From positions 930,001 through 994,000 of the forward strand of contig CM022678.1 of assembly GCA_012295275.1 (NCBI GenBank): a stretch of 64,000 nt of DNA, read 5' to 3'. The notes beneath the pieces are model-generated. The model was not told the DNA's origin, searched no databases, and was given only the letters and a program-made list of their open reading frames with translations. This stretch comes from Chrysomallon squamiferum. Its lineage: Eukaryota > Animalia > Mollusca. This document shows, piece after piece, positions 1 to 64,000 of the stretch; the stretch's first letter is position 1; every line of letters begins with the position of its first letter. The translations under genes and the position numbers were made by a program.

Positions 1-176
1 ATCTAGTAAACTTAAAAAAAATAAAAATAATTTTAAAAATATTCCATTATCTAATTTCAGAAATTAAAAACAGAATTATTAATAATACATATAATATTAA
101 TAATAATAATTAACTTTTATTCTGACAAGGCAAATTTTTGTTAAATAGTTCCAACATACATGTCTTTTTTTATCAG

Positions 177-248
177 GTGCTAAAAGATTTGCCAGTGGTA
201 TTGGTCATCATGGAAACTTCAACACAACAAAATCAAAACAATGAATAG
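177..248 (+). CDS. Possible terminal coding exon of an upstream gene lying outside the window
   Basis: Polypyrimidine tract + CAG acceptor (tttttttatcag, ends 176), followed by a short open frame VLKDLPVVLVIMETSTQQNQNNE* (a second frame, AKRFASGIGHHGNFNTTKSKQ*, is also open) and then AT-rich 3'UTR-like sequence. No product recognisable. Confidence 0.3.
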   Translation: MLKDLPVVLVIMETSTQQNQNNE

Positions 249-1464
249 AAGCATGAAATTGTGATGTTAAATATGAAATCAGTGACTTGTACATTTTTGA
301 TGGATGGTAAAAATGAATATTCAGTTTTAATTGTTGACATTTGCTGTTACGTTTCATTTATTTGTAGTTTTTTATTTTGTATTATTATATTTTTTTTTTC
401 CTGGGGTTTATTATTATTATTATTATTATTATTACTGATGTAAAAAAAAATATGATTTGATATTTTTAATATTGTAACTTTTTTTTTATTAATATCATTA
501 ATATTATGATTATTATTTTATGATCAAAAATCTTTTTATGTTGGTAGAATTGTGTGACAGCTTTACTAAAACAATTATGTGATAAAGATGTATTTGTTTA
601 GTTGTTGTTGTTGTTTTATTTTACTTTTTATTCTTTTCATGTATATCATCGTACCAATATTATACAGTTATACTGTTATTTTTCACACCACATAACTTTT
701 TGGTAAATTTGTCATCATCATCTGAGAGAAATCTGACAAGATGCAGTTTAGATATTTAAATAGATCACAGACAGCTCCATGTTTCTTACAGATTTTATAG
801 AAAACTACTTCAGATCATTTTATTAGTGTTTTTAGCAAACCGTCTGAAACAAGGATTTACTGAATGAAAGTGTTATGATTAGTTAAATAAAACTTTCAGG
901 AAGCACAACTGTAGATACAGACATACTGTAAAATTAACATGTCAGAATTCATTCAAGTAGTCGTTGTAGTCAGTACTGATATGACAAAGTATATATCATG
1001 TTATTCATTGTATCATTCAAAGTTGAAATGTTGCTTGAACTGAACATATGAAACTTGTCTGCTTTTATAATTTAATGACGTTCATACTATTTGTTTAAGT
1101 GTTATACATATTTTTTTATGTAATAATATGTTTTGTGACAAATAATTTACATTGCATCTTACAGCAGACAGCTGCATCTTTTCTTGACTCAATGCTGGCA
1201 GGCACTTTGTACACATCAGTTTTTCTTATACTAAACACAGAACACTTCTTCCCCCTATTACTTATAATCAGTTTCCATTGTATGTGATGAAATGTAACTA
1301 TTAATGATGATTCAAATTGAGTTTCTAGTGAAGACATCAGAATTTGTTTTAAATATAATCACAAAAAATTATAATGTTGTTTATAACTTTCTAGTGATCA
1401 GTTTCTTTATTTCAAATGTAAAACTCTGGCTTATAACTTTTTATTTTTGTTTTATTTTATTTTG

Positions 1465-1506
<42 letters not shown>

Positions 1507-2719
1507 CCATAAGAGGGTAATGCAAAAAAGAATTCAAAAATACTATTTTTGTTTCCTTAACTCAGAACATTTGTTTTCCTTCTCTTGCACCATTCACACA
1601 CAAATAATTGTTTTCAAGTTTGTTTTCTCTTGTAAAGAAGTGAAAAAGAAATCCCTCTAGTTGATTAATAACATAATCCTGTTATCTTGTTCTAAACAGT
1701 TGAATACATGATACAAATATTCCATCAGATGATGCAGGTGTAGTATTTTATTTATTTATTTTTTCCTGCCTCTTCTAATTTGTTCATGGAAGAAAATTTT
1801 ATTTTGCAAACAATTTTCAGTTTCTTCTATTACACAAGATATACAGAATGCTTGAAGCATGTTACAATTCTGTCTGTGTAAAGTTAAATTTTGCTTTTAG
1901 AAGACACAAAACTGTAGATACTGACACACTGTAAAAATTACTTACGTTTTGAAGTAATACTAACAATCTTAGCACTTAGCTGCCATCAGTTCTTCATTAT
2001 TCATTTACATCTGTAAATGTTCAAATGGTTTGTGAGTTTTTGTTGTTCTTTTTGTCAAATATCCACATTACAGCATCTTGGAACTGAGAGTTGGATGTTT
2101 CTTGATTTCAAAATAACAGATTTTTAATATTAAACACAATATAAAACCTTAATATTTCTAATCATTTTCTCTTATGTGACAATGTTTAACAAGTACAAAT
2201 CCAGTTTCTAGTGAAGATGTGAAACTCTATTTTAAATGTAATTACTGATGAGTACAAGTCTGTTTTATAACTTTCTAATGAAGATGTCTGTTTATTTTAA
2301 ATGTAATTATTAATGAGTGCAAGTCTGGTTGGACTGTTTTTTCTTTTGATTTTGTTTGTTTCTTGTTCTTTTTTAATTTCTTTTTTCATGTTCATCTTTA
2401 TATTTGTTTATTATTATTATTATTTTCGTTTATTTATTATTGATTGATTGATTTATTGTTTTGCTTAAAATTCAGTTAGCTGGTTCCATCCATTACACAA
2501 GTTATACGCAAAATTAGTATAAAAATTATATAGAAGCTGAGTAATTATTAACGCACCAAAAATATGAAATTAAAGGAAATCTATCGATCCATGAATGAAT
2601 CGAATTTCACACACACACACACACATATCATTATTTCAGATTACACGAGTTGTAAACTACGAAGGAATCATTAAAGACAGTTAAAACCGTATTCAATGAA
2701 GCAAGACGATAAAATGATT

Positions 2720-3060
2720 AATAAAATACGCAGAGTAGTAATCTTTCCCCAAACCTCAACCTATTTCCCAATTCTCGAGTTCGCCCTGCTTCATAGCCGA
2801 TAAAACTGTTCGCTACATATTCCGCTGGATTTACGTCTGCTTCCGGTCTGAATGTGTCATGTCCGGTGCATGCTTGAATAACGCTGAATGTTTTTATTTT
2901 CACCAACTTACTTGGGCAAATGTTATATTGTTTAACTTTTTAACTTTAATCCGAAGATGTACCCGTCGAGGGATTACTAAAGACTTTAGTAATGTCCTGA
3001 TTGTGTTTAGATGTTGAAAATCATTATTTGTTTCGTCAGCGTAGTGCTGTTGCTATGATT
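2720..3060 (+). promoter_or_regulatory. CpG-enriched promoter / 5' non-coding exon region of DNAJC27
   Basis: Local rise in GC and CpG content against an AT-rich background. ETS-type CTTCCGG at 2840-2846. An acceptor (tttacag, ends 3157) precedes the ATG at 3163, which implies an upstream non-coding exon. Confidence 0.45.
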
Positions 3061-3162
3061 ACCCATTTCGATTTTGTAAACTTTAATATTTTTCTGGATT
3101 TCCGTTTACAAAATACTCTTTCATTAGCCAGTTAAAATTACTGTTTACCCTTTACAGTAAAC

Positions 3163-3249
3163 ATGTCGAGTTTTACAAAAAGTGGTTTCAAAATAAAACA
3201 GCCTTTGAGGATTAAAATCATCAGCATGGGAAATGCAGAAGTGGGAAAA
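3163..3249 (+). CDS. DNAJC27: DNAJC27 coding exon 1 ([29 protein letters not shown])
   Basis: ATG at 3163, P-loop start, GT donor at 3250. Confidence 0.92.
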
Positions 3250-3393
3250 GTGATTATTTATTTATTTAAGTATTTATTATTTGATGATCTAGTAGATTAT
3301 ATTTTAATCATGTATATGTATGAATAATTTAATATGGAAGAAATTGCAAGTAAATAAACATTAGTTTATCACACAGCAAAGTATTTTAATTAC

Positions 3394-3426
<33 letters not shown>

Positions 3427-6400
3427 TGTTCAGTAAAAACAACAGCTCCAAAAAGTGGTAGAGCAAGATAAATAAGAATGTTTATAATACCCCTCTAGAG
3501 AAAATCAGAAATATGTTAATAAATATTTTTTAAATATTGAATATATATTATGCTATATCAGTAAAATATTATATTAGTTAATACTGTGGACTTTCTGTTC
3601 TCTTTCAGAGTTGTATAATAAAAAGATACTGTGAGAAAAGATTTGTACATAAATATCTTGCCACTATTGGCATAGACTATGGAGTGACCAAGTAAGATTT
3701 TTGTTTTTGTTTGTTAATATAATAATTATATGAGTGAGAATGTATGTATGTAATGTTGGGGGTATGTGTGTATATGTGTAAACATCTATCTATACATATA
3801 TATAAATATAAATACACACACAGTGACACACACAAACATCAGACTTTCAGCTGTTTTCATTTGTATCAGTCAAAAATTTAACACTCATAAAATAAACCAT
3901 TTAACCAATAATTTATTTGTGTGTGTGTGTGTATTTATTTTTTCATTCATTCATTATATAGTTATTGTTTATTCATTTATTTATATATTTATTTATTTGT
4001 ATACTTGTTCTTTTGTATTTTTAATTTTAATATTCATTTTATTTTTTTTTCAGAATCAGTGTAAAAGACAGAGAAGTGAAAGTAAATATTTTTGACATGG
4101 CTGGACACCCAATATTCTATGAGGTAAACTGTGTTTATTTCTTTGTTATTTTGAGTTTGTTGTAAGACTGACCAGTGTGCTGTATGACTGACCAGTGTGC
4201 AGTAACACTGACCAGTGTGCTGTAAGACTGACCAGTGTGCTGTAAGACTGACCAGTGTGTTGTAAGACTGACAAGTGTGCTGTATGACTGACAAGTGTGT
4301 TGTAAGACTGACCAGTGTGCTGTATGACTGACAAGTGTGCAGTAAGACTGACCAGTGTGCTGTAAGACTGACCAGTGTGTTGTAAGACTGACCAGTGTGT
4401 TGTAAGACTGACCAGTGTGTTGTAAGACTGACCAGTGTGCTGTAAGACTGACAAGTGTGTTGGATGACTGACCAGTGTGTTGTAAGACTGACCAGTGTGC
4501 TGTAAGACTGACCAGTGTGTTGTAAGACTGACAAGTGTGCTGTAAGACTGACAAGTGTGCTGTAAGACTGACCAGTGTGCTGTAAGACTGACCAGTGTGC
4601 TGTAAGACTGACCAGTGTGTTGTAAGACTGACAAGTGTGCTGTATGACTGACAAGTGTGTTGTAAGACTGACAAGTGTGCTGTATGACTGACCAGTGTGT
4701 TGTAAGACTGACCAGTGTGCTGTATGACTGACAAGTGTGCTGTAAGACTGACAAGTGTGTTGTAAGACTGACCAGTGTGCTGTAAGACTGACCAGTGTGC
4801 TGTAAGACTGACCAGTGTGTTGTAAGACTGACAAGTGTGCTGTATGACTGACAAGTGTGTTGTAAGACTGACCAGTGTGCTGTATGACTGACAAGTGTGT
4901 TGTAAGACTGACCAGTGTGCTGTAAGACTGACCAGTGTGTTGTAAGACTGACCAGTGTGCTGTAAGACTGACGAGTGTGTTGTATGACTGACCAGTGTGC
5001 TGTAAGACTGACCAGTGTGCTGTAAGACTGACTTGTATGACTGACGAGTGTGTTGTATGACTGACCAGTGTGCTCTAAGACTGACAAGTGTGCTGTATGA
5101 CTGACCAGTGTGCTGTAAGACTGACGAGTGTGCTGTAAGACTGACCAGTGTGCTGTAAGACTGACGAGTGTGTTGTAAGACTGACGAGTGTGTTGTAAGA
5201 CTGACGAGTGTGTTGTAAGACTGACCAGTGTGCTGTAAGACTGACCAGTGTGCTGTAAGACTGACCAGTGTGCTGTAAGACTGACGAGTGTGTTGTATGA
5301 CTGACCAGTGTGCTGTAAGACTGACCAGTGTGCTGTAAGACTGACTTGTATGACTGACGAGTGTGTTGTATGACTGACCAGTGTGCTCTAAGACTGACAA
5401 GTGTGCTGTATGACTGACCAGTGTGCTGTAAGACTGACGAGTGTGCTGTAAGACTGACCAGTGTGCTGTAAGACTGACGAGTGTGCTGTAAGACTGACCA
5501 GTGTGCTGTAAGACTGACGAGTGTGTTGTAAGACTGACGAGTGTGTTGTAAGACTGACGAGTGTGTTGTAAGACTGACAAGTGTGCTGTAAGACTGACCA
5601 GTGTGCTGTAAGACTGACCAGTGTGCTGTAAGATTGACAAGTGTGTTGTAAGACTGATCAGTGTGTTGTAAGATTGACAAGTGTGTTGTAAGATTGACAA
5701 GTGTGTTGTAAGACTGATCAGTGTGTTGTAAGACTGACAAGTGTGTTGTAAGATTGACAAGTGTGTTGTAAGACTGATCAGTGTGTTGTAAGACTGACCA
5801 GTGTGTTGTAAGACTGACAAGTGCGTTGTAAGACTGACCAGTGTGCTGATGAAAACATTACATTCATAAATTGTGTTACAACAATAATTTATGACACAAA
5901 TGATTAAAAATATAAATATGTATAAATGTATAAAGTAAGTATTTACTACAGGTTAGAAATGAGTTCTATCGAGACACACAGGGGGCGCTGCTCGTGTTTG
6001 ACGTGACAGACAGGTCAAGTTTCGAGGCTCTCGATTCCTGGGTGTCGGAGATGTTGGGGGAGATGGGAGACAAGGCAGAGGCTGAAAACGTTGTCATATG
6101 TGTGTGTGCCAACAAGGTTGTTGTTTTTATTATTATCAGATTATTATTATTTTGTTTTGTTTATGGTATTACTAAGTTTTTTCTTTGTTTTTTTATATAT
6201 ATATATTATTTCACTCAATTATATTTTATTATGCTTTTTATATATTTTATTTATCTTTTTTATTTCATCAATGATACTTTGTGCCTTTTGCCATATGTCA
6301 ATCAGTTAACAATAAATAATGTATTTATTTAATTTATTTATTTTTTATTCTTTATTCTTTATTATTATTATTTTGTTATTATTATTTTAATTTTATTTTT

Positions 6401-9400
6401 ATTCTGTGAACTGTTCTAGTTAAAACATCATACTTTCAATAATTAAATCAAATAATGTGTCCATTACATATTGTGTATGTCTCTGTGTGTGTGTATTTTT
6501 GGATCCAGTGATGTGTTTTCAGACAGACAAGAAGAGGAGTGTGTGTGTGTACGTCTGTGTGGTTGTGTCTGTGTCTGTGTGTGTTTGAATTCAGTGATGT
6601 GTGTTTTCAGACAGTCAAGAAGAGAAGTGTGTGTGTGTGTGTACGTCTGTGTGGTTGTGAGTGTGTGTGTGTGTGTTTGTGTGTTTGAATTCAGTGATGT
6701 GTGTTTTCAGACAGACAAGAAGAGGAGTGTGTGTGTGTGTATGTCTGTGTGTGGTTGTGAGTGTGTGTGTGTCTGTGTGTGTTTGAATTCAGTGATGTGT
6801 GTTTTCAGACAGACAAGAAGAGGAGTGTGTGTGTGTGTACGTCTGTGTGGTTGTGAATGTGTGTGTGTGTGTGTGTTTGAATTCAGTGATGTGTGTTTTC
6901 AGACAGACAAGAAGAGGAGTGTGTGTGTGTGGTTGTGGTTGTGTGTGTGTGTGGTTTGTGTGTGAGTGTGTGTGTGTGGTTGTGTGTGTTTGTGTGTGGT
7001 TGTGTGTGTGTGTGTGTGGTTGTGTGTGTGTGAGTGTGTGTGGTTGTGTGTGAATTCAGTGATGTGACATAGTGTGGTGTGTTTTCAGACAGACAAGAAG
7101 AGGAGTGTGGACGAGGTTGAGGGGAGGATGTGGGCAGACACTCATCACTTCCACTACTTTGAGACATCTGCACAGACAGGCGAGGGTGTCAACGATATGT
7201 TTAAAGTGAGAAACATCTTCACTTAATTACTAATAGTGTTACTAGTTTTACATCTTCATTTAATTACTAATAGTGTTACTAGTTTTACATCTTCGCTTAA
7301 TTACTAATAGTGTTACTAGTTTTACATCTTCGCTTAATTACTAATAGTGTTACTAGTTTTACATCTTCACTTAATTACTAATAGTGTTGTTATTTTTACA
7401 TCTTCACTTAATTACTAATAGTGTTACTAGTTTTACATCTACACTTAATTACTAATAGTGTTGTTATTTTTACATCTTCACTTAATTACTAATAGTGTTG
7501 TTATTTTTACATCTTCACTTAATTACTAAGTGTTACTTTTTTACATCTTCACTTAATTACTAATAGTGTTGTTATTTTTACATCTTCACTTAATTACTAA
7601 GTGTTACTATTTTTACATCTTCATTTAATTACTAATAGTGTTACTAGTTTTACATCTTCACTTAATTACTAATAGTGTTACTAGTTTTACATCTTCACTT
7701 AATTACTAATAGTGTTGTTATTTTTACATCTTCACTTAATTACTAATAGTGTTACTAGTTTTACATCTTCACTTAATTACTAATAGTTGTTATTTTTACA
7801 TCTTCACTTAATTACTAATAGTGTTATAGTTTTTTACATCTTCACTTAATTACTAATAGTGTTACTATTTTTACATCTTCACTTAATAACATTACTAATA
7901 GTGTTACTATTTTTACATCTTCACTTAATAACATTACTAATAGTGTTGTTATTTTTACATCTTTACTTAATAACATTAATAATTGTGTTATTGTTTTTAA
8001 TATCTTTACTTATAATTTAATATTAACATTACTTATAGTGTTGTTATTTTTACATCTATACTTAATAACATTATTAATAGTGTTATTGCTTTTAATATCT
8101 TTACTTATAGTTTAATACTAACATTACTTATAGTGTTGTTATTTTTACATCTATACTTAATAACATTACTAATAGTGTTATTGCTTTTTACACTTTTACT
8201 TAGTTTTATAATAAAATTACTAATAGAATTATTATTTTTATATCTTTACTTATAGTTTAACACTAACATTACTATTAGTGTTATTATTTTTATATCTTTA
8301 CTTATAGTTTAATACTAACGTTACTATTAGTGTTGTTATTTTTATATCTTTACTTATAGTTTAATACTAACGTTACTATTAGTGTTGTTATTTTTATATC
8401 TTCACTTATAGTGTTATACTAACATTAGTAATAGTGTTATTGTTTTTAATATCTTTATAGTTTAATACTAACATTAGTAATAGTGTTTTTTTTGTTATAT
8501 ATGCTGTTACTGCTGTTCAGGTACCAACCCAGTCATTCACTGGGTTTCCAGTTATTTTTACATCTTCACTTAATTACTAATAGTGTTGTTATTTTTACAT
8601 CTTCACTTAATTACTAATAGTGTTACTATTTTTACATCTTCACTTAATTACTAATAGTTGTTATTTTTACATCTTCACTTAATTACTAATAGTGTTATAG
8701 TTTTTTACATCTTCACTTAATTACTAATAGTGTTACTATTTTTACATCTTCACTTAATTACTAATAGTGTTGTTATTTTTACATCTTCACTTAATAACAT
8801 TACTAATAGTGTTATAGTTTTTTACATCTTCACTTAATTACTAATAGTGTTACTATTTTTACATCTTCACTTAATAACATTACTAATAGTGTTACTATTT
8901 TTACATCTTCACTTAATAACATTACTAATAGTGTTGTTATTTTTACATCTATACTTAATAACATTACTAATAGTGTTATTGCTTTTTACACTTTTACTTA
9001 GTTTTATAATAAAATTACTAATAGAATTATTATTTTTATATCTTTACTTATAGTTTAACACTAACATTACTATTAGTGTTATTATTTTTATATCTTTACT
9101 TATAATTTAATACTAACTTTACTATTAGTGTTGTTATTTTTATATCTTTACTTATAGTTTAATACTAACGTTACTATTAGTGTTGTTATTTTTATATCTT
9201 TACTTATAGTGTTATACTAACATTAGTAATAGTGTTATTGTTTTTAATATCTTTATAGTTTAATACTAACATTAGTAATAGTGTTTTTTTTGTTATATAT
9301 GCTGTTACTGCTGTTCAGGTACCAACCCAGTCATTCACTGGGTTTCCAGTTATTTCCCCTGCCTTTCCAAAAACAACATCGGTCTTTTTTAAAATTTAAA

Positions 9401-9504
9401 CAATTGATTTTAATTTTTTTAGTCTCCTGATAAAAGTTTTATTATTTTTTATGATACTGTTACAATAAATAAATTATAACTGATAATATTATTTATTACT
9501 GCTG

Positions 9505-9539
<35 letters not shown>

Positions 9540-10929
9540 TTTTTTTATTTATTATTATTATTATTCTTACTATGGTTAAAACGTATATTTATGTGCAAAA
9601 ATGGAAACAATCTAAATAATCTTGGAATGGGTCAGATTAACAAATACTAAATTTATATTGTACTTTCTTCAGCCTTTTTTCTCAGTGAAGACATCAAATA
9701 ATATACACAATCAGAATCGGAAAATTAGAACAAACGTTCCAGTTACCTAATCATATTTTAATAATTACATAAAGTGACAAGGTACACATATGTGTATATT
9801 CATACTGATACTCAGACAACATAAATGTAACTAAGTTATGGTTTAAAATCGCTGTTGTTTCAGACGCTGTTTGACGGGGTTGTGTCTACCATTGACAACG
9901 GTGGCAGACGTCTGCCTGTTCAGACTCAGCTTGGTTACACCAAGGAGCAGATAGAAGCCATCCACAAACTGAAAAACTCAAAATCTGACTTCGAACGACT
10001 CGGACTTGAGGCCGGAGCCACAAAGTGAGTACTCAAATATTTACTCATTTTGGTTTTAATAAATATTATTGATCAAAAATATATAAAGTTAGGAATATCA
10101 GGTCTATAAAGTAGTTCTATATTTATTTTTATTTTTTTTAATCTTTTTTAGTTTGTTCATTTATTTACATTAAACAAAAGGTTAAAAATTAAATTATACT
10201 TAATTAATCTATTTATTTATTTTTATTCTTTTCCTTTATTATTAATATTATTGTTACTACAGTTCATGTAGTTGATTCTTTGTCAGAATTAATTTATAAA
10301 GTTAAAAATAAAAATTTATTAATTTACTTTTATGTTAGTGTTTTTAGGTATATAAGTGAATATATGTTCATATGTAGGTGTTTACGTATAATAATGTACA
10401 CACCTATATATATGTGTGTGTGTGTGTGTGTGTATTTAGTATTTGTTTGTTATGTTTGTTTGTTGTGTTTGTTTGTTATGTTTGTTATGTTTGTTTGTTT
10501 ATTTGTGTGTGTGTATTTGACAGAGATGATGTGAACAAGGCATACAGGAGACTTGCTGTGTTGTTACATCCAGACAAGAGTGTGTTTATGTATGTATGTA
10601 TGTATGTATGTATGTGTTTATTATTTGTTTATGTGTGTGTGTGTGTATTTGACAGAGATGATGTGAACAAGGCGTACAGGAGACTTGCTGTGTTGTTACA
10701 TCCAGACAAGAGTGTGTCTATGTATGTATGTATGTATGTATGTATGTATGTGTTTATTATTTGTTTATTTATTTGTGTGTGTGTATTTGACAGAGATGAT
10801 GTGAACAAGGCGTACAGGAGACTTGCTGTGTTGTTGCATCCAGACAAGAGTGTGGCGCCAGGCAGTGAGGAGGCGTTTAAACTGCTCGTGTCTGCACGTA
10901 CAGCTCTGCTCAAACGATGTCAAACATAA
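3163..10929 (+). CDS. DNAJC27: DnaJ homolog subfamily C member 27 (RBJ/RabJ: Rab-like GTPase domain + C-terminal J domain), 7 coding exons
   Basis: Exons 3163-3249, 3609-3691, 4054-4123, 5952-6116, 7089-7205, 9864-10024 and 10794-10929 have GT-AG boundaries and consistent phases. Translation contains [38 protein letters not shown] (G3 lacking the catalytic Q, typical of RJL/RBJ), CANK, ETSA and the J-domain HPDK...EAFK. Confidence 0.96.
3609..3691 (+). CDS. DNAJC27: DNAJC27 coding exon 2 ([27 protein letters not shown])
   Basis: ttttctgttctctttcag-type acceptor, gtaag donor, 83 nt. Confidence 0.95.
4054..4123 (+). CDS. DNAJC27: DNAJC27 coding exon 3 ([23 protein letters not shown])
   Basis: T-tract + cag acceptor, gtaaac donor, 70 nt. 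Confidence 0.95.
4161..5848. repeat. 20-bp minisatellite (TGTAAGACTGACCAGTGTGC variants), ~80+ copies in DNAJC27 intron 3
   Basis: Directly visible 20-bp periodicity with a few variant positions and an internal ~310-bp higher-order duplication marked by the shortened unit acttgtatga (5031, 5345). Confidence 0.97.
5952..6116 (+). CDS. DNAJC27: DNAJC27 coding exon 4 ([30 protein letters not shown]...CANK)
   Basis: tacag acceptor, GT donor at 6117, 165 nt, Rab G4 NK motif. Confidence 0.95.
6500..7088 (+). repeat. Five tandem partial copies of the exon-5 acceptor plus its first ~7 codons, embedded in (GT)n
   Basis: gtgttttcag|acagacaagaagaggagtgtg with exon-like starts at 6523, 6611, 6711, 6809 and 6903, ahead of the true exon at 7089. 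Confidence 0.9.
7089..7205 (+). CDS. DNAJC27: DNAJC27 coding exon 5 ([39 protein letters not shown])
   Basis: ttttcag acceptor, gtgag donor, ETSA G5 motif. Confidence 0.93.
7214..9356. repeat. 37-bp AT-rich minisatellite (CATCTTCACTTAATTACTAATAGTGTTACTAGTTTTA) with longer diverged variants and an ~0.8-kb higher-order duplication, DNAJC27 intron 5
   Basis: Period of 37 visible at 7214/7251. A unique terminal block (ctgttcaggtaccaacccagtcattcactggg) recurs at ~8510 and ~9310. Confidence 0.93.
9864..10024 (+). CDS. DNAJC27: DNAJC27 coding exon 6 ([53 protein letters not shown])
   Basis: tttcag acceptor, gtgag donor, 161 nt, start of J domain. Confidence 0.93.
10500..10793 (+). repeat. Two extra tandem copies of the terminal-exon acceptor + [20 protein letters not shown]
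   Basis: tttgacag|agatgatgtgaacaagg starts at 10524 and 10656, before the complete copy at 10794. Confidence 0.92.
10794..10929 (+). CDS. DNAJC27: DNAJC27 terminal coding exon ([44 protein letters not shown])
   Basis: HPD motif, TAA at 10927-10929. Confidence 0.92.
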
Positions 10930-12088
10930 ACTCAGCGACTCACTTTAAATCTCATCTCATTGACAGATGTCTGGTTCCGCCCACATACTGCAAAGTGATT
11001 GGCTGTTTCTGTCACCACGTGTGATTGACTTGACATTCAGTGCAGTAATAATTATTAATATTTATTTCATAAATTACTGATCGTCTGCATGTGATAGAAA
11101 ACAGACTCCTCCCACAATTTACAATATACTATGTGTCTGTCTGTCTGTCTGTGTACATGTGTTACTCAAAATGTAAGCAATGTCTTAACCATGTGATTGG
11201 CCAAATAAAAATAATTATTAATATTTGGAACATAAATGATTGACACGTTGCTATTGGAAACTGCTCCACTTACATTTTACAAACTGATCAGTTCCTTTTA
11301 CTTTCCATGTCCTTCACAATCCGTGCAGTAACTATTATTACTGTGCATTACACAAACACAGTGACCTCTTGACCATCTGACTGGACAAATTCTAGTTGTT
11401 ACAGTCTATTACACAATCTTAATTATTTTATTTTTTTTCTTTGACCCTATGGCTGGTCATTCTGTGTACTTGTTACATTGTATTATACAAGTTGCAGTGG
11501 TCAGAATGTTCTTGTGATAACAGTTGTATATTTACAGCTTTGTTTTATAATTTGAGTCTTGTCTTGTCTTTCTTTTTCTTGTTTGTTTTTACTCTTATTT
11601 TATCTCTATTACTGCACATTGTACAAATCATTCACTAAATTTGATTCATTTTTTATTGGTTCCGTCCGTTAAAAACTACAGTAATAAATTACATTTTGTA
11701 TTGAAACACAGATCTGTCAGGGTGTGGTCTGGTCTCACAAGGGTGTGGTGCTTGCTGGTCCCATCCTGAGATACAGACACTGTAATAGAGTCCAGATGAA
11801 AACAGATGATAACGTTTATCAAAACGTTAGTTTACAAAATTAATGTACAGTTTGAAATTTTTTAGGTGACTTCATAGTCAGAATATTTGTGTTTAAATAG
11901 CAAAATAGTAACAAATATTCAGAAATTGTTTTGTTTAGATGGTGTTGCATTTATGTATTCTAATATATCTGTTTTTAATTTTAATTTTTAATTTTTTTTT
12001 AATAAATGCAGATATGACTGTTCATAAGTTTAAAAAATATCAAAGTACATATGTAAAATCTTTTCTTACTGTGTTTGTTATTTATGTA

Positions 12089-12124
<36 letters not shown>

Positions 12125-12195
12125 TTAGTTTATAATGTACATTACATTTAAACAGCATATATTATCATTAATAAGTAAAATTAAATTTTTTGGCA

Positions 12196-12226
<31 letters not shown>

Positions 12227-13339
12227 ATTTACAATATTTAGTTCAAATACATAACTGAAAAAAAAAAAAAAAAAAAAATCTTAGAAACTGAAAATCATCT
12301 TAAATTCATGATAAAGTTTATGTCGAAGTGAGTTGTTAGCTCTAATGAATTAATTACTGTGTGATGTCAGATAAACCAGAGTATATTATAATGACATCAG
12401 TTGTTACATTTCATTACTTTTTCGTTCTTTTTTTCATTTCTGTTTGAGGTTATCAAGTTTATATTTTCTTGTTAATTAAACAAAGAGTAACACACACACA
12501 CACACACACACACAGAGACAGACAGACACAGGCACCTTGAACCAAAATTTGAGTTACAAGCGAGCTTCAGATATGCCACTGCTAGTTGGTGCAACAAACA
12601 ACTCAACATACAGCCAGCATCCCATGTTGCACTTGTTTGATTCACATGGTTACCTGGCCACATAAACATCTGTGTGGTGCTTATGCAGTGTTTTGCCTAA
12701 TTTTCTGCCCATGGATTGTAAGAAAGTGAGTGCAAAGGACAGTACTTGTACGATATGTACCATACTGATTCAGAAGGAGTCGATAAAGGCTATAACTCCA
12801 GCCAAAGGCATTACAATAAATTGTCTGATCTCCAAGATAAATACACTTCACAAAACCAATTTATATTTCTTTGCATTCTCATTTATTTTGCCTTTATACC
12901 ATATTTGTCATTTATAAATACATTTTTTATTATTTAAAAACATGTTAAAAAACGTTGGGGTTGTTTTCAGGAGGCTGGAATGGATTAATGATATTTCAAT
13001 TAATTTCAGTTCTGAAAATCTGTTTGATATACAAGTAAACGGAGTTACCACCTCAGTCATGGAACGAATTAAACTCATAAGTCAAGGTACCACTGTATAT
13101 ATTTAAAACAAGTAAAATAAATATTGTACAGATGATGTTATAATTCCCACATACTGATGTCCAATTAAAACAGAGCAGCTAAGAGATTTCAAAATCACAT
13201 TGATTTTACTTACTAGTTTACAATTAACAGTCATTCACCCTGACTCTAAACATAAACTTTGAACATAACCTCAACACTAACTGTTCCTGTTCTTGACAAC
13301 ACAGCAAGTAATTGTGCTACTAAGATCATAATTATTCTC

Positions 13340-13690
13340 TGACCTAACCTGACAATTGCCCTAACACTAGCATAACCCTATACTCTAATATTAACCCTTT
13401 TCCTAAGCCTTACTCTAACACTAACAAAACCCTATACTCTAATATTAACCCTTTTCCTAAGCCTTACTCTAACACTAACAAAACCCTATACTCTAATATT
13501 AACCCTTTTCCTAAGCCTTACTCTAACACTAACATAACCCTATACTCTAATATTAACCCTTTTCCTAAGCCTTACTCTAACAGTAACTCTTCCTAAGCCT
13601 AAGCGTAACCGCAAGACTAACTCTAAGCCTAACCCTAACCCTAATCCTAGTCATAACCTTGACTGTAAACCTAACCCTAACCCTAATAAA
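13340..13690. repeat. Degenerate telomere-like (CCCTAA)n tract, including a 54-bp unit repeated ~4 times
   Basis: cctaaccctaaccctaa near 13628 and 13670. The 54-bp unit (accctatactctaatattaacccttttcctaagccttactctaacactaac..) runs 13371-13585 and equals 9 degenerate hexamers. Confidence 0.75.
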
Positions 13691-14381
13691 ATTTACTTTA
13701 AATGTTATCCTAACACTCACTGTTAACTTTTAAAGTTATTTATTTATTCATTTATTTACTTAAATTTTTGTTTTTAAGTTATTTTATATTTTGTCCTAAC
13801 ACTCATCTTCAACCTTTTTTTGAAATAAAAACTTTTTTCAATTTTATCCTAATACATGTCACCACATATTTAAATATAACCCTAATACTAATGTAAACAT
13901 AACCCTAACCATAATCATATGTACAATACGATAAATTAAGACTGTCAATATAAAACATATTTTAGACATCATCCTAACACTTTTCAAAGTTAATGCTTTG
14001 AAATAAATCTTCTTTTAAATGATATCTCAAAACTCATTAACTTTCCCAAGTTAATTTTTTTTAAACAAAAACTTTAATTTTTTATCTGAACACTCATCAT
14101 AAGATTTTAAAGTTTTATATCAAAACTCTGAGGTAAACAGATGTTAATGCTAATGTTAACCCTAACTGTAATAATAATGAAAGAATTTATTTGACCATTC
14201 ATTTTATTTGTATGAAGACAGGTAAACATGATCAGTAGATGCTATACAAACATTTATGTCTCTTAAAAGAAAAACTTAATCTGTGCATTATGAAATGTGT
14301 TTTTGTTTAATTAAATATGATTTGGTAAATCTCAACAACAACAACAACAACAATAATGATAATAAAGAAAAAAATAATAAC

Positions 14382-14441
<60 letters not shown>

Positions 14442-17400
14442 ACTCAGTGTAAAATTGTCTAGATATTTAAACTGAACAAAAGAGTGACACTTATGCTAAA
14501 TTTATTGCAATGTTTACCTGGAAAAATGTTGAGCATCCTCAGTGACTAATACAAAGACTTTACAGTAAACTGACAATTTCAGTTGTGAAACAACAGAATG
14601 TAAAGTGTCAGATTATTTTTATCAAAGTATTCTCACATAATCACTAGTCCCATCTAACACTGAAAACAAAAGTATATTCACTGAAACATACCAAACATTA
14701 CATTTATGATACTCCACCCCAAACCAACAGAATATACCCTGAAACATACCAAACATTATATTTATGATACTGACCCTAGATAAGTTACGTGAAGCATACT
14801 AAACAACAGAAAGATGTCCATGAACCATGGATAGGAAAACACAATAGGTATGAATAATTTATCACAGTCTATGATGAAATTAAGATAATAAACTATGCCT
14901 TTCTTTTGTGAGAACATTTCCACAATTTACTTGCATGGTTAAGTCCATTAGTAGAGTTAGCAGACATGCTAATATTTAACACTGTCACTAGTGCTTTTCT
15001 TGAACAATACAGGAAATTTAGTTACCTAACAAGAAAAACAAAAGTAATTACTATTTATAAAATATATTTATTATGTTAATTGTCAGTGGAATTACAAATT
15101 GTTATTTTAAAACATTAGCAATTTATCACATTTACAATCAAGGAAAACTTACGGCTATCATCCCATTTGTTACAACACTAACACAGAGTGAACTGGTAAT
15201 CAGTTGTGCTCTATCTAGTATACAATACTAGATTGGTCTACCCAGTTGTTACACAAAAAACTTACAAAATAATTAAAAAATTGTTCCATATTACAATTTA
15301 CCACAAGTCAAAACAAGAAAGAAAAAAAAGAAAAGCAATCTGAAGCAATTTGATTACTGATCATACTTGAACGTTAATTAATTTCCTGCATCACCAATGG
15401 CAACATGAAAACAACAGCTTAAGACAACCCCACTATCACACAACCAACCAGACCAAATACTTTGTTAATCAGGTTTCCTGTTTCTGAAAGTGAAAACAAA
15501 AATATCTTATGACAGTTGTAGAGAAAACTTACATGAAGTATATACATGTCTCAACTGTATAACATTTTTGATTTTTTTTTCTTCTTTCTTGCTGTTATTA
15601 TTATTACTATCATTATCATTATTTATTGTATGTAATGGCCAAGTATTACCCCCAAAAAATATTTTTATTTTTTTTATTTTTTATATCAGTGTATTAAAAA
15701 ATATACATGAACTCACTCATTTCATACATTATGTAACAGTGACATAACCAGCAGTTAAAACATTACACAACAGTAAATTAGAACACTAATAAAACTTTGT
15801 TCATTCTCAATAATAATAATAATAATAATAATAATAGTAATAATAGTTTATTTTTTGTAATGAAGATAATATTAAAATTTTATCACCTTCATTAAATCAG
15901 TTTTACTGCACACTCATAATTAAATGTCAAACAGGTAAATGAAAACATTACTAAATATATAAATATTCCTAATTTAAATTTACATTATTAATTATTTAAT
16001 ATTTTATAATTATAAAACAGATAAATGTAAACATTAACTGAAAATTTTCCCTATTAAAATTAATTTGCTTTAATAATTATTGACTATCTTTTAATTAATA
16101 GATAAATACGAACATTATTAACCAAGAATATTCCTAACAAATTTACTTTATTAATTATTCACTATTTTACAATTATTAAATAGAAAAATGTAAACATTAT
16201 TAACAAGAACATTAACATTACTTTATTAATTACTACTTTTTAATTATTAAACAGATCACACCCACACCCACACACCCACACCCACACGTACACACACATA
16301 TATATACATACATATATGTAATCATAAGCATATATATATATATATCTGTAATAGTTATCTTTGCTATATGGCAAACATCTTAAAACTAGTTATTGTAAAT
16401 GATAGTAAAATATTTAGTACTATAAAACTATTTTATATAATAAATATAGTTATACATTAATTTACTTGATAAATAAATAAATAAAATAAAATAAAACAAC
16501 CTTTACATTTAACATTAATATACAAATTAGCTTAGCATAAACATATTAAACATTTATTAATACAGAACAATTTTACAAACTAAAAACTGTACATTATAAA
16601 TTTTACACGACATTAAAACACAACTTTAATTATAACATCCTGTATAACAGATATTTTCACACATGAACAGTCTAACACAAGTAATAATCAAGTCATCATG
16701 AATAACAAATCTGATTTAAAAACTGCTTGACTTTTTTCTGACTGAATAACCTGATCAAAATTAACATCATTATTAGTACTGTTGTATTATTATTGGAAAA
16801 CCTAAATTATCTTAACATCTTTTTAAACTGAACTGTGCAATAAATATCCCAAAATGCTTCAGTAAAAAGTAAAAATCAAGTGAAAATTGTATTTAAATAG
16901 ATACAGCAAATTATACAATATAGTGATACATCATTAGTATGTATACAATACACTCTACCATACATTAATACAATATTTGAATAGATGGAATAGAGTAAAA
17001 CAATATTTGGATAGAAACAACAGACATTGCAATATAATGATAGAATATCTGTGTAGAATCAAAAACTACACCATATATTAATAGAAACAATTTCTAGTAT
17101 CTAGATATACACCAGACTACACAGCAATATAGACTGCCTTTAACTCTTCATCATAATGCATTTGTTTACAAATTTTATTTTGAAAATGCAGTGTGGCTAA
17201 TATATCAATAATTATACTTTTTAATTGAAAAGTTGGAACTACATTTTACTTAAAACACAATTACTTACACTGATACAACACTACATTAAAAATAAGCATA
17301 AATGATGCAGTTCAAAATAAAACCACATCAGAAATCAGTGTGTTTCAGGATGAAGTAGAAAATTAAGATTAAATTTGTACCACAGAAATTACAAACAGAA

Positions 17401-17547
17401 TTTTGATTTCTTCACAACAATTATTCCATTTATTATAAACATCAGTTTAATACCAAAAATATTTCTGCAGAATTTTAAAATGATTCCACCACGTAATCTT
17501 CCACCTAAAATGAAAGTCTGTGTACATAATGTACTTAACTGAAAAGT

Positions 17548-20500
17548 TCAGGGGTTTTCACCACTACTGATTTTGATATTTTCATCTACACCTTTTTCTA
17601 TTAGTACTTTCAAAATTTCTGTATTTCCATGTTTTACAGCTACGTTAAAACAGAATTGTTATCATTGTCTGTTAAATTAGGATCAGCTCCATGTTCCAGT
17701 AAATACAAAGCTACTTCATTCTTTTGATACTGACGAGCTGTAAAAAGAGGAGTTTCACCTCTACAGTTTCTAATGTTTACATCAACACCTTTTTCAGTCA
17801 GTGCTGTCACAATGTCTAAATTTGCTTTTTCAGCTGCTCTGTGTAAAACAGAATTGTTATCATTGTCTGTTAAATTAGGATCAGCTCCATGTTCCAGTAA
17901 ATACAAAATTACTTTGTTCTTACAAGTGCACACATCTGAATGTTGGTGAAAACTATATCTGTAGTGATTCAGAGCCATTAAAAGAGGAGTTTCACCATGG
18001 CTGTTTTTAATATTTACATCAAAATATTTTTCAATCAGTGCTTTCACAATTTCTAGATTTCCAGATACAGATGCTACGTGTAAAACAGAATTGTTATTAC
18101 TGTCCGTTAAATTAGGATCAGCTCCATGTTCCAGTAAATACAAAACTACATTGTTCTGTTCAAACTTAACAGCTGCAAAAATGGGAGTTTCACCTTGACT
18201 GTTTTTAATATTTACATCAGCACCTTTTTCAGTCAGTGCTGTCACAATTTTCATATTTCCTTGGTTAGCTGCTTCATATAAAACAGAATTGTTATGTATG
18301 TCTGTTAAATTAGGATCAGCTCCATGTTCCAGTAAATACCAAACTATATTCTTCTTATTAGAGTAAAAATGATATTTGTCGTTATTCATAGCTGTGAGAA
18401 GAGGAGTTTCACCTTTACGGTTTCTAATATTTATATCAACACCTTTTTCTATCAGTGCTTTCAGAATTTTTTGATTTCCATGTTCAGCTGCTAAATGTAA
18501 TACAGAATTGTTATCATTGTCTGTTAAATTAGGATCAGCTCCATGTTCCAGTAAGCAAAAAACTACAGTATTATTACAGAGTACACAGATGGTGTATAAC
18601 TAAATTCATATCTTTTGAACTTCAGAGCTCTATGAAGTGCAGTTTGACCTTTATTGTTTTTCTTATTTACATCAGCACCTTTTTCAATCAGTGCTGTCAC
18701 AATTTCTATATTTCCATGTTTAGCTGCTAAGTGTAAAACAGAATTGTTATCATTGTCTGTTAAATTAGGATCAACTCCATGTTCCAGTAAATAATAAACT
18801 ACTTGACATTTTTCATCTTTCGGAAATGGAGCAATTTTATCATCATCAAAATAAACAGCTGCAGAAAGAGCAGTTTCACCTCTACAGTTTCTAATATTTA
18901 CATCTGCACCTTTTTCTATCAGTGCTGTCACAATATCTATATTTCCATGTTTAGCTGCTAGGTGTAAAACAGAATTGTTATCATTGTCTGTTAAATTAGG
19001 ATCAGCTCCATGTTCCAGCAAATAAAAAAATAGTTTGTTCTCTTCAGAGATAATAGCTGTAAAAAGAGGAGTTTCTCCGCGACAGTTTCTAATATGTAAA
19101 TCAAAACCTTTTTCAATCAGTGCTGTCACAATTTCTATATTTCTTTGTTTAGCTGCTAGATGTAAAACAGAATTGTTATGAGTGTCTGTTAAATTAGGAT
19201 CAGCTCCATGTTGCAGTAAATAAAAAGCTACTTCGTTCTTACGAGAGTACACATCTGGAAGGTTGGAAAAATGATATTCGTTGTAACTGAGAGAAGTAAG
19301 AAGAGGTGTTTCACCTAGACCATTTTTAATATTTACATCAACATCTTTTTCAATCAGTGCTGTCACAATTTCTATAATTCCATATTTAGCTGCTATGTGT
19401 AAAACTGAATTCTTATCATTGTCTGTTAAATTAAGATCAGCTCCATGTTGCAGTAAATAAAAAGCTACTTTGTTCTTACGAGAGTACACATCTGGAAGGA
19501 TGGAAAATTGATATTTGTTGTAATTCACAGCTGTATGAAGAAGAGTTTCACCTAGACCATTTTTAATATTTACATCAAACCCTTTTTCAATCAGCGTTGT
19601 CACAATTTCTATATTTCCAAAACCAGCTGCTACGTGTAAAACAGAATTGTTATCACTGTCTGTTAAATTAGGATTAGCTCCATGTTTCAGTAAATACAAA
19701 ATAACTTTGTAACAAGAGTCTCTTTTGTCATATATATCATCTTTTTGGTCACTGACAGATCTGTGAAGTGGAGTTTGCTCTCTGCTGTTTTTAATATTTA
19801 CATCTGCTTCTTTTTCTATTAGAGCTTTCACAATTTCTATATTTCCAGATTGAACTGCTAGGTGTAAAACAGAATTGTTATCTTTGTCTGTTAAATCAGG
19901 ATCAGCTCCATGTTCCAGTAAATACAAAACTACTTTATTCTGTTTATAATTAAGAGCTGTAAAAAGAGGTGTTACACCTTGAGTGTTTTCAATATTTACA
20001 TCAAAACTGTTTTTACTCAGTGCTGTCACAATTTCTATATTTCCTTGTTTAGCTGCTCTGTGTAAAACAGAATTGTTATCATTGTCTGTTAAATTAGGAT
20101 CAGCTCCTTGTTTTAATAAGTATAAAGCTATTTCTGTTTTGTTGTTGTTCAAGGACAAAAAAAAGAGGAGTTTCCCCTTCAGAGTTAATTGCATTTATTT
20201 CAACACCCCTTTTTGTTACTTCTTTCACCACATCTATGTGAATTTGACAAGCTATGTGCAATGCTGAATTCTTTTGTTTATCTGCAATGTTAGTATTAGC
20301 ACCACTTTCCAGTAACAACAAAGCTACTTCCTTTCTGTTTGTCACCGCTTTTGCAGCTTCATGAAGTGGAGTTTTCCCATCTCTGTTTACTGCACTAACA
20401 TCAGCATTTCTCTCTATTAGTGATTTTATCACATCTAAATCACCACGCAGAACTGAAATGTGGAGAAGTGAATCTGAAGGCAACAACTGCAAACTAGTTT

Positions 20501-22832
20501 TCACATCAAAAGACACTTTTAATTGATTTTCCTCTTCAAATAACTCAATTAATTTCTTGTTAATAGCTACATTCACATTAGGATCAGCTCCTTTATCAAG
20601 AAGACACTGAACAACATCTGCACTGTTAAACATCACTGCAACTTTCAGTACTTCACCTTTCTTCCAATTGTTCTTATCTGTATCATTACTTCTCTGCTCA
20701 GTGAGAAAATTCACTGTGTCAGCAGATCCCCACATTGCTGCTGCTAAAAGTACTTTATCTCTGTTCTCCTCATTTAAACAATCAGGTTTCAGTTTTACTA
20801 TTTCTTTTATAACAGTTGAAGTACTCTGACCAGCAGCAATGATAGCAATGTCTTTAGTTTTGTTTATTATATCACAGGTAACCAGTTTCTTAAAAAGATG
20901 GCTTACATCAACAACTTTAAAAGTCTTTGAGTTACTTACAATCATGTCAAATACATTAATCAGCATATTATTTGGTTTAAATCTTACTAGTTGATGGAAA
21001 CAAACCAATAACAGCTTTACAGCTTTTTCCTTGATTTCACTGTTCTGTTTCTCACTGTTTATCATGTCAGCTAACAGACAGGCAATGTTCATATTACCTG
21101 AACAAATTGAAATATGTAACAAGTGGGTACACAGAGTCATTTCTCTCTCATTTGTATACAGTAACAGTTCTTTGAGTATGGTAGCACTGTCTGTTTTTGA
21201 AAAAGCAGCTGCACTGAATGTTGCAAATGTTGGAATGACACCTGATTCTAGCAACATTCTCACAAGATCTTCATCACCAAACAAACAAAACATATTCAAA
21301 AGTTCTTCTTTCAGACATGTTAATTTCATTTTACTCAGAGTTGATAAGAAAACTCTTGACAATGTTTTCAATCCATTCACAATACAGTCACTTGTAACAG
21401 ATGATGAATTTATAAAACATTTTATAACATCCAAATACCACATATTATTAAAATGAACCTTCGGATCACTGTTAAGCAGATATGAAATATTGATAAATAT
21501 TTTATTAGCACTGTCTACATCTACAAATACTATATGAATATATTCATATTGATTTATTCCATATAGTCTTGTATTCAATATTACTGATAACCTTTCATTA
21601 AAGTATTTTTCTTTTATCAGGTATTTTACAAATTCTTCATCTTTCAGTGATGGATGTAAAATAATTGTTCTTGCGTTTGATGCCAGCAGGTCAGTAAATC
21701 TGCGAGCAAGAAAGTCAAAGCAGTCAGGTCTCACAGTCATTGTAATATGACTTCTGTTAGACACTCCAGGCGTCACAACATATTCTAACAACATGGAGAC
21801 AGGACACACTTCTAGCAACTCTGCTGCTTTCTTTGGAAACTCTGATGAAAACATCAGAAACAAACAGTCAAACACTGACTGGTGAATAAATGTGTATTTA
21901 TTGTCATAACACTTCAAATAGGTACCACACATTACATCAGCTGTTTTCTTTAAATCTGTGAGACCAGTGTTCAGACCAGTATTCAGACAGGCTTTCTCTA
22001 ACAGTCTTATTAATTTCATTATGTCACTGTCAGAGTCATTTTCAAAAGGGTCCAGTGAATCAATGCTGAGATTGCCTTGTTTGAACAAAATCAGCAGTAG
22101 AACCAGGTAACTGATCTGTGAAGATCTGTCATTTTTCAATTTTTCCAGCTCTTGTCTGAGATATTCTACAGGTTTTTTAAAAAACTCAACTCCTCTTTTT
22201 TGTGCATCACTTGAATTAACATAAAACACACACACCTGAGGAAATGCTAACTCTGTACATGAACTTTCAATGGCAGTCAATTTATATATTTCATCCATTT
22301 TAACATCCTTTTTGTTTGAGATATTTGTTTAGAATTTCTTCCTTTTCATTATCAGTCAGACAACAGTCACAACTCTGCAGATCAAGAACATGATTCTTTC
22401 TAAACAGATCAAATTCCTTCAAACTAGTTTCAGTTTCTGAAAATATTTGTTTTCTTAAAGTAATAATACATTTCAAAGAACCATCCTGAACAAGACTCCA
22501 TAGCTTTGTAAATTTCAGTTTCCATGAGTCTATAAAATGTGAAACAAGATTAGTCTTACCAAATATATCATCAATGAGAACAACATATTTATTATTTCCA
22601 GATACAGGGATGTCATTGAATTCAGAGTGATGAGTCAGCAAGTAGGATTCTCTTTTTTCTTCATTTTCTATCTGTCTCATCATACGCAAAGCAAGAGTTG
22701 TCTTTCCTGAACCTGGACATCCTATCACAATGACAACACCATTCTGCTTCAAAAGTTCAACACCTCTTTCTTCTGCTCTTGTTTCAACATAGACTCTCCA
22801 GTCAGCTGAATTTAACAAAGACCTGGTAGACT
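17548..22832 (-). CDS. STAND-class P-loop NTPase (nSTAND3-like) + ~30 ankyrin repeats, copy 1; single large exon interrupted by four 1-nt frameshifts (assembly errors or recent pseudogenisation)
   Basis: Phase-1 acceptor at 22833-22835. Walker A GCPGSGKTT, Walker B VVLIDDIFG, then ITLR, ELAFPQVC and FIHQSVFD motifs, followed by ankyrin repeats (TPLF/SVLH...GADPN). ORF pieces 22818-22300, 22298-20100, 20194-18563 and 18389-17640 join with frameshifts near 22310, 20160, 18578 and 17645. Corrected stop TGA at 17548-17550. Confidence 0.88.
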
Positions 22833-23045
22833 CTGTATCATAATATTTAAAAATTAATAACCATTATTAGTTATTTTGAACATATGTTACTATTTAGATA
22901 TAAATAATATAATTCTTAACTGGTCATCAGATGTGAAGATTTTCTTAAGAATACAATAGTTTGTTGTCATAATTTTAATTCATCAGAATTTAATCAAGAT
23001 AATAACATGTCACAATTTTAGATGGTGTAAAAGTAACAAGATGCA

Positions 23046-23620
23046 TAAGGGTCATTCCGTGTCAAATCACCCAATGGTTTAAACCCGACCGTCTCAGATT
23101 TTTATGAAACTTGGTATACTTGTTGACTGGGATCCCACAGCACCAAATCTGAAATTTTAGCTCAATCAGACCAGTGGTGTGGGAGATACGGCCCACCGAA
23201 TTTTGAGATTTTTGCCAAAAATGGGTGTGACCACCAACCTTAGAACCCTCATATCTCAGGAACTACTGGGCCAATCTTCATAAAATTGGTATTGTTAGAA
23301 AGGCAAAATGACAAGGATGCCAAATCTGCCATTTTTGTTTAGCTTGGAAAATACTGAAGTACCTTGACCTTTTGACCTTTGCTATGACCTTGAAACTGAC
23401 CGTGTGGATCACGTGATCTTGAGATGACCTTTATTGAAATTTAATCTCCCACATGTTAACTAAAACATATAAAAGTTTCCTGGGTGTAATATTTTTTGTT
23501 TAGCCACAATATAGATTTAAAAAATGCACATACATGAAAATAACACCTTTTCAGCCATTAACATCTGATTAACTAAAACCTGAATGATCAATTCTGGATG
23601 CTAGGAATCACAGCAGTTCA
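23046..23620. mobile_element. Probable non-autonomous DNA transposon fragment (family not assigned)
   Basis: Abrupt higher-GC insert beginning taa-GGGTCATTCCGTGTCAAATCACCC, with tgacct repeats. It interrupts sequence that is otherwise homologous between the STAND copies (absent at 24160 and 37200). No second terminus or TSD identified. Confidence 0.55.
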
Positions 23621-23956
23621 GGTAGGTACCACACATTACATTGGCTGTTTTCTTTATATCTGTGAGACCAGTGTTTTTTACACTCTGACAGACTCGCTCT
23701 AGCAGTTTTACTAATTTCATTATGTCACTGTCAGAGTCATTTTCAGATGGATCCAGTGATGAGTCAGCAAGTAAGATTCTCTCTTTTTTTTCTATCTGTT
23801 TCATCATGCTCAAAGCAAGAGTTGTCTTTCCTGAACCTGAACTTCCTACCACAATGACAACACCGTTCTTCTTCAAAAGTTCAACACCTCTTTTCTCTGC
23901 TCTTGTTTCAACATAGACACTCCAGTCAGCTGAGTTTAACACTGACCTGGTAGGTT
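23601..23956 (-). pseudogene. Truncated, internally deleted duplicate of the STAND exon (copy 2)
   Basis: Phase-1 acceptor 23957-23959, LNSADW..GSSGSGKTT, then a jump to SLDPSENDSDSDIMKL (~570-bp deletion removing Walker B). Runs into the TE-like insert. Confidence 0.85.
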
Positions 23957-24233
23957 CTGAATAACAACATTTAAAAAAATTAGCATCTGTTTTTAATTGT
24001 TTTTAATGTATTTTAATATTTAAATATAATATTTTAACTGGTCATCAGATGTGAAGTTTTTAAAATAAAATAGCAGTTTCTTGTCATACGTTTTTTTTTC
24101 AGCAGAATCTAATGCAGATAATAAGATGTCACAATTTTAGATGGTGTAAAACTAACGAGATAAATATCTTGTTATATATGAACATCTTTCAGAAGGAAAG
24201 CAACAACAAATAAATACAAAAATTAAATAATAC

Positions 24234-24266
24234 CTCTAATGTTGGATCCTCTTTCATCAATCTTTG
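24234..24266 (-). CDS. 33-nt phase 1-1 microexon (KIDERGSNIR) of STAND-ankyrin gene 1
   Basis: tattattccag acceptor, GTATT donor, frame-compatible with neighbouring exons. Confidence 0.5.
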
Positions 24267-25124
24267 CTGGAATAATATAATTATAAAACAAATATGTTTG
24301 TGTAACTGATAATGAGTAAAAGAGAAAAAGCAGTTTATTTATGAAACTGTAAACATGTAACATTATTATTATATTTTTGTTATCTCTTTTACTATAATTA
24401 TTATTATTATTTTCAAAACAATTGCTGTTCTTTGTTATTACTGTTGTTACTGATGTCCTGTATTGTTTGGATTGTTATTGTTGCTGTTATTATTATTATC
24501 TTCTTTATACTTTATTTCAGTATTTGCTATAAATAATAACAAATATATTTGTCTTGTTTAAATCAGGTTGAATTATATTAATATCATATATATAAAAAGA
24601 GTAACAATACTTATAATTTGTGTTTGTATGTATGTTTCTATGTTGTTCAGATTAAAGTGTCTGACAGAAAATGACTACTGTGATGTGTATTCTGTTATTT
24701 ATTAAACATGTAGAAAAAACACAACATTCCTGTTATTAGACACATCCTGGTAATTCTGAACTGTGCTGATATTTACATTGTGTTTTACCACTGGTTGTGT
24801 TCTTCTGACTGAGTAAAAGAAATTTATTTTTATCTACACTTAGAGATATGACACTGTACACTCTTAATACAGTCTGTCTTAACAGTATTACTGAATATAT
24901 CAATAAAAGTTTGTTTTAAAAAATGTGTTTAATATTATTAACTAATTATGCATAAAATAATCTAACAAAATCCAAATCAAAATCTTTGAACTGTTAAAAT
25001 ATTATGAAAATAAAACAAAGATGTGTCATCTTACACAGCCTAAGAAAAATATATTAAAAAGTAGACAGGAATTGAAATACTTCATTATTAAACATTTAAA
25101 GATATAAAAAAAATGCTGTCATAC

Positions 25125-25185
25125 TTTCTAAGGAAGAAGCATCTCTGAAATTAGATGAATTTTCTGAATTCTCTTTGTCATCCAT
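25125..25185 (-). CDS. Probable start-codon exon of STAND-ankyrin gene 1 (MDDKENSENSSNFRDASSLE)
   Basis: ttttacag acceptor at 25193-25195, ATG 7 nt inside, GTATG donor in phase 1 matching the phase-1 acceptors at 24266, 23956 and 22832. Confidence 0.6.
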
Positions 25186-25944
25186 AGGCGAGCTGTAAAA
25201 CATAATTTAATGATTTTTTTAATCACATGAAACAAAACAATGTTGTTTTTTCTTAATATATTGTATTCACAGTTATAAGTGGTCAAACTTATGATTAAAG
25301 AGAATTAAGATAACAAAACAAAAGAGAAGAAACCCACTCTTTCTTATTAACAAACAAGTGATATTTCATTTACACCTACCCACAGATAGTACCTACTATA
25401 GCAGTTTCATACTGTTGTAATTCATTAATCTTGCATCATATTAGAATCAGTTCATTTGAAACATTTCATAACAATTAATTGATAATTATCACAAAACATT
25501 TGTAGGATGTTTCCTCAACTGCAGTACAAAAATATGTATATAAAATAATTATCACAAGAGTCATACAAATGATATACTGTCTTGGCTCTAAATGTACTAA
25601 TTATCAGAATAGTTATACAAAGTAACATTTTTGTTTTGTATTAAGAATAATAATTACATTATTTATTCTTAGTTATTTCTTAGATTTTTTTCAACTATAG
25701 TAAATATATTAATTATCACAACAGTGTACAATGTTATATATTTGCTTAGTAAAATCTGAACCCAGCTTTTGGCAACTAAAGTTTTATAGTCTTCTATTGT
25801 ACATTCTACACTTATATTAAAGTTAACTATTTTTACTGAGAATCACTTTTATTACACTTGAAGTTGTAATATGTACATGCATATGTGTTTATGTGTGTTT
25901 CTTCTTGTGTGTAAATTTAGGTAATTTAAACAAACAGAACATTT

Positions 25945-26435
25945 ACTTACTTACAATTCAGTTTAACTCATCTTTAAATTTTAGTTGTTTTATGTTAAAC
26001 CAGTTGTCTGTCACTGACCATACAACTCTTCTGTCCTGTCAACAATACAAAACTTACACACTGATTTAACTTGTTTCTTAAATTAATACTGTCAAGTAAT
26101 ACATTTTCCTTTTTTATTATTATGAAAATATTTACCTAAAAATTAATAAATAACAAAAAACTGAAGAATTATCTGTTAAGAAAAAAGAAAGAAAAATACT
26201 AGAAAATCCATTGTAACTGCCATTTTTCAAAATATCAAAAATTATTAATGGACAGTCTGTTGTTCTTTTTCATAATACTGACTGCAGAATCAGATATGTA
26301 TACTGAAACATTACTCTCAAAACATTTACTTACTTTAATTCAGTTTAACTCATCTTTAAATTTTAGTTGTTTTATGTTAAACCACTTGTAAGTAATTGAC
26401 CATACAGCTCTTCAGTCCTATCAACAGAATACTGT
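25945..26435 (-). repeat. Duplicated ~100-bp block, each copy ending in a GTAAGT donor; likely duplicated 5'UTR exon
   Basis: aattcagtttaactcatctttaaattttagttgttttatgttaaacca at ~25956 and ~26337. Confidence 0.45.
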
Positions 26436-26730
26436 AAAACAAAAATGTTTCAATTTACATTTAGAAAATAAAATAAATAAATAAATAAGTAAATAAATAA
26501 ATAAGAACAAAATACAATAAAAACATTTCTTTTCAAAAACTAAAACAACAAAAAAGAATTCTGCACACTCAAAAACTGAAAGAGACAGGATGAAATCTTC
26601 AGTTTTTCCATATCAATATTGTTGTTACGTTTAATTTCATTGATGAAATAATGTTATCTTTTCCTACAGAGAATTTCAGTTAATAAAGAAGAGATTTGTC
26701 ACAAACAATTACTACACATTGTTTTGGCCA

Positions 26731-26828
26731 AAAAAATCCAAATATCTAGATAGTGAGAAAATCCAAATAGTTAGATAGTGAGAAAATACAAATATCTAGA
26801 TAGTGAGAAAATCCAAATAGTTAGATTC
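26731..26828. repeat. ~26-bp tandem repeat, ~4 copies (aaaaatccaaatatctagatagtgag)
   Basis: Directly visible. Confidence 0.8.
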
Positions 26829-28519
26829 AGATGAATTCACATTTATAAATAATTTACTGAATCAAGTATAATATAATTTAAAAAAATCCAACTACCTAGA
26901 TATCAAGAAATTAATTTTACAAAATAGGAAGAAAATAAAATTAACTGCTTATTGGGCAAGCCCTGGTGGTATTTTGGGTCAAGTGTTGTGGTTTGTATTA
27001 TGAAGTAATTCATTATCTCAGTGAACTTGTTTTATCACCTAACCCATTTTGATACCAACATTAGTTGAACACCAATGTCAGCAATATAAAGATCTTTCAC
27101 AGCACATAGTGGCAAGATGTAATGACTTAGTTAAATTCATTTTTAAGCACTCACTAAAAAATGAGGTTTTTCATGGATGTGCGTTTACTTTGAAAAATAA
27201 TATATTTACTTACACACACATACAGTGTTCACAGTTACTTATTTAATGTTTGATTGCCAGTTTAGGTCTTAAAAGACTATTCTATAAACAGTTGTCATTT
27301 TCAAAAAACCCAATAAATTGTATTTATTTAAAAACTACCTTGCTTTGATTTGTAGTGCCAAACAAAAATTCATTTCTTGTAATATTTAGGATGCACATAA
27401 AAAGATATATTGGTTAACATATCAGGTGTATCCTGCTCAGGCAGAATAACAAATGCCTCGATGCAGTTCACATTGTAAAAAACACTTTAGCCAACATCTT
27501 AAAGGCTCTTTAGAAATTGAACAGTAAATGCATAAGTAAAATCACAGAGTGGAATACAGATGAAACACTACCAAATTGTATATCTATTCAGAAATGAAGT
27601 TTGCCTGGAGGTGATGTTCTTATGTATATTCTGCACATTCTGTCTTTTTTATAATTGTCTGAACTTATTTATTTATTTATTTACTTATTATACAGCTTAA
27701 CGTTAATACTTTCATTGATTACAAACATTATTGTGTAATTTTCATTAAAACCAGATTTTCTTGTGTCAGCTCATGCAAATTTTCCCTCATTCTTACGCAG
27801 CTGGTCACAACGGATAAAACATATTTTCTTATCTGTGAAGAGTTATACACTTATTCTTACTCATTTTTGTTTAGCTGTGTTTATTATTATTATTATTATC
27901 TTTGTTTGTTTTTGTCGACAATCGCTCGTCCAAGTCGGTTATGGATTCGATTGTCTCCCTTTAACTGGTCTAAGACTTTTTTCTTTTTTTTTTCCCAATT
28001 ACTTTGTAGACGACTCTAAAAGTTAAAAAATAAAAAAAAATAATATCATCTTACGAAACCAGTTGTAGCAAGTCTACTTCACTGTTAAGCAGTAGTACAC
28101 TGTAACACAGAATACTCTTGTCTCATCAGGTTTAAAATAAACACAACACTAACAGTAATACACAGGTAAAAGCAAATAGTATTCGTGTGTTGAGAATCTG
28201 TAACTATTTATTATTATTATTATTATTAATTTCTTTTTCAGTTGAAAGACATTATTTTTACACAAAAATGAGTGATTATTATTCATTTGTGAAAGAGTCC
28301 AGAGTTTGTGCTGTTTTTTTCCCGAATATAAAATAGTTAATATTGTTTTTATACAGAGTAAAGACATTACAATCAGCTTTCTTCATAACAACCTACCCCA
28401 TAATCTGCTGTCAACTGCCAACACTTCGGGCGACTTTTTAAAATTTGTATGCTGTTTTCTCGGCTTGTTTTGGAAACATAAAAATACGCATGAGTAATTT
28501 ATTTGTTACCGTTTATATG

Positions 28520-28892
28520 GAAATTGTGAGAACATTTCCACAATTTAGTAGTCATGCTGGTTTGTAACTCTATGTCACTAGTGAATGTTAGAGGATGTCA
28601 CAACAATTCGTACAATGCATTATTCCATTGCAGGATGTTTTTCTTGAACATAGGAAATATATCTCATCTAATAAAGAAAACAAATATAATTTGTATTTAT
28701 AAAACATATTTATTATGTTAATTGTCACTGGAATTACAATGCACTCTGTATTAATAATAATAATAATAACCATTATAATATAATACTATAAAAATTGATA
28801 AAACATTAATGACACAGCAAACTCTACTGTAATTTAATTTAATTTAAAAAAATAAAGATTTAATACTTACTCATTTAACAATATTATATTGG

Positions 28893-28936
<44 letters not shown>

Positions 28937-29759
28937 TGGTAATGGTTATTGTATTTCTCATTTAGTATTCAGAATAATGAAATTAGTTATATTATTTTAA
29001 ATGATTATTTTAAAATGTTAGCAATGTAATGAACATTTGATATCAAGGGGTATTCTTATGGGTATCATCCCATTTGTTACACATCTTATAAAAACAGAGG
29101 TAATCAGATGTCCTCTTTCTAGTATATAATAATGGATTCATCTTCCCAGTTGTTACACAATCAGCTGAGGAGATAATTAAGCAACTGATCCATATTATGA
29201 TTTATAAGAAGTTAAAACAATGGAATTTAAAGCAGTTTGATTACTGATTATAGTGGAAAGTTAATTAATTTTCTTTGAAAACAAATTGGTCACAGGTGAC
29301 TATTTCACTAATATTATTGGAATTGGCTTAATAAACCATCAAACTGACTGTAACATCTGGATGTGTAACAAAAATGAGAGAATCACCATTTGTCACTTTT
29401 CAAATATTAATTAAAGACTCAGTTAATTCTAAAACAGTATGTTGAACTTTTATCTAAAGTTTCTTGATACACAAAATAAATAAGATAAAAAAAATCAGTG
29501 TAATCAAATTAATATACACATACACATACAAGTAAATTCATTTAATATATTTGAATGATTAAAAAGATAAAAGTAAAAAAAAAAACCAAAACCCACACAA
29601 ACAAAACAAATATGAATATATTTTTAGAAATATTTTTTCAGTGTATTAAAAAGTATGCATAAACTAACACATTTCATACATTGTTTATGTAAAAGTGACA
29701 ACAAGCAAAGGTCACATTACACAAAACGTTTTCCTTTTTTTTTCACTGATAAAAAATAA

Positions 29760-29810
<51 letters not shown>

Positions 29811-30195
29811 TATAATTATAATAATAATAATAACAACACTAATAATAATAATAATGGCAATAACAACAATAAAAATACATAATTAATAAAATAATTTTTA
29901 AAAATCTTAAATTACCTCACACAGTAATAAAGAAAAAATATTTCAAAATTCAGTAACAAAATTAATATAATGCATCAAATAATTTCTGCAAGGAAACAAT
30001 TATCAAGACACAAAAAATATATAATATATATACTATACAATTATTCAGTGCAATTTAAGGATCAGCACATTAGTAAATATATATAACTTAATAACAAAAT
30101 AATTTCATGTACAAAGCTATCATTCAATGTAATATAAAGTCCAATACATTCCTGAAAATAACTTTTGATAATAATAATAATAACAGTAATAACCA

Positions 30196-30264
<69 letters not shown>

Positions 30265-30567
30265 AAGAAGAAGAAGAACAACAACAACAACAATAATAAT
30301 AATAACAAAAATAATAATAATAATCATAATAATAATAATAATATTAATAATGAAGAAAATGAATTCTTTCTCTTCTTATTCAGAGGATATCTATAAAAAT
30401 ATGTAAGTATTACAATAAATATATTTTTAAAAATATTTTTTCAGTGTATTAAAAAGTATACATAAACTAACACATTTCATACACTGTTTATGTAAAAGAG
30501 ATATAACAAGCAAAGGTCACATTACACAAAACGTTTTCCTTTTTTTTTTCACTGATAAAAAAAAAAA

Positions 30568-30624
<57 letters not shown>

Positions 30625-30954
30625 CAACACTAATAATAATAATAACGGCAATAACAACAATAAAAATACATTATTAATAAAATAATTTTTAATAATCTTA
30701 AATTAGCTCACATAGTAATAAAAAATATTTCAGAATTCAGTAACAAAATTAATATAATGCATCAAATACTTTCTGCAAGGAAACAATTATCAAGACACAA
30801 AAAATATATAATATATATACTATACAATTATTCAGTGCAATTTAAGGATCAGCACATTAGTAAATATATATAACTTAATAACAAAATAATTTCATGTACA
30901 AAGCTATCATTCAGTGTAATATAATGTCCAATACATTCCTCAAAATAAGTTTTG

Positions 30955-31031
<77 letters not shown>

Positions 31032-31193
31032 AAGAAGAATAACAATAACAGTAATAACAAAAATAATAATAATCATAATAATAATAGCAACAACAATGAC
31101 AATAATAATAATAAGAATAAGAAGAAGAAGAAGAAGAAGAAGAATAACAAAAATAATAATAATAATCATAATAATAATAACAACAACAATGAC

Positions 31194-31246
<53 letters not shown>

Positions 31247-31456
31247 AGACATAAAAAAATGAATTCTTTCTCTTCTTATTCAGAGGATATCTATAAAATA
31301 TATGTAAGTATTACAATGAATATATTTTTAAAAATATTTGTTCAGTGTACTAAAAAGTATACATAAACTAACACATTTCATACATTGTTTATGTAAAAGA
31401 GATATAACAAGCAAAGGTCACATTACACAAAACGTTTTCCTTTTTCTTTTTCACTG

Positions 31457-31489
<33 letters not shown>

Positions 31490-31845
31490 ATAATAATAAT
31501 AATAATAATAACAACACTAATAATAATAATAATGGCAATAACAACAATACAAATACATTATTAATAAAATAATTTTTAAAAATCTAAAATTACCTCACAT
31601 AGTAATAAAGAAAAAAATATTTCAGAATTCAGTATCAAAATTAATATAATGCATCAAATAATTTCTGCAAGGAAACAATTATCAAGACACAAAAAATACA
31701 TAATATATATACTATGCAATTATTCAGTGCAATTTAAGGATCATCACATTAGTAAATATATATAACTTAATAACAAATAATTTCATGTACAAAGCTATCA
31801 TTCAAAATAATATAAAGTCCAATACATTCCTGAAAATAAGTTTTG

Positions 31846-31912
<67 letters not shown>

Positions 31913-33960
31913 CAATATATCTATTATTATTATTATTATTATTCACCAAAAAGTAATTTGATGCAAGTTATTTACAAATAAAATAAAAGTAGTATTAAAA
32001 TTTCATCACACAATTTAAATCAGTTCAACTTGACACTCAAAGTTCAAAGTCAAACAGATAAATGTAAACAATATTAACTTAAAATAATATTCCTAATTTA
32101 AACTTACATATACTTTATTAATTACTCACTATTTTACAATTATTAAATAGATAAATGTAAACACTGTTAAATAAAAATATTCCTAAAATAATCTTAGTTT
32201 ACTAATTATTTACTAGTTAATAGTCCTTGAATAGAAAAATGTAAACATTATTAAACTAATTTCCTCTTAAATTTAATTTATTAATTATTCACTATTTTAT
32301 AACTATTAAAGTTGTTTGTAGTTATTATTAAATAAAAATATTCCTAATATACTTTCACTTGCTATTTATTGATTTAGAATTATTAAACACACACACATAT
32401 ATATATATATTAACTAAAAATATTCTACAACAAATGTATTTACTTTACTGATTATATAGTGCTTTGTAATGAACATTTTGACAGTGTCATAACCACATCA
32501 GTTTCCTGTTATATATATATATATATTATTATTATAAAATTAGTCATCTTTGCTATATATCAAAATGAAATGTGAATGAAAATATCGATACTGTACATTA
32601 CTGTGCACTGGTTTCTATTATTTATATAAATGTAGACAAAATGTATTAATAATGAAAACTTGAATTTGCTTCATTAATTTTGTTACTCTATTTTCTAATG
32701 AAAATTTAGTTAAATTTATAAATTCTATGAAAGTATCTCTTAATCAATAAAAGAAAAGAAAAAGATCTGTATGACAATAAAAGAAACCAAAGTAACAGTA
32801 AGAAATAGATTATAATATCAAATTTTTTTTTATATATATTTTCTAATTTTATACATAGTAAAATATATGTCTATATATATATACACATTAAAATACAAAT
32901 GCATTTATTAAAAAAATATAAAAAAAACAATATTTTAGAAAATAAAAATATAAAAATAATCTTATATTAAATATTGCAATACTAGTTTACCTACCATAAA
33001 CAAGTAAAAATATTTAGTACTACACAATTATTTTATCAAATATATATGTACATACATTTTACAATTAAAATTAAACTAAAAAAAAAAAAAAAAAAACAAT
33101 CCTCTACACTTAACATTAATATACACATTTAGTAATGCAGAACTGTTGTATAAAATAAAATAAAGGTTTATTAAAAATTTTGCATTCAACATTAAAACAC
33201 AACTTTAATTATAACATCCTGTTTAACAGATATTTTCACACATGAACAGTCTAATAGCAACACAAGTAATAATCAAGTCATCATGAATAACAAATCTGAT
33301 TTAAAAACTGTCTGACTTTTTACTGACTGAATAACCTGATCAAAACTAACATCAGTTTTAGTATTGTTGTATTATTATTGGAACCTTAACTTATCTTAAC
33401 ACCTTTTTAAACTGAAATGTGCAAGAAGTCCCACAAAGTGTTTGAGTGAAAAGTAATAATCAAATGGATATTTCATTGTATTATACTATTCCTTGTTACA
33501 TACAAATACAACATACAACAAAATATTTTGATACAAACAAAAGACTCAGAAGCATTAATACAATATTTGAACAAATACAACAGACTGTATCATATATAAT
33601 ACACTATTGGAATAGAAATATTAAAGTACACAGCATAGTAATGCAGTATCTGAATAGAAACAATTTACAGTATCTAGATACACACCAGCAATATAGTTAC
33701 ACAAACGTACACTGGCTTTAATTATTTTGTTCACTAATTTTATTTTGAAAATCTTATATGGCTGATGCATCAATATGTTTCACGATTGAGTAAAAAATTA
33801 AGAACAATTTTATATAACAAACAAAATTTAGATTTCTTCAAAATAATTTTTCTTTTTATCATGAACATCATTTTAATACAAATATATTATTTCTGCAGAA
33901 TTTTAAAATGTTCTCATCAGGTAACCTTCCACTTAAAAGTGACAGTCCATGTATATAACG
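28520..33960. repeat. Paralogous 3' flank of STAND copy 3 (segmental duplicate of ~14900-17520)
   Basis: Shared blocks in the same order, e.g. tgtgagaacatttccacaattta (14907/28525), tcccatttgttac, cattaaaacacaactttaattataacatcctg (16611/33190), atttctgcagaattttaaaatg. Confidence 0.85.
29620..31920. repeat. Three tandem copies of an ~0.8-0.9 kb unit rich in (AAT)n/(AAG)n microsatellites
   Basis: caagcaaaggtcacattacacaaaacgttttcc at ~29702, 30506 and 31407; gcaaggaaacaattatcaagacac three times. Confidence 0.9.
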
Positions 33961-34350
33961 TATTACATTGAACAATTTATTATTTTTTTTTAATTTTTTT
34001 TTTAATAAATAATTATCTGTTTTATCTTTAGCATCATGCTCCTGTAAATACAAAACAGATTTGTAACTATGAAATCTGCTATTCTTAGCTTTATCATCAG
34101 AATTAATAACACCTATATCAACACCTTAAATCAGTACTTTCAAAAGTTTTGTATTTCCATGTTTAGCTGCTAATTGTAAAACAGAATTGTTATCATTCTC
34201 TGTTAAGTTAGGATCAGCTCCTTGTTTTAGTAAATATAAAGCTACTTCCTGTCTGTTATTGTATAAGGACAAAAGAAAAAGAATTTTACCTTCATTGTTA
34301 ATTACATTTATTTAATCACATTTTTTATTACTTCTTTCACCACATGTACG

Positions 34351-36905
34351 TCAATTTGAGATGCTATGTGCTGAATTGTTTTGTTTATCTGTTATGTTAA
34401 TATCAGCACCATTTTCCAATAACAACAAAGCTATTTCCTTTCTGTGTGGCACTGCTTTTACAGCTTCATAAAGTGGAGTTTTCCCATCTCTGTTTACTGC
34501 ATTTACATCAGCATTTCTCTCTATTAGTGATTTTATCACATCTAAATCACCACGCAGAACTGAAATATGGAGAAGTGAATCTGAAGGCAACAATTTCAAA
34601 CTCGATTTCTCATCAGACCACAGTTTTAATTGATTTTCCTCTTCAAACAGTTGAATCAATTTCAGGTTAACAGCTACATTCACATTTGGATCAGCTCCTT
34701 TATCAAGAAGACACCGAACAACATCTACTCTGTTAAACATCACTGCTACTTTCAGTACTTCACCTTTCTTCCAGTTGTTCTCATCTGTATCATTACATCT
34801 CTGCTCAATGAGAAAATTCACTGTGTCAGCAGATCCCCACATTGCTGCTGCTAAAAGTACTTTATCTCTGTTCTCCTCATTTAAACAATCAGGTTTCAGT
34901 TTTACTATTTCTTTTATAACACCTGAAGTACTATGACCAGCAGCAATGATAGCAATGTCTTTAATTTTGTTTATTATATCAATGGTAACCAGTTTCTTAA
35001 GAAGGTGGCTTACATCAACAATTTTAAGAGGTTTTTCCAAACACATGCTGCTGGATTTAAATGTTACTTTTGTATGGAATCTAACCAGTAACAGTTTCAC
35101 AGCTTCTTCCTTGATTTCATTGTTGTTTTTCTCTTTGCTTATGATCTCAGCCAGCAGACAGGAAATATTCATGTTACCTGAACAAACAGAAAGATGTAAC
35201 AAATGAGAACACAGATTCAATTTCATGTCCTTTTCATACTGAAACAGTTCTTTGAGTATGGTAGCACTGTCTGTTTTTGAACAAGCAGCTGCACTGAATG
35301 TATCAAATGTTGGAATAACACCTAATTTTAGCAACATTCTCACAACATCTTCATCACCAACCAAACAAGAAATATCCAAAAGTTCTTTTTTCTGATCTGT
35401 TAATTCCATTTCACACAGTTTTGATGTGTAAAATCTTGACAATGTTCTTAGTCCATTTACAAAACACTCACATGCAACAGATGAAGAATTTATAAAAACT
35501 TCTTGAACTTCTAAATTCCACATGCTATTAGAATGAAAACTTGACTCACTGTTAAGAAGATATGAAATATTTCTAAACAGTTCATTAGCAGTGTTTACAT
35601 GTACAACTGATTTACAAAGGTACGAAGATGTATGATATACTCTTTGCTGTAAAATTTCAGGCAACCTACCATAAAAGTATTTTTCTTCTATGAGGTATTT
35701 TAGAAACTCTTCATCTTTCAGTGATGGATGTGAAATAATTTCTATGAAATTGTCTGATGCCAGCAAGTCAGTAAATCTGCGAGCAAGAAAATCAAAGCAG
35801 TCAGGTCTTACAGTCATTGTAATGTGACTTTTGTTAGACACTCCAGGCGTCACAACATATTCTAACAACATGGAAACTGGACACACTTCTAGCAATTCTG
35901 CTGCTTTCTTTGGAAACTGTGATGAAAACATCAGAAACAAACAGTCAAACAAAGACTGGTGAATAAATGTGTATTTATTGTGTGAACACTTCAAATAGGT
36001 ACCACACATTTCATCAGCTGCTTTCTTTATATCTGCAAGATCAATTTTTTTTGAACTTGGACAGGCACACTCTAGCAGTTTTACTAATTTCATTATGCCA
36101 CTGTCAGTGTCATTTTTAGATGGGTCCAGTGAATCAGTATTGACAATTCCTTGTTGGAACAAGATTAACAGTAGAACCAGGTAGTTGATTTGTGAAGTTT
36201 TGTCAGTTTTCAAATTTTCCAGCTCTTGTCTGAGATACTCTACAGGTTTCTCAAAAAAATCAACTCCTCTTTTTTGTGCATCACTTGAATTAACATAATA
36301 CACACACATCTGAGGAAATCCTAACTCTGCACATGAACTGACAATGAAAGTGTATTTATCAATTTCATCCAATAGAACAAACTTTTCTATGAGATATATA
36401 TTTAGAATTTGCTCCTTTTCATCGTAAGTCAGGCAACAGTCATCACTCTGCAGATCAAGAACATGATTCTCATTAAACAGGTCAAATTCCTTCAAACCAG
36501 TTTCACTTTCTGAAAATATTTGTTTTCTTAAAGTAATAATACATTTCAAAGAACCAGCATGAACAAGACTCCATAGCTTTGGAAATTTCAGTTTCCATGA
36601 GTCTATAAAATGTGAAACAAGATTAGTCTTACCAAATATATCATCAATGAGAAAAACATATTTCTTATTTCTAGACAGAAAGATGTCATTGAATTCAGAG
36701 TGATGAGTCAGCAAGTAAGATTCTCTTTTTTCTTCTTTTTCTATCTCTCTCATCATGCTCAAAGCTAGAGTTGTCTTTCCTGAACCTGGAACACCTACTA
36801 CAATGACAACACCATGCTCCTTCAAAAGTGCAACACCTCTTTTTTCTGCTCTTCTTTTAGCATAGACTCTCCAGTCAACTGAGTTTAACACTAGCCTGGT
36901 AAATT
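34351..36905 (-). CDS. STAND-class P-loop NTPase (nSTAND3-like) + short ankyrin array, copy 3
   Basis: Uninterrupted 846-aa ORF. Phase-1 acceptor (tacag, 36906-36908). GVPGSGKTT, VFLIDDIFG, ELGFPQMC, FIHQSLFD and ~5 ankyrin repeats. A 4-nt deletion near 34370 ends the frame, with two to three decayed ankyrin repeats following to ~34110. Confidence 0.9.
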
Positions 36906-37043
36906 CTGTATGAGAACATTAAAAGAATACAAAAATTAAAATTAAAATAAATGATGTATAATTGATTGTTTAGAATATATTTTACTATTCACATATAAAT
37001 AATATAATTTTTAATTGGTCATTGGATGTGATTTTATTTTATT

Positions 37044-37078
<35 letters not shown>

Positions 37079-37222
37079 TTATTATTATTTTATTTTTTAT
37101 TTTTAAAAAAATGCAGTTGTTTGTTGTCAGAATTGTAGTTCATCAAAATTTAACAAAGATAATAAGATGTGACAATTTCAGATGGTGTAAAAGCAACAAG
37201 ATGATTTCACTTTTTATCTTAC

Positions 37223-37295
37223 CAGTTTCAAATGTTTGTTGTCTTGGTACATCATTCCTTTGTTTACTATTATTTTCATTATGTTGTTTTGTCTC
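37223..37295 (-). CDS. Candidate small exon upstream of STAND copy 3 (ETKQHNENNSKQRNDVPRQQTFET; phase 0-1)
   Basis: tttatattag acceptor and a strong G|GTAAG donor; open frame ends in phase 1. Confidence 0.4.
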
Positions 37296-37520
37296 CTAAT
37301 ATAAATTTTTCTACAGCGAGATATATTTACTGTCACTCAGGTCATAGCTGTTAATGTAGTGAATGGTGGTTTCATTTCAACCATAACAAACTATCGTTCA
37401 GCATAGCACAACATTTGTGTCAACGATAATATATATATAAAACCCAACAACAAACAAACTAATGATTAATGCGAAATGGAGTTCTGTTGTCTATTAAAAA
37501 TGTTTCAGGTTTTAACTTAC

Positions 37521-37587
37521 TGGTGTCAACAGCTTCACCTTCTGATTCAATGTTCCTGTTAGTAGATTGATTTTTATGTCTGCTCAT
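37521..37587 (-). CDS. Candidate start or linker exon upstream of STAND copy 3 (MSRHKNQSTNRNIESEGEAVDT)
   Basis: GTAAGT donor at 37520, phase 1 in the ATG frame; acceptor ambiguous. Confidence 0.4.
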
Positions 37588-38358
37588 ATTTAAATATGTT
37601 CTACCACTGCTTATGTTGTCGCAAATGTAGAAAAATAAATTATTTACATTCACAGCCTACATGTAAAACATGCATATACATGTAAGATAATGAAAATGAT
37701 GATTTTAGAAGCAGTGTTCAGAAACAGGTGAAATAAAGTTTAGCAGAGAACAGTAGATCGCAGAATCCTTGGAAGTGGACTGGCTATTGGTTGACACAGG
37801 TCACATATGACATGTGGGCTTTGCATTCTGGGCAACATTAATGGTGTCAAGAATTAAACTCAGTGTTTGATTTAATGGAAAATAAGTAGTTTTGTTAGGT
37901 AATATTTACCGATGTGGTTGGTAGAAGGTCAGCACTGAACTAAAATGACTTCTAACAGTTACTGAGTGAGCTTGGTGACGTCAACTTTTCTGTTAATCAG
38001 GTTTTATATATATAGTTAGGGTTCGAAACATTTTTCGAAACAAACAAAAACACTATTTTTATCCATATTTAGACATATGACAGCATACAGTTTCACCTAC
38101 ATACACAGTGTCTCTGTCTGAATATATTTGTGTGTAAATCTGAGTAATGCATGTCTACATCTATATTTGTCTGCATGTATGTGTTCTTTGTTCTAAGTGA
38201 TGGTAGGGGTATGTATGTTTATATGTACCCTATTTATGTACACATTTAAACGTTACTCAGTTCACAGTTTGTGAAAGAAAAATACTAACGACTACTATGT
38301 ATTCTGTTATCTATTAAACATGTAGAGAAGAAAAAACAACTTTCAGTTTTTGACTTAC

Positions 38359-41300
38359 CAGTTATATAATTATATCCTTTTTGTGTAGAACAGGAATAAA
38401 ATACGTTTGATACACGTCGACCTGCTGTGAAACAGAGTAAATACATTTTTATAATTCACAACTTCAATACACAATTTCTCAAAATTCTGAGAATTAAATA
38501 TAATTACTAAATGTATTTGCATTTTTTGAAACATGAACAAACTGTTTGTATCTATATTTAGACACATGACAGAATACAGTCTCACCTACATACACTATGT
38601 CTGTGTATGAATATATTTTCGTGAATGTCTGTGTAATGCATGTCTGCATGTATATGTGTCTGCATGTTTGTGTTCTGTGTATGTGCTAAGTGTAGCAACA
38701 GCTATATGTGATTATATGTACACTATGCATTTATGTGCACATTTCAACGTTACTCAGTTCACAGTTCGTGAGAGAAATATACAAATGACTTCTATGTATT
38801 CAGTTATCTATTAAACATGTAGAGTAGAGAACACTTTCAGCATTTAACTTACTGGTTGTGTAGTTATTTCCTATTTGTGTAGAACCGGAATGAGATTTAT
38901 TTATTTGCTGTTCTCCTGCTGTGAAACAGAAAAAATACATTTTTATAATTCATAAATTCAAGGCATAATTTCCAAAACTGCAAAATCCGGAGAATTAGAT
39001 ATAATTACTAAATATATTTCATTGTTTCAAAGAACAAAAAAACTGTTTTTATCTATATTCAGACATATGAGAGAAAACAGATTCAGATTCATAAACTGTG
39101 TCTCTGTCTGAATATATTTGCGTGTATGTCTGTGTAATGCATGTCTGCATGTATATTTGTGTGCGTGAATCTGTTCTTTTTACGTGCTGAGTGATGGTAC
39201 ATGTATGTGTGTTTGTAGGCAACCAATATGTATTTAAGTGCACATTACTACCTTCCTTAGGTCACAGTTTCTTATAGAAAAATACTAATGACTACTGTGT
39301 ATTCTGTTATCTATTAGACAAGTGGTGAAGAGAAAAACGTTCAATTCTTAACTTACAGGATATGTAGTTATTTCCTATGTGTACAGAACCGGAAGGAGAT
39401 ACAACTGAATCCTGTCCTCCTGCTGTGAAACAGAGTAAATATATTTTTGTAATTCACAACTTTAATGCACAAATTGCGAAAATAATTTAAACTTAAAAAT
39501 TCTGAAAATTAAATATAATTACTAAATGTAATAGCATTTCTTCAAACTCAAACAAACTGTTTTTATCTCCATTTAGACCTAAGAGAGAAAACCGTTTCCA
39601 GTGCCTACATTGTCTCTCTTTCTGAATATATTTGCGTGTATGTCGGTGTAATGCATGCCTGCATGTATATCTGTGTGCATGTATGTGTTCTTTGTATGTG
39701 ATAAGTCATGGTAGAGGAATGCGAGTTTATGTATACTGTCACGTTTTAGTCTATATTTAGAGATATGTTAGCATGCAGATTTATATACATACTCTGTGTC
39801 TCTGTCTGAATATATGTGCGTGTATATCTGTGTAATGCATATCTGCATATATATTGTGCGCATGTACTTGTTCTATGAAAGTGCTCAGTGATTGTAGAGT
39901 ATGTACGTCTATTTGTACCCAGTCTATGAATTTATGTTCATATTTATACGTTGCTCAGGTCACAGTTTGTGAGAGACAAATACTGATGACTACTGTGTAT
40001 TCTGTTATCTATTACACATGTAGAGAAGAGAAAACTTTCAAGTTTTAACTTACCGGATTTGTAGATGTCTCTTATTTGTGTAGATCCGGAATGAGACACG
40101 TTTGGTTGCTGTCGTCCTTCTGTGAAGCAGACCAAATACGTTGTTACAACTGACAACTTCAATGCACAGTTTCTTAAAATATTTTAAACTGGTAAATTCG
40201 GACAATTAGATATAATTTTTAAGTACATTAGACTTTTTTGGAACATGAAGAAACTGTTTTAAGCTATATTTAGAGATCTGTCGGCATTCAGATTAATATA
40301 CATACTCTGCATATCTGAAAATATTTGCGAATATGCATGTGTAATGCCTGCCTCCATATATATCGGTTTTGATGTATGTGTTTTTTGTATGTACTAAGTG
40401 ATGGTACAGGTAGGTACGTTTATACATACTCTGTCTATGCATTGATGTGCACGTTTCGACATTGCTCAGACCAAAGTGTGGTATAGAAAAGTACTAATGA
40501 CTACTGTGTTTTCTTTTACCGATTAAACATCACGTGAATAGGAAACTTCAAGCTTTTAACTTACTGGAAACATATTTATCTCCTATTTGAGAAGAACCCC
40601 AATGAGATACATCTGATTGTCCTGCTGTGAAACAGAGTAAATAATTTTTTATAATTCACAACTTTAATTCACAATTTCTCAAAATATTTGAAACTGCAAA
40701 ATTCTAAGAATTAGATTATTTACTCAATGTATTAGTATTTTTTGAAACAGAAAAAAACAATCTGAATATTTGCGTGTGTAGAGGTATATATGTTTGTATG
40801 TTCACATATGTTCACAGTCTGTGCTAGACAAATACTGATGACTACTATATATTCTGTTATCTATTAGACATGTAGAGAAGACAAAACTTTCAGCTTTTTA
40901 CTCACTGGATTCACTGTTATCTCCCATCTGAGTAGTACCGGAGTGAGATACATTTGGTTCCTGTTGTCCTCCTGTGAAACAGAGAAAATACATATTTATA
41001 ATTCAGATCTTCAATGCAGAATTTCTAAAACTATTTTTAACTGTAAAATTCTCAGAAGTAGTCAAAATTACTAAACGTATTAGCATTTTTGAAACATAAA
41101 AAACCTGTTTTTATCCATATCTACAGAAATTTTAGGATGCAGGTTCCCATACATGCATTCTGTCTCTGAATATATTTTCGAGTATATCTGTGTAATGTAT
41201 GACTACATATATATTTGTGTGCATGTATGTGTTCTTTGTATACGCTCAGTGATGGCAGAGATACGTATGTTTATATGTACCCTATCTAAGTATTTATGTG

Positions 41301-44300
41301 CACATTTCTAGGTTGCTCAGATCACGGTTTGTGAGAGGAAAATACTAATGACTGTTATGTATTCTGTTATCTATTAAACATCTAGAGAAGACAAAACTTT
41401 CAATATTTACTTACCGGATTTGTAGTTATCTCCTATTTGTATAGAACCAGAATGAGACAGGTTTAATTCCTGTTTTCCTGCTGTGAAACAAAGTAAATAC
41501 ATTTTCATGATTCACAACTTCAGTGCACAATTTCTGAACTTATTTTAAAGTGCAAAATTCTGGGAAATAGATATAATTATCAAATTTATTAGCCTTTATT
41601 GAAACATACAAACATGTTTAATCTATATTTAGAGATATGTCACCATACAGATTAACATCCATGCACTGTGTCTATAAATATATTTGTGTATATCTGTGTT
41701 TTATATGCCTACATATATATGTATGTAATCTTTATATGTGCTAAGTAATGGTACAGGTAGGTACGTTTATACATACTCTGTCTATGCATTGATGTGCACG
41801 TTTCGACATTGCTCAGATCACAGTGTGGTATAGAAAAGTACTAATGACTGCTGTGTTTTCTTTTACCGATTAAATATGTAGTGACGAGAACACTTTCAGC
41901 TTTTTACTTACTTGATTCATAGTTATCTCCTATATGTGAAGAACCGGAGTGAGATACATTTGATTCCTGTTGTCCTTCTGTGAAAGACAGTAAATACATT
42001 TTTATAATTCGCAACTTCAATTCACAATTTCTAAAAATATGTTTATCTGCAAAATTCTCAAAATAGTCGTAATTACTAAATGTATTAGCATTTCTTGAAA
42101 CATGAAACCCCGTTTTTATCCATATTTAGAGAAATGTTAGAATGCAGGTTACTATACATACACTGTGTCTGAATATATTTGCGTGTTTATCTGAATAATG
42201 CATGACTGCATATATATTTGTGTGCATGTATATTTTCTTTTTATGTGCTCAGTAATGGTAGAGGTATGTATGTTTATGTGTAACCTATCTGTTTTTATGT
42301 GCACATTTCTATGCTGTTCAGGTCATAGTTTGTGAGACAAAAATACTAATGTCTACTTTGTATTCTGATATCTATTAGACATCTAGAGAAGACAAAACTT
42401 TCAGTTTTAACTTACCAGATTTGTAGTTATCTCCTATTTGTATTGATCCGGAATGAGATACGTCTGCTTTCTGTTGTCCTGCTGTAAAACAGAGAAAATA
42501 CATTGTTACATTTAACAACTTTAGCGCAGAATTTCTGAACTTATTTTAAACTGCAAAATTCTGAGAATTAGATATAATAAATAAATGTGTTAGCATTTTT
42601 GGAAATACAAACAAACTGTTTTTATCGATATTTAGACATATGATAGGATACAGTTTCAGACGTCTGCACTGTAACTCTGTGTAATGAATGTCTCCACATA
42701 TATTTGTGTGCATGTACGTGCTCTTTGTATGTGCTAAGTGACGGTAGAGGTATGTATGTTTCCATGTACCCTATCTGTGTATTTATGTGCACATTTCTAC
42801 GTTGGTCAGGTCACAGTGTGGATAGCAAAATACTGAAGACTTCTGTGTTTTCTATTATCTATTAAACTTGAAGTGAAGAGAAAACTTTCAGTTCTTAACT
42901 TACTAGACTTATAGTTATTTCCTACTTGCATACATCTGGAATGAGATCCGTTTGATTGCTGTCGTCCTGCTGTGAAAAACAGTATATACATTTTTATAAT
43001 TGACATCTTCTATGAACAATTTCTGAAAATAGTTTTAACTGCAAGATTATGAGAATTAGATATAATTACTAAAAGTATTAGAATTCTTTGAAACGTAAAG
43101 AAACTGTTTGAATCTATAATCTATATGTCAGCATGCAGATTAACATACAGACAGTGTGTCTCTGACGATATGTGCTGTATGTCTGTGAATGGATGCCTGT
43201 ATATATATTTGTGTGGATGTGTCTCTTGATTATATGTGCTAAGTGATGGTAGAGGTATGTATCTTTATGTGGACCCAGTCTATGTATTGATGTGCCTGTT
43301 TCTACGCTTCTGAGATCACAGTGTGGGATAGAATAACACTAATGACTACTGTGTTTTCTTTTACAGGTTAAACATGTTGTGCATAGGAAACTTCGGGGTT
43401 TTTACTTCCTGGGAAAATAGTTATCTCCTTTTTGAGTAGAACCGGAATGAGAGACGTTTGGCTCCTGTTGTCCTGCTGTGAGACAGAGTAAATACACTTT
43501 TATAATTCACAACTTCAACGCACATCTGTGTAATGCATGCCTGCATAGATATTTGTGTGCATGTTTGTTTTCTTTGTATGTGCTCAGTGACGTAGCGCTT
43601 TATACGTTTATATGCTCCCAATCTATATATTTATGTCAACATTCCTACGTTGCTCAGGTCACAGCTTGTTAGACAAAAATATCAATGACTACTATGTATT
43701 CTGTTTCTATGTATTCTGATAACTTTCAATGTTTAACTTACCGGATTTGTATTTATCTCCTTTTTGTGTAGATCCGGAATGAGATACGTTTGATTGCTGT
43801 CGTCCTGCTATGAAAGAGAGTAAATACATTTTTATGATTCACATCTTCAATACCCAATTTCTGAAAATATTCTTAACTGCAATATTCTCCAGATTCGACA
43901 TAATTACTAAATGTATTGGCATTTCTTGAAACATAAAAGAATAAAATTGAATCTAATTTTGGAGACACTGTGTCTCAATGTATTTGCGTCTGTGTAATTC
44001 AGGCTAGCATATCTATGTGTGTTGATGTATGTGTTCTTTGTATGTACTAAGTGATAATACAGGTATGCTTGTTTATATTACCGTGTCTATGCATTGATAT
44101 GCCTGCTTTACGTTGCTGAGAACAATGTGGGACAGAAAAATGCTAATGACTGTTGTGTTTTCTTTTATCGATTAAACATGTAGAGAAGAGAAAAAAGTTT
44201 GAGCTTTTAACTTACTGTCAGTAGATCCGGAATGAGATACGTTTGATTGTTGTTGTCCTGCTACGAAAGATAGTAAATACATTTTTATAATTCACATCTA

Positions 44301-47300
44301 AAATGCACAGTTTCTGAAAATATTTGAAACTGTAACATTCTGAGAATTAGATATAATTTCAAATGTATTAGCATTTTGTGAAACATAAGAAACCTCTTTT
44401 TCTCTATATCTAGAGATTGATATATATACACAGTGTCTCTCAGTATATTTGCGTCTAGGTTTGTGTAATGCATATATATATATATATGTGTGTGTGCGTG
44501 TGTGTGTGTGTTTGGATATATCTTTTCTTTGTATGTGCTAATTGATGGGAGAGGTATATATGTTTATATCTACTGTGTGAATGCATTTATGTGCACGTTT
44601 CTACGTTGATTAGTTCACAGTGTGGGATAGAAAAAATACTAATGACTAGTCTCTATTCCGTTATCTATTACACATGCAGAGAAGAGAAAACTTCTAAATG
44701 TATTAGTATTTTTCGATACATGAACAACCCTGTTTTTATCGATATTTAGAGATATGTTAGCATACAGATTGACATACTACACTGTGTCTCTCTCTGAATA
44801 TGTTTGTGTGTATATCTGAGTAATGGACGTCTCTATATATATTTGTGTGCACGTATATGTTCTTTGTATGTGCTCAGTGATGTAGAGGTATGTATGTTTA
44901 TATGTACCCTATCTATGATTTCACGTGCACATTTCTACGTTCTTCAGGTTACAGCTTGTGAGAAAATAACACTAATGAATTTGTATTCTGTTATCTATTA
45001 AACATGTATGGTAGAGAAAACTTTCAATGTTTAACTTACCGGATTTGTAGTTCTCTCTTATTTGTGTAGAACCGGAAAGAGATACGTTTGATTGCTGTCG
45101 TCCTGCTGTGGTATAATGTAAACACATTTTAATAATTCACAACTTCAATGCTCAATTTCTGAAAATATTTTAAACTGTAAAGTTATGAGAATTAGATTTA
45201 ATTTCAAATGTATTAGCATTTTGTGAAACATAAGAAACCTCTTTTTCTCTATATCTAGAGATTGACATATATACACAGTGTCTCTCAGTATATTTGCGTC
45301 TAGGTTTGTGTAATGCATATATATATATATGTGTGTGTGTGTTTGGATATATCTTTCTTTGTATGTGCTATTTGATGGGAGAAGTATATATGTTTATATC
45401 TACTGTCTGATTGCATTTATGTGCATGTTTCTACGTTGATCAGATCACAGTGTGAATAGTACAACACTAATGACTACTACGTATTCTTTTATTTATTACA
45501 CATGCAGAGAAGAGAAAACTTTGAATTGTTCATTTACCAGACACGCAGGTATCTCCTATGTTTGTAGAACCGGAATGATATACGTTTGATACCCGTCTTC
45601 CTCCTGTGAAACAGAGTAAATATATTTTTCGAAATTTTCAAATTCAATTCACATATTCTGAAAATATTTTTAAGTGCAAAATTCTCGAATTGGATATAAT
45701 TACCAAAAGTATTATCATTTTTGAACGATAAAGAAACTATTTTTATCTATATTTAGAGATATGTCAGCATGCAGATTAACATACTTACACTATATCTCTG
45801 TCTCAATATATTTGCTTGTTTATGTGTGTAACGCATTTCTGCATATATATTTGATTGGATGTATGTGCTATTTCTTTGTGCTAAGTAATGGTACACGTAT
45901 TTATGTTTATATGGACCCTATCAATACTTATGTGCTCATTTCTACGTTGCCCAGGTCATAGTTGGCGATAGTAAAATACTAATGACTAGTCAGTGTTCTT
46001 TTATTGATTAAACATGTGCTGATGAGAACACTTTCAATTTTTAACTTACGGGTTGTGTAGTTATTTCCTATTTGTGTAGAACCGGAATGAGATTTGTTCA
46101 GTTTCTGTAGACTTGCTGTGAAACAGAGTAAATACATTTTTATAATTCATAAATTCAAGGCAGAATGTCTGAAAATATTTTAAACTGCAAAATTCTGAGA
46201 ATGACATATAATTATTAAACGTATTAGCATTTTTGAATGAGAAAGGAACAGTTTTAATATCTATTTAGAGATATGTCAGCATGTAGAAAGACATACATAC
46301 AGTAAGACTCTGAATATATTTGCGTATATGCCTGCATATCTATGTGTGTGAATATATGTGTTCTTTGTAAGAGCTAACTGATGGTACAGGTAGGTATGTT
46401 TATATTACAGTCTCTATGCATTTATGTGCACGTTACTACGTTGATCCGATCACAGTGTGGGATAGAAAAATACTAATGACTACTGTGTTTTCTTTTATCT
46501 ATTATACATGCAGAGAAGATAAAACTTTGAATTTTTAACTTACACGATATGAAGTTATCTCCTATTTGAGTAAAACCGGAATGAGGTACATTTGATTCCT
46601 GTATTCCTCCTGTGAGACAGAGTAAATACATTTTTACGATTCACAATATCAATGCACATTTATCAAAATATCTTAAACTGGAATATTCTGAGAATTAGGT
46701 ATAATTACTAAAAGTTATTTGCGTTTTTGGAAAGATAAAAATAAACAAATTTCTTCTATATTTAGAGATATGTTAGCATATAGATTAAAATACATACACT
46801 GTGTCTCTGTCTGAATATATGTGCGTGTATATCTGTGCAATGCAATGCATATCTGCATATATATTGTGCGCATGTACTTGTTCTTTGAAAGTGCTCAGTG
46901 ATTGTAGAGTATGTACGTCTATTTGTACCCAATCTATGAATTTATGTTCATATTTATACGTTTCTCAGGTCACAGTTTGTGAGAGACAAATACTGATGAC
47001 TACTGTGTATTCTGTTATCTATTAGACATGTAGAGATGAGAAAACTTTCAAGTTTTAACTTACCGGATTTGTAGTTGTCTCTTATTTGTGTAGATCCGGA
47101 ATGAGATACGTTTGGTTGCTGTCGTCCTTCTGTGAAGCAGACCAAATACGTTGTTACAACTGACAACTTCAATGCACAGTTTCTTAAAATATTTTAAACT
47201 GGTAAATTCGGACAATTAGATATAATTTTTAAGTACATTAGACTTTTTTGAACATGCAGATTAATATACGCACCCTGCGTATCTGAACATATTTGCGTAT

Positions 47301-50300
47301 ATATGTCTGTGTAATGCATGCCTGCATATAGATGTGTTTTGATGTATGTGCTTTTTGTATGTACTAAGTGATGGTACAGGTAGGTATGTTTATATATACT
47401 CTGTCTATGCATTGATGTGCACGTTTCGACATTGCTCAGATCACAGCGTGGTATAGAAAAGTACTAATGACTACTGTGTTTTCTTTTACCGGTTAAACAT
47501 CACGTGAATAGGAAACTTTTAGCTTTTAACTTAATTAATATGTAGTTATCTCCTATTTTAGTAGAACCGGAATGAAATACTTTTGATTGCTGTTGTCCTG
47601 CTGTGAGACAGAGTAAATACATTTTATAATTCACAACTATTGAAAATGTCTCAAGATATTTGAAAGTGCAAAATTCTAAGAATTAGATATAATTATTAAA
47701 TGTATTAGTACTTTTTGAAACAGAAAAAAACCCTGTTTTTTGACAATATTTTGAGATACGTTAGCATGGAGATTGACATATATACACTGTGTCTCTGTCT
47801 GAATATATTTGCGTTTATATCTTAGAAACACATGTATGTGGTTTTTGTTTGGTCTAAGTGATGTAGAGGTGTGTTAGTTTATATGTACCTATCTATGAAT
47901 TTAATTGCACATTTCTACGTTGCTCAGACGAGAGTTTGTGAAAGAATAAGACTAATGACTATTATATATTCTGTTTTCTATTAAACACGTAGAGTAGAGA
48001 AATCTTTCAATGTTACTTACCGGATTTGTATTTATCTCCTTTTTGTGTAGAACCGGAATGAGATACGTTTGATTCCTGTCGTCCTGCTGTGAAACAGAAT
48101 AAATATATTTTTACAATTCACAACTTAAATGTACCATTTCTGAAAATATTTAAAGTTCAAAATTCTGAGAATTAGTCATAACTAGTAAATGTATTAGCAT
48201 TTATTGAACAGTAAAGAAACTGTTTTATTTTATATTCACAGATATGTCAGCAGGTAGATTAACCTACATATACAGTGTGTCTGAATACATTTGCATATAT
48301 GTCTGTGTAATGCATATATATATATATATATGTATGCGTGTGTGTGTGTGTGTGTCGATGTATGTGCTCTTTATAATGTCGTAAGTGATGGTAGAGGTAT
48401 GTATGTTTATATTACCGTTTCTATGCATTGACATTGCTCAGTTCACAGTGAGGAATATAAAAATGCTTATGACTACTATATTTTCTTTTACCGAATAAAC
48501 ATGTACTGAAGTTAAAAATTATCTGCTGTTAACTTACCGGATTTCTTGTTATCTCCTATCTGAGTAGATCCGGAATGAGACAAGTTTGATTCCTGTTGTC
48601 CTGCTGTAAAACAGAGAAAATACATTTTTATAATTCACAACTTCAATGCACAATTTCTGAAAATATTTTAACTGGAAAATTCTCTGAATTCGATATAATT
48701 ATTAAATGAATTAACACTTTTTAAAACATAATAAACCGATTTTTTATCCATATTTAGAAATATATTAGCATGCAGATTGACATACATACACTGTTTCGAA
48801 GTCTGAATATATTTGCGTGTATGTCAGTGTAATGTATGTCTGCATATATATTTTTGTCCATGTACGTGTTCTTCGTATGTGCTCAGAGATGGTAGATGTA
48901 TGTATGTTTATATGTACCCTAACTACGTATTGATGTGCACATATCTACCTTGTTCAGGTCACAGTTGTGAGACAAAAATACTAATGAATACTATGTATTC
49001 TTATATCTATTAGATATGTAGTGAAGAGAAAACTTTCAATTTTTATCTTACCGGATTTGTAGTCGTCTCCTACGTGTTTAGAACCGGAATGAGATGCGTT
49101 TGATTGCTGTCGTCCTCCTATGAAAGATAGTAAATACATTTTCATAAATCACAACTTCAATGCACTATTTTTGACAATATTTTTAACTGCAAAATTCTGA
49201 GAATTAGATATAATTTCTAAATGTATTAGCCTTTTCTTGAAACACAAATAAACCGTTTTCATCTATATTAAAAGATATGTCATCACGCATATAAACATAC
49301 ATACACTGTTTCTCACAATATATATTGCGTATATGTTTGTGTAATGAGTGTCTTCATATATATTTGTGCGCATGTATTTGTTCTTAGTATGTGCTCAGTG
49401 TTGGTATAGGTATGTACGTTTATATGCATCCTATCTATGAATTTATGTTCACATTTCTACGTGGCTCGGGTAACAGTTTGTGAGAGAAAAATACTAATGA
49501 CTATTGTGTATTCTGATATGTGTTAGACATGTAGTGAAGAGAAAACGTTCAGTTTTAACTTACCAGATTTGTAGTTGTCTCCTATTTGTATTGATCCGGA
49601 ATGAGATACGTCTGCTTTCTGTCCTGCTGTAAAACAGAGAAAATACATTGCTACAATTCACAACTTCATTGCACAATTTCTTAAAATATTTTAAACTGTT
49701 AAATTTTGAGAATTAGATATAATTATTAAATGTATTAGATTTTTTTGAAATATGAAGAAAATGTTTTAATATATATTTACAGATATGTCAGCATGTAGAT
49801 TAACATAAATACACTGCGTATCTGAAAATATTTGCGTATGTGTCTGTGTAATTTATTCCTCCATATATATGCTATTGGATGTATCCCTATTTTTCTGTGT
49901 GTGCTAAGTGATTTTAGAGGTATGTATGTTTATCTTACCCTGTCTGTGCATTGATGTGCCTGTTTCTACGCTGGTCTGATCACAGTGTGGTATAGAAAAA
50001 TACTAATGACTACTAGACATCTAGTAAAGAGAACACTTTCAATTTTTAACTTACCGGATTTGTAATTATCTCCTATTTGTGTAGATCCGAATGAGATCCG
50101 TTTGATTGCTGTCGTCCTGCAGTAAAATAAAATAAATACATTGTTACAATTCACAACTTCAGTGCACGATTTCTGAAATGTTTTTTAAACTGCAACATTC
50201 TCAGAATTAGATATAATTACTAAATGTTTTCCATTTTCAGAAACATAAAAACCCTATTTTAATCCATATTTAGAGATATGTTAGCATGCTGTTTGACATA

Positions 50301-51879
50301 TATACACTGTGTCTCTGAATATATTTTCGTGTATAGCCTTGTAATGTATGACTGAAGTTATATCTGTGTGCATGTATGTGTTCTTTGTATGTGCTAAGTG
50401 GTGGTAGAGGTATGCATATTTATATGTACCCTATCTATGTATTTATGAGCTCATTTCTACGTTGATCAGGTCGCAGTTTGTGAGAGAAAAGTACTAATGA
50501 CTACCATGTATTTTGTTATGTATAAGGCAAGTAGAAAAGAGAAAAGTTTAAATTTTCAACTTACCGGATTTGTAGTTATCTCCTATTTGTGTAGCTTCGG
50601 ACTGAGATCCGTTTGATTGCTGTTGACCTGCTGTTATAACAGAGCGCATATATTTTTATAGTTCACAATTCAATGTAAATTTCTGAACATATTTTTAACT
50701 CCAAAATTCTGAGAATTATATATAATTCCTAAATGTAAGAGCATTTTCTGAAACATAAAGAAACAGTTTTAATATATATTTGGAATTACGTCAGGATGCA
50801 GATTAACATACGTGCTCAGTGTCTCTGAATATATTTGGGTGTATGTGTGTGTAACGCATGCTCATTTATATATGCGTGAATGTGTGTGTTAGTTTAGTGT
50901 GTAAAGTGATGGTAGCGGCATGTATGTTTGTATGTACGGTGTTTATGCATTGTGTGCTCGTTTCTACGTCGCTCAGATCACAGTGTGGGATAGAAACATA
51001 CTAATCACTACTGTGTTTGGTTTTACCAATTAAATATGTAGTAACGAGAAAACTTCGAGCTTTTGACTTACTCGATACAAAGCTATGTCCTATTTGAGTA
51101 GAACCGGAATGAGATACATTTGATTCCTGAGGTCCTGCTGTGAAACAGAGTTAATTCATTTTTATAATTCACAAATTCAATACACAATTTCTCAAGATAT
51201 TTTAAACTGCAAGTTTCTCAGCATTACATATAATTATTAAATGTATTAGCATTTTTTTAAATATAAAAATATTGTTTTTATCCATATTTAGAGACATGTT
51301 AGGATGCAGATTGACATACACACATTCTGTCTCTGTCTGAATATATTTACGTGTGTATCTGAGTAATTCATGTCTGCATATATATTTGTGTGCATGTATG
51401 TTTTCTTTGTTTGTTATAAGTGATGGTAGAGGTATGTATGTTTATGTGTACCCTATATATGTATTCGTGAGCACATTTCTACATTGTCCGGGTCACAGTT
51501 TGTGAGATAAGAATACTAATGAATACTACGTTTTCTGTTATGCATTAGACATGTAGAGAAGAGAAAACTGTCAATTTTAACTTACCTGATGTGTAGTTAT
51601 CACCTATTCGTGTAGAACTGGAATGAGATTCGTTTGATTGCCGTTGACCTCCTGTGACACACAGTAAATAAATATTTATATAATTCACAATTTCAGTTCA
51701 CAATTTCTGAAAATATTTTAAACTGCAAAAATCTGAGAATTAGATATAATTATTAAATGTATTAGCATTTTCTGAAAGAAACAAAAACCTTCTGTTATAT
51801 ATTTAGAGATATGTCAGCATTCAGATTAACATGCATACACGCCTATATGTCTGTGTAATGCATGCCTTCATATATATAC

Positions 51880-51943
<64 letters not shown>

Positions 51944-54900
51944 TGTATCTATTCTTTGTATGTGCTAAGTGATGGTACAGGTAGGTACGTTTATACATAC
52001 TCTGTCTATGCATTGATGTGCACGTTTCGACATTGCTCAGATCACAGTGTGGTATAGAAAAGTACTAATGACTGCTGTGTTTTCTTTTACCGATTAAATA
52101 TGTAGTGACGAGAACACTTTGAGATTTGTACTTACTCGATACAGAGTTATCTCCTAGCTGTGTAGAACCGAATGAGATACCTTCGACTCCTGTTGTCCTG
52201 CTATGAAACAGAGTAAATACATTTTGTAATTCACAACTTCAATTCACAATTTCTCAAAATATTTTAAACTATAAAATTCTGAGAGTTAGTTATAATAACT
52301 AAATGTACTAGCTTTATCTGAAACACAAAAAACTATTTTTCTCTATATTTAAAAAGATGTTAGCATGCAGATTGACATACATACATTGTGTCTCTCAATA
52401 TATTCGCGTGTATCTCTGTGTAATGCATGTGTGCATATATGTGTGTGTGGATGAATCTGTTCTTTGTATGTGCTAACTGATCGTAGAGGTATATATGTTT
52501 ATATTACCGTGCCTATGCATTTATGTGCATGTTTCTATGTTGATCAGATCACAGTGTGAATAGTACAACACTAATGACTACTACGTATTCTTTTATTTAT
52601 TACACATGCAGAGAAGAGAAAACTGTGAATTGTTCATTTACCAGATACGCAGTTATCTCCTATGTTTGTAGAACCGGAATGATATACGTTTGACACCTGT
52701 TCTCCTTCTGTGAAACAGAGTAAATATATTATTATAATTCACAATTTGATTCCACAGTTTCTGAAAAATGTTTAAGTGCACAATTCTCAGAATTAGACAT
52801 AAGTACCAAATGTATTAGCAATTTATGAAACACAAATAAACTGTTTTCACCTATATTTAGAGATATGTCAGCATAGAGATTAAAATACATAGACTGTGTC
52901 TGTGTCTGAATATTTTATGTGTATATATGTGTAATGCATGTCTGCAAATATATTTGTGTGCATGTACGTGTTCTTTGTATGTGCTAAGTGGTGGTAGAGG
53001 TATGTATGTTTATATGTACCCTATCTATGTATTTATGTGCACATTTCTACGTTGCTCGGGTCACAGTTGTGGTAGAAAAATACTAATGACTACTGTGTAT
53101 TCTGTTATCTATTAAACAAGTGGTGATGAGAAAAACGTTCAATTCTTAACTTACCGGATATGAAGTTATCCCCTATTTGTGTAGAACCGGAATGAGATAC
53201 CTTTAATTCCTGTTTTCCTGCTGTGAAACAAAGAAAATATATTTTTATAATTCACAACTTCAATGAACAATTTCTGAAAATATTTTAAACTGCAAAATTC
53301 TGAGAATTAGATATAATCAATAAATATATTAACATTTTTCGAAAGATAAAGAAACTGTTTTAATCTCTATTTAGATATACATCAGAATGCAGATTAACAT
53401 ACATACACTGCCTCTCTGAATATATATGCGTATATGTCTGTTGAATGTATGGCTGCATATATATGTATCCTATCTATGTATTTATGTTCACATTCCTAAG
53501 TTGCTCAGGTCATAGATTGAGATAGAAAAATACTGACTACTATGTATTCTGTCATCTATTAAACATGTAGAGAAGACAAAACTTTTAGTATTTAACCTAC
53601 TGGATATGTAGTTATCTCCTATTTGTGTAAAACCGGAATGAGGTACTTTTGATTGCAGCTCTCCTGCTGTGAAAGACAGTAAATACATTTTTATAATTCA
53701 CAAGTTCAATTGACAATTTCTGAAAATATTTTTAAGTGCAAAATTTTCAGAATTAGACATAAATGTCAAATGTATTAGCATTTTCTGTAACATAAATAAA
53801 CCGTTTTTATCAATATTTAAAAATATCTTAGCATGCATTTTGAAACACGTACATTGTGTCTCTGTCTGAATATATTTGCATGTATATGTGTAATGCATGT
53901 CTGTATATATATTTATGTGCATGCATGTGTTCTTTTTATGTTCTCAGTGATGGTATGTTCTGTTATATGGATGAATTTAAGAGCACATTTCTACGTAGCT
54001 CAGGTCACAGTTTGTGAGAGAAATATACTGATGACTACTATGTATTCCGTTATGTATTAGACATAGTAGTTACGGAATGAGATATGTTTAATTCCTGTTC
54101 TCCTGCGGTGAAACATAGTAAATATATTTTTGTAATTCACAAATTCAATTTACAATTTCTGAAAATATTTTAACCTGCAAAATTTTGAGAATTAGATATA
54201 ATTATTAAAACGATTAGGATTTTTGGAAACATAAAGATACCCTATTAATTGATATTTAGAGATATGTAATTATGTAAATTAACATATATACACTGTGTCT
54301 CTATTTGAACATATTTACGTATATGTCTGTGCAATCTTTGCCTGCATATATAACTGTGTAGATGTATCTATCCTTTGTTCGTGCTAAGTAATGGTACAGG
54401 TATTTGTGTTGATATGTACCACCTCTATGTATTTCTGTGTCGTTTCTACATTGTGCAGGTCACAGTGTGGGATAGAAAAATACTAATGACTACTGTGTTT
54501 TCTTTCAATTATTAAACATATGATTAGAAAACTTTTAACTTACTGGATACAAAATGATCTCCTATTTGAGCAGAACCGGAATGAGATACATTTGGTTCCT
54601 GTTGTCCTTCTGTGAAACAGAGTAAAAACATCTTTATAATTCACAAATTCAACTCACAATTTATGAAAATATTCTTAAGTGCAAAATTCTTACAGTTAGT
54701 CATAATTACTAAATTTATTAGTTTTTTTTTCTTTTTAAACATAAAAAAATCTGGTTTTTTCTATATTTAGAAATATATTAACATGCAGATTGACATACAT
54801 AAACTGTGTCTATATCTGATAATACATGTCTGCATATGTATTTGTGTGCATGTAAGTGTTCTTTGTACCTGCTCAGTTATGGTAGAGATATGTATGTTTA

Positions 54901-57900
54901 TATGTACCCTATCAATATTTATGTGCACATTTCACGTTGCTCAGGTAACAGTTTAAGAGAGAAAAATAGTAATGACTATTGTGTATTCTGACATCTATGA
55001 GACGTAGTGAAGAGAAAACTTTCTGTTTCTAACTTACCGGATTTGTAGTTGTCTCCTATTTGTGTAGATCCGGAATGAGACAAGTTTGCTTTCTGTTGTC
55101 CTGCTGTAAAACAGAGAAAATACATTTTTATAATTCACAACTTCAATGCACAATTTCTGAAAATATTTTAACTGGAAAATTCTCTGAATTCGATATAATT
55201 ATTAAATGAATTAACACTTTTTAAAACATAATAAACCGATTTTTTATCCATATTTAGAAATATATTAGCATGCAGATTGACATACATACACTGTTTCGAA
55301 GTCTGAATATATTTGCGTGTATGTCAGTGTAATGTATGTCTGCATATATATTTTTGTCCATGTACGTGTTCTTCGTATGTGCTCAGAGATGGTAGATGTA
55401 TGTATGTTTATATGTACCCTAACTACGTATTGATGTGCACATATCTACCTTGTTCAGGTCACAGTTGTGAGACAAAAATACTAATGAATACTATGTATTC
55501 TTATATCTATTAGATATGTAGTGAAGAGAAAACTTTCAATTTTTATCTTACCGGATTTGTAGTCGTCTCCTACGTGTTTAGAACCGGAATGAGATGCGTT
55601 TGATTGCTGTCGTCCTCCTATGAAAGATAGTAAATACATTTTCATAAATCACAACTTCAATGCACTATTTTTGACAATATTTTTAACTGCAAAATTCTGA
55701 GAATTAGATATAATTTCTAAATGTATTAGCTTTTTCTTGAAACACAAATACACCGTTTTCATCTATATTAAAAGATATGTCATCACGCATATAAACATAC
55801 ATACACTGTTTCTCTCAATATATATTGCGTATATGTTTGTGTAATGAGTGTCTTCATATATATTTGTGCGCATGTATTTGTTCTTAGTATGTGCTCAGTG
55901 TTGGTACAAGTATGTACGTTTATATGCATCCTATCTATGAATTTATGTTCACATTTCTACGTGGCTCGTGTAACAGTTTGTGAGAGAAAAATACTAATGA
56001 CTATTGTGTATTCTGATATGTGTTAGACATGTAGTGAAGAGAAAACGTTCAGTTTTAACTTACCAGATTTGTAGTTGTCTCCTATTTGTATTGATCCGGA
56101 ATGAGATACGTCTGCTTTCTGTCCTGCTGTAAAACAGAGAAAATACATTGCTACAATTCACAACTTCATTGCACAATTTCTTAAAATATTTTAAACTGTT
56201 AAATTTTGAGAATTAGATATAATTATTAAATGTATTAGATTTTTTTGAAATATGAAGAAAATGTTTTAATATATATTTACAGATATGTCAGCATGTAGAT
56301 TAACATAAATACACTGCGTATCTGAAAATATTTGCGTATGTGTCTGTGTAATTTATTCCTCCATATATATGCTATTGGATGTATCCCTTTTTTCTGTGTG
56401 TGCTAAGTGATTTTAGAGGTATGTATGTTTATCTTACCCTGTCTGTGCATTGATGTGCCTGTTTCTACGCTGGTCTGATCACAGTGTGGTATAGAAAAAT
56501 ACTAATGACTACTAGACATCTAGTAAAGAGAACACTTTCAATTTTTAACTTACCGGATTTGTAATTATCTCCTATTTGTGTAGATCCGGAATGAGATCCG
56601 TTTGATTGCTGTCGTCCTGCAGTAAAATAAAATAAATACATTGTTACAATTCACAACTTCAGTGCACGATTTCTGAAATGTTTTTAAACTGCAACATTCT
56701 CAGAATTAGATATAATTACTAAATGTTTTCCATTTTCAGAAACATAAAAAACCCTATTTTAATCCATATTTAGAGATATGTTAGCATGCTGTTTGACATA
56801 TATACACTGTGTCTCTGAATATATTTTCGTGTATAGCCTTGTAATGTATGACTGAAGTTATATCTGTGTGCATGTATGTGTTCTTTGTATGTGCTAAGTG
56901 GTGGTAGAGGTATGCATATTTATATGTACCCTATCTATGTATTTATGAGCTCATTTCTACGTTGATCAGGTCGCAGTTTGTGAGAGAAAAGTACTAATGA
57001 CTACCATGTATTTTGTTATGTATAAGGCAAGTAGAAAAGAGAAAAGTTTAAATTTTCAACTTACCGGATTTGTAGTTATCTCCTATTTGTGTAGCTTCGG
57101 ACTGAGATCCGTTTGATTGCTGTTGACCTGCTGTTATAACAGAGCGCATATATTTTTATAGTTCACAATTCAATGTAAATTTCTGAACATATTTTTAACT
57201 CCAAAATTCTGAGAATTATATATAATTCCTAAATGTAAGAGCATTTTCTGAAACATAAAGAAACAGTTTTAATATATATTTGGAATTACGTCAGGATGCA
57301 GATTAACATACGTGCTCAGTGTCTCTGAATATATTTGGGTGTATGTGTGTGTAACGCATGCTCATTTATATATGCGTGAATGTGTGTGTTAGTTTAGTGT
57401 GTAAAGTGATGGTAGCGGCATGTATGTTTGTATGTACGGTGTTTATGCATTGTGTGCTCGTTTCTACGTCGCTCAGATCACAGTGTGGGATAGAAACATA
57501 CTAATCACTACTGTGTTTGGTTTTACCAATTAAATATGTAGTAACGAGAAAACTTCGAGCTTTTGACTTACTCGATACAAAGCTATGTCCTATTTGAGTA
57601 GAACCGGAATGAGATACATTTGATTCCTGAGGTCCTGCTGTGAAACAGAGTTAATTCATTTTTATAATTCACAAATTCAATACACAATTTCTCAAGATAT
57701 TTTAAACTGCAAGTTTCTCAGCATTACATATAATTATTAAATGTATTAGCATTTTTTTAAATATAAAAATATTGTTTTTATCCATATTTAGAGACATGTT
57801 AGGATGCAGATTGACATACACACATTCTGTCTCTGTCTGAATATATTTACGTGTGTATCTGAGTAATTCATGTCTGCATATATATTTGTGTGCATGTATG

Positions 57901-58380
57901 TTTTCTTTGTTTGTTATAAGTGATGGTAGAGGTATGTATGTTTATGTGTACCCTATATATGTATTCGTGAGCACATTTCTACATTGTCCGGGTCACAGTT
58001 TGTGAGATAAGAATACTAATGAATACTACGTTTTCTGTTATGCATTAGACATGTAGAGAAGAGAAAACTGTCAATTTTTAACTTACCTGATGTGTAGTTA
58101 TCACCTATTCGTGTAGAACTGGAATGAGATTCGTTTGATTGCCGTTGACCTCCTGTGACACACAGTAAATAAATATTTATATAATTCACAATTTCAGTTC
58201 ACAATTTCTGAAAATATTTTAAACTGCAAAAATCTGAGAATTAGATATAATTATTAAATGTATTAGCATTTTCTGAAAGAAACAAAAACCTTCTGTTATA
58301 TATTTAGAGATATGTCAGCATTCAGATTAACATGCATACACGCCTATATGTCTGTGTAATGCATGCCTTCATATATATAC

Positions 58381-58446
<66 letters not shown>

Positions 58447-61400
58447 TGTATCTATTCTTTGTATGTGCTAAGTGATGGTACAGGTAGGTACGTTTATACA
58501 TACTCTGTCTATGCATTGATGTGCACGTTTCGACATTGCTCAGATCACAGTGTGGTATAGAAAAGTACTAATGACTGCTGTGTTTTCTTTTACCGATTAA
58601 ATATGTAGTGACGAGAACACTTTGAGATTTGTACTTACTCGATACAGAGTTATCTCCTAGCTGTGTAGAACCGGAATGAGATACCTTCGACTCCTGTTGT
58701 CCTGCTATGAAACAGAGTAAATACATTTTTGTAATTCACAACTTCAATTCACAATTTCTCAAAATATTTTAAACTATAAAATTCTGAGAGTTAGTTATAA
58801 TAACTAAATGTACTAGCTTTATCTGAAACACAAAAAACTATTTTTCTCTATATTTAAAAAGATGTTAGCATGCAGATTGACATACATACATTGTGTCTCT
58901 CAATATATTCGCGTGTATCTCTGTGTAATGCATGTGTGCATATATGTGTGTGTGGATGAATCTGTTCTTTGTATGTGCTAACTGATCGTAGAGGTATATA
59001 TGTTTATATTACCGTGCCTATGCATTTATGTGCATGTTTCTATGTTGATCAGATCACAGTGTGAATAGTACAACACTAATGACTACTACGTATTCTTTTA
59101 TTTATTACACATGCAGAGAAGAGAAAACTGTGAATTGTTCATTTACCAGATACGCAGTTATCTCCTATGTTTGTAGAACCGGAATGATATACGTTTGACA
59201 CCTGTTCTCCTTCTGTGAAACAGAGTAAATATATTATTATAATTCACAATTTGATTCCACAGTTTCTGAAAAAATGTTTAAGTGCACAATTCTCAGAATT
59301 AGACATAAGTACCAAATGTATTAGCAATTTATGAAACACAAATAAACTGTTTTCACCTATATTTAGAGATATGTCAGCATAGAGATTAAAATACATAGAC
59401 TGTGTCTGTGTCTGAATATTTTTATGTGTATATATGTGTAATGCATGTCTGCAAATATATTTGTGTGCATGTACGTGTTCTTTGTATGTGCTAAGTGGTG
59501 GTAGAGGTATGTATGTTTATATGTACCCTATCTATGTATTTATGTGCACATTTCTACGTTGCTCGGGTCACAGTTGTGGTAGAAAAATACTAATGACTAC
59601 TGTGTATTCTGTTATCTATTAAACAAGTGGTGATGAGAAAAACGTTCAATTCTTAACTTACCGGATATGAAGTTATCCCCTATTTGTGTAGAACCGGAAT
59701 GAGATACCTTTAATTCCTGTTTTCCTGCTGTGAAACAAAGAAAATATATTTTTATAATTCACAACTTCAATGAACAATTTCTGAAAATATTTTAAACTGC
59801 AAAATTCTGAGAATTAGATATAATCAATAAATATATTAACATTTTTCGAAAGATAAAGAAACTGTTTTAATCTCTATTTAGATATACATCAGAATGCAGA
59901 TTAACATACATACACTGCCTCTCTGAATATATATGCGTATATGTCTGTTGAATGTATGGCTGCATATATATGTATCCTATCTATGTATTTATGTTCACAT
60001 TCCTAAGTTGCTCAGGTCATAGATTGAGATAGAAAAATACTGACTACTATGTATTCTGTCATCTATTAAACATGTAGAGAAGACAAAACTTTTAGTATTT
60101 AACCTACTGGATATGTAGTTATCTCCTATTTGTGTAGAACCGGAATGAGGTACTTTTGATTGCTGCTCTCCTGCTGTGAAAGACAGTAAATACATTTTTA
60201 TAATTCACAAGTTCAATTGACAATTTCTGAAAATATTTTTAAGTGCAAAATTTTCCGAATTAGACATAAATGTCAAATGTATTAGCATTTTCTGTAACAT
60301 AAATAAACCGTTTTTATCAATATTTAAAAATATCTTAGCATGCATTTTGAAACACGTACATTGTGTCTCTGTCTGAATATATTTGCATGTATATGTGTAA
60401 TGCATGTCTGTATATATATTTATGTGCATCCATATGTTCTTTGTATGTTCAGAGTAAATAATTTTTATAATTCACAACTTCAATGCCCAGTTTTTGAAAA
60501 TATTTTAAACTATAGAATTCTGAGAATTAGATATAATTATTAAATTTATTATTATTTTTCGAAACGTAAAGAAACTGTTTTAATCTATATTTACAGACAT
60601 GTCAGCGTGCAGATTAACACACATACACTGTTATTTCTATATGTAACTTTCTTTATCTATATGTAGAGATATGACAGCCTGCAGTTTAATATATATACAC
60701 CGTGTCTCTGTTTGAATATATTTGTGTGCATGTCTGTGTATGGATGTCTGCATATACATTTACAGGTATGTATGTTTATATGTACTCTGTCTATGTATGT
60801 TTATATGTACTCTGTCTATATATGTTTATATGTACTGTGTTTGTATATGTCTATATGTACTGTGTCTACGTATGTTTATATGTACTGTGTCTATGTATGG
60901 TTATATGTACTGTGTCTATATATGTTTGTACATACTGTGTCTATATATGTTTATATGTACTGTGTCTCTGTAGTTATGTGCACGTTTGTATGTTTTTCAG
61001 GTCACAGTGTGTGGCGGATAATTACTAATCACTACTATGTATTCTGTTATCAATTAAACAGGTAGACAAGAGAAAACATTTAGTTTTTGACTTACTGGAT
61101 TCCCAATTTTCTCCTATTTGTGTAGAACCGGAATAAAATGGGTTTGATAGCTGATGTCTGGCTGTGAAGCAGATTAAACACATATTTATAATTCACAACT
61201 TCAATGCACAGTTTCCGAAAATATTTTTAACAGCAAAATTTAGTGTGGGATAGAAAGATAGTAATAATTATTGTGTTTTCTTTTTCCTGATAAACATGTA
61301 GAGAAGAGAAAACTTTCAGTTTTTAACTTACCGGATTCCCAAATTTCTCCTATTTGTGTAGAACTGGAATGAAATGGGTTTGATAGCTGATGTCTGACTG

Positions 61401-63548
61401 TGAAACAGATTAAACACATATTTATAATTCACAACTTCAATACACAATTTCTGAAAGACTTTTTACGCTACAGATTCTGAATTAATTCTTAAATGTAGTA
61501 GCACTTTTTGAAGCAGGAAACACTGTTTTTAATCGATATGTAGAGATATGACAGCATGTTCTGCTTGAATATATCTGAGTGTATGTGTATATGTATATTT
61601 GTGCATATGTATCGATTCTGTGTTTCTGCTAAGTGTAGATACAGGTCTGTGTGATTATATGTATTGTGTCTATACATAGAGTGTGTGACGTAAAAATACT
61701 AATCACAACTATGTATTCTGGTATCTATTAAACATGTAGACACGAGAAAACTTTTAGTTTTTAGCTTACCGGATTCTTCGTTGTCTTCTGTTTCAGTAGA
61801 ATCAGAATCAGATTCTTCTGCTGGGGACTTTCCTAGAATGAAAAATAGTGAATACATTTTTATAATTCGTAATTTCTTTATGCCTAATTTCTCCAAAAAA
61901 TGTTTGACCTACAACATTCTGAGAGTTATATACTACTGTAAAATGATCTAGTACTTTTTGAAAGAGAAAAACGAATATTTTTATCTATATGTAGAGATAT
62001 GACAGCATACAGTTTAACATATATAGACTGCGTCTCTGTTTGAATATATTTATGTGTATGTTTGTGTAATGCATGTGTACATGCGTATGTGTGTGTGTAT
62101 GTTTCTGTCCTGTGCTAAGTCTGGGTACAGGTATAGGTTCATATGTACTGTGTCTATGCATGTTTATATTTACTGTGTCTATGTTTGTTTATATTTACTG
62201 TGTCTATGTATTTATGTGCACGTTTCTATTTGTTCAAGTCACAGTTTTGTGAGAGAAAAATACTAATCACTACTATGAATTCTGTTATCAATGAAACAGG
62301 TAGACCAGAGAAAAGTTTCAGCTTTTAACTTACTGGATTCGGGGTCATCTTCTGTTTGATTAGAATCGGAATCAGATACATCTGCTGGTACCGGATCTGT
62401 AGTGAAACAAAGTAAATACTTTTTTTATAATTAGCAACTTCAATGTATAATTTCTGAAAATATTTCTACCTCAAACATAGATATAATTGTTGGATATAGT
62501 AGCACTTTTTTTAATCACAAAAAACTTTTTTTATCTATATGTAGAGATATGACAGCCTGCAGTTTAATATATATACACCGTGTCTCTGTTTGAATATATT
62601 TGTGTGCATGTCTGTGTATGGATGTCTGCATATACATTTATAGGTATGTCTTTTTATATTTACTGTGTCTATGTATGTTTATATGTACTGAGTTTATGTA
62701 TGTCTATATGTACTGTGTCTATATATGTTTATATGTACTCTGTCTATGTATGTTTATATGTACTCTGTCTATATATGTTTATATGTACTGTGTTTGTATA
62801 TGTCTATATGTACTGTGTCTACGTATGTTTATATGTACTGTGTCTATGTATGGTTATATGTACTGTGTCTATATATGTTTGTACATACTGTGTCTATATA
62901 TGTTTATATGTACTGTGTCTCTGTAGTTATGTGCACGTTTGTATGTTTTCAGGTCACAGTGTGTGGCGGATAATTACTAATCACTACTATGTATTCTGTT
63001 ATCAATTAAACAGGTAGACAAGAGAAAACATTTAGTTTTTGACTTACTGGATTCCCAATTTTCTCCTATTTGTGTAGAACCGGAATAAAATGGGTTTGAT
63101 AGCTGATGTCTGGCTGTGAAACAGATTAAACACATAATTATAATTCACAACTTCAATACACAATTTCTGAAAGACTTTTTACGCTACAGATTCTGAATTA
63201 ATTCTTAAATGTAGTAGCACTTTTTGAAGCAGGAAACACTGTTTTTAATCGATATGTAGAGATATGACAGCATGTTCTGCTTGAATATATCTGAGTGTAT
63301 GTGTATATGTATATTTGTGCATATGTATCGATTCTGTGTTTCTGCTAAGTGTAGATACAGGTCTGTGTGATTATATGTATTGTGTCTATACATAGAGTGT
63401 GTGACGTAAAAATACTAATCACAACTATGTATTCTGGTATCTATTAAACATGTAGACACGAGAAAACTTTTAGTTTTTAGCTTACCGGATTCTTCGTTGT
63501 CTTTTGTTTCAGTAGAATCAGAATCAGATTCTTCTGCTGGGGACTTTT
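38359..63548 (-). CDS. Array of ~50 tandem symmetric (phase 1-1) micro-exons, mostly 66 nt, encoding a 22-aa repeat (consensus AGQQxSNVSHSGSTQIGDNYKS); continues beyond the window
   Basis: Each ~0.5-kb unit has tttcacag|CAGGA...ATCCG|gtaagtt on the minus strand. Examples: 38359-38424, 38853-38918, 39357-39422, 40054-40119, 40565-40624, 40906-40971, 41415-41480, 41912-41977, 42416-42481, 42904-42969, 43742-43807, 44216-44260, 45040-45105, 45538-45603, 46050-46115, 46544-46609, 47064-47129, 48021-48086, 48538-48603, 49052-49117, 49564-49626, 50565-50630, 51072-51137, 51586-51651, 52642-52707, 53155-53220, 53601-53666, 54544-54609, 55038-55103, ...60108-60173, 61096-61161, 61332-61397, 61770-61832, 62334-62396, 63048-63113, 63486-63548. 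I found no stop codon in the phase-1 frame of any copy I translated. Confidence 0.82.
48570..60430. repeat. Recent near-identical duplication, ~48570-53930 repeated at ~55070-60430 (offset ~6500)
   Basis: Identical ORF-track peptides at 48813/55313, 52927/59434 and 53698/60205; line-by-line identity. Confidence 0.93.
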
Positions 63549-64000
63549 CTAGAATGAAAAATAGTGAATACATTTTTATAATTCATAATTTTATTTGCCT
63601 AATTTCTCCAAAAAATGTTTGACCTACAACATTCTGACAGTTAGATACAATTGTAAAATGAACTAGTACTTTTTGAAAGAGAAAAACAAATATTTTTATC
63701 TATATGTAGAGATACGACAGCATACAGTTTAACATACATAGACTGTCTCTATCTGAATGTATTTGTGTGTATGTTTGTGTAATGCATGTGTACATGCGTA
63801 TGTGTGTGTGTATGTTTCTGTCCTGTGCTAAGTCTGGATACAGGTATAGGTTCATATGTACTGTGTCTATGCATGTTTATATTTACTGTGTCTATGTTTG
63901 TTTATATTTACTGTGTCTATGTATTTATGTGCACGTTTCTATTTGTTCAAGTCACAGTTTTGTGAGAGAAAAATACTGATCACTACTATGAATTCTGTTA
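60645..64000. repeat. ~1.7-1.9 kb higher-order repeat of the array with internal 26-bp minisatellite (atgtactgtgtctatatatgtttat..)
   Basis: 60650-62520 recurs from ~62530; identical peptides at 61489/63205 and 62054/63767; minisatellite at ~60770-60970 and ~62645-62920. Confidence 0.88.

Follow-up and report, generated by a model that had tools for sequence, protein, structure and literature searches.

Does the tandem repeat at positions 38359 to 63548 of this mollusc DNA, which could be taken for a satellite, encode protein, and if so, to which gene would it belong and what could the product do? Immune genes can contain long coding stretches that pass as 'satellite' and drop out of annotation. 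For fungi and bacteria, NLRs that template amyloids are established, while animal examples are few; the accessible part of PMC7889193 lists as an open question whether animals have a signalling amyloid besides RHIM. We analyzed the window, i.e., the whole stretch of 64,000 nucleotides. Our preferred reading, with a probability of roughly 0.45, is that the array supplies an animal STAND sensor with an N-terminus that is amyloid-like, multivalent and modular by exon.

An array of fifty small units

The array comprises the following features:

38359..63548, minus strand: 50 units in tandem, with one phase 1-1 exon per unit; exon length 66 nt (63, 60 and 45 nt in variants)
61770..63548, minus strand: distal, more diverged units, including three 63-nt exons (63548, 62396 and 61832)
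38359..38424, minus strand: last array exon that is intact; the phase of its donor fits that of the STAND acceptor, which lies 1453 nt downstream
48651-53700 and 55151-60207 (within 48651..60207), no strand: internal duplication of 10 units, 99.6% identical

A profile search of the window identified 50 units of about 0.5 kb on the minus strand, running from 63548 to 38359. The acceptor AG and the donor GT are each present in 47 units, exon length is a multiple of three in 48, and 47 lack an in-frame stop; all four features coincide in 44 units, referred to as intact, whose exons sum to 954 codons. Introns mostly measure 400-450 nt. At the upstream edge, an array-type intron reaches the end of the window, and the array runs off it. 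The initial annotation had proposed an array of about 50 minus-strand exons, and this was borne out, as were its exon ends (40565, 44216, 49564, 61770, 62334, 63486 and 38359), its exon lengths of 60, 45 and 63 nt, the donor variants, the switch between CAG and TAG acceptors, and a phase-1 acceptor at 36906 beyond a gap of about 1.5 kb.

Six units are broken. Those at 52200 and 50119 have 65-nt exons with a frameshift stop, which are probably assembly errors; the unit at 54105 is half deleted, that at 56619 lacks its first AG, and those at 47600 and 43475 lack the GT. The three distal 63-nt exons are acidic, use an AG at +3 and do not carry the RHIM-like core described below. The two duplicate blocks differ by 8 substitutions and 11 gap positions, every one of which lies within a homopolymer or dinucleotide run. 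Judged by this near-identity, the duplication is a recent event, and ten array units are thus not independent of their counterparts. Tandem Repeats Finder picks up a small part of the array only, Rfam gave no match within 33000-64000, and no further motif exon was found in the window outside the array.

Selection on the array exons

Not a single one of the 33 distinct 66-nt exons contains a stop in the coding frame, whereas each of the other five frames is interrupted in 25 to 33 of them. In a neutral simulation, a mean of 17 exons acquired a stop, and none of 3000 runs reached zero. Splice sites are retained likewise, with one AG loss observed against 10.5 expected and two GT losses against 10.9. 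Indel events are multiples of three in 3 of 5 cases in exons versus 12 of 69 in introns. The depletion of stops and the frame-preserving indels are in good agreement with what had been claimed from the sequence; the claimed freedom from stops holds for the distinct 66-nt exons, but three of the 50 units are not stop-free.

At the protein level, constraint is weak. Omega of the array exons is 0.62-0.67 and their DNA identity among units (77%) does not stand out from that of the introns (75-76%), so that frame, freedom from stops and splice sites are the main targets of selection. Purifying selection, as originally suggested, is evident to this extent but is weak at the amino acids. Altogether, the units almost certainly contain real coding exons. 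CpG is not depleted in the array (0.90), in contrast to the STAND exon (0.10).

The downstream nSTAND3-ankyrin gene and its relatives

The window contains three related genes or gene fragments downstream of the array:

34351..36905, minus strand: copy 1, exon with nSTAND3 NTPase, helical region and ankyrin sequence; 850 open codons
17640..22832, minus strand: second nSTAND3-ankyrin copy; has a long ankyrin tail, and its reading is spread over four frames in this assembly
23604..23956, minus strand: truncated nSTAND3 fragment (copy 3), a neighbouring paralog
24234..24266, minus strand: link exon of copy 3; 33 nt, phase 1-1
24619..24808, minus strand: single degenerate array-type unit of copy 3, an open segment of 63 nt that lacks a GT donor and has an array-type intron behind it
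25125..25192, minus strand: candidate ATG exon of copy 3, ending in phase 1

Copy 1 matches PF20720 with an E-value of 7e-25 and 87.9 bits (cut-off 27.2). STAND-class motifs are located at residues 37, 83, 121, 194 and 311, which we take to be Walker A, Walker B, sensor-1, GxP and winged-helix, respectively; F196-P197 and Y311-F313-H315 are invariant across 15 sequences. The predicted structure (pLDDT 80) is best matched by an archaeal AAA+ ATPase and also matches NRC1 NB-ARC, SAMD9, NLRP14, Avs5 and Apaf-1 with E-values of 7e-6 to 9e-5 and modest TM-scores. After a 5-nt deletion near 34368, copy 1 stops early and is C-terminally truncated, retaining only a few ankyrin repeats, with decayed ankyrin sequence beyond. 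By class, fold and C-terminal repeat domain, the downstream gene is an NLR-like nSTAND3-ankyrin gene. From what is known of the family, its product would be expected to oligomerise upon ligand binding and to function in immunity.

The closest relatives are gastropod proteins. Gigantopelta aegis LOC121387078 and LOC121373407 and Haliotis LOC124253630, all uncharacterised, share the domain order, have N-termini rich in repeats and are 30-45% identical in the NTPase region. Short tandem repeats precede nSTAND3 in five of the six long gastropod relatives examined, as the array would do here; unlike the array repeat, they are 10-15 residues long and span fewer than 300 residues. The array repeat profile matched none of the N-termini of 14 STAND relatives, and Pfam revealed no RHIM or HET-S match in the N-terminal stretches of five. 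A RHIM-like pattern defined post hoc matched twice in 2694 N-terminal residues versus once in 17,368 others, which is too weak to serve as evidence. Metagenome scans by exon DNA pattern and by STAND protein returned nothing.

RHIM and HET-s likeness of the repeat peptide

The 22-residue unit falls into the register of RHIM and HET-s motifs, with the consensus TQIGDN, a resemblance that is new relative to the initial annotation. Position-specific conservation is found in the RHIM register at V7, Q14, I15, G16, D17 and N18. Of 37 exons, 34 have G16 and 30 have D or N as the next residue, and the consensus Q-I-G-D-N aligns with Q459-V460-G461-D462-N463 of RIPK3, as numbered in the available portion of 10.64898/2026.02.19.706818. 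Searching 33 exon peptides against the 24,736 families of Pfam, we obtained matches to HET-S (two peptides) and RHIM (one) only, all below the cut-offs, while 30 of 33 had no match at all. The best match to PF17108, presumably the model of the HET-s-like N-terminal motif, is the exon at 39357..39422 (minus strand; E 0.006, 16.9 bits, cut-off 24.3). The best match to RHIM (PF12721), whose curated cut-off of 20 bits is reached by none of the peptides, is the exon at 41415..41480 (minus strand; E 0.098, 12.7 bits), with the tetrad IQIG and all four aliphatic positions.

Most units deviate from a proper RHIM. The core tetrad is defined as (V/I)-Q-(V/I/L/C)-G (PMC13506858) and occurs in 4 of 44 intact exons; the looser form x-Q-hydrophobic-G is found in 25 of 44, TQIG being the commonest tetrad (16/44). 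According to the accessible part of 10.64898/2026.02.19.706818, nucleation by RHIM needs aliphatic residues at offsets -8, -6, 0 and +2; one of 43 exons has all four, six have three and 21 have two. No RHIM or HET-s structure in the PDB matched the repeat profile, the PDB matches being antibody CDR sequences due to chance. Neither 1.8 billion protein representatives nor the ESM Atlas yielded a true relative or a usable match, respectively; the sole match among the former, an unrelated 26-residue repeat, was rejected.

Such a peptide could also form the N-terminus of the STAND-ankyrin protein as a long, disordered spacer or a phase-separating tail rich in Ser, Gly, Gln and Asn, its RHIM likeness being a decayed relic or a coincidence of composition. 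These four residues indeed make up 474 of the 910 residues of the array peptide. The omega of about 0.65, the unrelated low-complexity repeats of 10-15 residues that the relatives carry at this position, the Thr at tetrad position 1 in 29 of 37 exons, and the three acidic, coreless distal exons all fit this explanation. What it does not account for is that conservation tracks the RHIM register and that the only Pfam matches, even if below cut-off and possibly caused by compositional bias, belong to two amyloid-motif families. We regard the spacer as unlikely, albeit a chance to be reckoned with. Provided that the array is linked to the STAND gene, an amyloid-type role is reasonably probable.

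Probable linkage of the array to the STAND exon

Between array and STAND exon, three features were identified:

37595..38006, no strand: insertion of about 410 bp, unrelated to the array; RNA contigs match it and continue into unlike sequence at the ends
37450..37625, minus strand: diverged array-type donor (37520) and intron; E 1.1e-4, 600 bp from the STAND acceptor
37223..37295, minus strand: orphan phase-1 donor (37222), preceding the conserved pre-STAND intron, its own in-frame acceptor absent

The insertion is probably an interspersed repeat, with no terminal repeats found at 37595-38006; its interpretation as a promoter was dropped because the RNA contigs enter unlike sequence at both ends. 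The STAND acceptor at 36906 is in phase 1 and on the same strand as the array, and a direct splice from 38359 to 36905 is in frame. In the detour via 37521 and 37223 that had been suggested, both donors are devoid of a good in-frame acceptor; upstream of the 37520 donor the frame is open for 34 codons, with an in-frame ATG near 37587. In the neighbouring copy 3, an array-type intron (intron match E 3.1e-15) lies between the ATG exon and the link exon. From this intron at the same position in the paralog, together with the compatible phase, we infer that the array is probably linked to the STAND gene.

Were the array a gene of its own upstream, or severed from the STAND exon by the repeat insertion, it would instead encode a repeat-only protein, e.g., a Pirk-like decoy or scaffold, and the STAND gene would start at the ATG near 37587. 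This is consistent with the broken acceptors and the ATG ahead of the 37520 donor, with the (AATA)n run at 37033-37102 that offers poly(A) signals, with the differing CpG depletion of the array and the STAND exon, and with the lack of a junction from an array exon to the STAND exon among the RNA joints listed (contigs over 33500-48400). Pirk, moreover, has several RHIM-like repeats of 18 residues and no NTPase (PMC4262963). Yet no convincing terminal exon for the array was found among the acceptors listed, and both the in-frame splice from 38359 to 36905 and the array-type intron inside the paralog speak for a common gene. A separate or severed array is, in our view, fairly improbable.

RNA evidence and mode of splicing

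RNA contigs from three runs of one study were compared with positions 33500-48400 only, and the joints listed are 15 of 66 and 12 of 20. Eight of these fall into the array region, four being exonic on both sides and four intronic; therefore, the contigs also include unspliced or genomic sequence. The exonic joints carry 8, 28, 32 and 38 letters, compared with the 8, 28, 32 and 41 required for a clean splice of exon to exon, and all four connect two array-type exons. This RNA stems from other family copies or animals, as its letters at the joints are not those of the window and only 3-5% of the words occur in the runs; there, array-type exons are joined head to tail in exact register. A paralogous STAND exon is spliced to a link-type exon in the contigs; the link exon of copy 3 is the best match to it in the window (20 of 26 letters). 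Loose contig ends of 255 nt upstream of the paralogous STAND exon found no placement on the array at 85%. Splicing of family exons at the predicted boundaries is thus confirmed, but a junction from the array to 36905 is not seen among the joints listed. The long repeat N-terminus proposed at the outset accordingly gains from the exon-exon joints, the gastropod repeat N-termini and the paralog intron, but not from an RNA junction to the STAND exon.

The head-to-tail joints argue against a Dscam-type choice, raised originally together with MEG-like splicing, in which each transcript would take a single exon out of about 50 and so acquire a variable N-terminal specificity. A tandem cluster of some 50 paralogous exons that share one phase and vary in their residues does suit such a system, and 48 alternatives are known for Dscam exon 6 (PMC12074976, accessible part). 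Even if the four exonic joints may stem from other loci, every one of them connects array-type exons with each other, and introns of mostly 400-450 nt provide no steric block. Clusters of the Dscam type employ docking and selector elements that are complementary to each other. Between unit consensus and downstream intron, no complementary elements of at least 10 nt were found, the upstream flank lying outside the window. The array exons are very probably spliced in tandem, and mutually exclusive splicing is very unlikely. A disused, neutrally evolving satellite or minisatellite derived from an exon-intron unit is hardly credible and largely refuted by the simulation: equal exon and intron identities and six broken units would fit it, but stop and splice-site depletion, frame-keeping indels and spliced RNA joints do not.

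Proposed mechanism

Under the multivalent amyloid-like reading, about 50 duplicated phase-1 exons, kept open by selection, would be joined head to tail with one another and with the nSTAND3-ankyrin exon. The product would be an NLR-like sensor with a repeat N-terminus of up to ~950 residues, in which each 22-residue unit is a predicted weak RHIM/HET-s-like amyloid motif. Ligand binding would let the sensor oligomerise, oligomerisation would gather many covalently linked weak motifs into a beta-solenoid or cross-beta seed, and the seed may template a partner whose motif is compatible, in the way that NWD2 acts on HET-S. Within the window, no gene for an effector partner carrying this motif was seen. 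Unequal crossing-over, as in the ten-unit duplication, and possibly exon skipping may tune repeat number and sequence, since gain, loss or skipping of exons causes no frameshift. A mollusc STAND sensor with dozens of such units, one per frame-neutral exon, would be a natural variant series for avidity replacing motif strength. That some 50 individually spliced amyloid motifs set nucleation threshold and partner specificity through skipping and exon gain or loss is a doubtful extension. If true, it would make the array a splice-tunable amyloid signalling cassette and a second animal signalling-amyloid family beside canonical RHIM.

Comparison with known systems

A full-text literature search that does not cover most subscription journals found no paper with this architecture. 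The order of amyloid motif, STAND and ankyrin repeats is known from fungi and one amphioxus protein (PMC4262963). The fungal pairs NWD2/HET-S, FNT1/HELLF and PNT1/HELLP and the amphioxus RHIM-NACHT protein BF82280 share the order motif, STAND NTPase, repeat sensor (PMC4262963). However, they use NACHT or NB-ARC instead of nSTAND3, and one motif per sensor (two or three per effector) instead of about 44-50 degenerate copies, one per exon. A rung of fungal HET-s has 21 residues (PMC7889193, accessible part) compared to 22 in the array unit, and G[DN] after the core is common to the motifs of these systems and the array units (PMC4262963; PMC7889193; PMC9815663).

With the RHIMs of RIPK1, RIPK3, ZBP1 and TRIF, the array shares the core Q-[IV]-G-D-N and an aliphatic residue six positions upstream, but the tetrad usually starts with Thr, position -8 is usually Ser instead of aliphatic, and the copy number is far above the two to three reported (PMC4262963). 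Drosophila Pirk/Rudra resembles the array in that a single immune protein carries several partial RHIM-like repeats in tandem (PMC4262963); Pirk is an inhibitor without a STAND domain. Arthropod Dscam1 has a comparable tandem cluster of dozens of duplicated exons, but the array encodes no Ig domains, and exons of its type are joined to each other in RNA. Schistosome MEGs likewise consist of numerous short, symmetric exons whose omission leaves the reading frame intact. As described in the accessible part of PMC8293314, MEG exons measure at most 36 nt and make up whole host-exposed parasite proteins, whereas the array exons, though symmetric, are paralogous, measure 45-66 nt and precede an intracellular NTPase.

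Structure of the exon array

The window has the composition of AT-rich animal DNA. A fuzzy splice-site scan and profile search of the window delineated 50 tandem minus-strand units of ~0.5 kb, which span 63548 to 38359; beyond unit 63548, intron sequence of the array type extends to the window end. The array coordinates of the initial annotation, which described about 50 frame-preserving exons, were all correct on re-checking; 44 of the 50 units possess both AG and GT, an exon length in multiples of three and a frame devoid of stops, together comprising 954 codons, while six are broken:

52200 and 50119 (-), exon length of 65 nt
54105 (-), exon half deleted
56619 (-), first AG lost
47600 and 43475 (-), GT lost

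Both 65-nt exons fall within one copy of a 10-unit duplication, the sister copy being 99.6% identical. Since all 11 gap positions between these copies lie in homopolymer or dinucleotide runs, the two exons are probably assembly errors. Of 34 units examined, 33 retain a further AG three bases inside the exon. Three distal units use it as acceptor, and it could act as a frame-keeping alternative acceptor. The distal array (60500-64000) also contains a second, older duplication (~1.7 kb, 97%) and 25-bp minisatellites expanding within introns.

Repeat peptide and proposed function

Each exon contributes 21 residues and one more at the junction. The peptide abounds in S, G, Q and N, and its most conserved positions are V7, S10, Q14, I15, G16, D17 and N18. 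A RHIM-like character was suspected ahead of the Pfam scan. With E up to 10, the scan of 33 exon peptides against 24,736 models gave hits to just two families, HET-S (PF17108; two peptides, E 0.006 and 0.077) and RHIM (PF12721; one peptide, E 0.098), all below the cut-off, and 30 peptides remained without any match. The repeat core aligns to RIPK3 Q459-N463, numbered as in preprint 10.64898/2026.02.19.706818. The canonical tetrad, as defined in PMC13506858, occurs in 4 of 44 exons, and all four aliphatic positions that the preprint reports to be essential for nucleation in 1 of 43. Searches of the PDB, protein representatives and the Atlas found no relatives. The peptides are thus not RHIMs by definition, and sit in RHIM/HET-s register as weak variants.

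Our preferred reading, to which we assign a probability of roughly 0.45, is that the tandem exons provide the N-terminus of an NLR-like STAND sensor with weak amyloid-like motifs. The sensor would compensate for weak motifs by their number, its oligomerisation would assemble numerous linked units that seed a partner, and frame-neutral exons would allow motif number and mix to be altered by unequal crossing-over and perhaps by skipping. Such number-compensated amyloid seeding is an inference. The proposed domain order resembles that of fungal amyloid NLRs and an amphioxus protein. According to PMC7889193 and PMC9815663, the N-terminal amyloid motif of fungal NLRs acts as a template for an effector and thereby transmits the signal, with one rung formed per 21-residue repeat; PMC4262963 reports the amyloid motif-STAND order also in the amphioxus protein, and RHIM arrays of two or three copies. 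A disordered N-terminal tail is unlikely, if the foremost competing explanation. Overall, the array observation was confirmed and its interpretation partly supported.

Neighbouring nSTAND3-ankyrin genes

Three related loci lie downstream of the array:

36905-34351 (-), copy 1, the STAND exon, encoding nSTAND3 (E 7e-25) and ankyrin repeats
22832-17640 (-), copy 2, long nSTAND3-ankyrin copy, read in four frames, frameshifted
from 23956 (-), copy 3, short, internally deleted nSTAND3-ankyrin fragment (both extra copies within 17640-24002)

The predicted structure of copy 1 (pLDDT 80) resembles those of NB-ARC, NACHT, SAMD9, Avs5 and Apaf-1, though TM-scores are modest, and the closest relatives are Gigantopelta and Haliotis proteins (28-45% identity), which makes a gastropod the probable source. 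Near 34368, copy 1 lacks five bases present in RNA paralogs and copy 2; an early stop follows, with further lesions within the next 300 nt, and the preceding 850 codons are clean. It appears to be a live but shortened sensor, or possibly a young pseudogene. RNA contigs reveal many more expressed paralogs, and thus the family is expanded.

In two nSTAND3-ankyrin proteins of Gigantopelta, one RHIM-like tetrad each (residues 9-13 and 62-66) lies a short way ahead of the NTPase; the two also share the precomputed family PF28177. Upstream of the copy 3 ATG exon, a ~100-bp segment occurs twice, each time followed by GTAAGT (~25950-26420, -); these are perhaps duplicated 5' UTR exons.

Proposed linkage of array and STAND exon

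The proposal that the array forms the N-terminus of the STAND-ankyrin protein is supported by matching strand and phase across 1453 nt, by an array-type donor and intron at 37529-37450 (E 1e-4), and by the layout of copy 3, where an ATG exon (25192-25125, phase 1) is followed by one degenerate array-type unit (intron match E 3e-15), a 33-nt link exon and STAND. In RNA, a paralogous STAND exon is spliced to sequence matching this link exon in 20 of 26 letters, its best match within the window. Furthermore, short tandem repeats, differing from that of the array, precede the NTPase in five of six long relatives fetched.

The opposing reading, that the array belongs to a separate gene, is improbable but draws on several observations. 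Among RNA contigs matching 33500-48400 at 85%, none joins an array exon to the STAND exon, and 255-nt loose ends matched nothing in the array at 85%. The donors 37520 and 37222 lack a good acceptor, an ATG near 37587 shares the reading frame of the STAND exon, what is probably an interspersed repeat (38006-37595) lies in between, and an (AATA)n run could terminate a transcript. The array exons have an observed/expected CpG ratio of 0.90, versus 0.10 in the STAND exon; the array is not depleted (introns 0.55) in a window that strongly is, and CpG transitions within the array reach just ~2-2.6x background.

The intervening ~410-bp element (37595-38006), whose start lies close to a TATATATA run, occurs in transcripts from other contexts. 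A search for terminal repeats of this element found none; it is possibly a small non-autonomous transposon.

RNA evidence on splicing

A look-up of RNA data sets containing the stretch listed none. RNA contigs from three runs of one study, which contain 3-5% of its sequence words, were compared with 33500-48400 at 85% likeness. Coverage is deep over the STAND exon, where many contigs are paralogous, and thin over the array. Among the joints listed (12 of 20), eight fall in the array, four exonic on both sides and four intronic; the latter indicate that unspliced or genomic sequence is also present. The exonic joints contain 8, 28, 32 and 38 letters, where clean exon-exon splicing requires 8, 28, 32 and 41. 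One terminates exactly at acceptor 42481. By eye, one more exon end, with an exon start behind it, can be made out in a loose contig end at 43753. As the joint letters differ from the window, these contigs come from other copies or other animals. Family exons thus appear to be joined to each other by splicing at the boundaries predicted, as expected for tandem use. The Dscam-like choice of one exon among many, raised in the initial annotation, is very unlikely in view of the exonic joints listed, which connect array-type exons in those copies or animals.

Selection on the exons

Stop and frame tests used 33 distinct 66-nt exons, after 17 of the 50 were dropped (seven exact duplicates, seven in-frame length variants, the two 65-nt exons and 54105). 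None contains a stop in the coding frame, compared with 25-33 in each other frame. Neutral evolution was simulated along the unit tree, starting with the consensus and using intron rates (3000 runs; simple HKY, no gene conversion); on average 17 exons acquired a stop, and no run ended with zero. Splice-site losses were likewise fewer than simulated (AG 1 vs 10.5; GT 2 vs 10.9), and indel events in multiples of three amount to 3/5 in exons and 12/69 in introns. The notion that the array is a neutral satellite can practically be discarded. Selection bears mainly on stops, splice sites and indel frame, but identity among units is 77% in exons versus 75-76% in introns, which counts against strong protein constraint, and exon omega is only modestly below 1 (0.62-0.67; log-likelihood difference 2.7), similar to the 0.70 between two STAND copies.

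Other features of the window

5934-10929 (+), exons encoding Ras-family and DnaJ domains
4161-5848 and 7213-9298, minisatellites of an ordinary kind, with 20-bp and 37/52-bp units

The former probably constitute one Rab-plus-DnaJ gene, which we take to be DNAJC27-like. The start of its DnaJ-coding last exon is present in triplicate, as 132-bp tandem units (10494-10854) with an acceptor each. Both minisatellites yield long spurious ORFs.

Follow-up and report, generated by a model that had tools for sequence, protein, structure and literature searches.

The minus strand of the window, i.e. the whole 64,000-nucleotide stretch of Chrysomallon squamiferum DNA analysed here, carries a long array of intron-exon units and, across a gap of 1.45 kb, a large exon encoding an nSTAND3 NTPase and ankyrin repeats (Table 1). 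The units are mostly spaced by 435-550 bp, and 45 of the 51 hold an intact mini-exon with AG..GT bounds, no stop and a length of 45-66 nt that is a multiple of three. The original prediction had placed the array at 38853..61397, where it is indeed found, although it extends further on both sides. The five peptides quoted there are all present on the minus strand at the ends given for them, and no further copy of the repeat motif was found in positions 1-38300.

Table 1. Features of the locus (all coordinates are those of the window).
Feature	Position	Strand	Remarks
Second nSTAND3-ankyrin copy	17640..22863	-	85% DNA identity to the first; long ankyrin tail
Third nSTAND3 fragment	23601..24729	-	Internally deleted; 33-nt candidate exon 24266-24234 upstream
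Large phase-1 exon	34351..36905	-	nSTAND3 NTPase, helical region, ankyrin repeats
Two decayed exon-like segments	37223..37624	-	Good donors 37520, 37222
Intron-exon array	38359..63548	-	51 units of ~500 bp; runs past the right window edge
Mini-exon in each array unit		-	Phase 1-1; 60-66 nt, one of 45 nt; 45 intact
Exon with VHIG (cRHIM-type VxxG)	39357..39422	-	PF17108 HET-S E 0.006, 16.9 bits (cut-off 24.3)
Best RHIM-like exon	41415..41480	-	Tetrad offsets all aliphatic (L, L, I, I); IQIG
Other exons quoted in the original prediction	42481-42416, 49626-49564, 42969-42904	-	Ends as given there
Near-identical block	48600..53940	-	Copy of about 55100-60450; 11-12 units
Distal array part	61770..63548	-	Three derived acidic 63-nt exons: 63548-63486, 62396-62334, 61832-61770

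The array consists of genuine coding mini-exons. In-frame stops are absent from all 36 gap-free exons, whereas a neutral simulation expects them in 53%; the corresponding binomial P of 1e-12 is overstated because the copies share descent. The remaining two forward frames contain stops in 27/30 and 22/30 exons. The three distinct exon indels (3, 6 and 21 nt) all keep the frame, against 54 indels of mostly 1-2 nt in the flanking introns, and RNA contigs of related copies show repeat exons joined head to tail, in frame and without intron. A non-coding satellite is ruled out by these stop, indel and splice-site tests together with the spliced contigs. RNA cover over the array itself is low and was given no weight. 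The sequon N-x-S/T occurs in 23/41 exons, but a glycosylated mucin was rejected, an extracellular position having no support.

The large exon displays Walker A (GxPGSGKT) and Walker B (DD) motifs within 855 open codons and matches nSTAND3 with 87.9 bits (cut-off 27.2, E 7e-25); G38, G41-T45, D88 and D89 are invariant across seven sequences. Its C-terminal repeat sensor (Ank_2, 89 bits) has a shortened tail: the open frame stops at 34351, with decayed ankyrin sequence and several disruptions beyond. Predicted models of this exon are of modest quality (pLDDT 66 and 59), and fold searches returned ankyrins and generic AAA+/STAND matches, including Avs4, EfAvs5 and Dark, and nothing on the repeats. 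The array, with one repeat per exon, adjoins an NLR-like STAND-ankyrin exon, as had been proposed, and its phase-1 donors suit the phase-1 acceptor on the same strand. None of the RNA contigs listed links any repeat exon with the NTPase exon, and the loose ends at the NTPase acceptor (36901) carry another, non-repeat exon. The two segments lying between array and NTPase exon have no usable in-frame acceptor, one showing CAT and the other an in-frame stop. The 5' end of the gene falls outside the window. The second nSTAND3-ankyrin copy comprises four open frames separated by small frameshifts, with no intact array in front, and a remnant of an array intron (24729-24635, 77%, E 3e-15) stands upstream of the third nSTAND3 fragment.

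The closest matches of the nSTAND3-ankyrin exon are gastropod proteins, four from Gigantopelta aegis (P0001-P0004) and one from Haliotis rufescens (P0005), with 30-45% identity; they have nSTAND3, a helical region and repeats in common with it. None of these five contains the repeat. They begin with a membrane-helix-like start and an acidic linker unlike it, and the position of the array is taken in P0002 and P0003 by disordered linkers of unrelated sequence, one with its own 15-residue repeats. Glycine-containing hydrophobic stretches can be seen by eye before Walker A in P0002 and P0003; a regular expression (aliphatic tetrad plus G-x-N) found no match before Walker A in any of the five. A third homolog search yielded long ankyrin proteins from other organisms, which were not informative.

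The commonest residues of the repeat are V7, T13, Q14, I15, G16, D17 and N18. This register, V-x5-T-Q-I-G-D-N, agrees with that of RIPK3, I452...V458-Q459-V460-G461-D462-N463 (bioRxiv 10.64898/2026.02.19.706818). The motif [TIVM][QH][IVL]G[DN]N, formerly credited to most copies, occurs in 19/41 exons, i.e. under half (19/45 after inclusion of four more exons without it, the 45-nt one and the three acidic ones). The strict tetrad (V/I)-Q-(V/I/L/C)-G is found in 4/41 exons and TQ[IVLM]G in 19/41, and IQIG in four. At offsets -8, -6, 0 and +2, equivalent to RIPK3 V450, I452, V458 and V460, aliphatic residues fill all four positions in 1/44 exons, three in 6/44 and at most two in 37/44, the first being usually S and the third usually T. 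The G-phi-Q-phi-G signature of RHIM, PP and BASS3 motifs appears in 0/41 exons. As for the HRAM pattern (Gly at 19; hydrophobic at 5, 8, 10, 16 and 18), the glycine is present in 38/44 exons, whereas usually two of the five hydrophobic positions are filled and at most four, in one exon. The core is broken by K or R in 6/41 exons with the frame still kept, and the three acidic exons have lost the core while keeping frame and splice sites. The prevalence of T at the first core position had been offered as a caveat; it is softened by the finding that TQIG is the natural tetrad of lamprey RIPK3 and, placed in human RIPK3, supports ZBP1-dependent death without activating NF-kB (PMC12119088).

Codon models give an omega of 0.67 over the whole repeat exon and of 0.37 for codons 13-18 (T-Q-I-G-D-N), with 2dlnL of 7.2 under GY and 4.5 under MG; rates are pairwise and codon-model estimates rather than per-branch counts. 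Purifying selection on the core is present but mild. The original prediction held that a core no more conserved than its flanks would speak for a linker. Compared with the N-terminal side the core is somewhat more constrained, since omega there reaches 0.85 for codons 1-6 and 0.89 for codons 7-12, whereas the three tail codons (19-21, 0.41) are constrained as strongly as the core. Codons 7-12, including V7, are near neutral by omega, yet at their first two positions they evolve as slowly as the core. Identity at positions one and two of the Q-I-G codons amounts to 0.88 and that of introns to 0.76 (P 0.02, six windows tried).

When exon-only peptides were compared with 24,736 Pfam families (E<=10), the only matches were RHIM (PF12721, 1/37) and HET-S (PF17108, 2/37), all below the gathering cut-offs. 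The best RHIM score, that of exon 41480-41415 (E 0.098), is 12.7 bits against 20, and it is lost once intron flanks are included in the query. The Pfam check suggested earlier failed for RHIM at its cut-off. According to PMC12261475, which lists the single HET-S profile among those for amyloid motifs, profile HMMs perform weakly on motifs of this kind. PDB sequence searches with the exon profile and with the best exon yielded no RIPK or HET-s chain, only chance matches to antibody loops or nothing, and ESM Atlas gave no row >= 0.9. No solenoid family or structure matched the repeats in Pfam, PDB or ESM Atlas. The exon profile retrieved a single match among 1.84 billion representatives, P0006, which is an unrelated repeat; metagenome scans with the DNA pattern or the NTPase protein as query gave no match, and no spliced natural protein with the repeats was found in either set. 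The proposed likeness to RHIM and HET-s motifs survives as sub-threshold matches and not as formal membership; the RHIM likeness of the repeat is real but partial.

Metazoan RHIM proteins (RIPK1, RIPK3, ZBP1, TRIF) share the register V-x5-(T/I)-Q-I-G-D-N with the repeat, but they carry one to three motifs per protein, whereas there are 40+ copies here, with no G before the core. A RHIM is also present in zebra mussel RIPK1 (PMC12119088), and amphioxus RHIM-NACHT BF82280 is a precedent for a RHIM-type motif on an animal NLR-like protein. In BF82280, NWD2 and bacterial BASS proteins, the motif precedes a STAND NTPase and its repeat sensor, which is also the position of the array here. Fungal NWD2/HET-S and BASS NLRs resemble the array in their short N/Q/G/S-rich motif of about 21-22 residues, to which the sub-threshold PF17108 matches correspond. 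They possess, however, a single motif, which a neighbouring effector gene shares, whereas the array offers 40+ one-per-exon copies, nSTAND3 instead of NACHT/NB-ARC, a mostly unfilled HRAM hydrophobic pattern and no effector seen in the window. HET-s motifs on the NLR side tend to be enriched in S and H, and the 21% S and 5% H of this repeat count in favour of the likeness. Drosophila Pirk/Rudra is a RHIM-like inhibitor whose several short repeats look like one half of a RHIM (PMC4262963). It is likened to the array by description only, having far fewer repeats and neither NTPase nor ankyrins, and by analogy it raises a decoy reading of the attenuated repeats. Bacterial Avs5 has nSTAND3 in common with the snail exon but carries an N-terminal Sir2 enzyme.

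The reading preferred here, with a probability of about 45%, is that the mini-exons are spliced onto the nSTAND3-ankyrin exon and form a long N-terminal tail whose 40+ weak RHIM-like motifs provide a multivalent scaffold for amyloid-type nucleation. We infer that array and NTPase belong to one protein with an immune role; that this layout varies the known plan of amyloid-motif NLRs and works as one is a tentative proposal, at slightly under even odds. Once a ligand binds at the ankyrins, the NTPase would be able to oligomerise, as other STAND proteins do; the V-x5-T-Q-I-G-D-N beta-arches of the clustered tails could then stack and template a RHIM-bearing partner, e.g. a molluscan RIPK1-like kinase. 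With T in first place and two of the four aliphatic positions filled, the majority of copies are attenuated, and number would therefore offset strength, the few strong copies such as 41480-41415 being likely seeds. The stronger version, in which 40+ RHIM-type rungs on frame-symmetric exons range between strong copies (IQIG with the full tetrad) and dead, acidic ones and are tuned for amyloid nucleation by exon skipping and unequal crossing-over, is unlikely.

Part of the same evidence can be read otherwise. Exon duplication may instead have grown the array as a disordered S/G/Q/N spacer, its frame kept by a working host protein and its RHIM likeness accidental or a decaying relic. Such a spacer would agree with a composition of 19% hydrophobic residues, 13% G and 11% Q besides the serine, with the overall omega and the nearly neutral codons 1-12 (near 0.9), with the tolerated K/R breaks and acidic exons and with the unrelated linkers of P0002 and P0003. 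The tree of copies is star-like, so all descend from one unit, and the motif is a single ancestral observation rather than dozens, chosen moreover after the fact. On the other side, selection is concentrated on core and tail, the sole Pfam matches are amyloid-signalling motifs, and random 22-mers of the same composition show V-x5-[TVILM]-Q-[VILM]-G in 0.04% of cases, although this pattern too was post hoc. A stable intrachain beta-solenoid rod, with one exon per rung and serving as spacer or binding surface rather than switchable amyloid, is quite improbable. The constant 22-residue period, near the 21-residue HET-s rung, would fit it, as would the net charge near zero, the retention of G16 and the N and Q ladder candidates at positions 6, 14 and 18; the sparsely filled HRAM core, the tolerance of prolines, charged substitutions and 3-21-nt deletions, and the failure to match any solenoid argue against it.

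Finally, the array might stand outside a working nSTAND3 protein, either in another transcript or in a recent pseudogene whose exons are marked by past selection. The early end of the NTPase frame, the decay of both intervening segments, the non-repeat exon at the NTPase acceptor and the missing 5' end would all accommodate this. It is nevertheless unlikely, in view of the matching strand and phase, the gap of 1.45 kb, the intact Walker motifs in a long open frame and the array-intron remnant before a neighbouring nSTAND3 fragment; many of the 1-nt breaks at the locus also resemble long-read errors.

In fungi and bacteria, NLRs are established as amyloid signallers; in animals, this role has only been put forward for a few proteins, and the number of motifs is one to three in every case. 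Should the preferred reading of a nucleating tail hold, such signalling would reach lophotrochozoan immunity through a mollusc STAND receptor bearing dozens of natural RHIM-like variants. These variants, which run down from the complete tetrad to its absence, would then allow one to ask whether many weak motifs can replace a strong one. As a mere linker, the tail would still be unusual as an exon-by-exon expansion, within an nSTAND3 family so far unstudied. Within the array, the near-identical block differs from its counterpart mostly by 1-nt indels in base runs and includes both 1-nt-frameshifted exons (52200 and 50116); it represents either a very recent duplication or an assembly duplicate.

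The array of ~500-bp intron-exon units, located with a 161-nt probe, numbers 51 copies, spread over 38.3 to 63.6 kb at a spacing of mostly 435-550 bp, and runs beyond the window. In each unit, some 66 nt stand between a pyrimidine tract with its AG and a GTAAG-type donor, with phase 1 at each end, and any mini-exon can, by prediction, be skipped in frame. Intact units number 45, the others being truncated (two), devoid of a donor (two) or marked by a 1-nt deletion (two). Both units of the last kind fall inside the ~48.6-53.9 kb block, and each exon frameshift removes one base, at a CCGG site common to both, pointing to sequencing error. As the differences in this block look like long-read error and the block is possibly a duplicated assembly segment, the true number of units within the window may be ~40. 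The five peptides quoted in the original prediction of a RHIM-like exon repeat were all found in the array, and its observation was confirmed overall.

Features of the nSTAND3 locus and of the mini-exon array (window positions)
Feature	Position	Strand	Remarks
Open frame, 2.55 kb	36918-34351	-	nSTAND3 (87.9 bits, E 7e-25), then ankyrin repeats
Second nSTAND3-ankyrin copy	22863-17640	-	frameshifted
nSTAND3 fragment	24002-23601	-	with deletion
Duplicate block	48600-53940 vs 55100-60450	-	near-identical; 6.5-kb period; differences mostly 1-nt indels in base runs
Three drifted exons	61770-63548	-	acidic S/D/E-rich peptides; acceptor shifted 3 nt; frame kept

The coding nature of the exons was assessed on 39 units, after removal of 11 duplicate-block units and one truncated unit. 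The acceptor AG stands at the aligned site in 35 of them, the other four taking an AG 3 nt further in, and a donor GT is present in 37. Stops occur in 0/36 gap-free exons vs 53% expected if the majority sequence mutated at intron rates, and exon indels measure 3, 6 or 21 nt, whereas 25 of the 54 intron indels are of 1 nt. The copies being related, these tests are not independent trials, though the tree is star-like. Related sequence is present in three RNA runs, all from one study (X1-X3; word share 0.04-0.06). Among the joints listed, four from X3 (43786-43417, 43786-42427, 42481-46552 and 48580-41423) and one from X1 (47114-47081) pass from an exon end to the next exon without intron, with periods of 66, 66, 66, 57 and 63 nt, respectively, by hand count from exon coordinates. 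Their letters differ from the window, and the joints therefore come from paralogs or alleles. The X2 joints listed contain intron sequence, these being unspliced RNA or DNA.

Pairwise dN/dS among 30 distinct exons is 0.78 overall, ~1.0 for codons 1-12, 0.58 for codons 13-18 (the T-Q-I-G-D-N core) and 0.44 for codons 19-21 (the tail). Codon models fitted to 33 units with the tree fixed, six acidic or donor-damaged units being excluded, give an omega of 0.67 overall, 0.85 for codons 1-6, 0.89 for codons 7-12, 0.37 for the core and 0.41 for the tail; the corresponding gains in 2x log-likelihood over omega 1 are 5.2, 0.2, 0.1, 7.2 and 5.8, and a second codon model yields 4.5 for the core. The rate at first and second codon positions is 2.7 in codons 7-12 and in the core, 4.4 in codons 1-6 and ~4.0 in introns, while identity at the Q-I-G positions reaches 0.88 vs 0.76 in introns (P 0.02, for one of six windows tried). 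The most constant residues are S10, G1, S21 and G16, Q14 and I15 being only middling. Thus, the constraint on the repeat is real, mild, and centred on core and tail.

The Pfam RHIM profile, which the original prediction had named as a check, did match one of 37 exon-only peptides (41416-41478, profile positions 4-17; E<=10, scan without shuffled control), at 12.7 bits and so below its cut-off of 20. The HET-S profile PF17108 matched two (16.9 and 13.4 bits, cut-off 24.3), and no further Pfam family was matched by these peptides at that threshold. With its intron flanks, the RHIM-matching exon gives an EAD10 match (E 0.17) and no RHIM match. The strict RHIM tetrad is found in 4/41 exons, TQ[IVLM]G in 19, VxxG in one and G-phi-Q-phi-G in none, and the core is broken by K or R in six. 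According to a deep mutagenesis study, V450, I452, V458 and V460 of RIPK3 are essential for nucleation, and they are followed by G461, D462 and N463 (10.64898/2026.02.19.706818). At these four aliphatic positions, a typical exon carries S, V, T and I, then G-D-N; all four are aliphatic in 1/44 exons and three in 6/44. TQIG is the tetrad of lamprey RIPK3, and human RIPK3 bearing it shows normal ZBP1-dependent death with NF-kB activation absent; zebra mussel RIPK1 also bears a RHIM (PMC12119088). Under the criteria for HET-s-related amyloid motifs (HRAMs) in PMC4518210, the arch Gly is retained in 38/44 exons and hydrophobic core positions are usually 2/5. By the tests applied, the repeat is thus a member of neither RHIM nor HRAM. 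It is similar in register to an attenuated RHIM, and the motifs of NWD2, BASS NLRs and amphioxus BF82280 occupy the same place (PMC4262963; 10.1101/2020.01.06.895854). The interpretation as a RHIM-like amyloid NLR is therefore partly supported: the coding exons and the core constraint stood, whereas formal RHIM or HRAM membership did not.

The window has a G+C content of 30% and consists of eukaryotic DNA with microsatellites. Among ~8,000 best word-sharing candidates scored, the proteins closest to the nSTAND3-ankyrin product are four from Gigantopelta aegis and one from Haliotis rufescens (30-45% identity), which makes a gastropod the likely source of the DNA. Hundreds of RNA contigs of X1-X3 cover the nSTAND3-ankyrin exon (34400-36900) at 85-99% identity, an abundance pointing to a large expressed paralog family. 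From the shared strand, the 1.45-kb gap and the matching phase at 36905, we infer that the array is spliced to this exon. None of the RNA joints listed connects a repeat exon to it, and RNA loose ends at 36901 bear a different short exon, by eye like a 33-nt candidate at 24266-24234. The frame of the NTPase exon is cut short by a 5-nt deletion, as compared with the second copy, and is broken again further on; the locus may therefore be truncated or decaying. That the array is separate from the nSTAND3 protein, or the locus dead, is considered unlikely.

The favoured reading, tentatively held at a probability of about 0.45, is a mechanism in which the ankyrins would sense, the NTPase would oligomerise, many weak motifs would cluster and the clustered motifs would template a RHIM partner. 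Oligomerisation is general STAND behaviour, and structure models yielded hits of the generic AAA+/STAND kind. A disordered spacer is a less probable but serious candidate, and the core-centred constraint counts against it. Three observations count against an amyloid role. The three distal exons are now acidic with their frame kept, and in this they resemble the linkers of Gigantopelta homologs; the gastropod homologs carry an unrelated acidic linker, preceded in two cases by a hydrophobic N-terminal helix, and the exon profile matched none of these proteins; and searches of PDB, Atlas, representative and metagenome sets found no relatives of the repeat. A stable solenoid appears the least probable reading. 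Such an array is undescribed in the literature covered on nSTAND3, STAND-ankyrin proteins, NLR microexons and molluscan RHIM, most subscription journals lying outside this coverage, and the passages covered of PMC8195603 make no mention of RHIM.

Directly before nSTAND3, two Gigantopelta homologs display Gly-containing hydrophobic stretches (P0002, ~400-420, LNFGGNA; P0003, ~345-365, MTFGENT) in which the eye may see a cryptic RHIM or some other amyloid motif; neither Pfam nor regular expressions matched them. Between the two nSTAND3 genes, a ~600-bp unit that contains long AAT and CTT microsatellites is present in 3-4 copies (29600-31900), and a higher-GC insert, possibly a mobile element, separates the nSTAND3 fragment from the second gene copy (23040-23560, minus strand). 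A long minisatellite at 4034-5952, with stop-free frames on the minus strand, is probably non-coding. On the plus strand, exons at 5934-10929 encode two domains, one of the Ras family (E 2e-9) and one of DnaJ type (E 1e-20), the DnaJ exon being present in three tandem copies (10378-10929); this is likely a Rab-plus-DnaJ gene, which we take to be of the DNAJC27/RBJ type.
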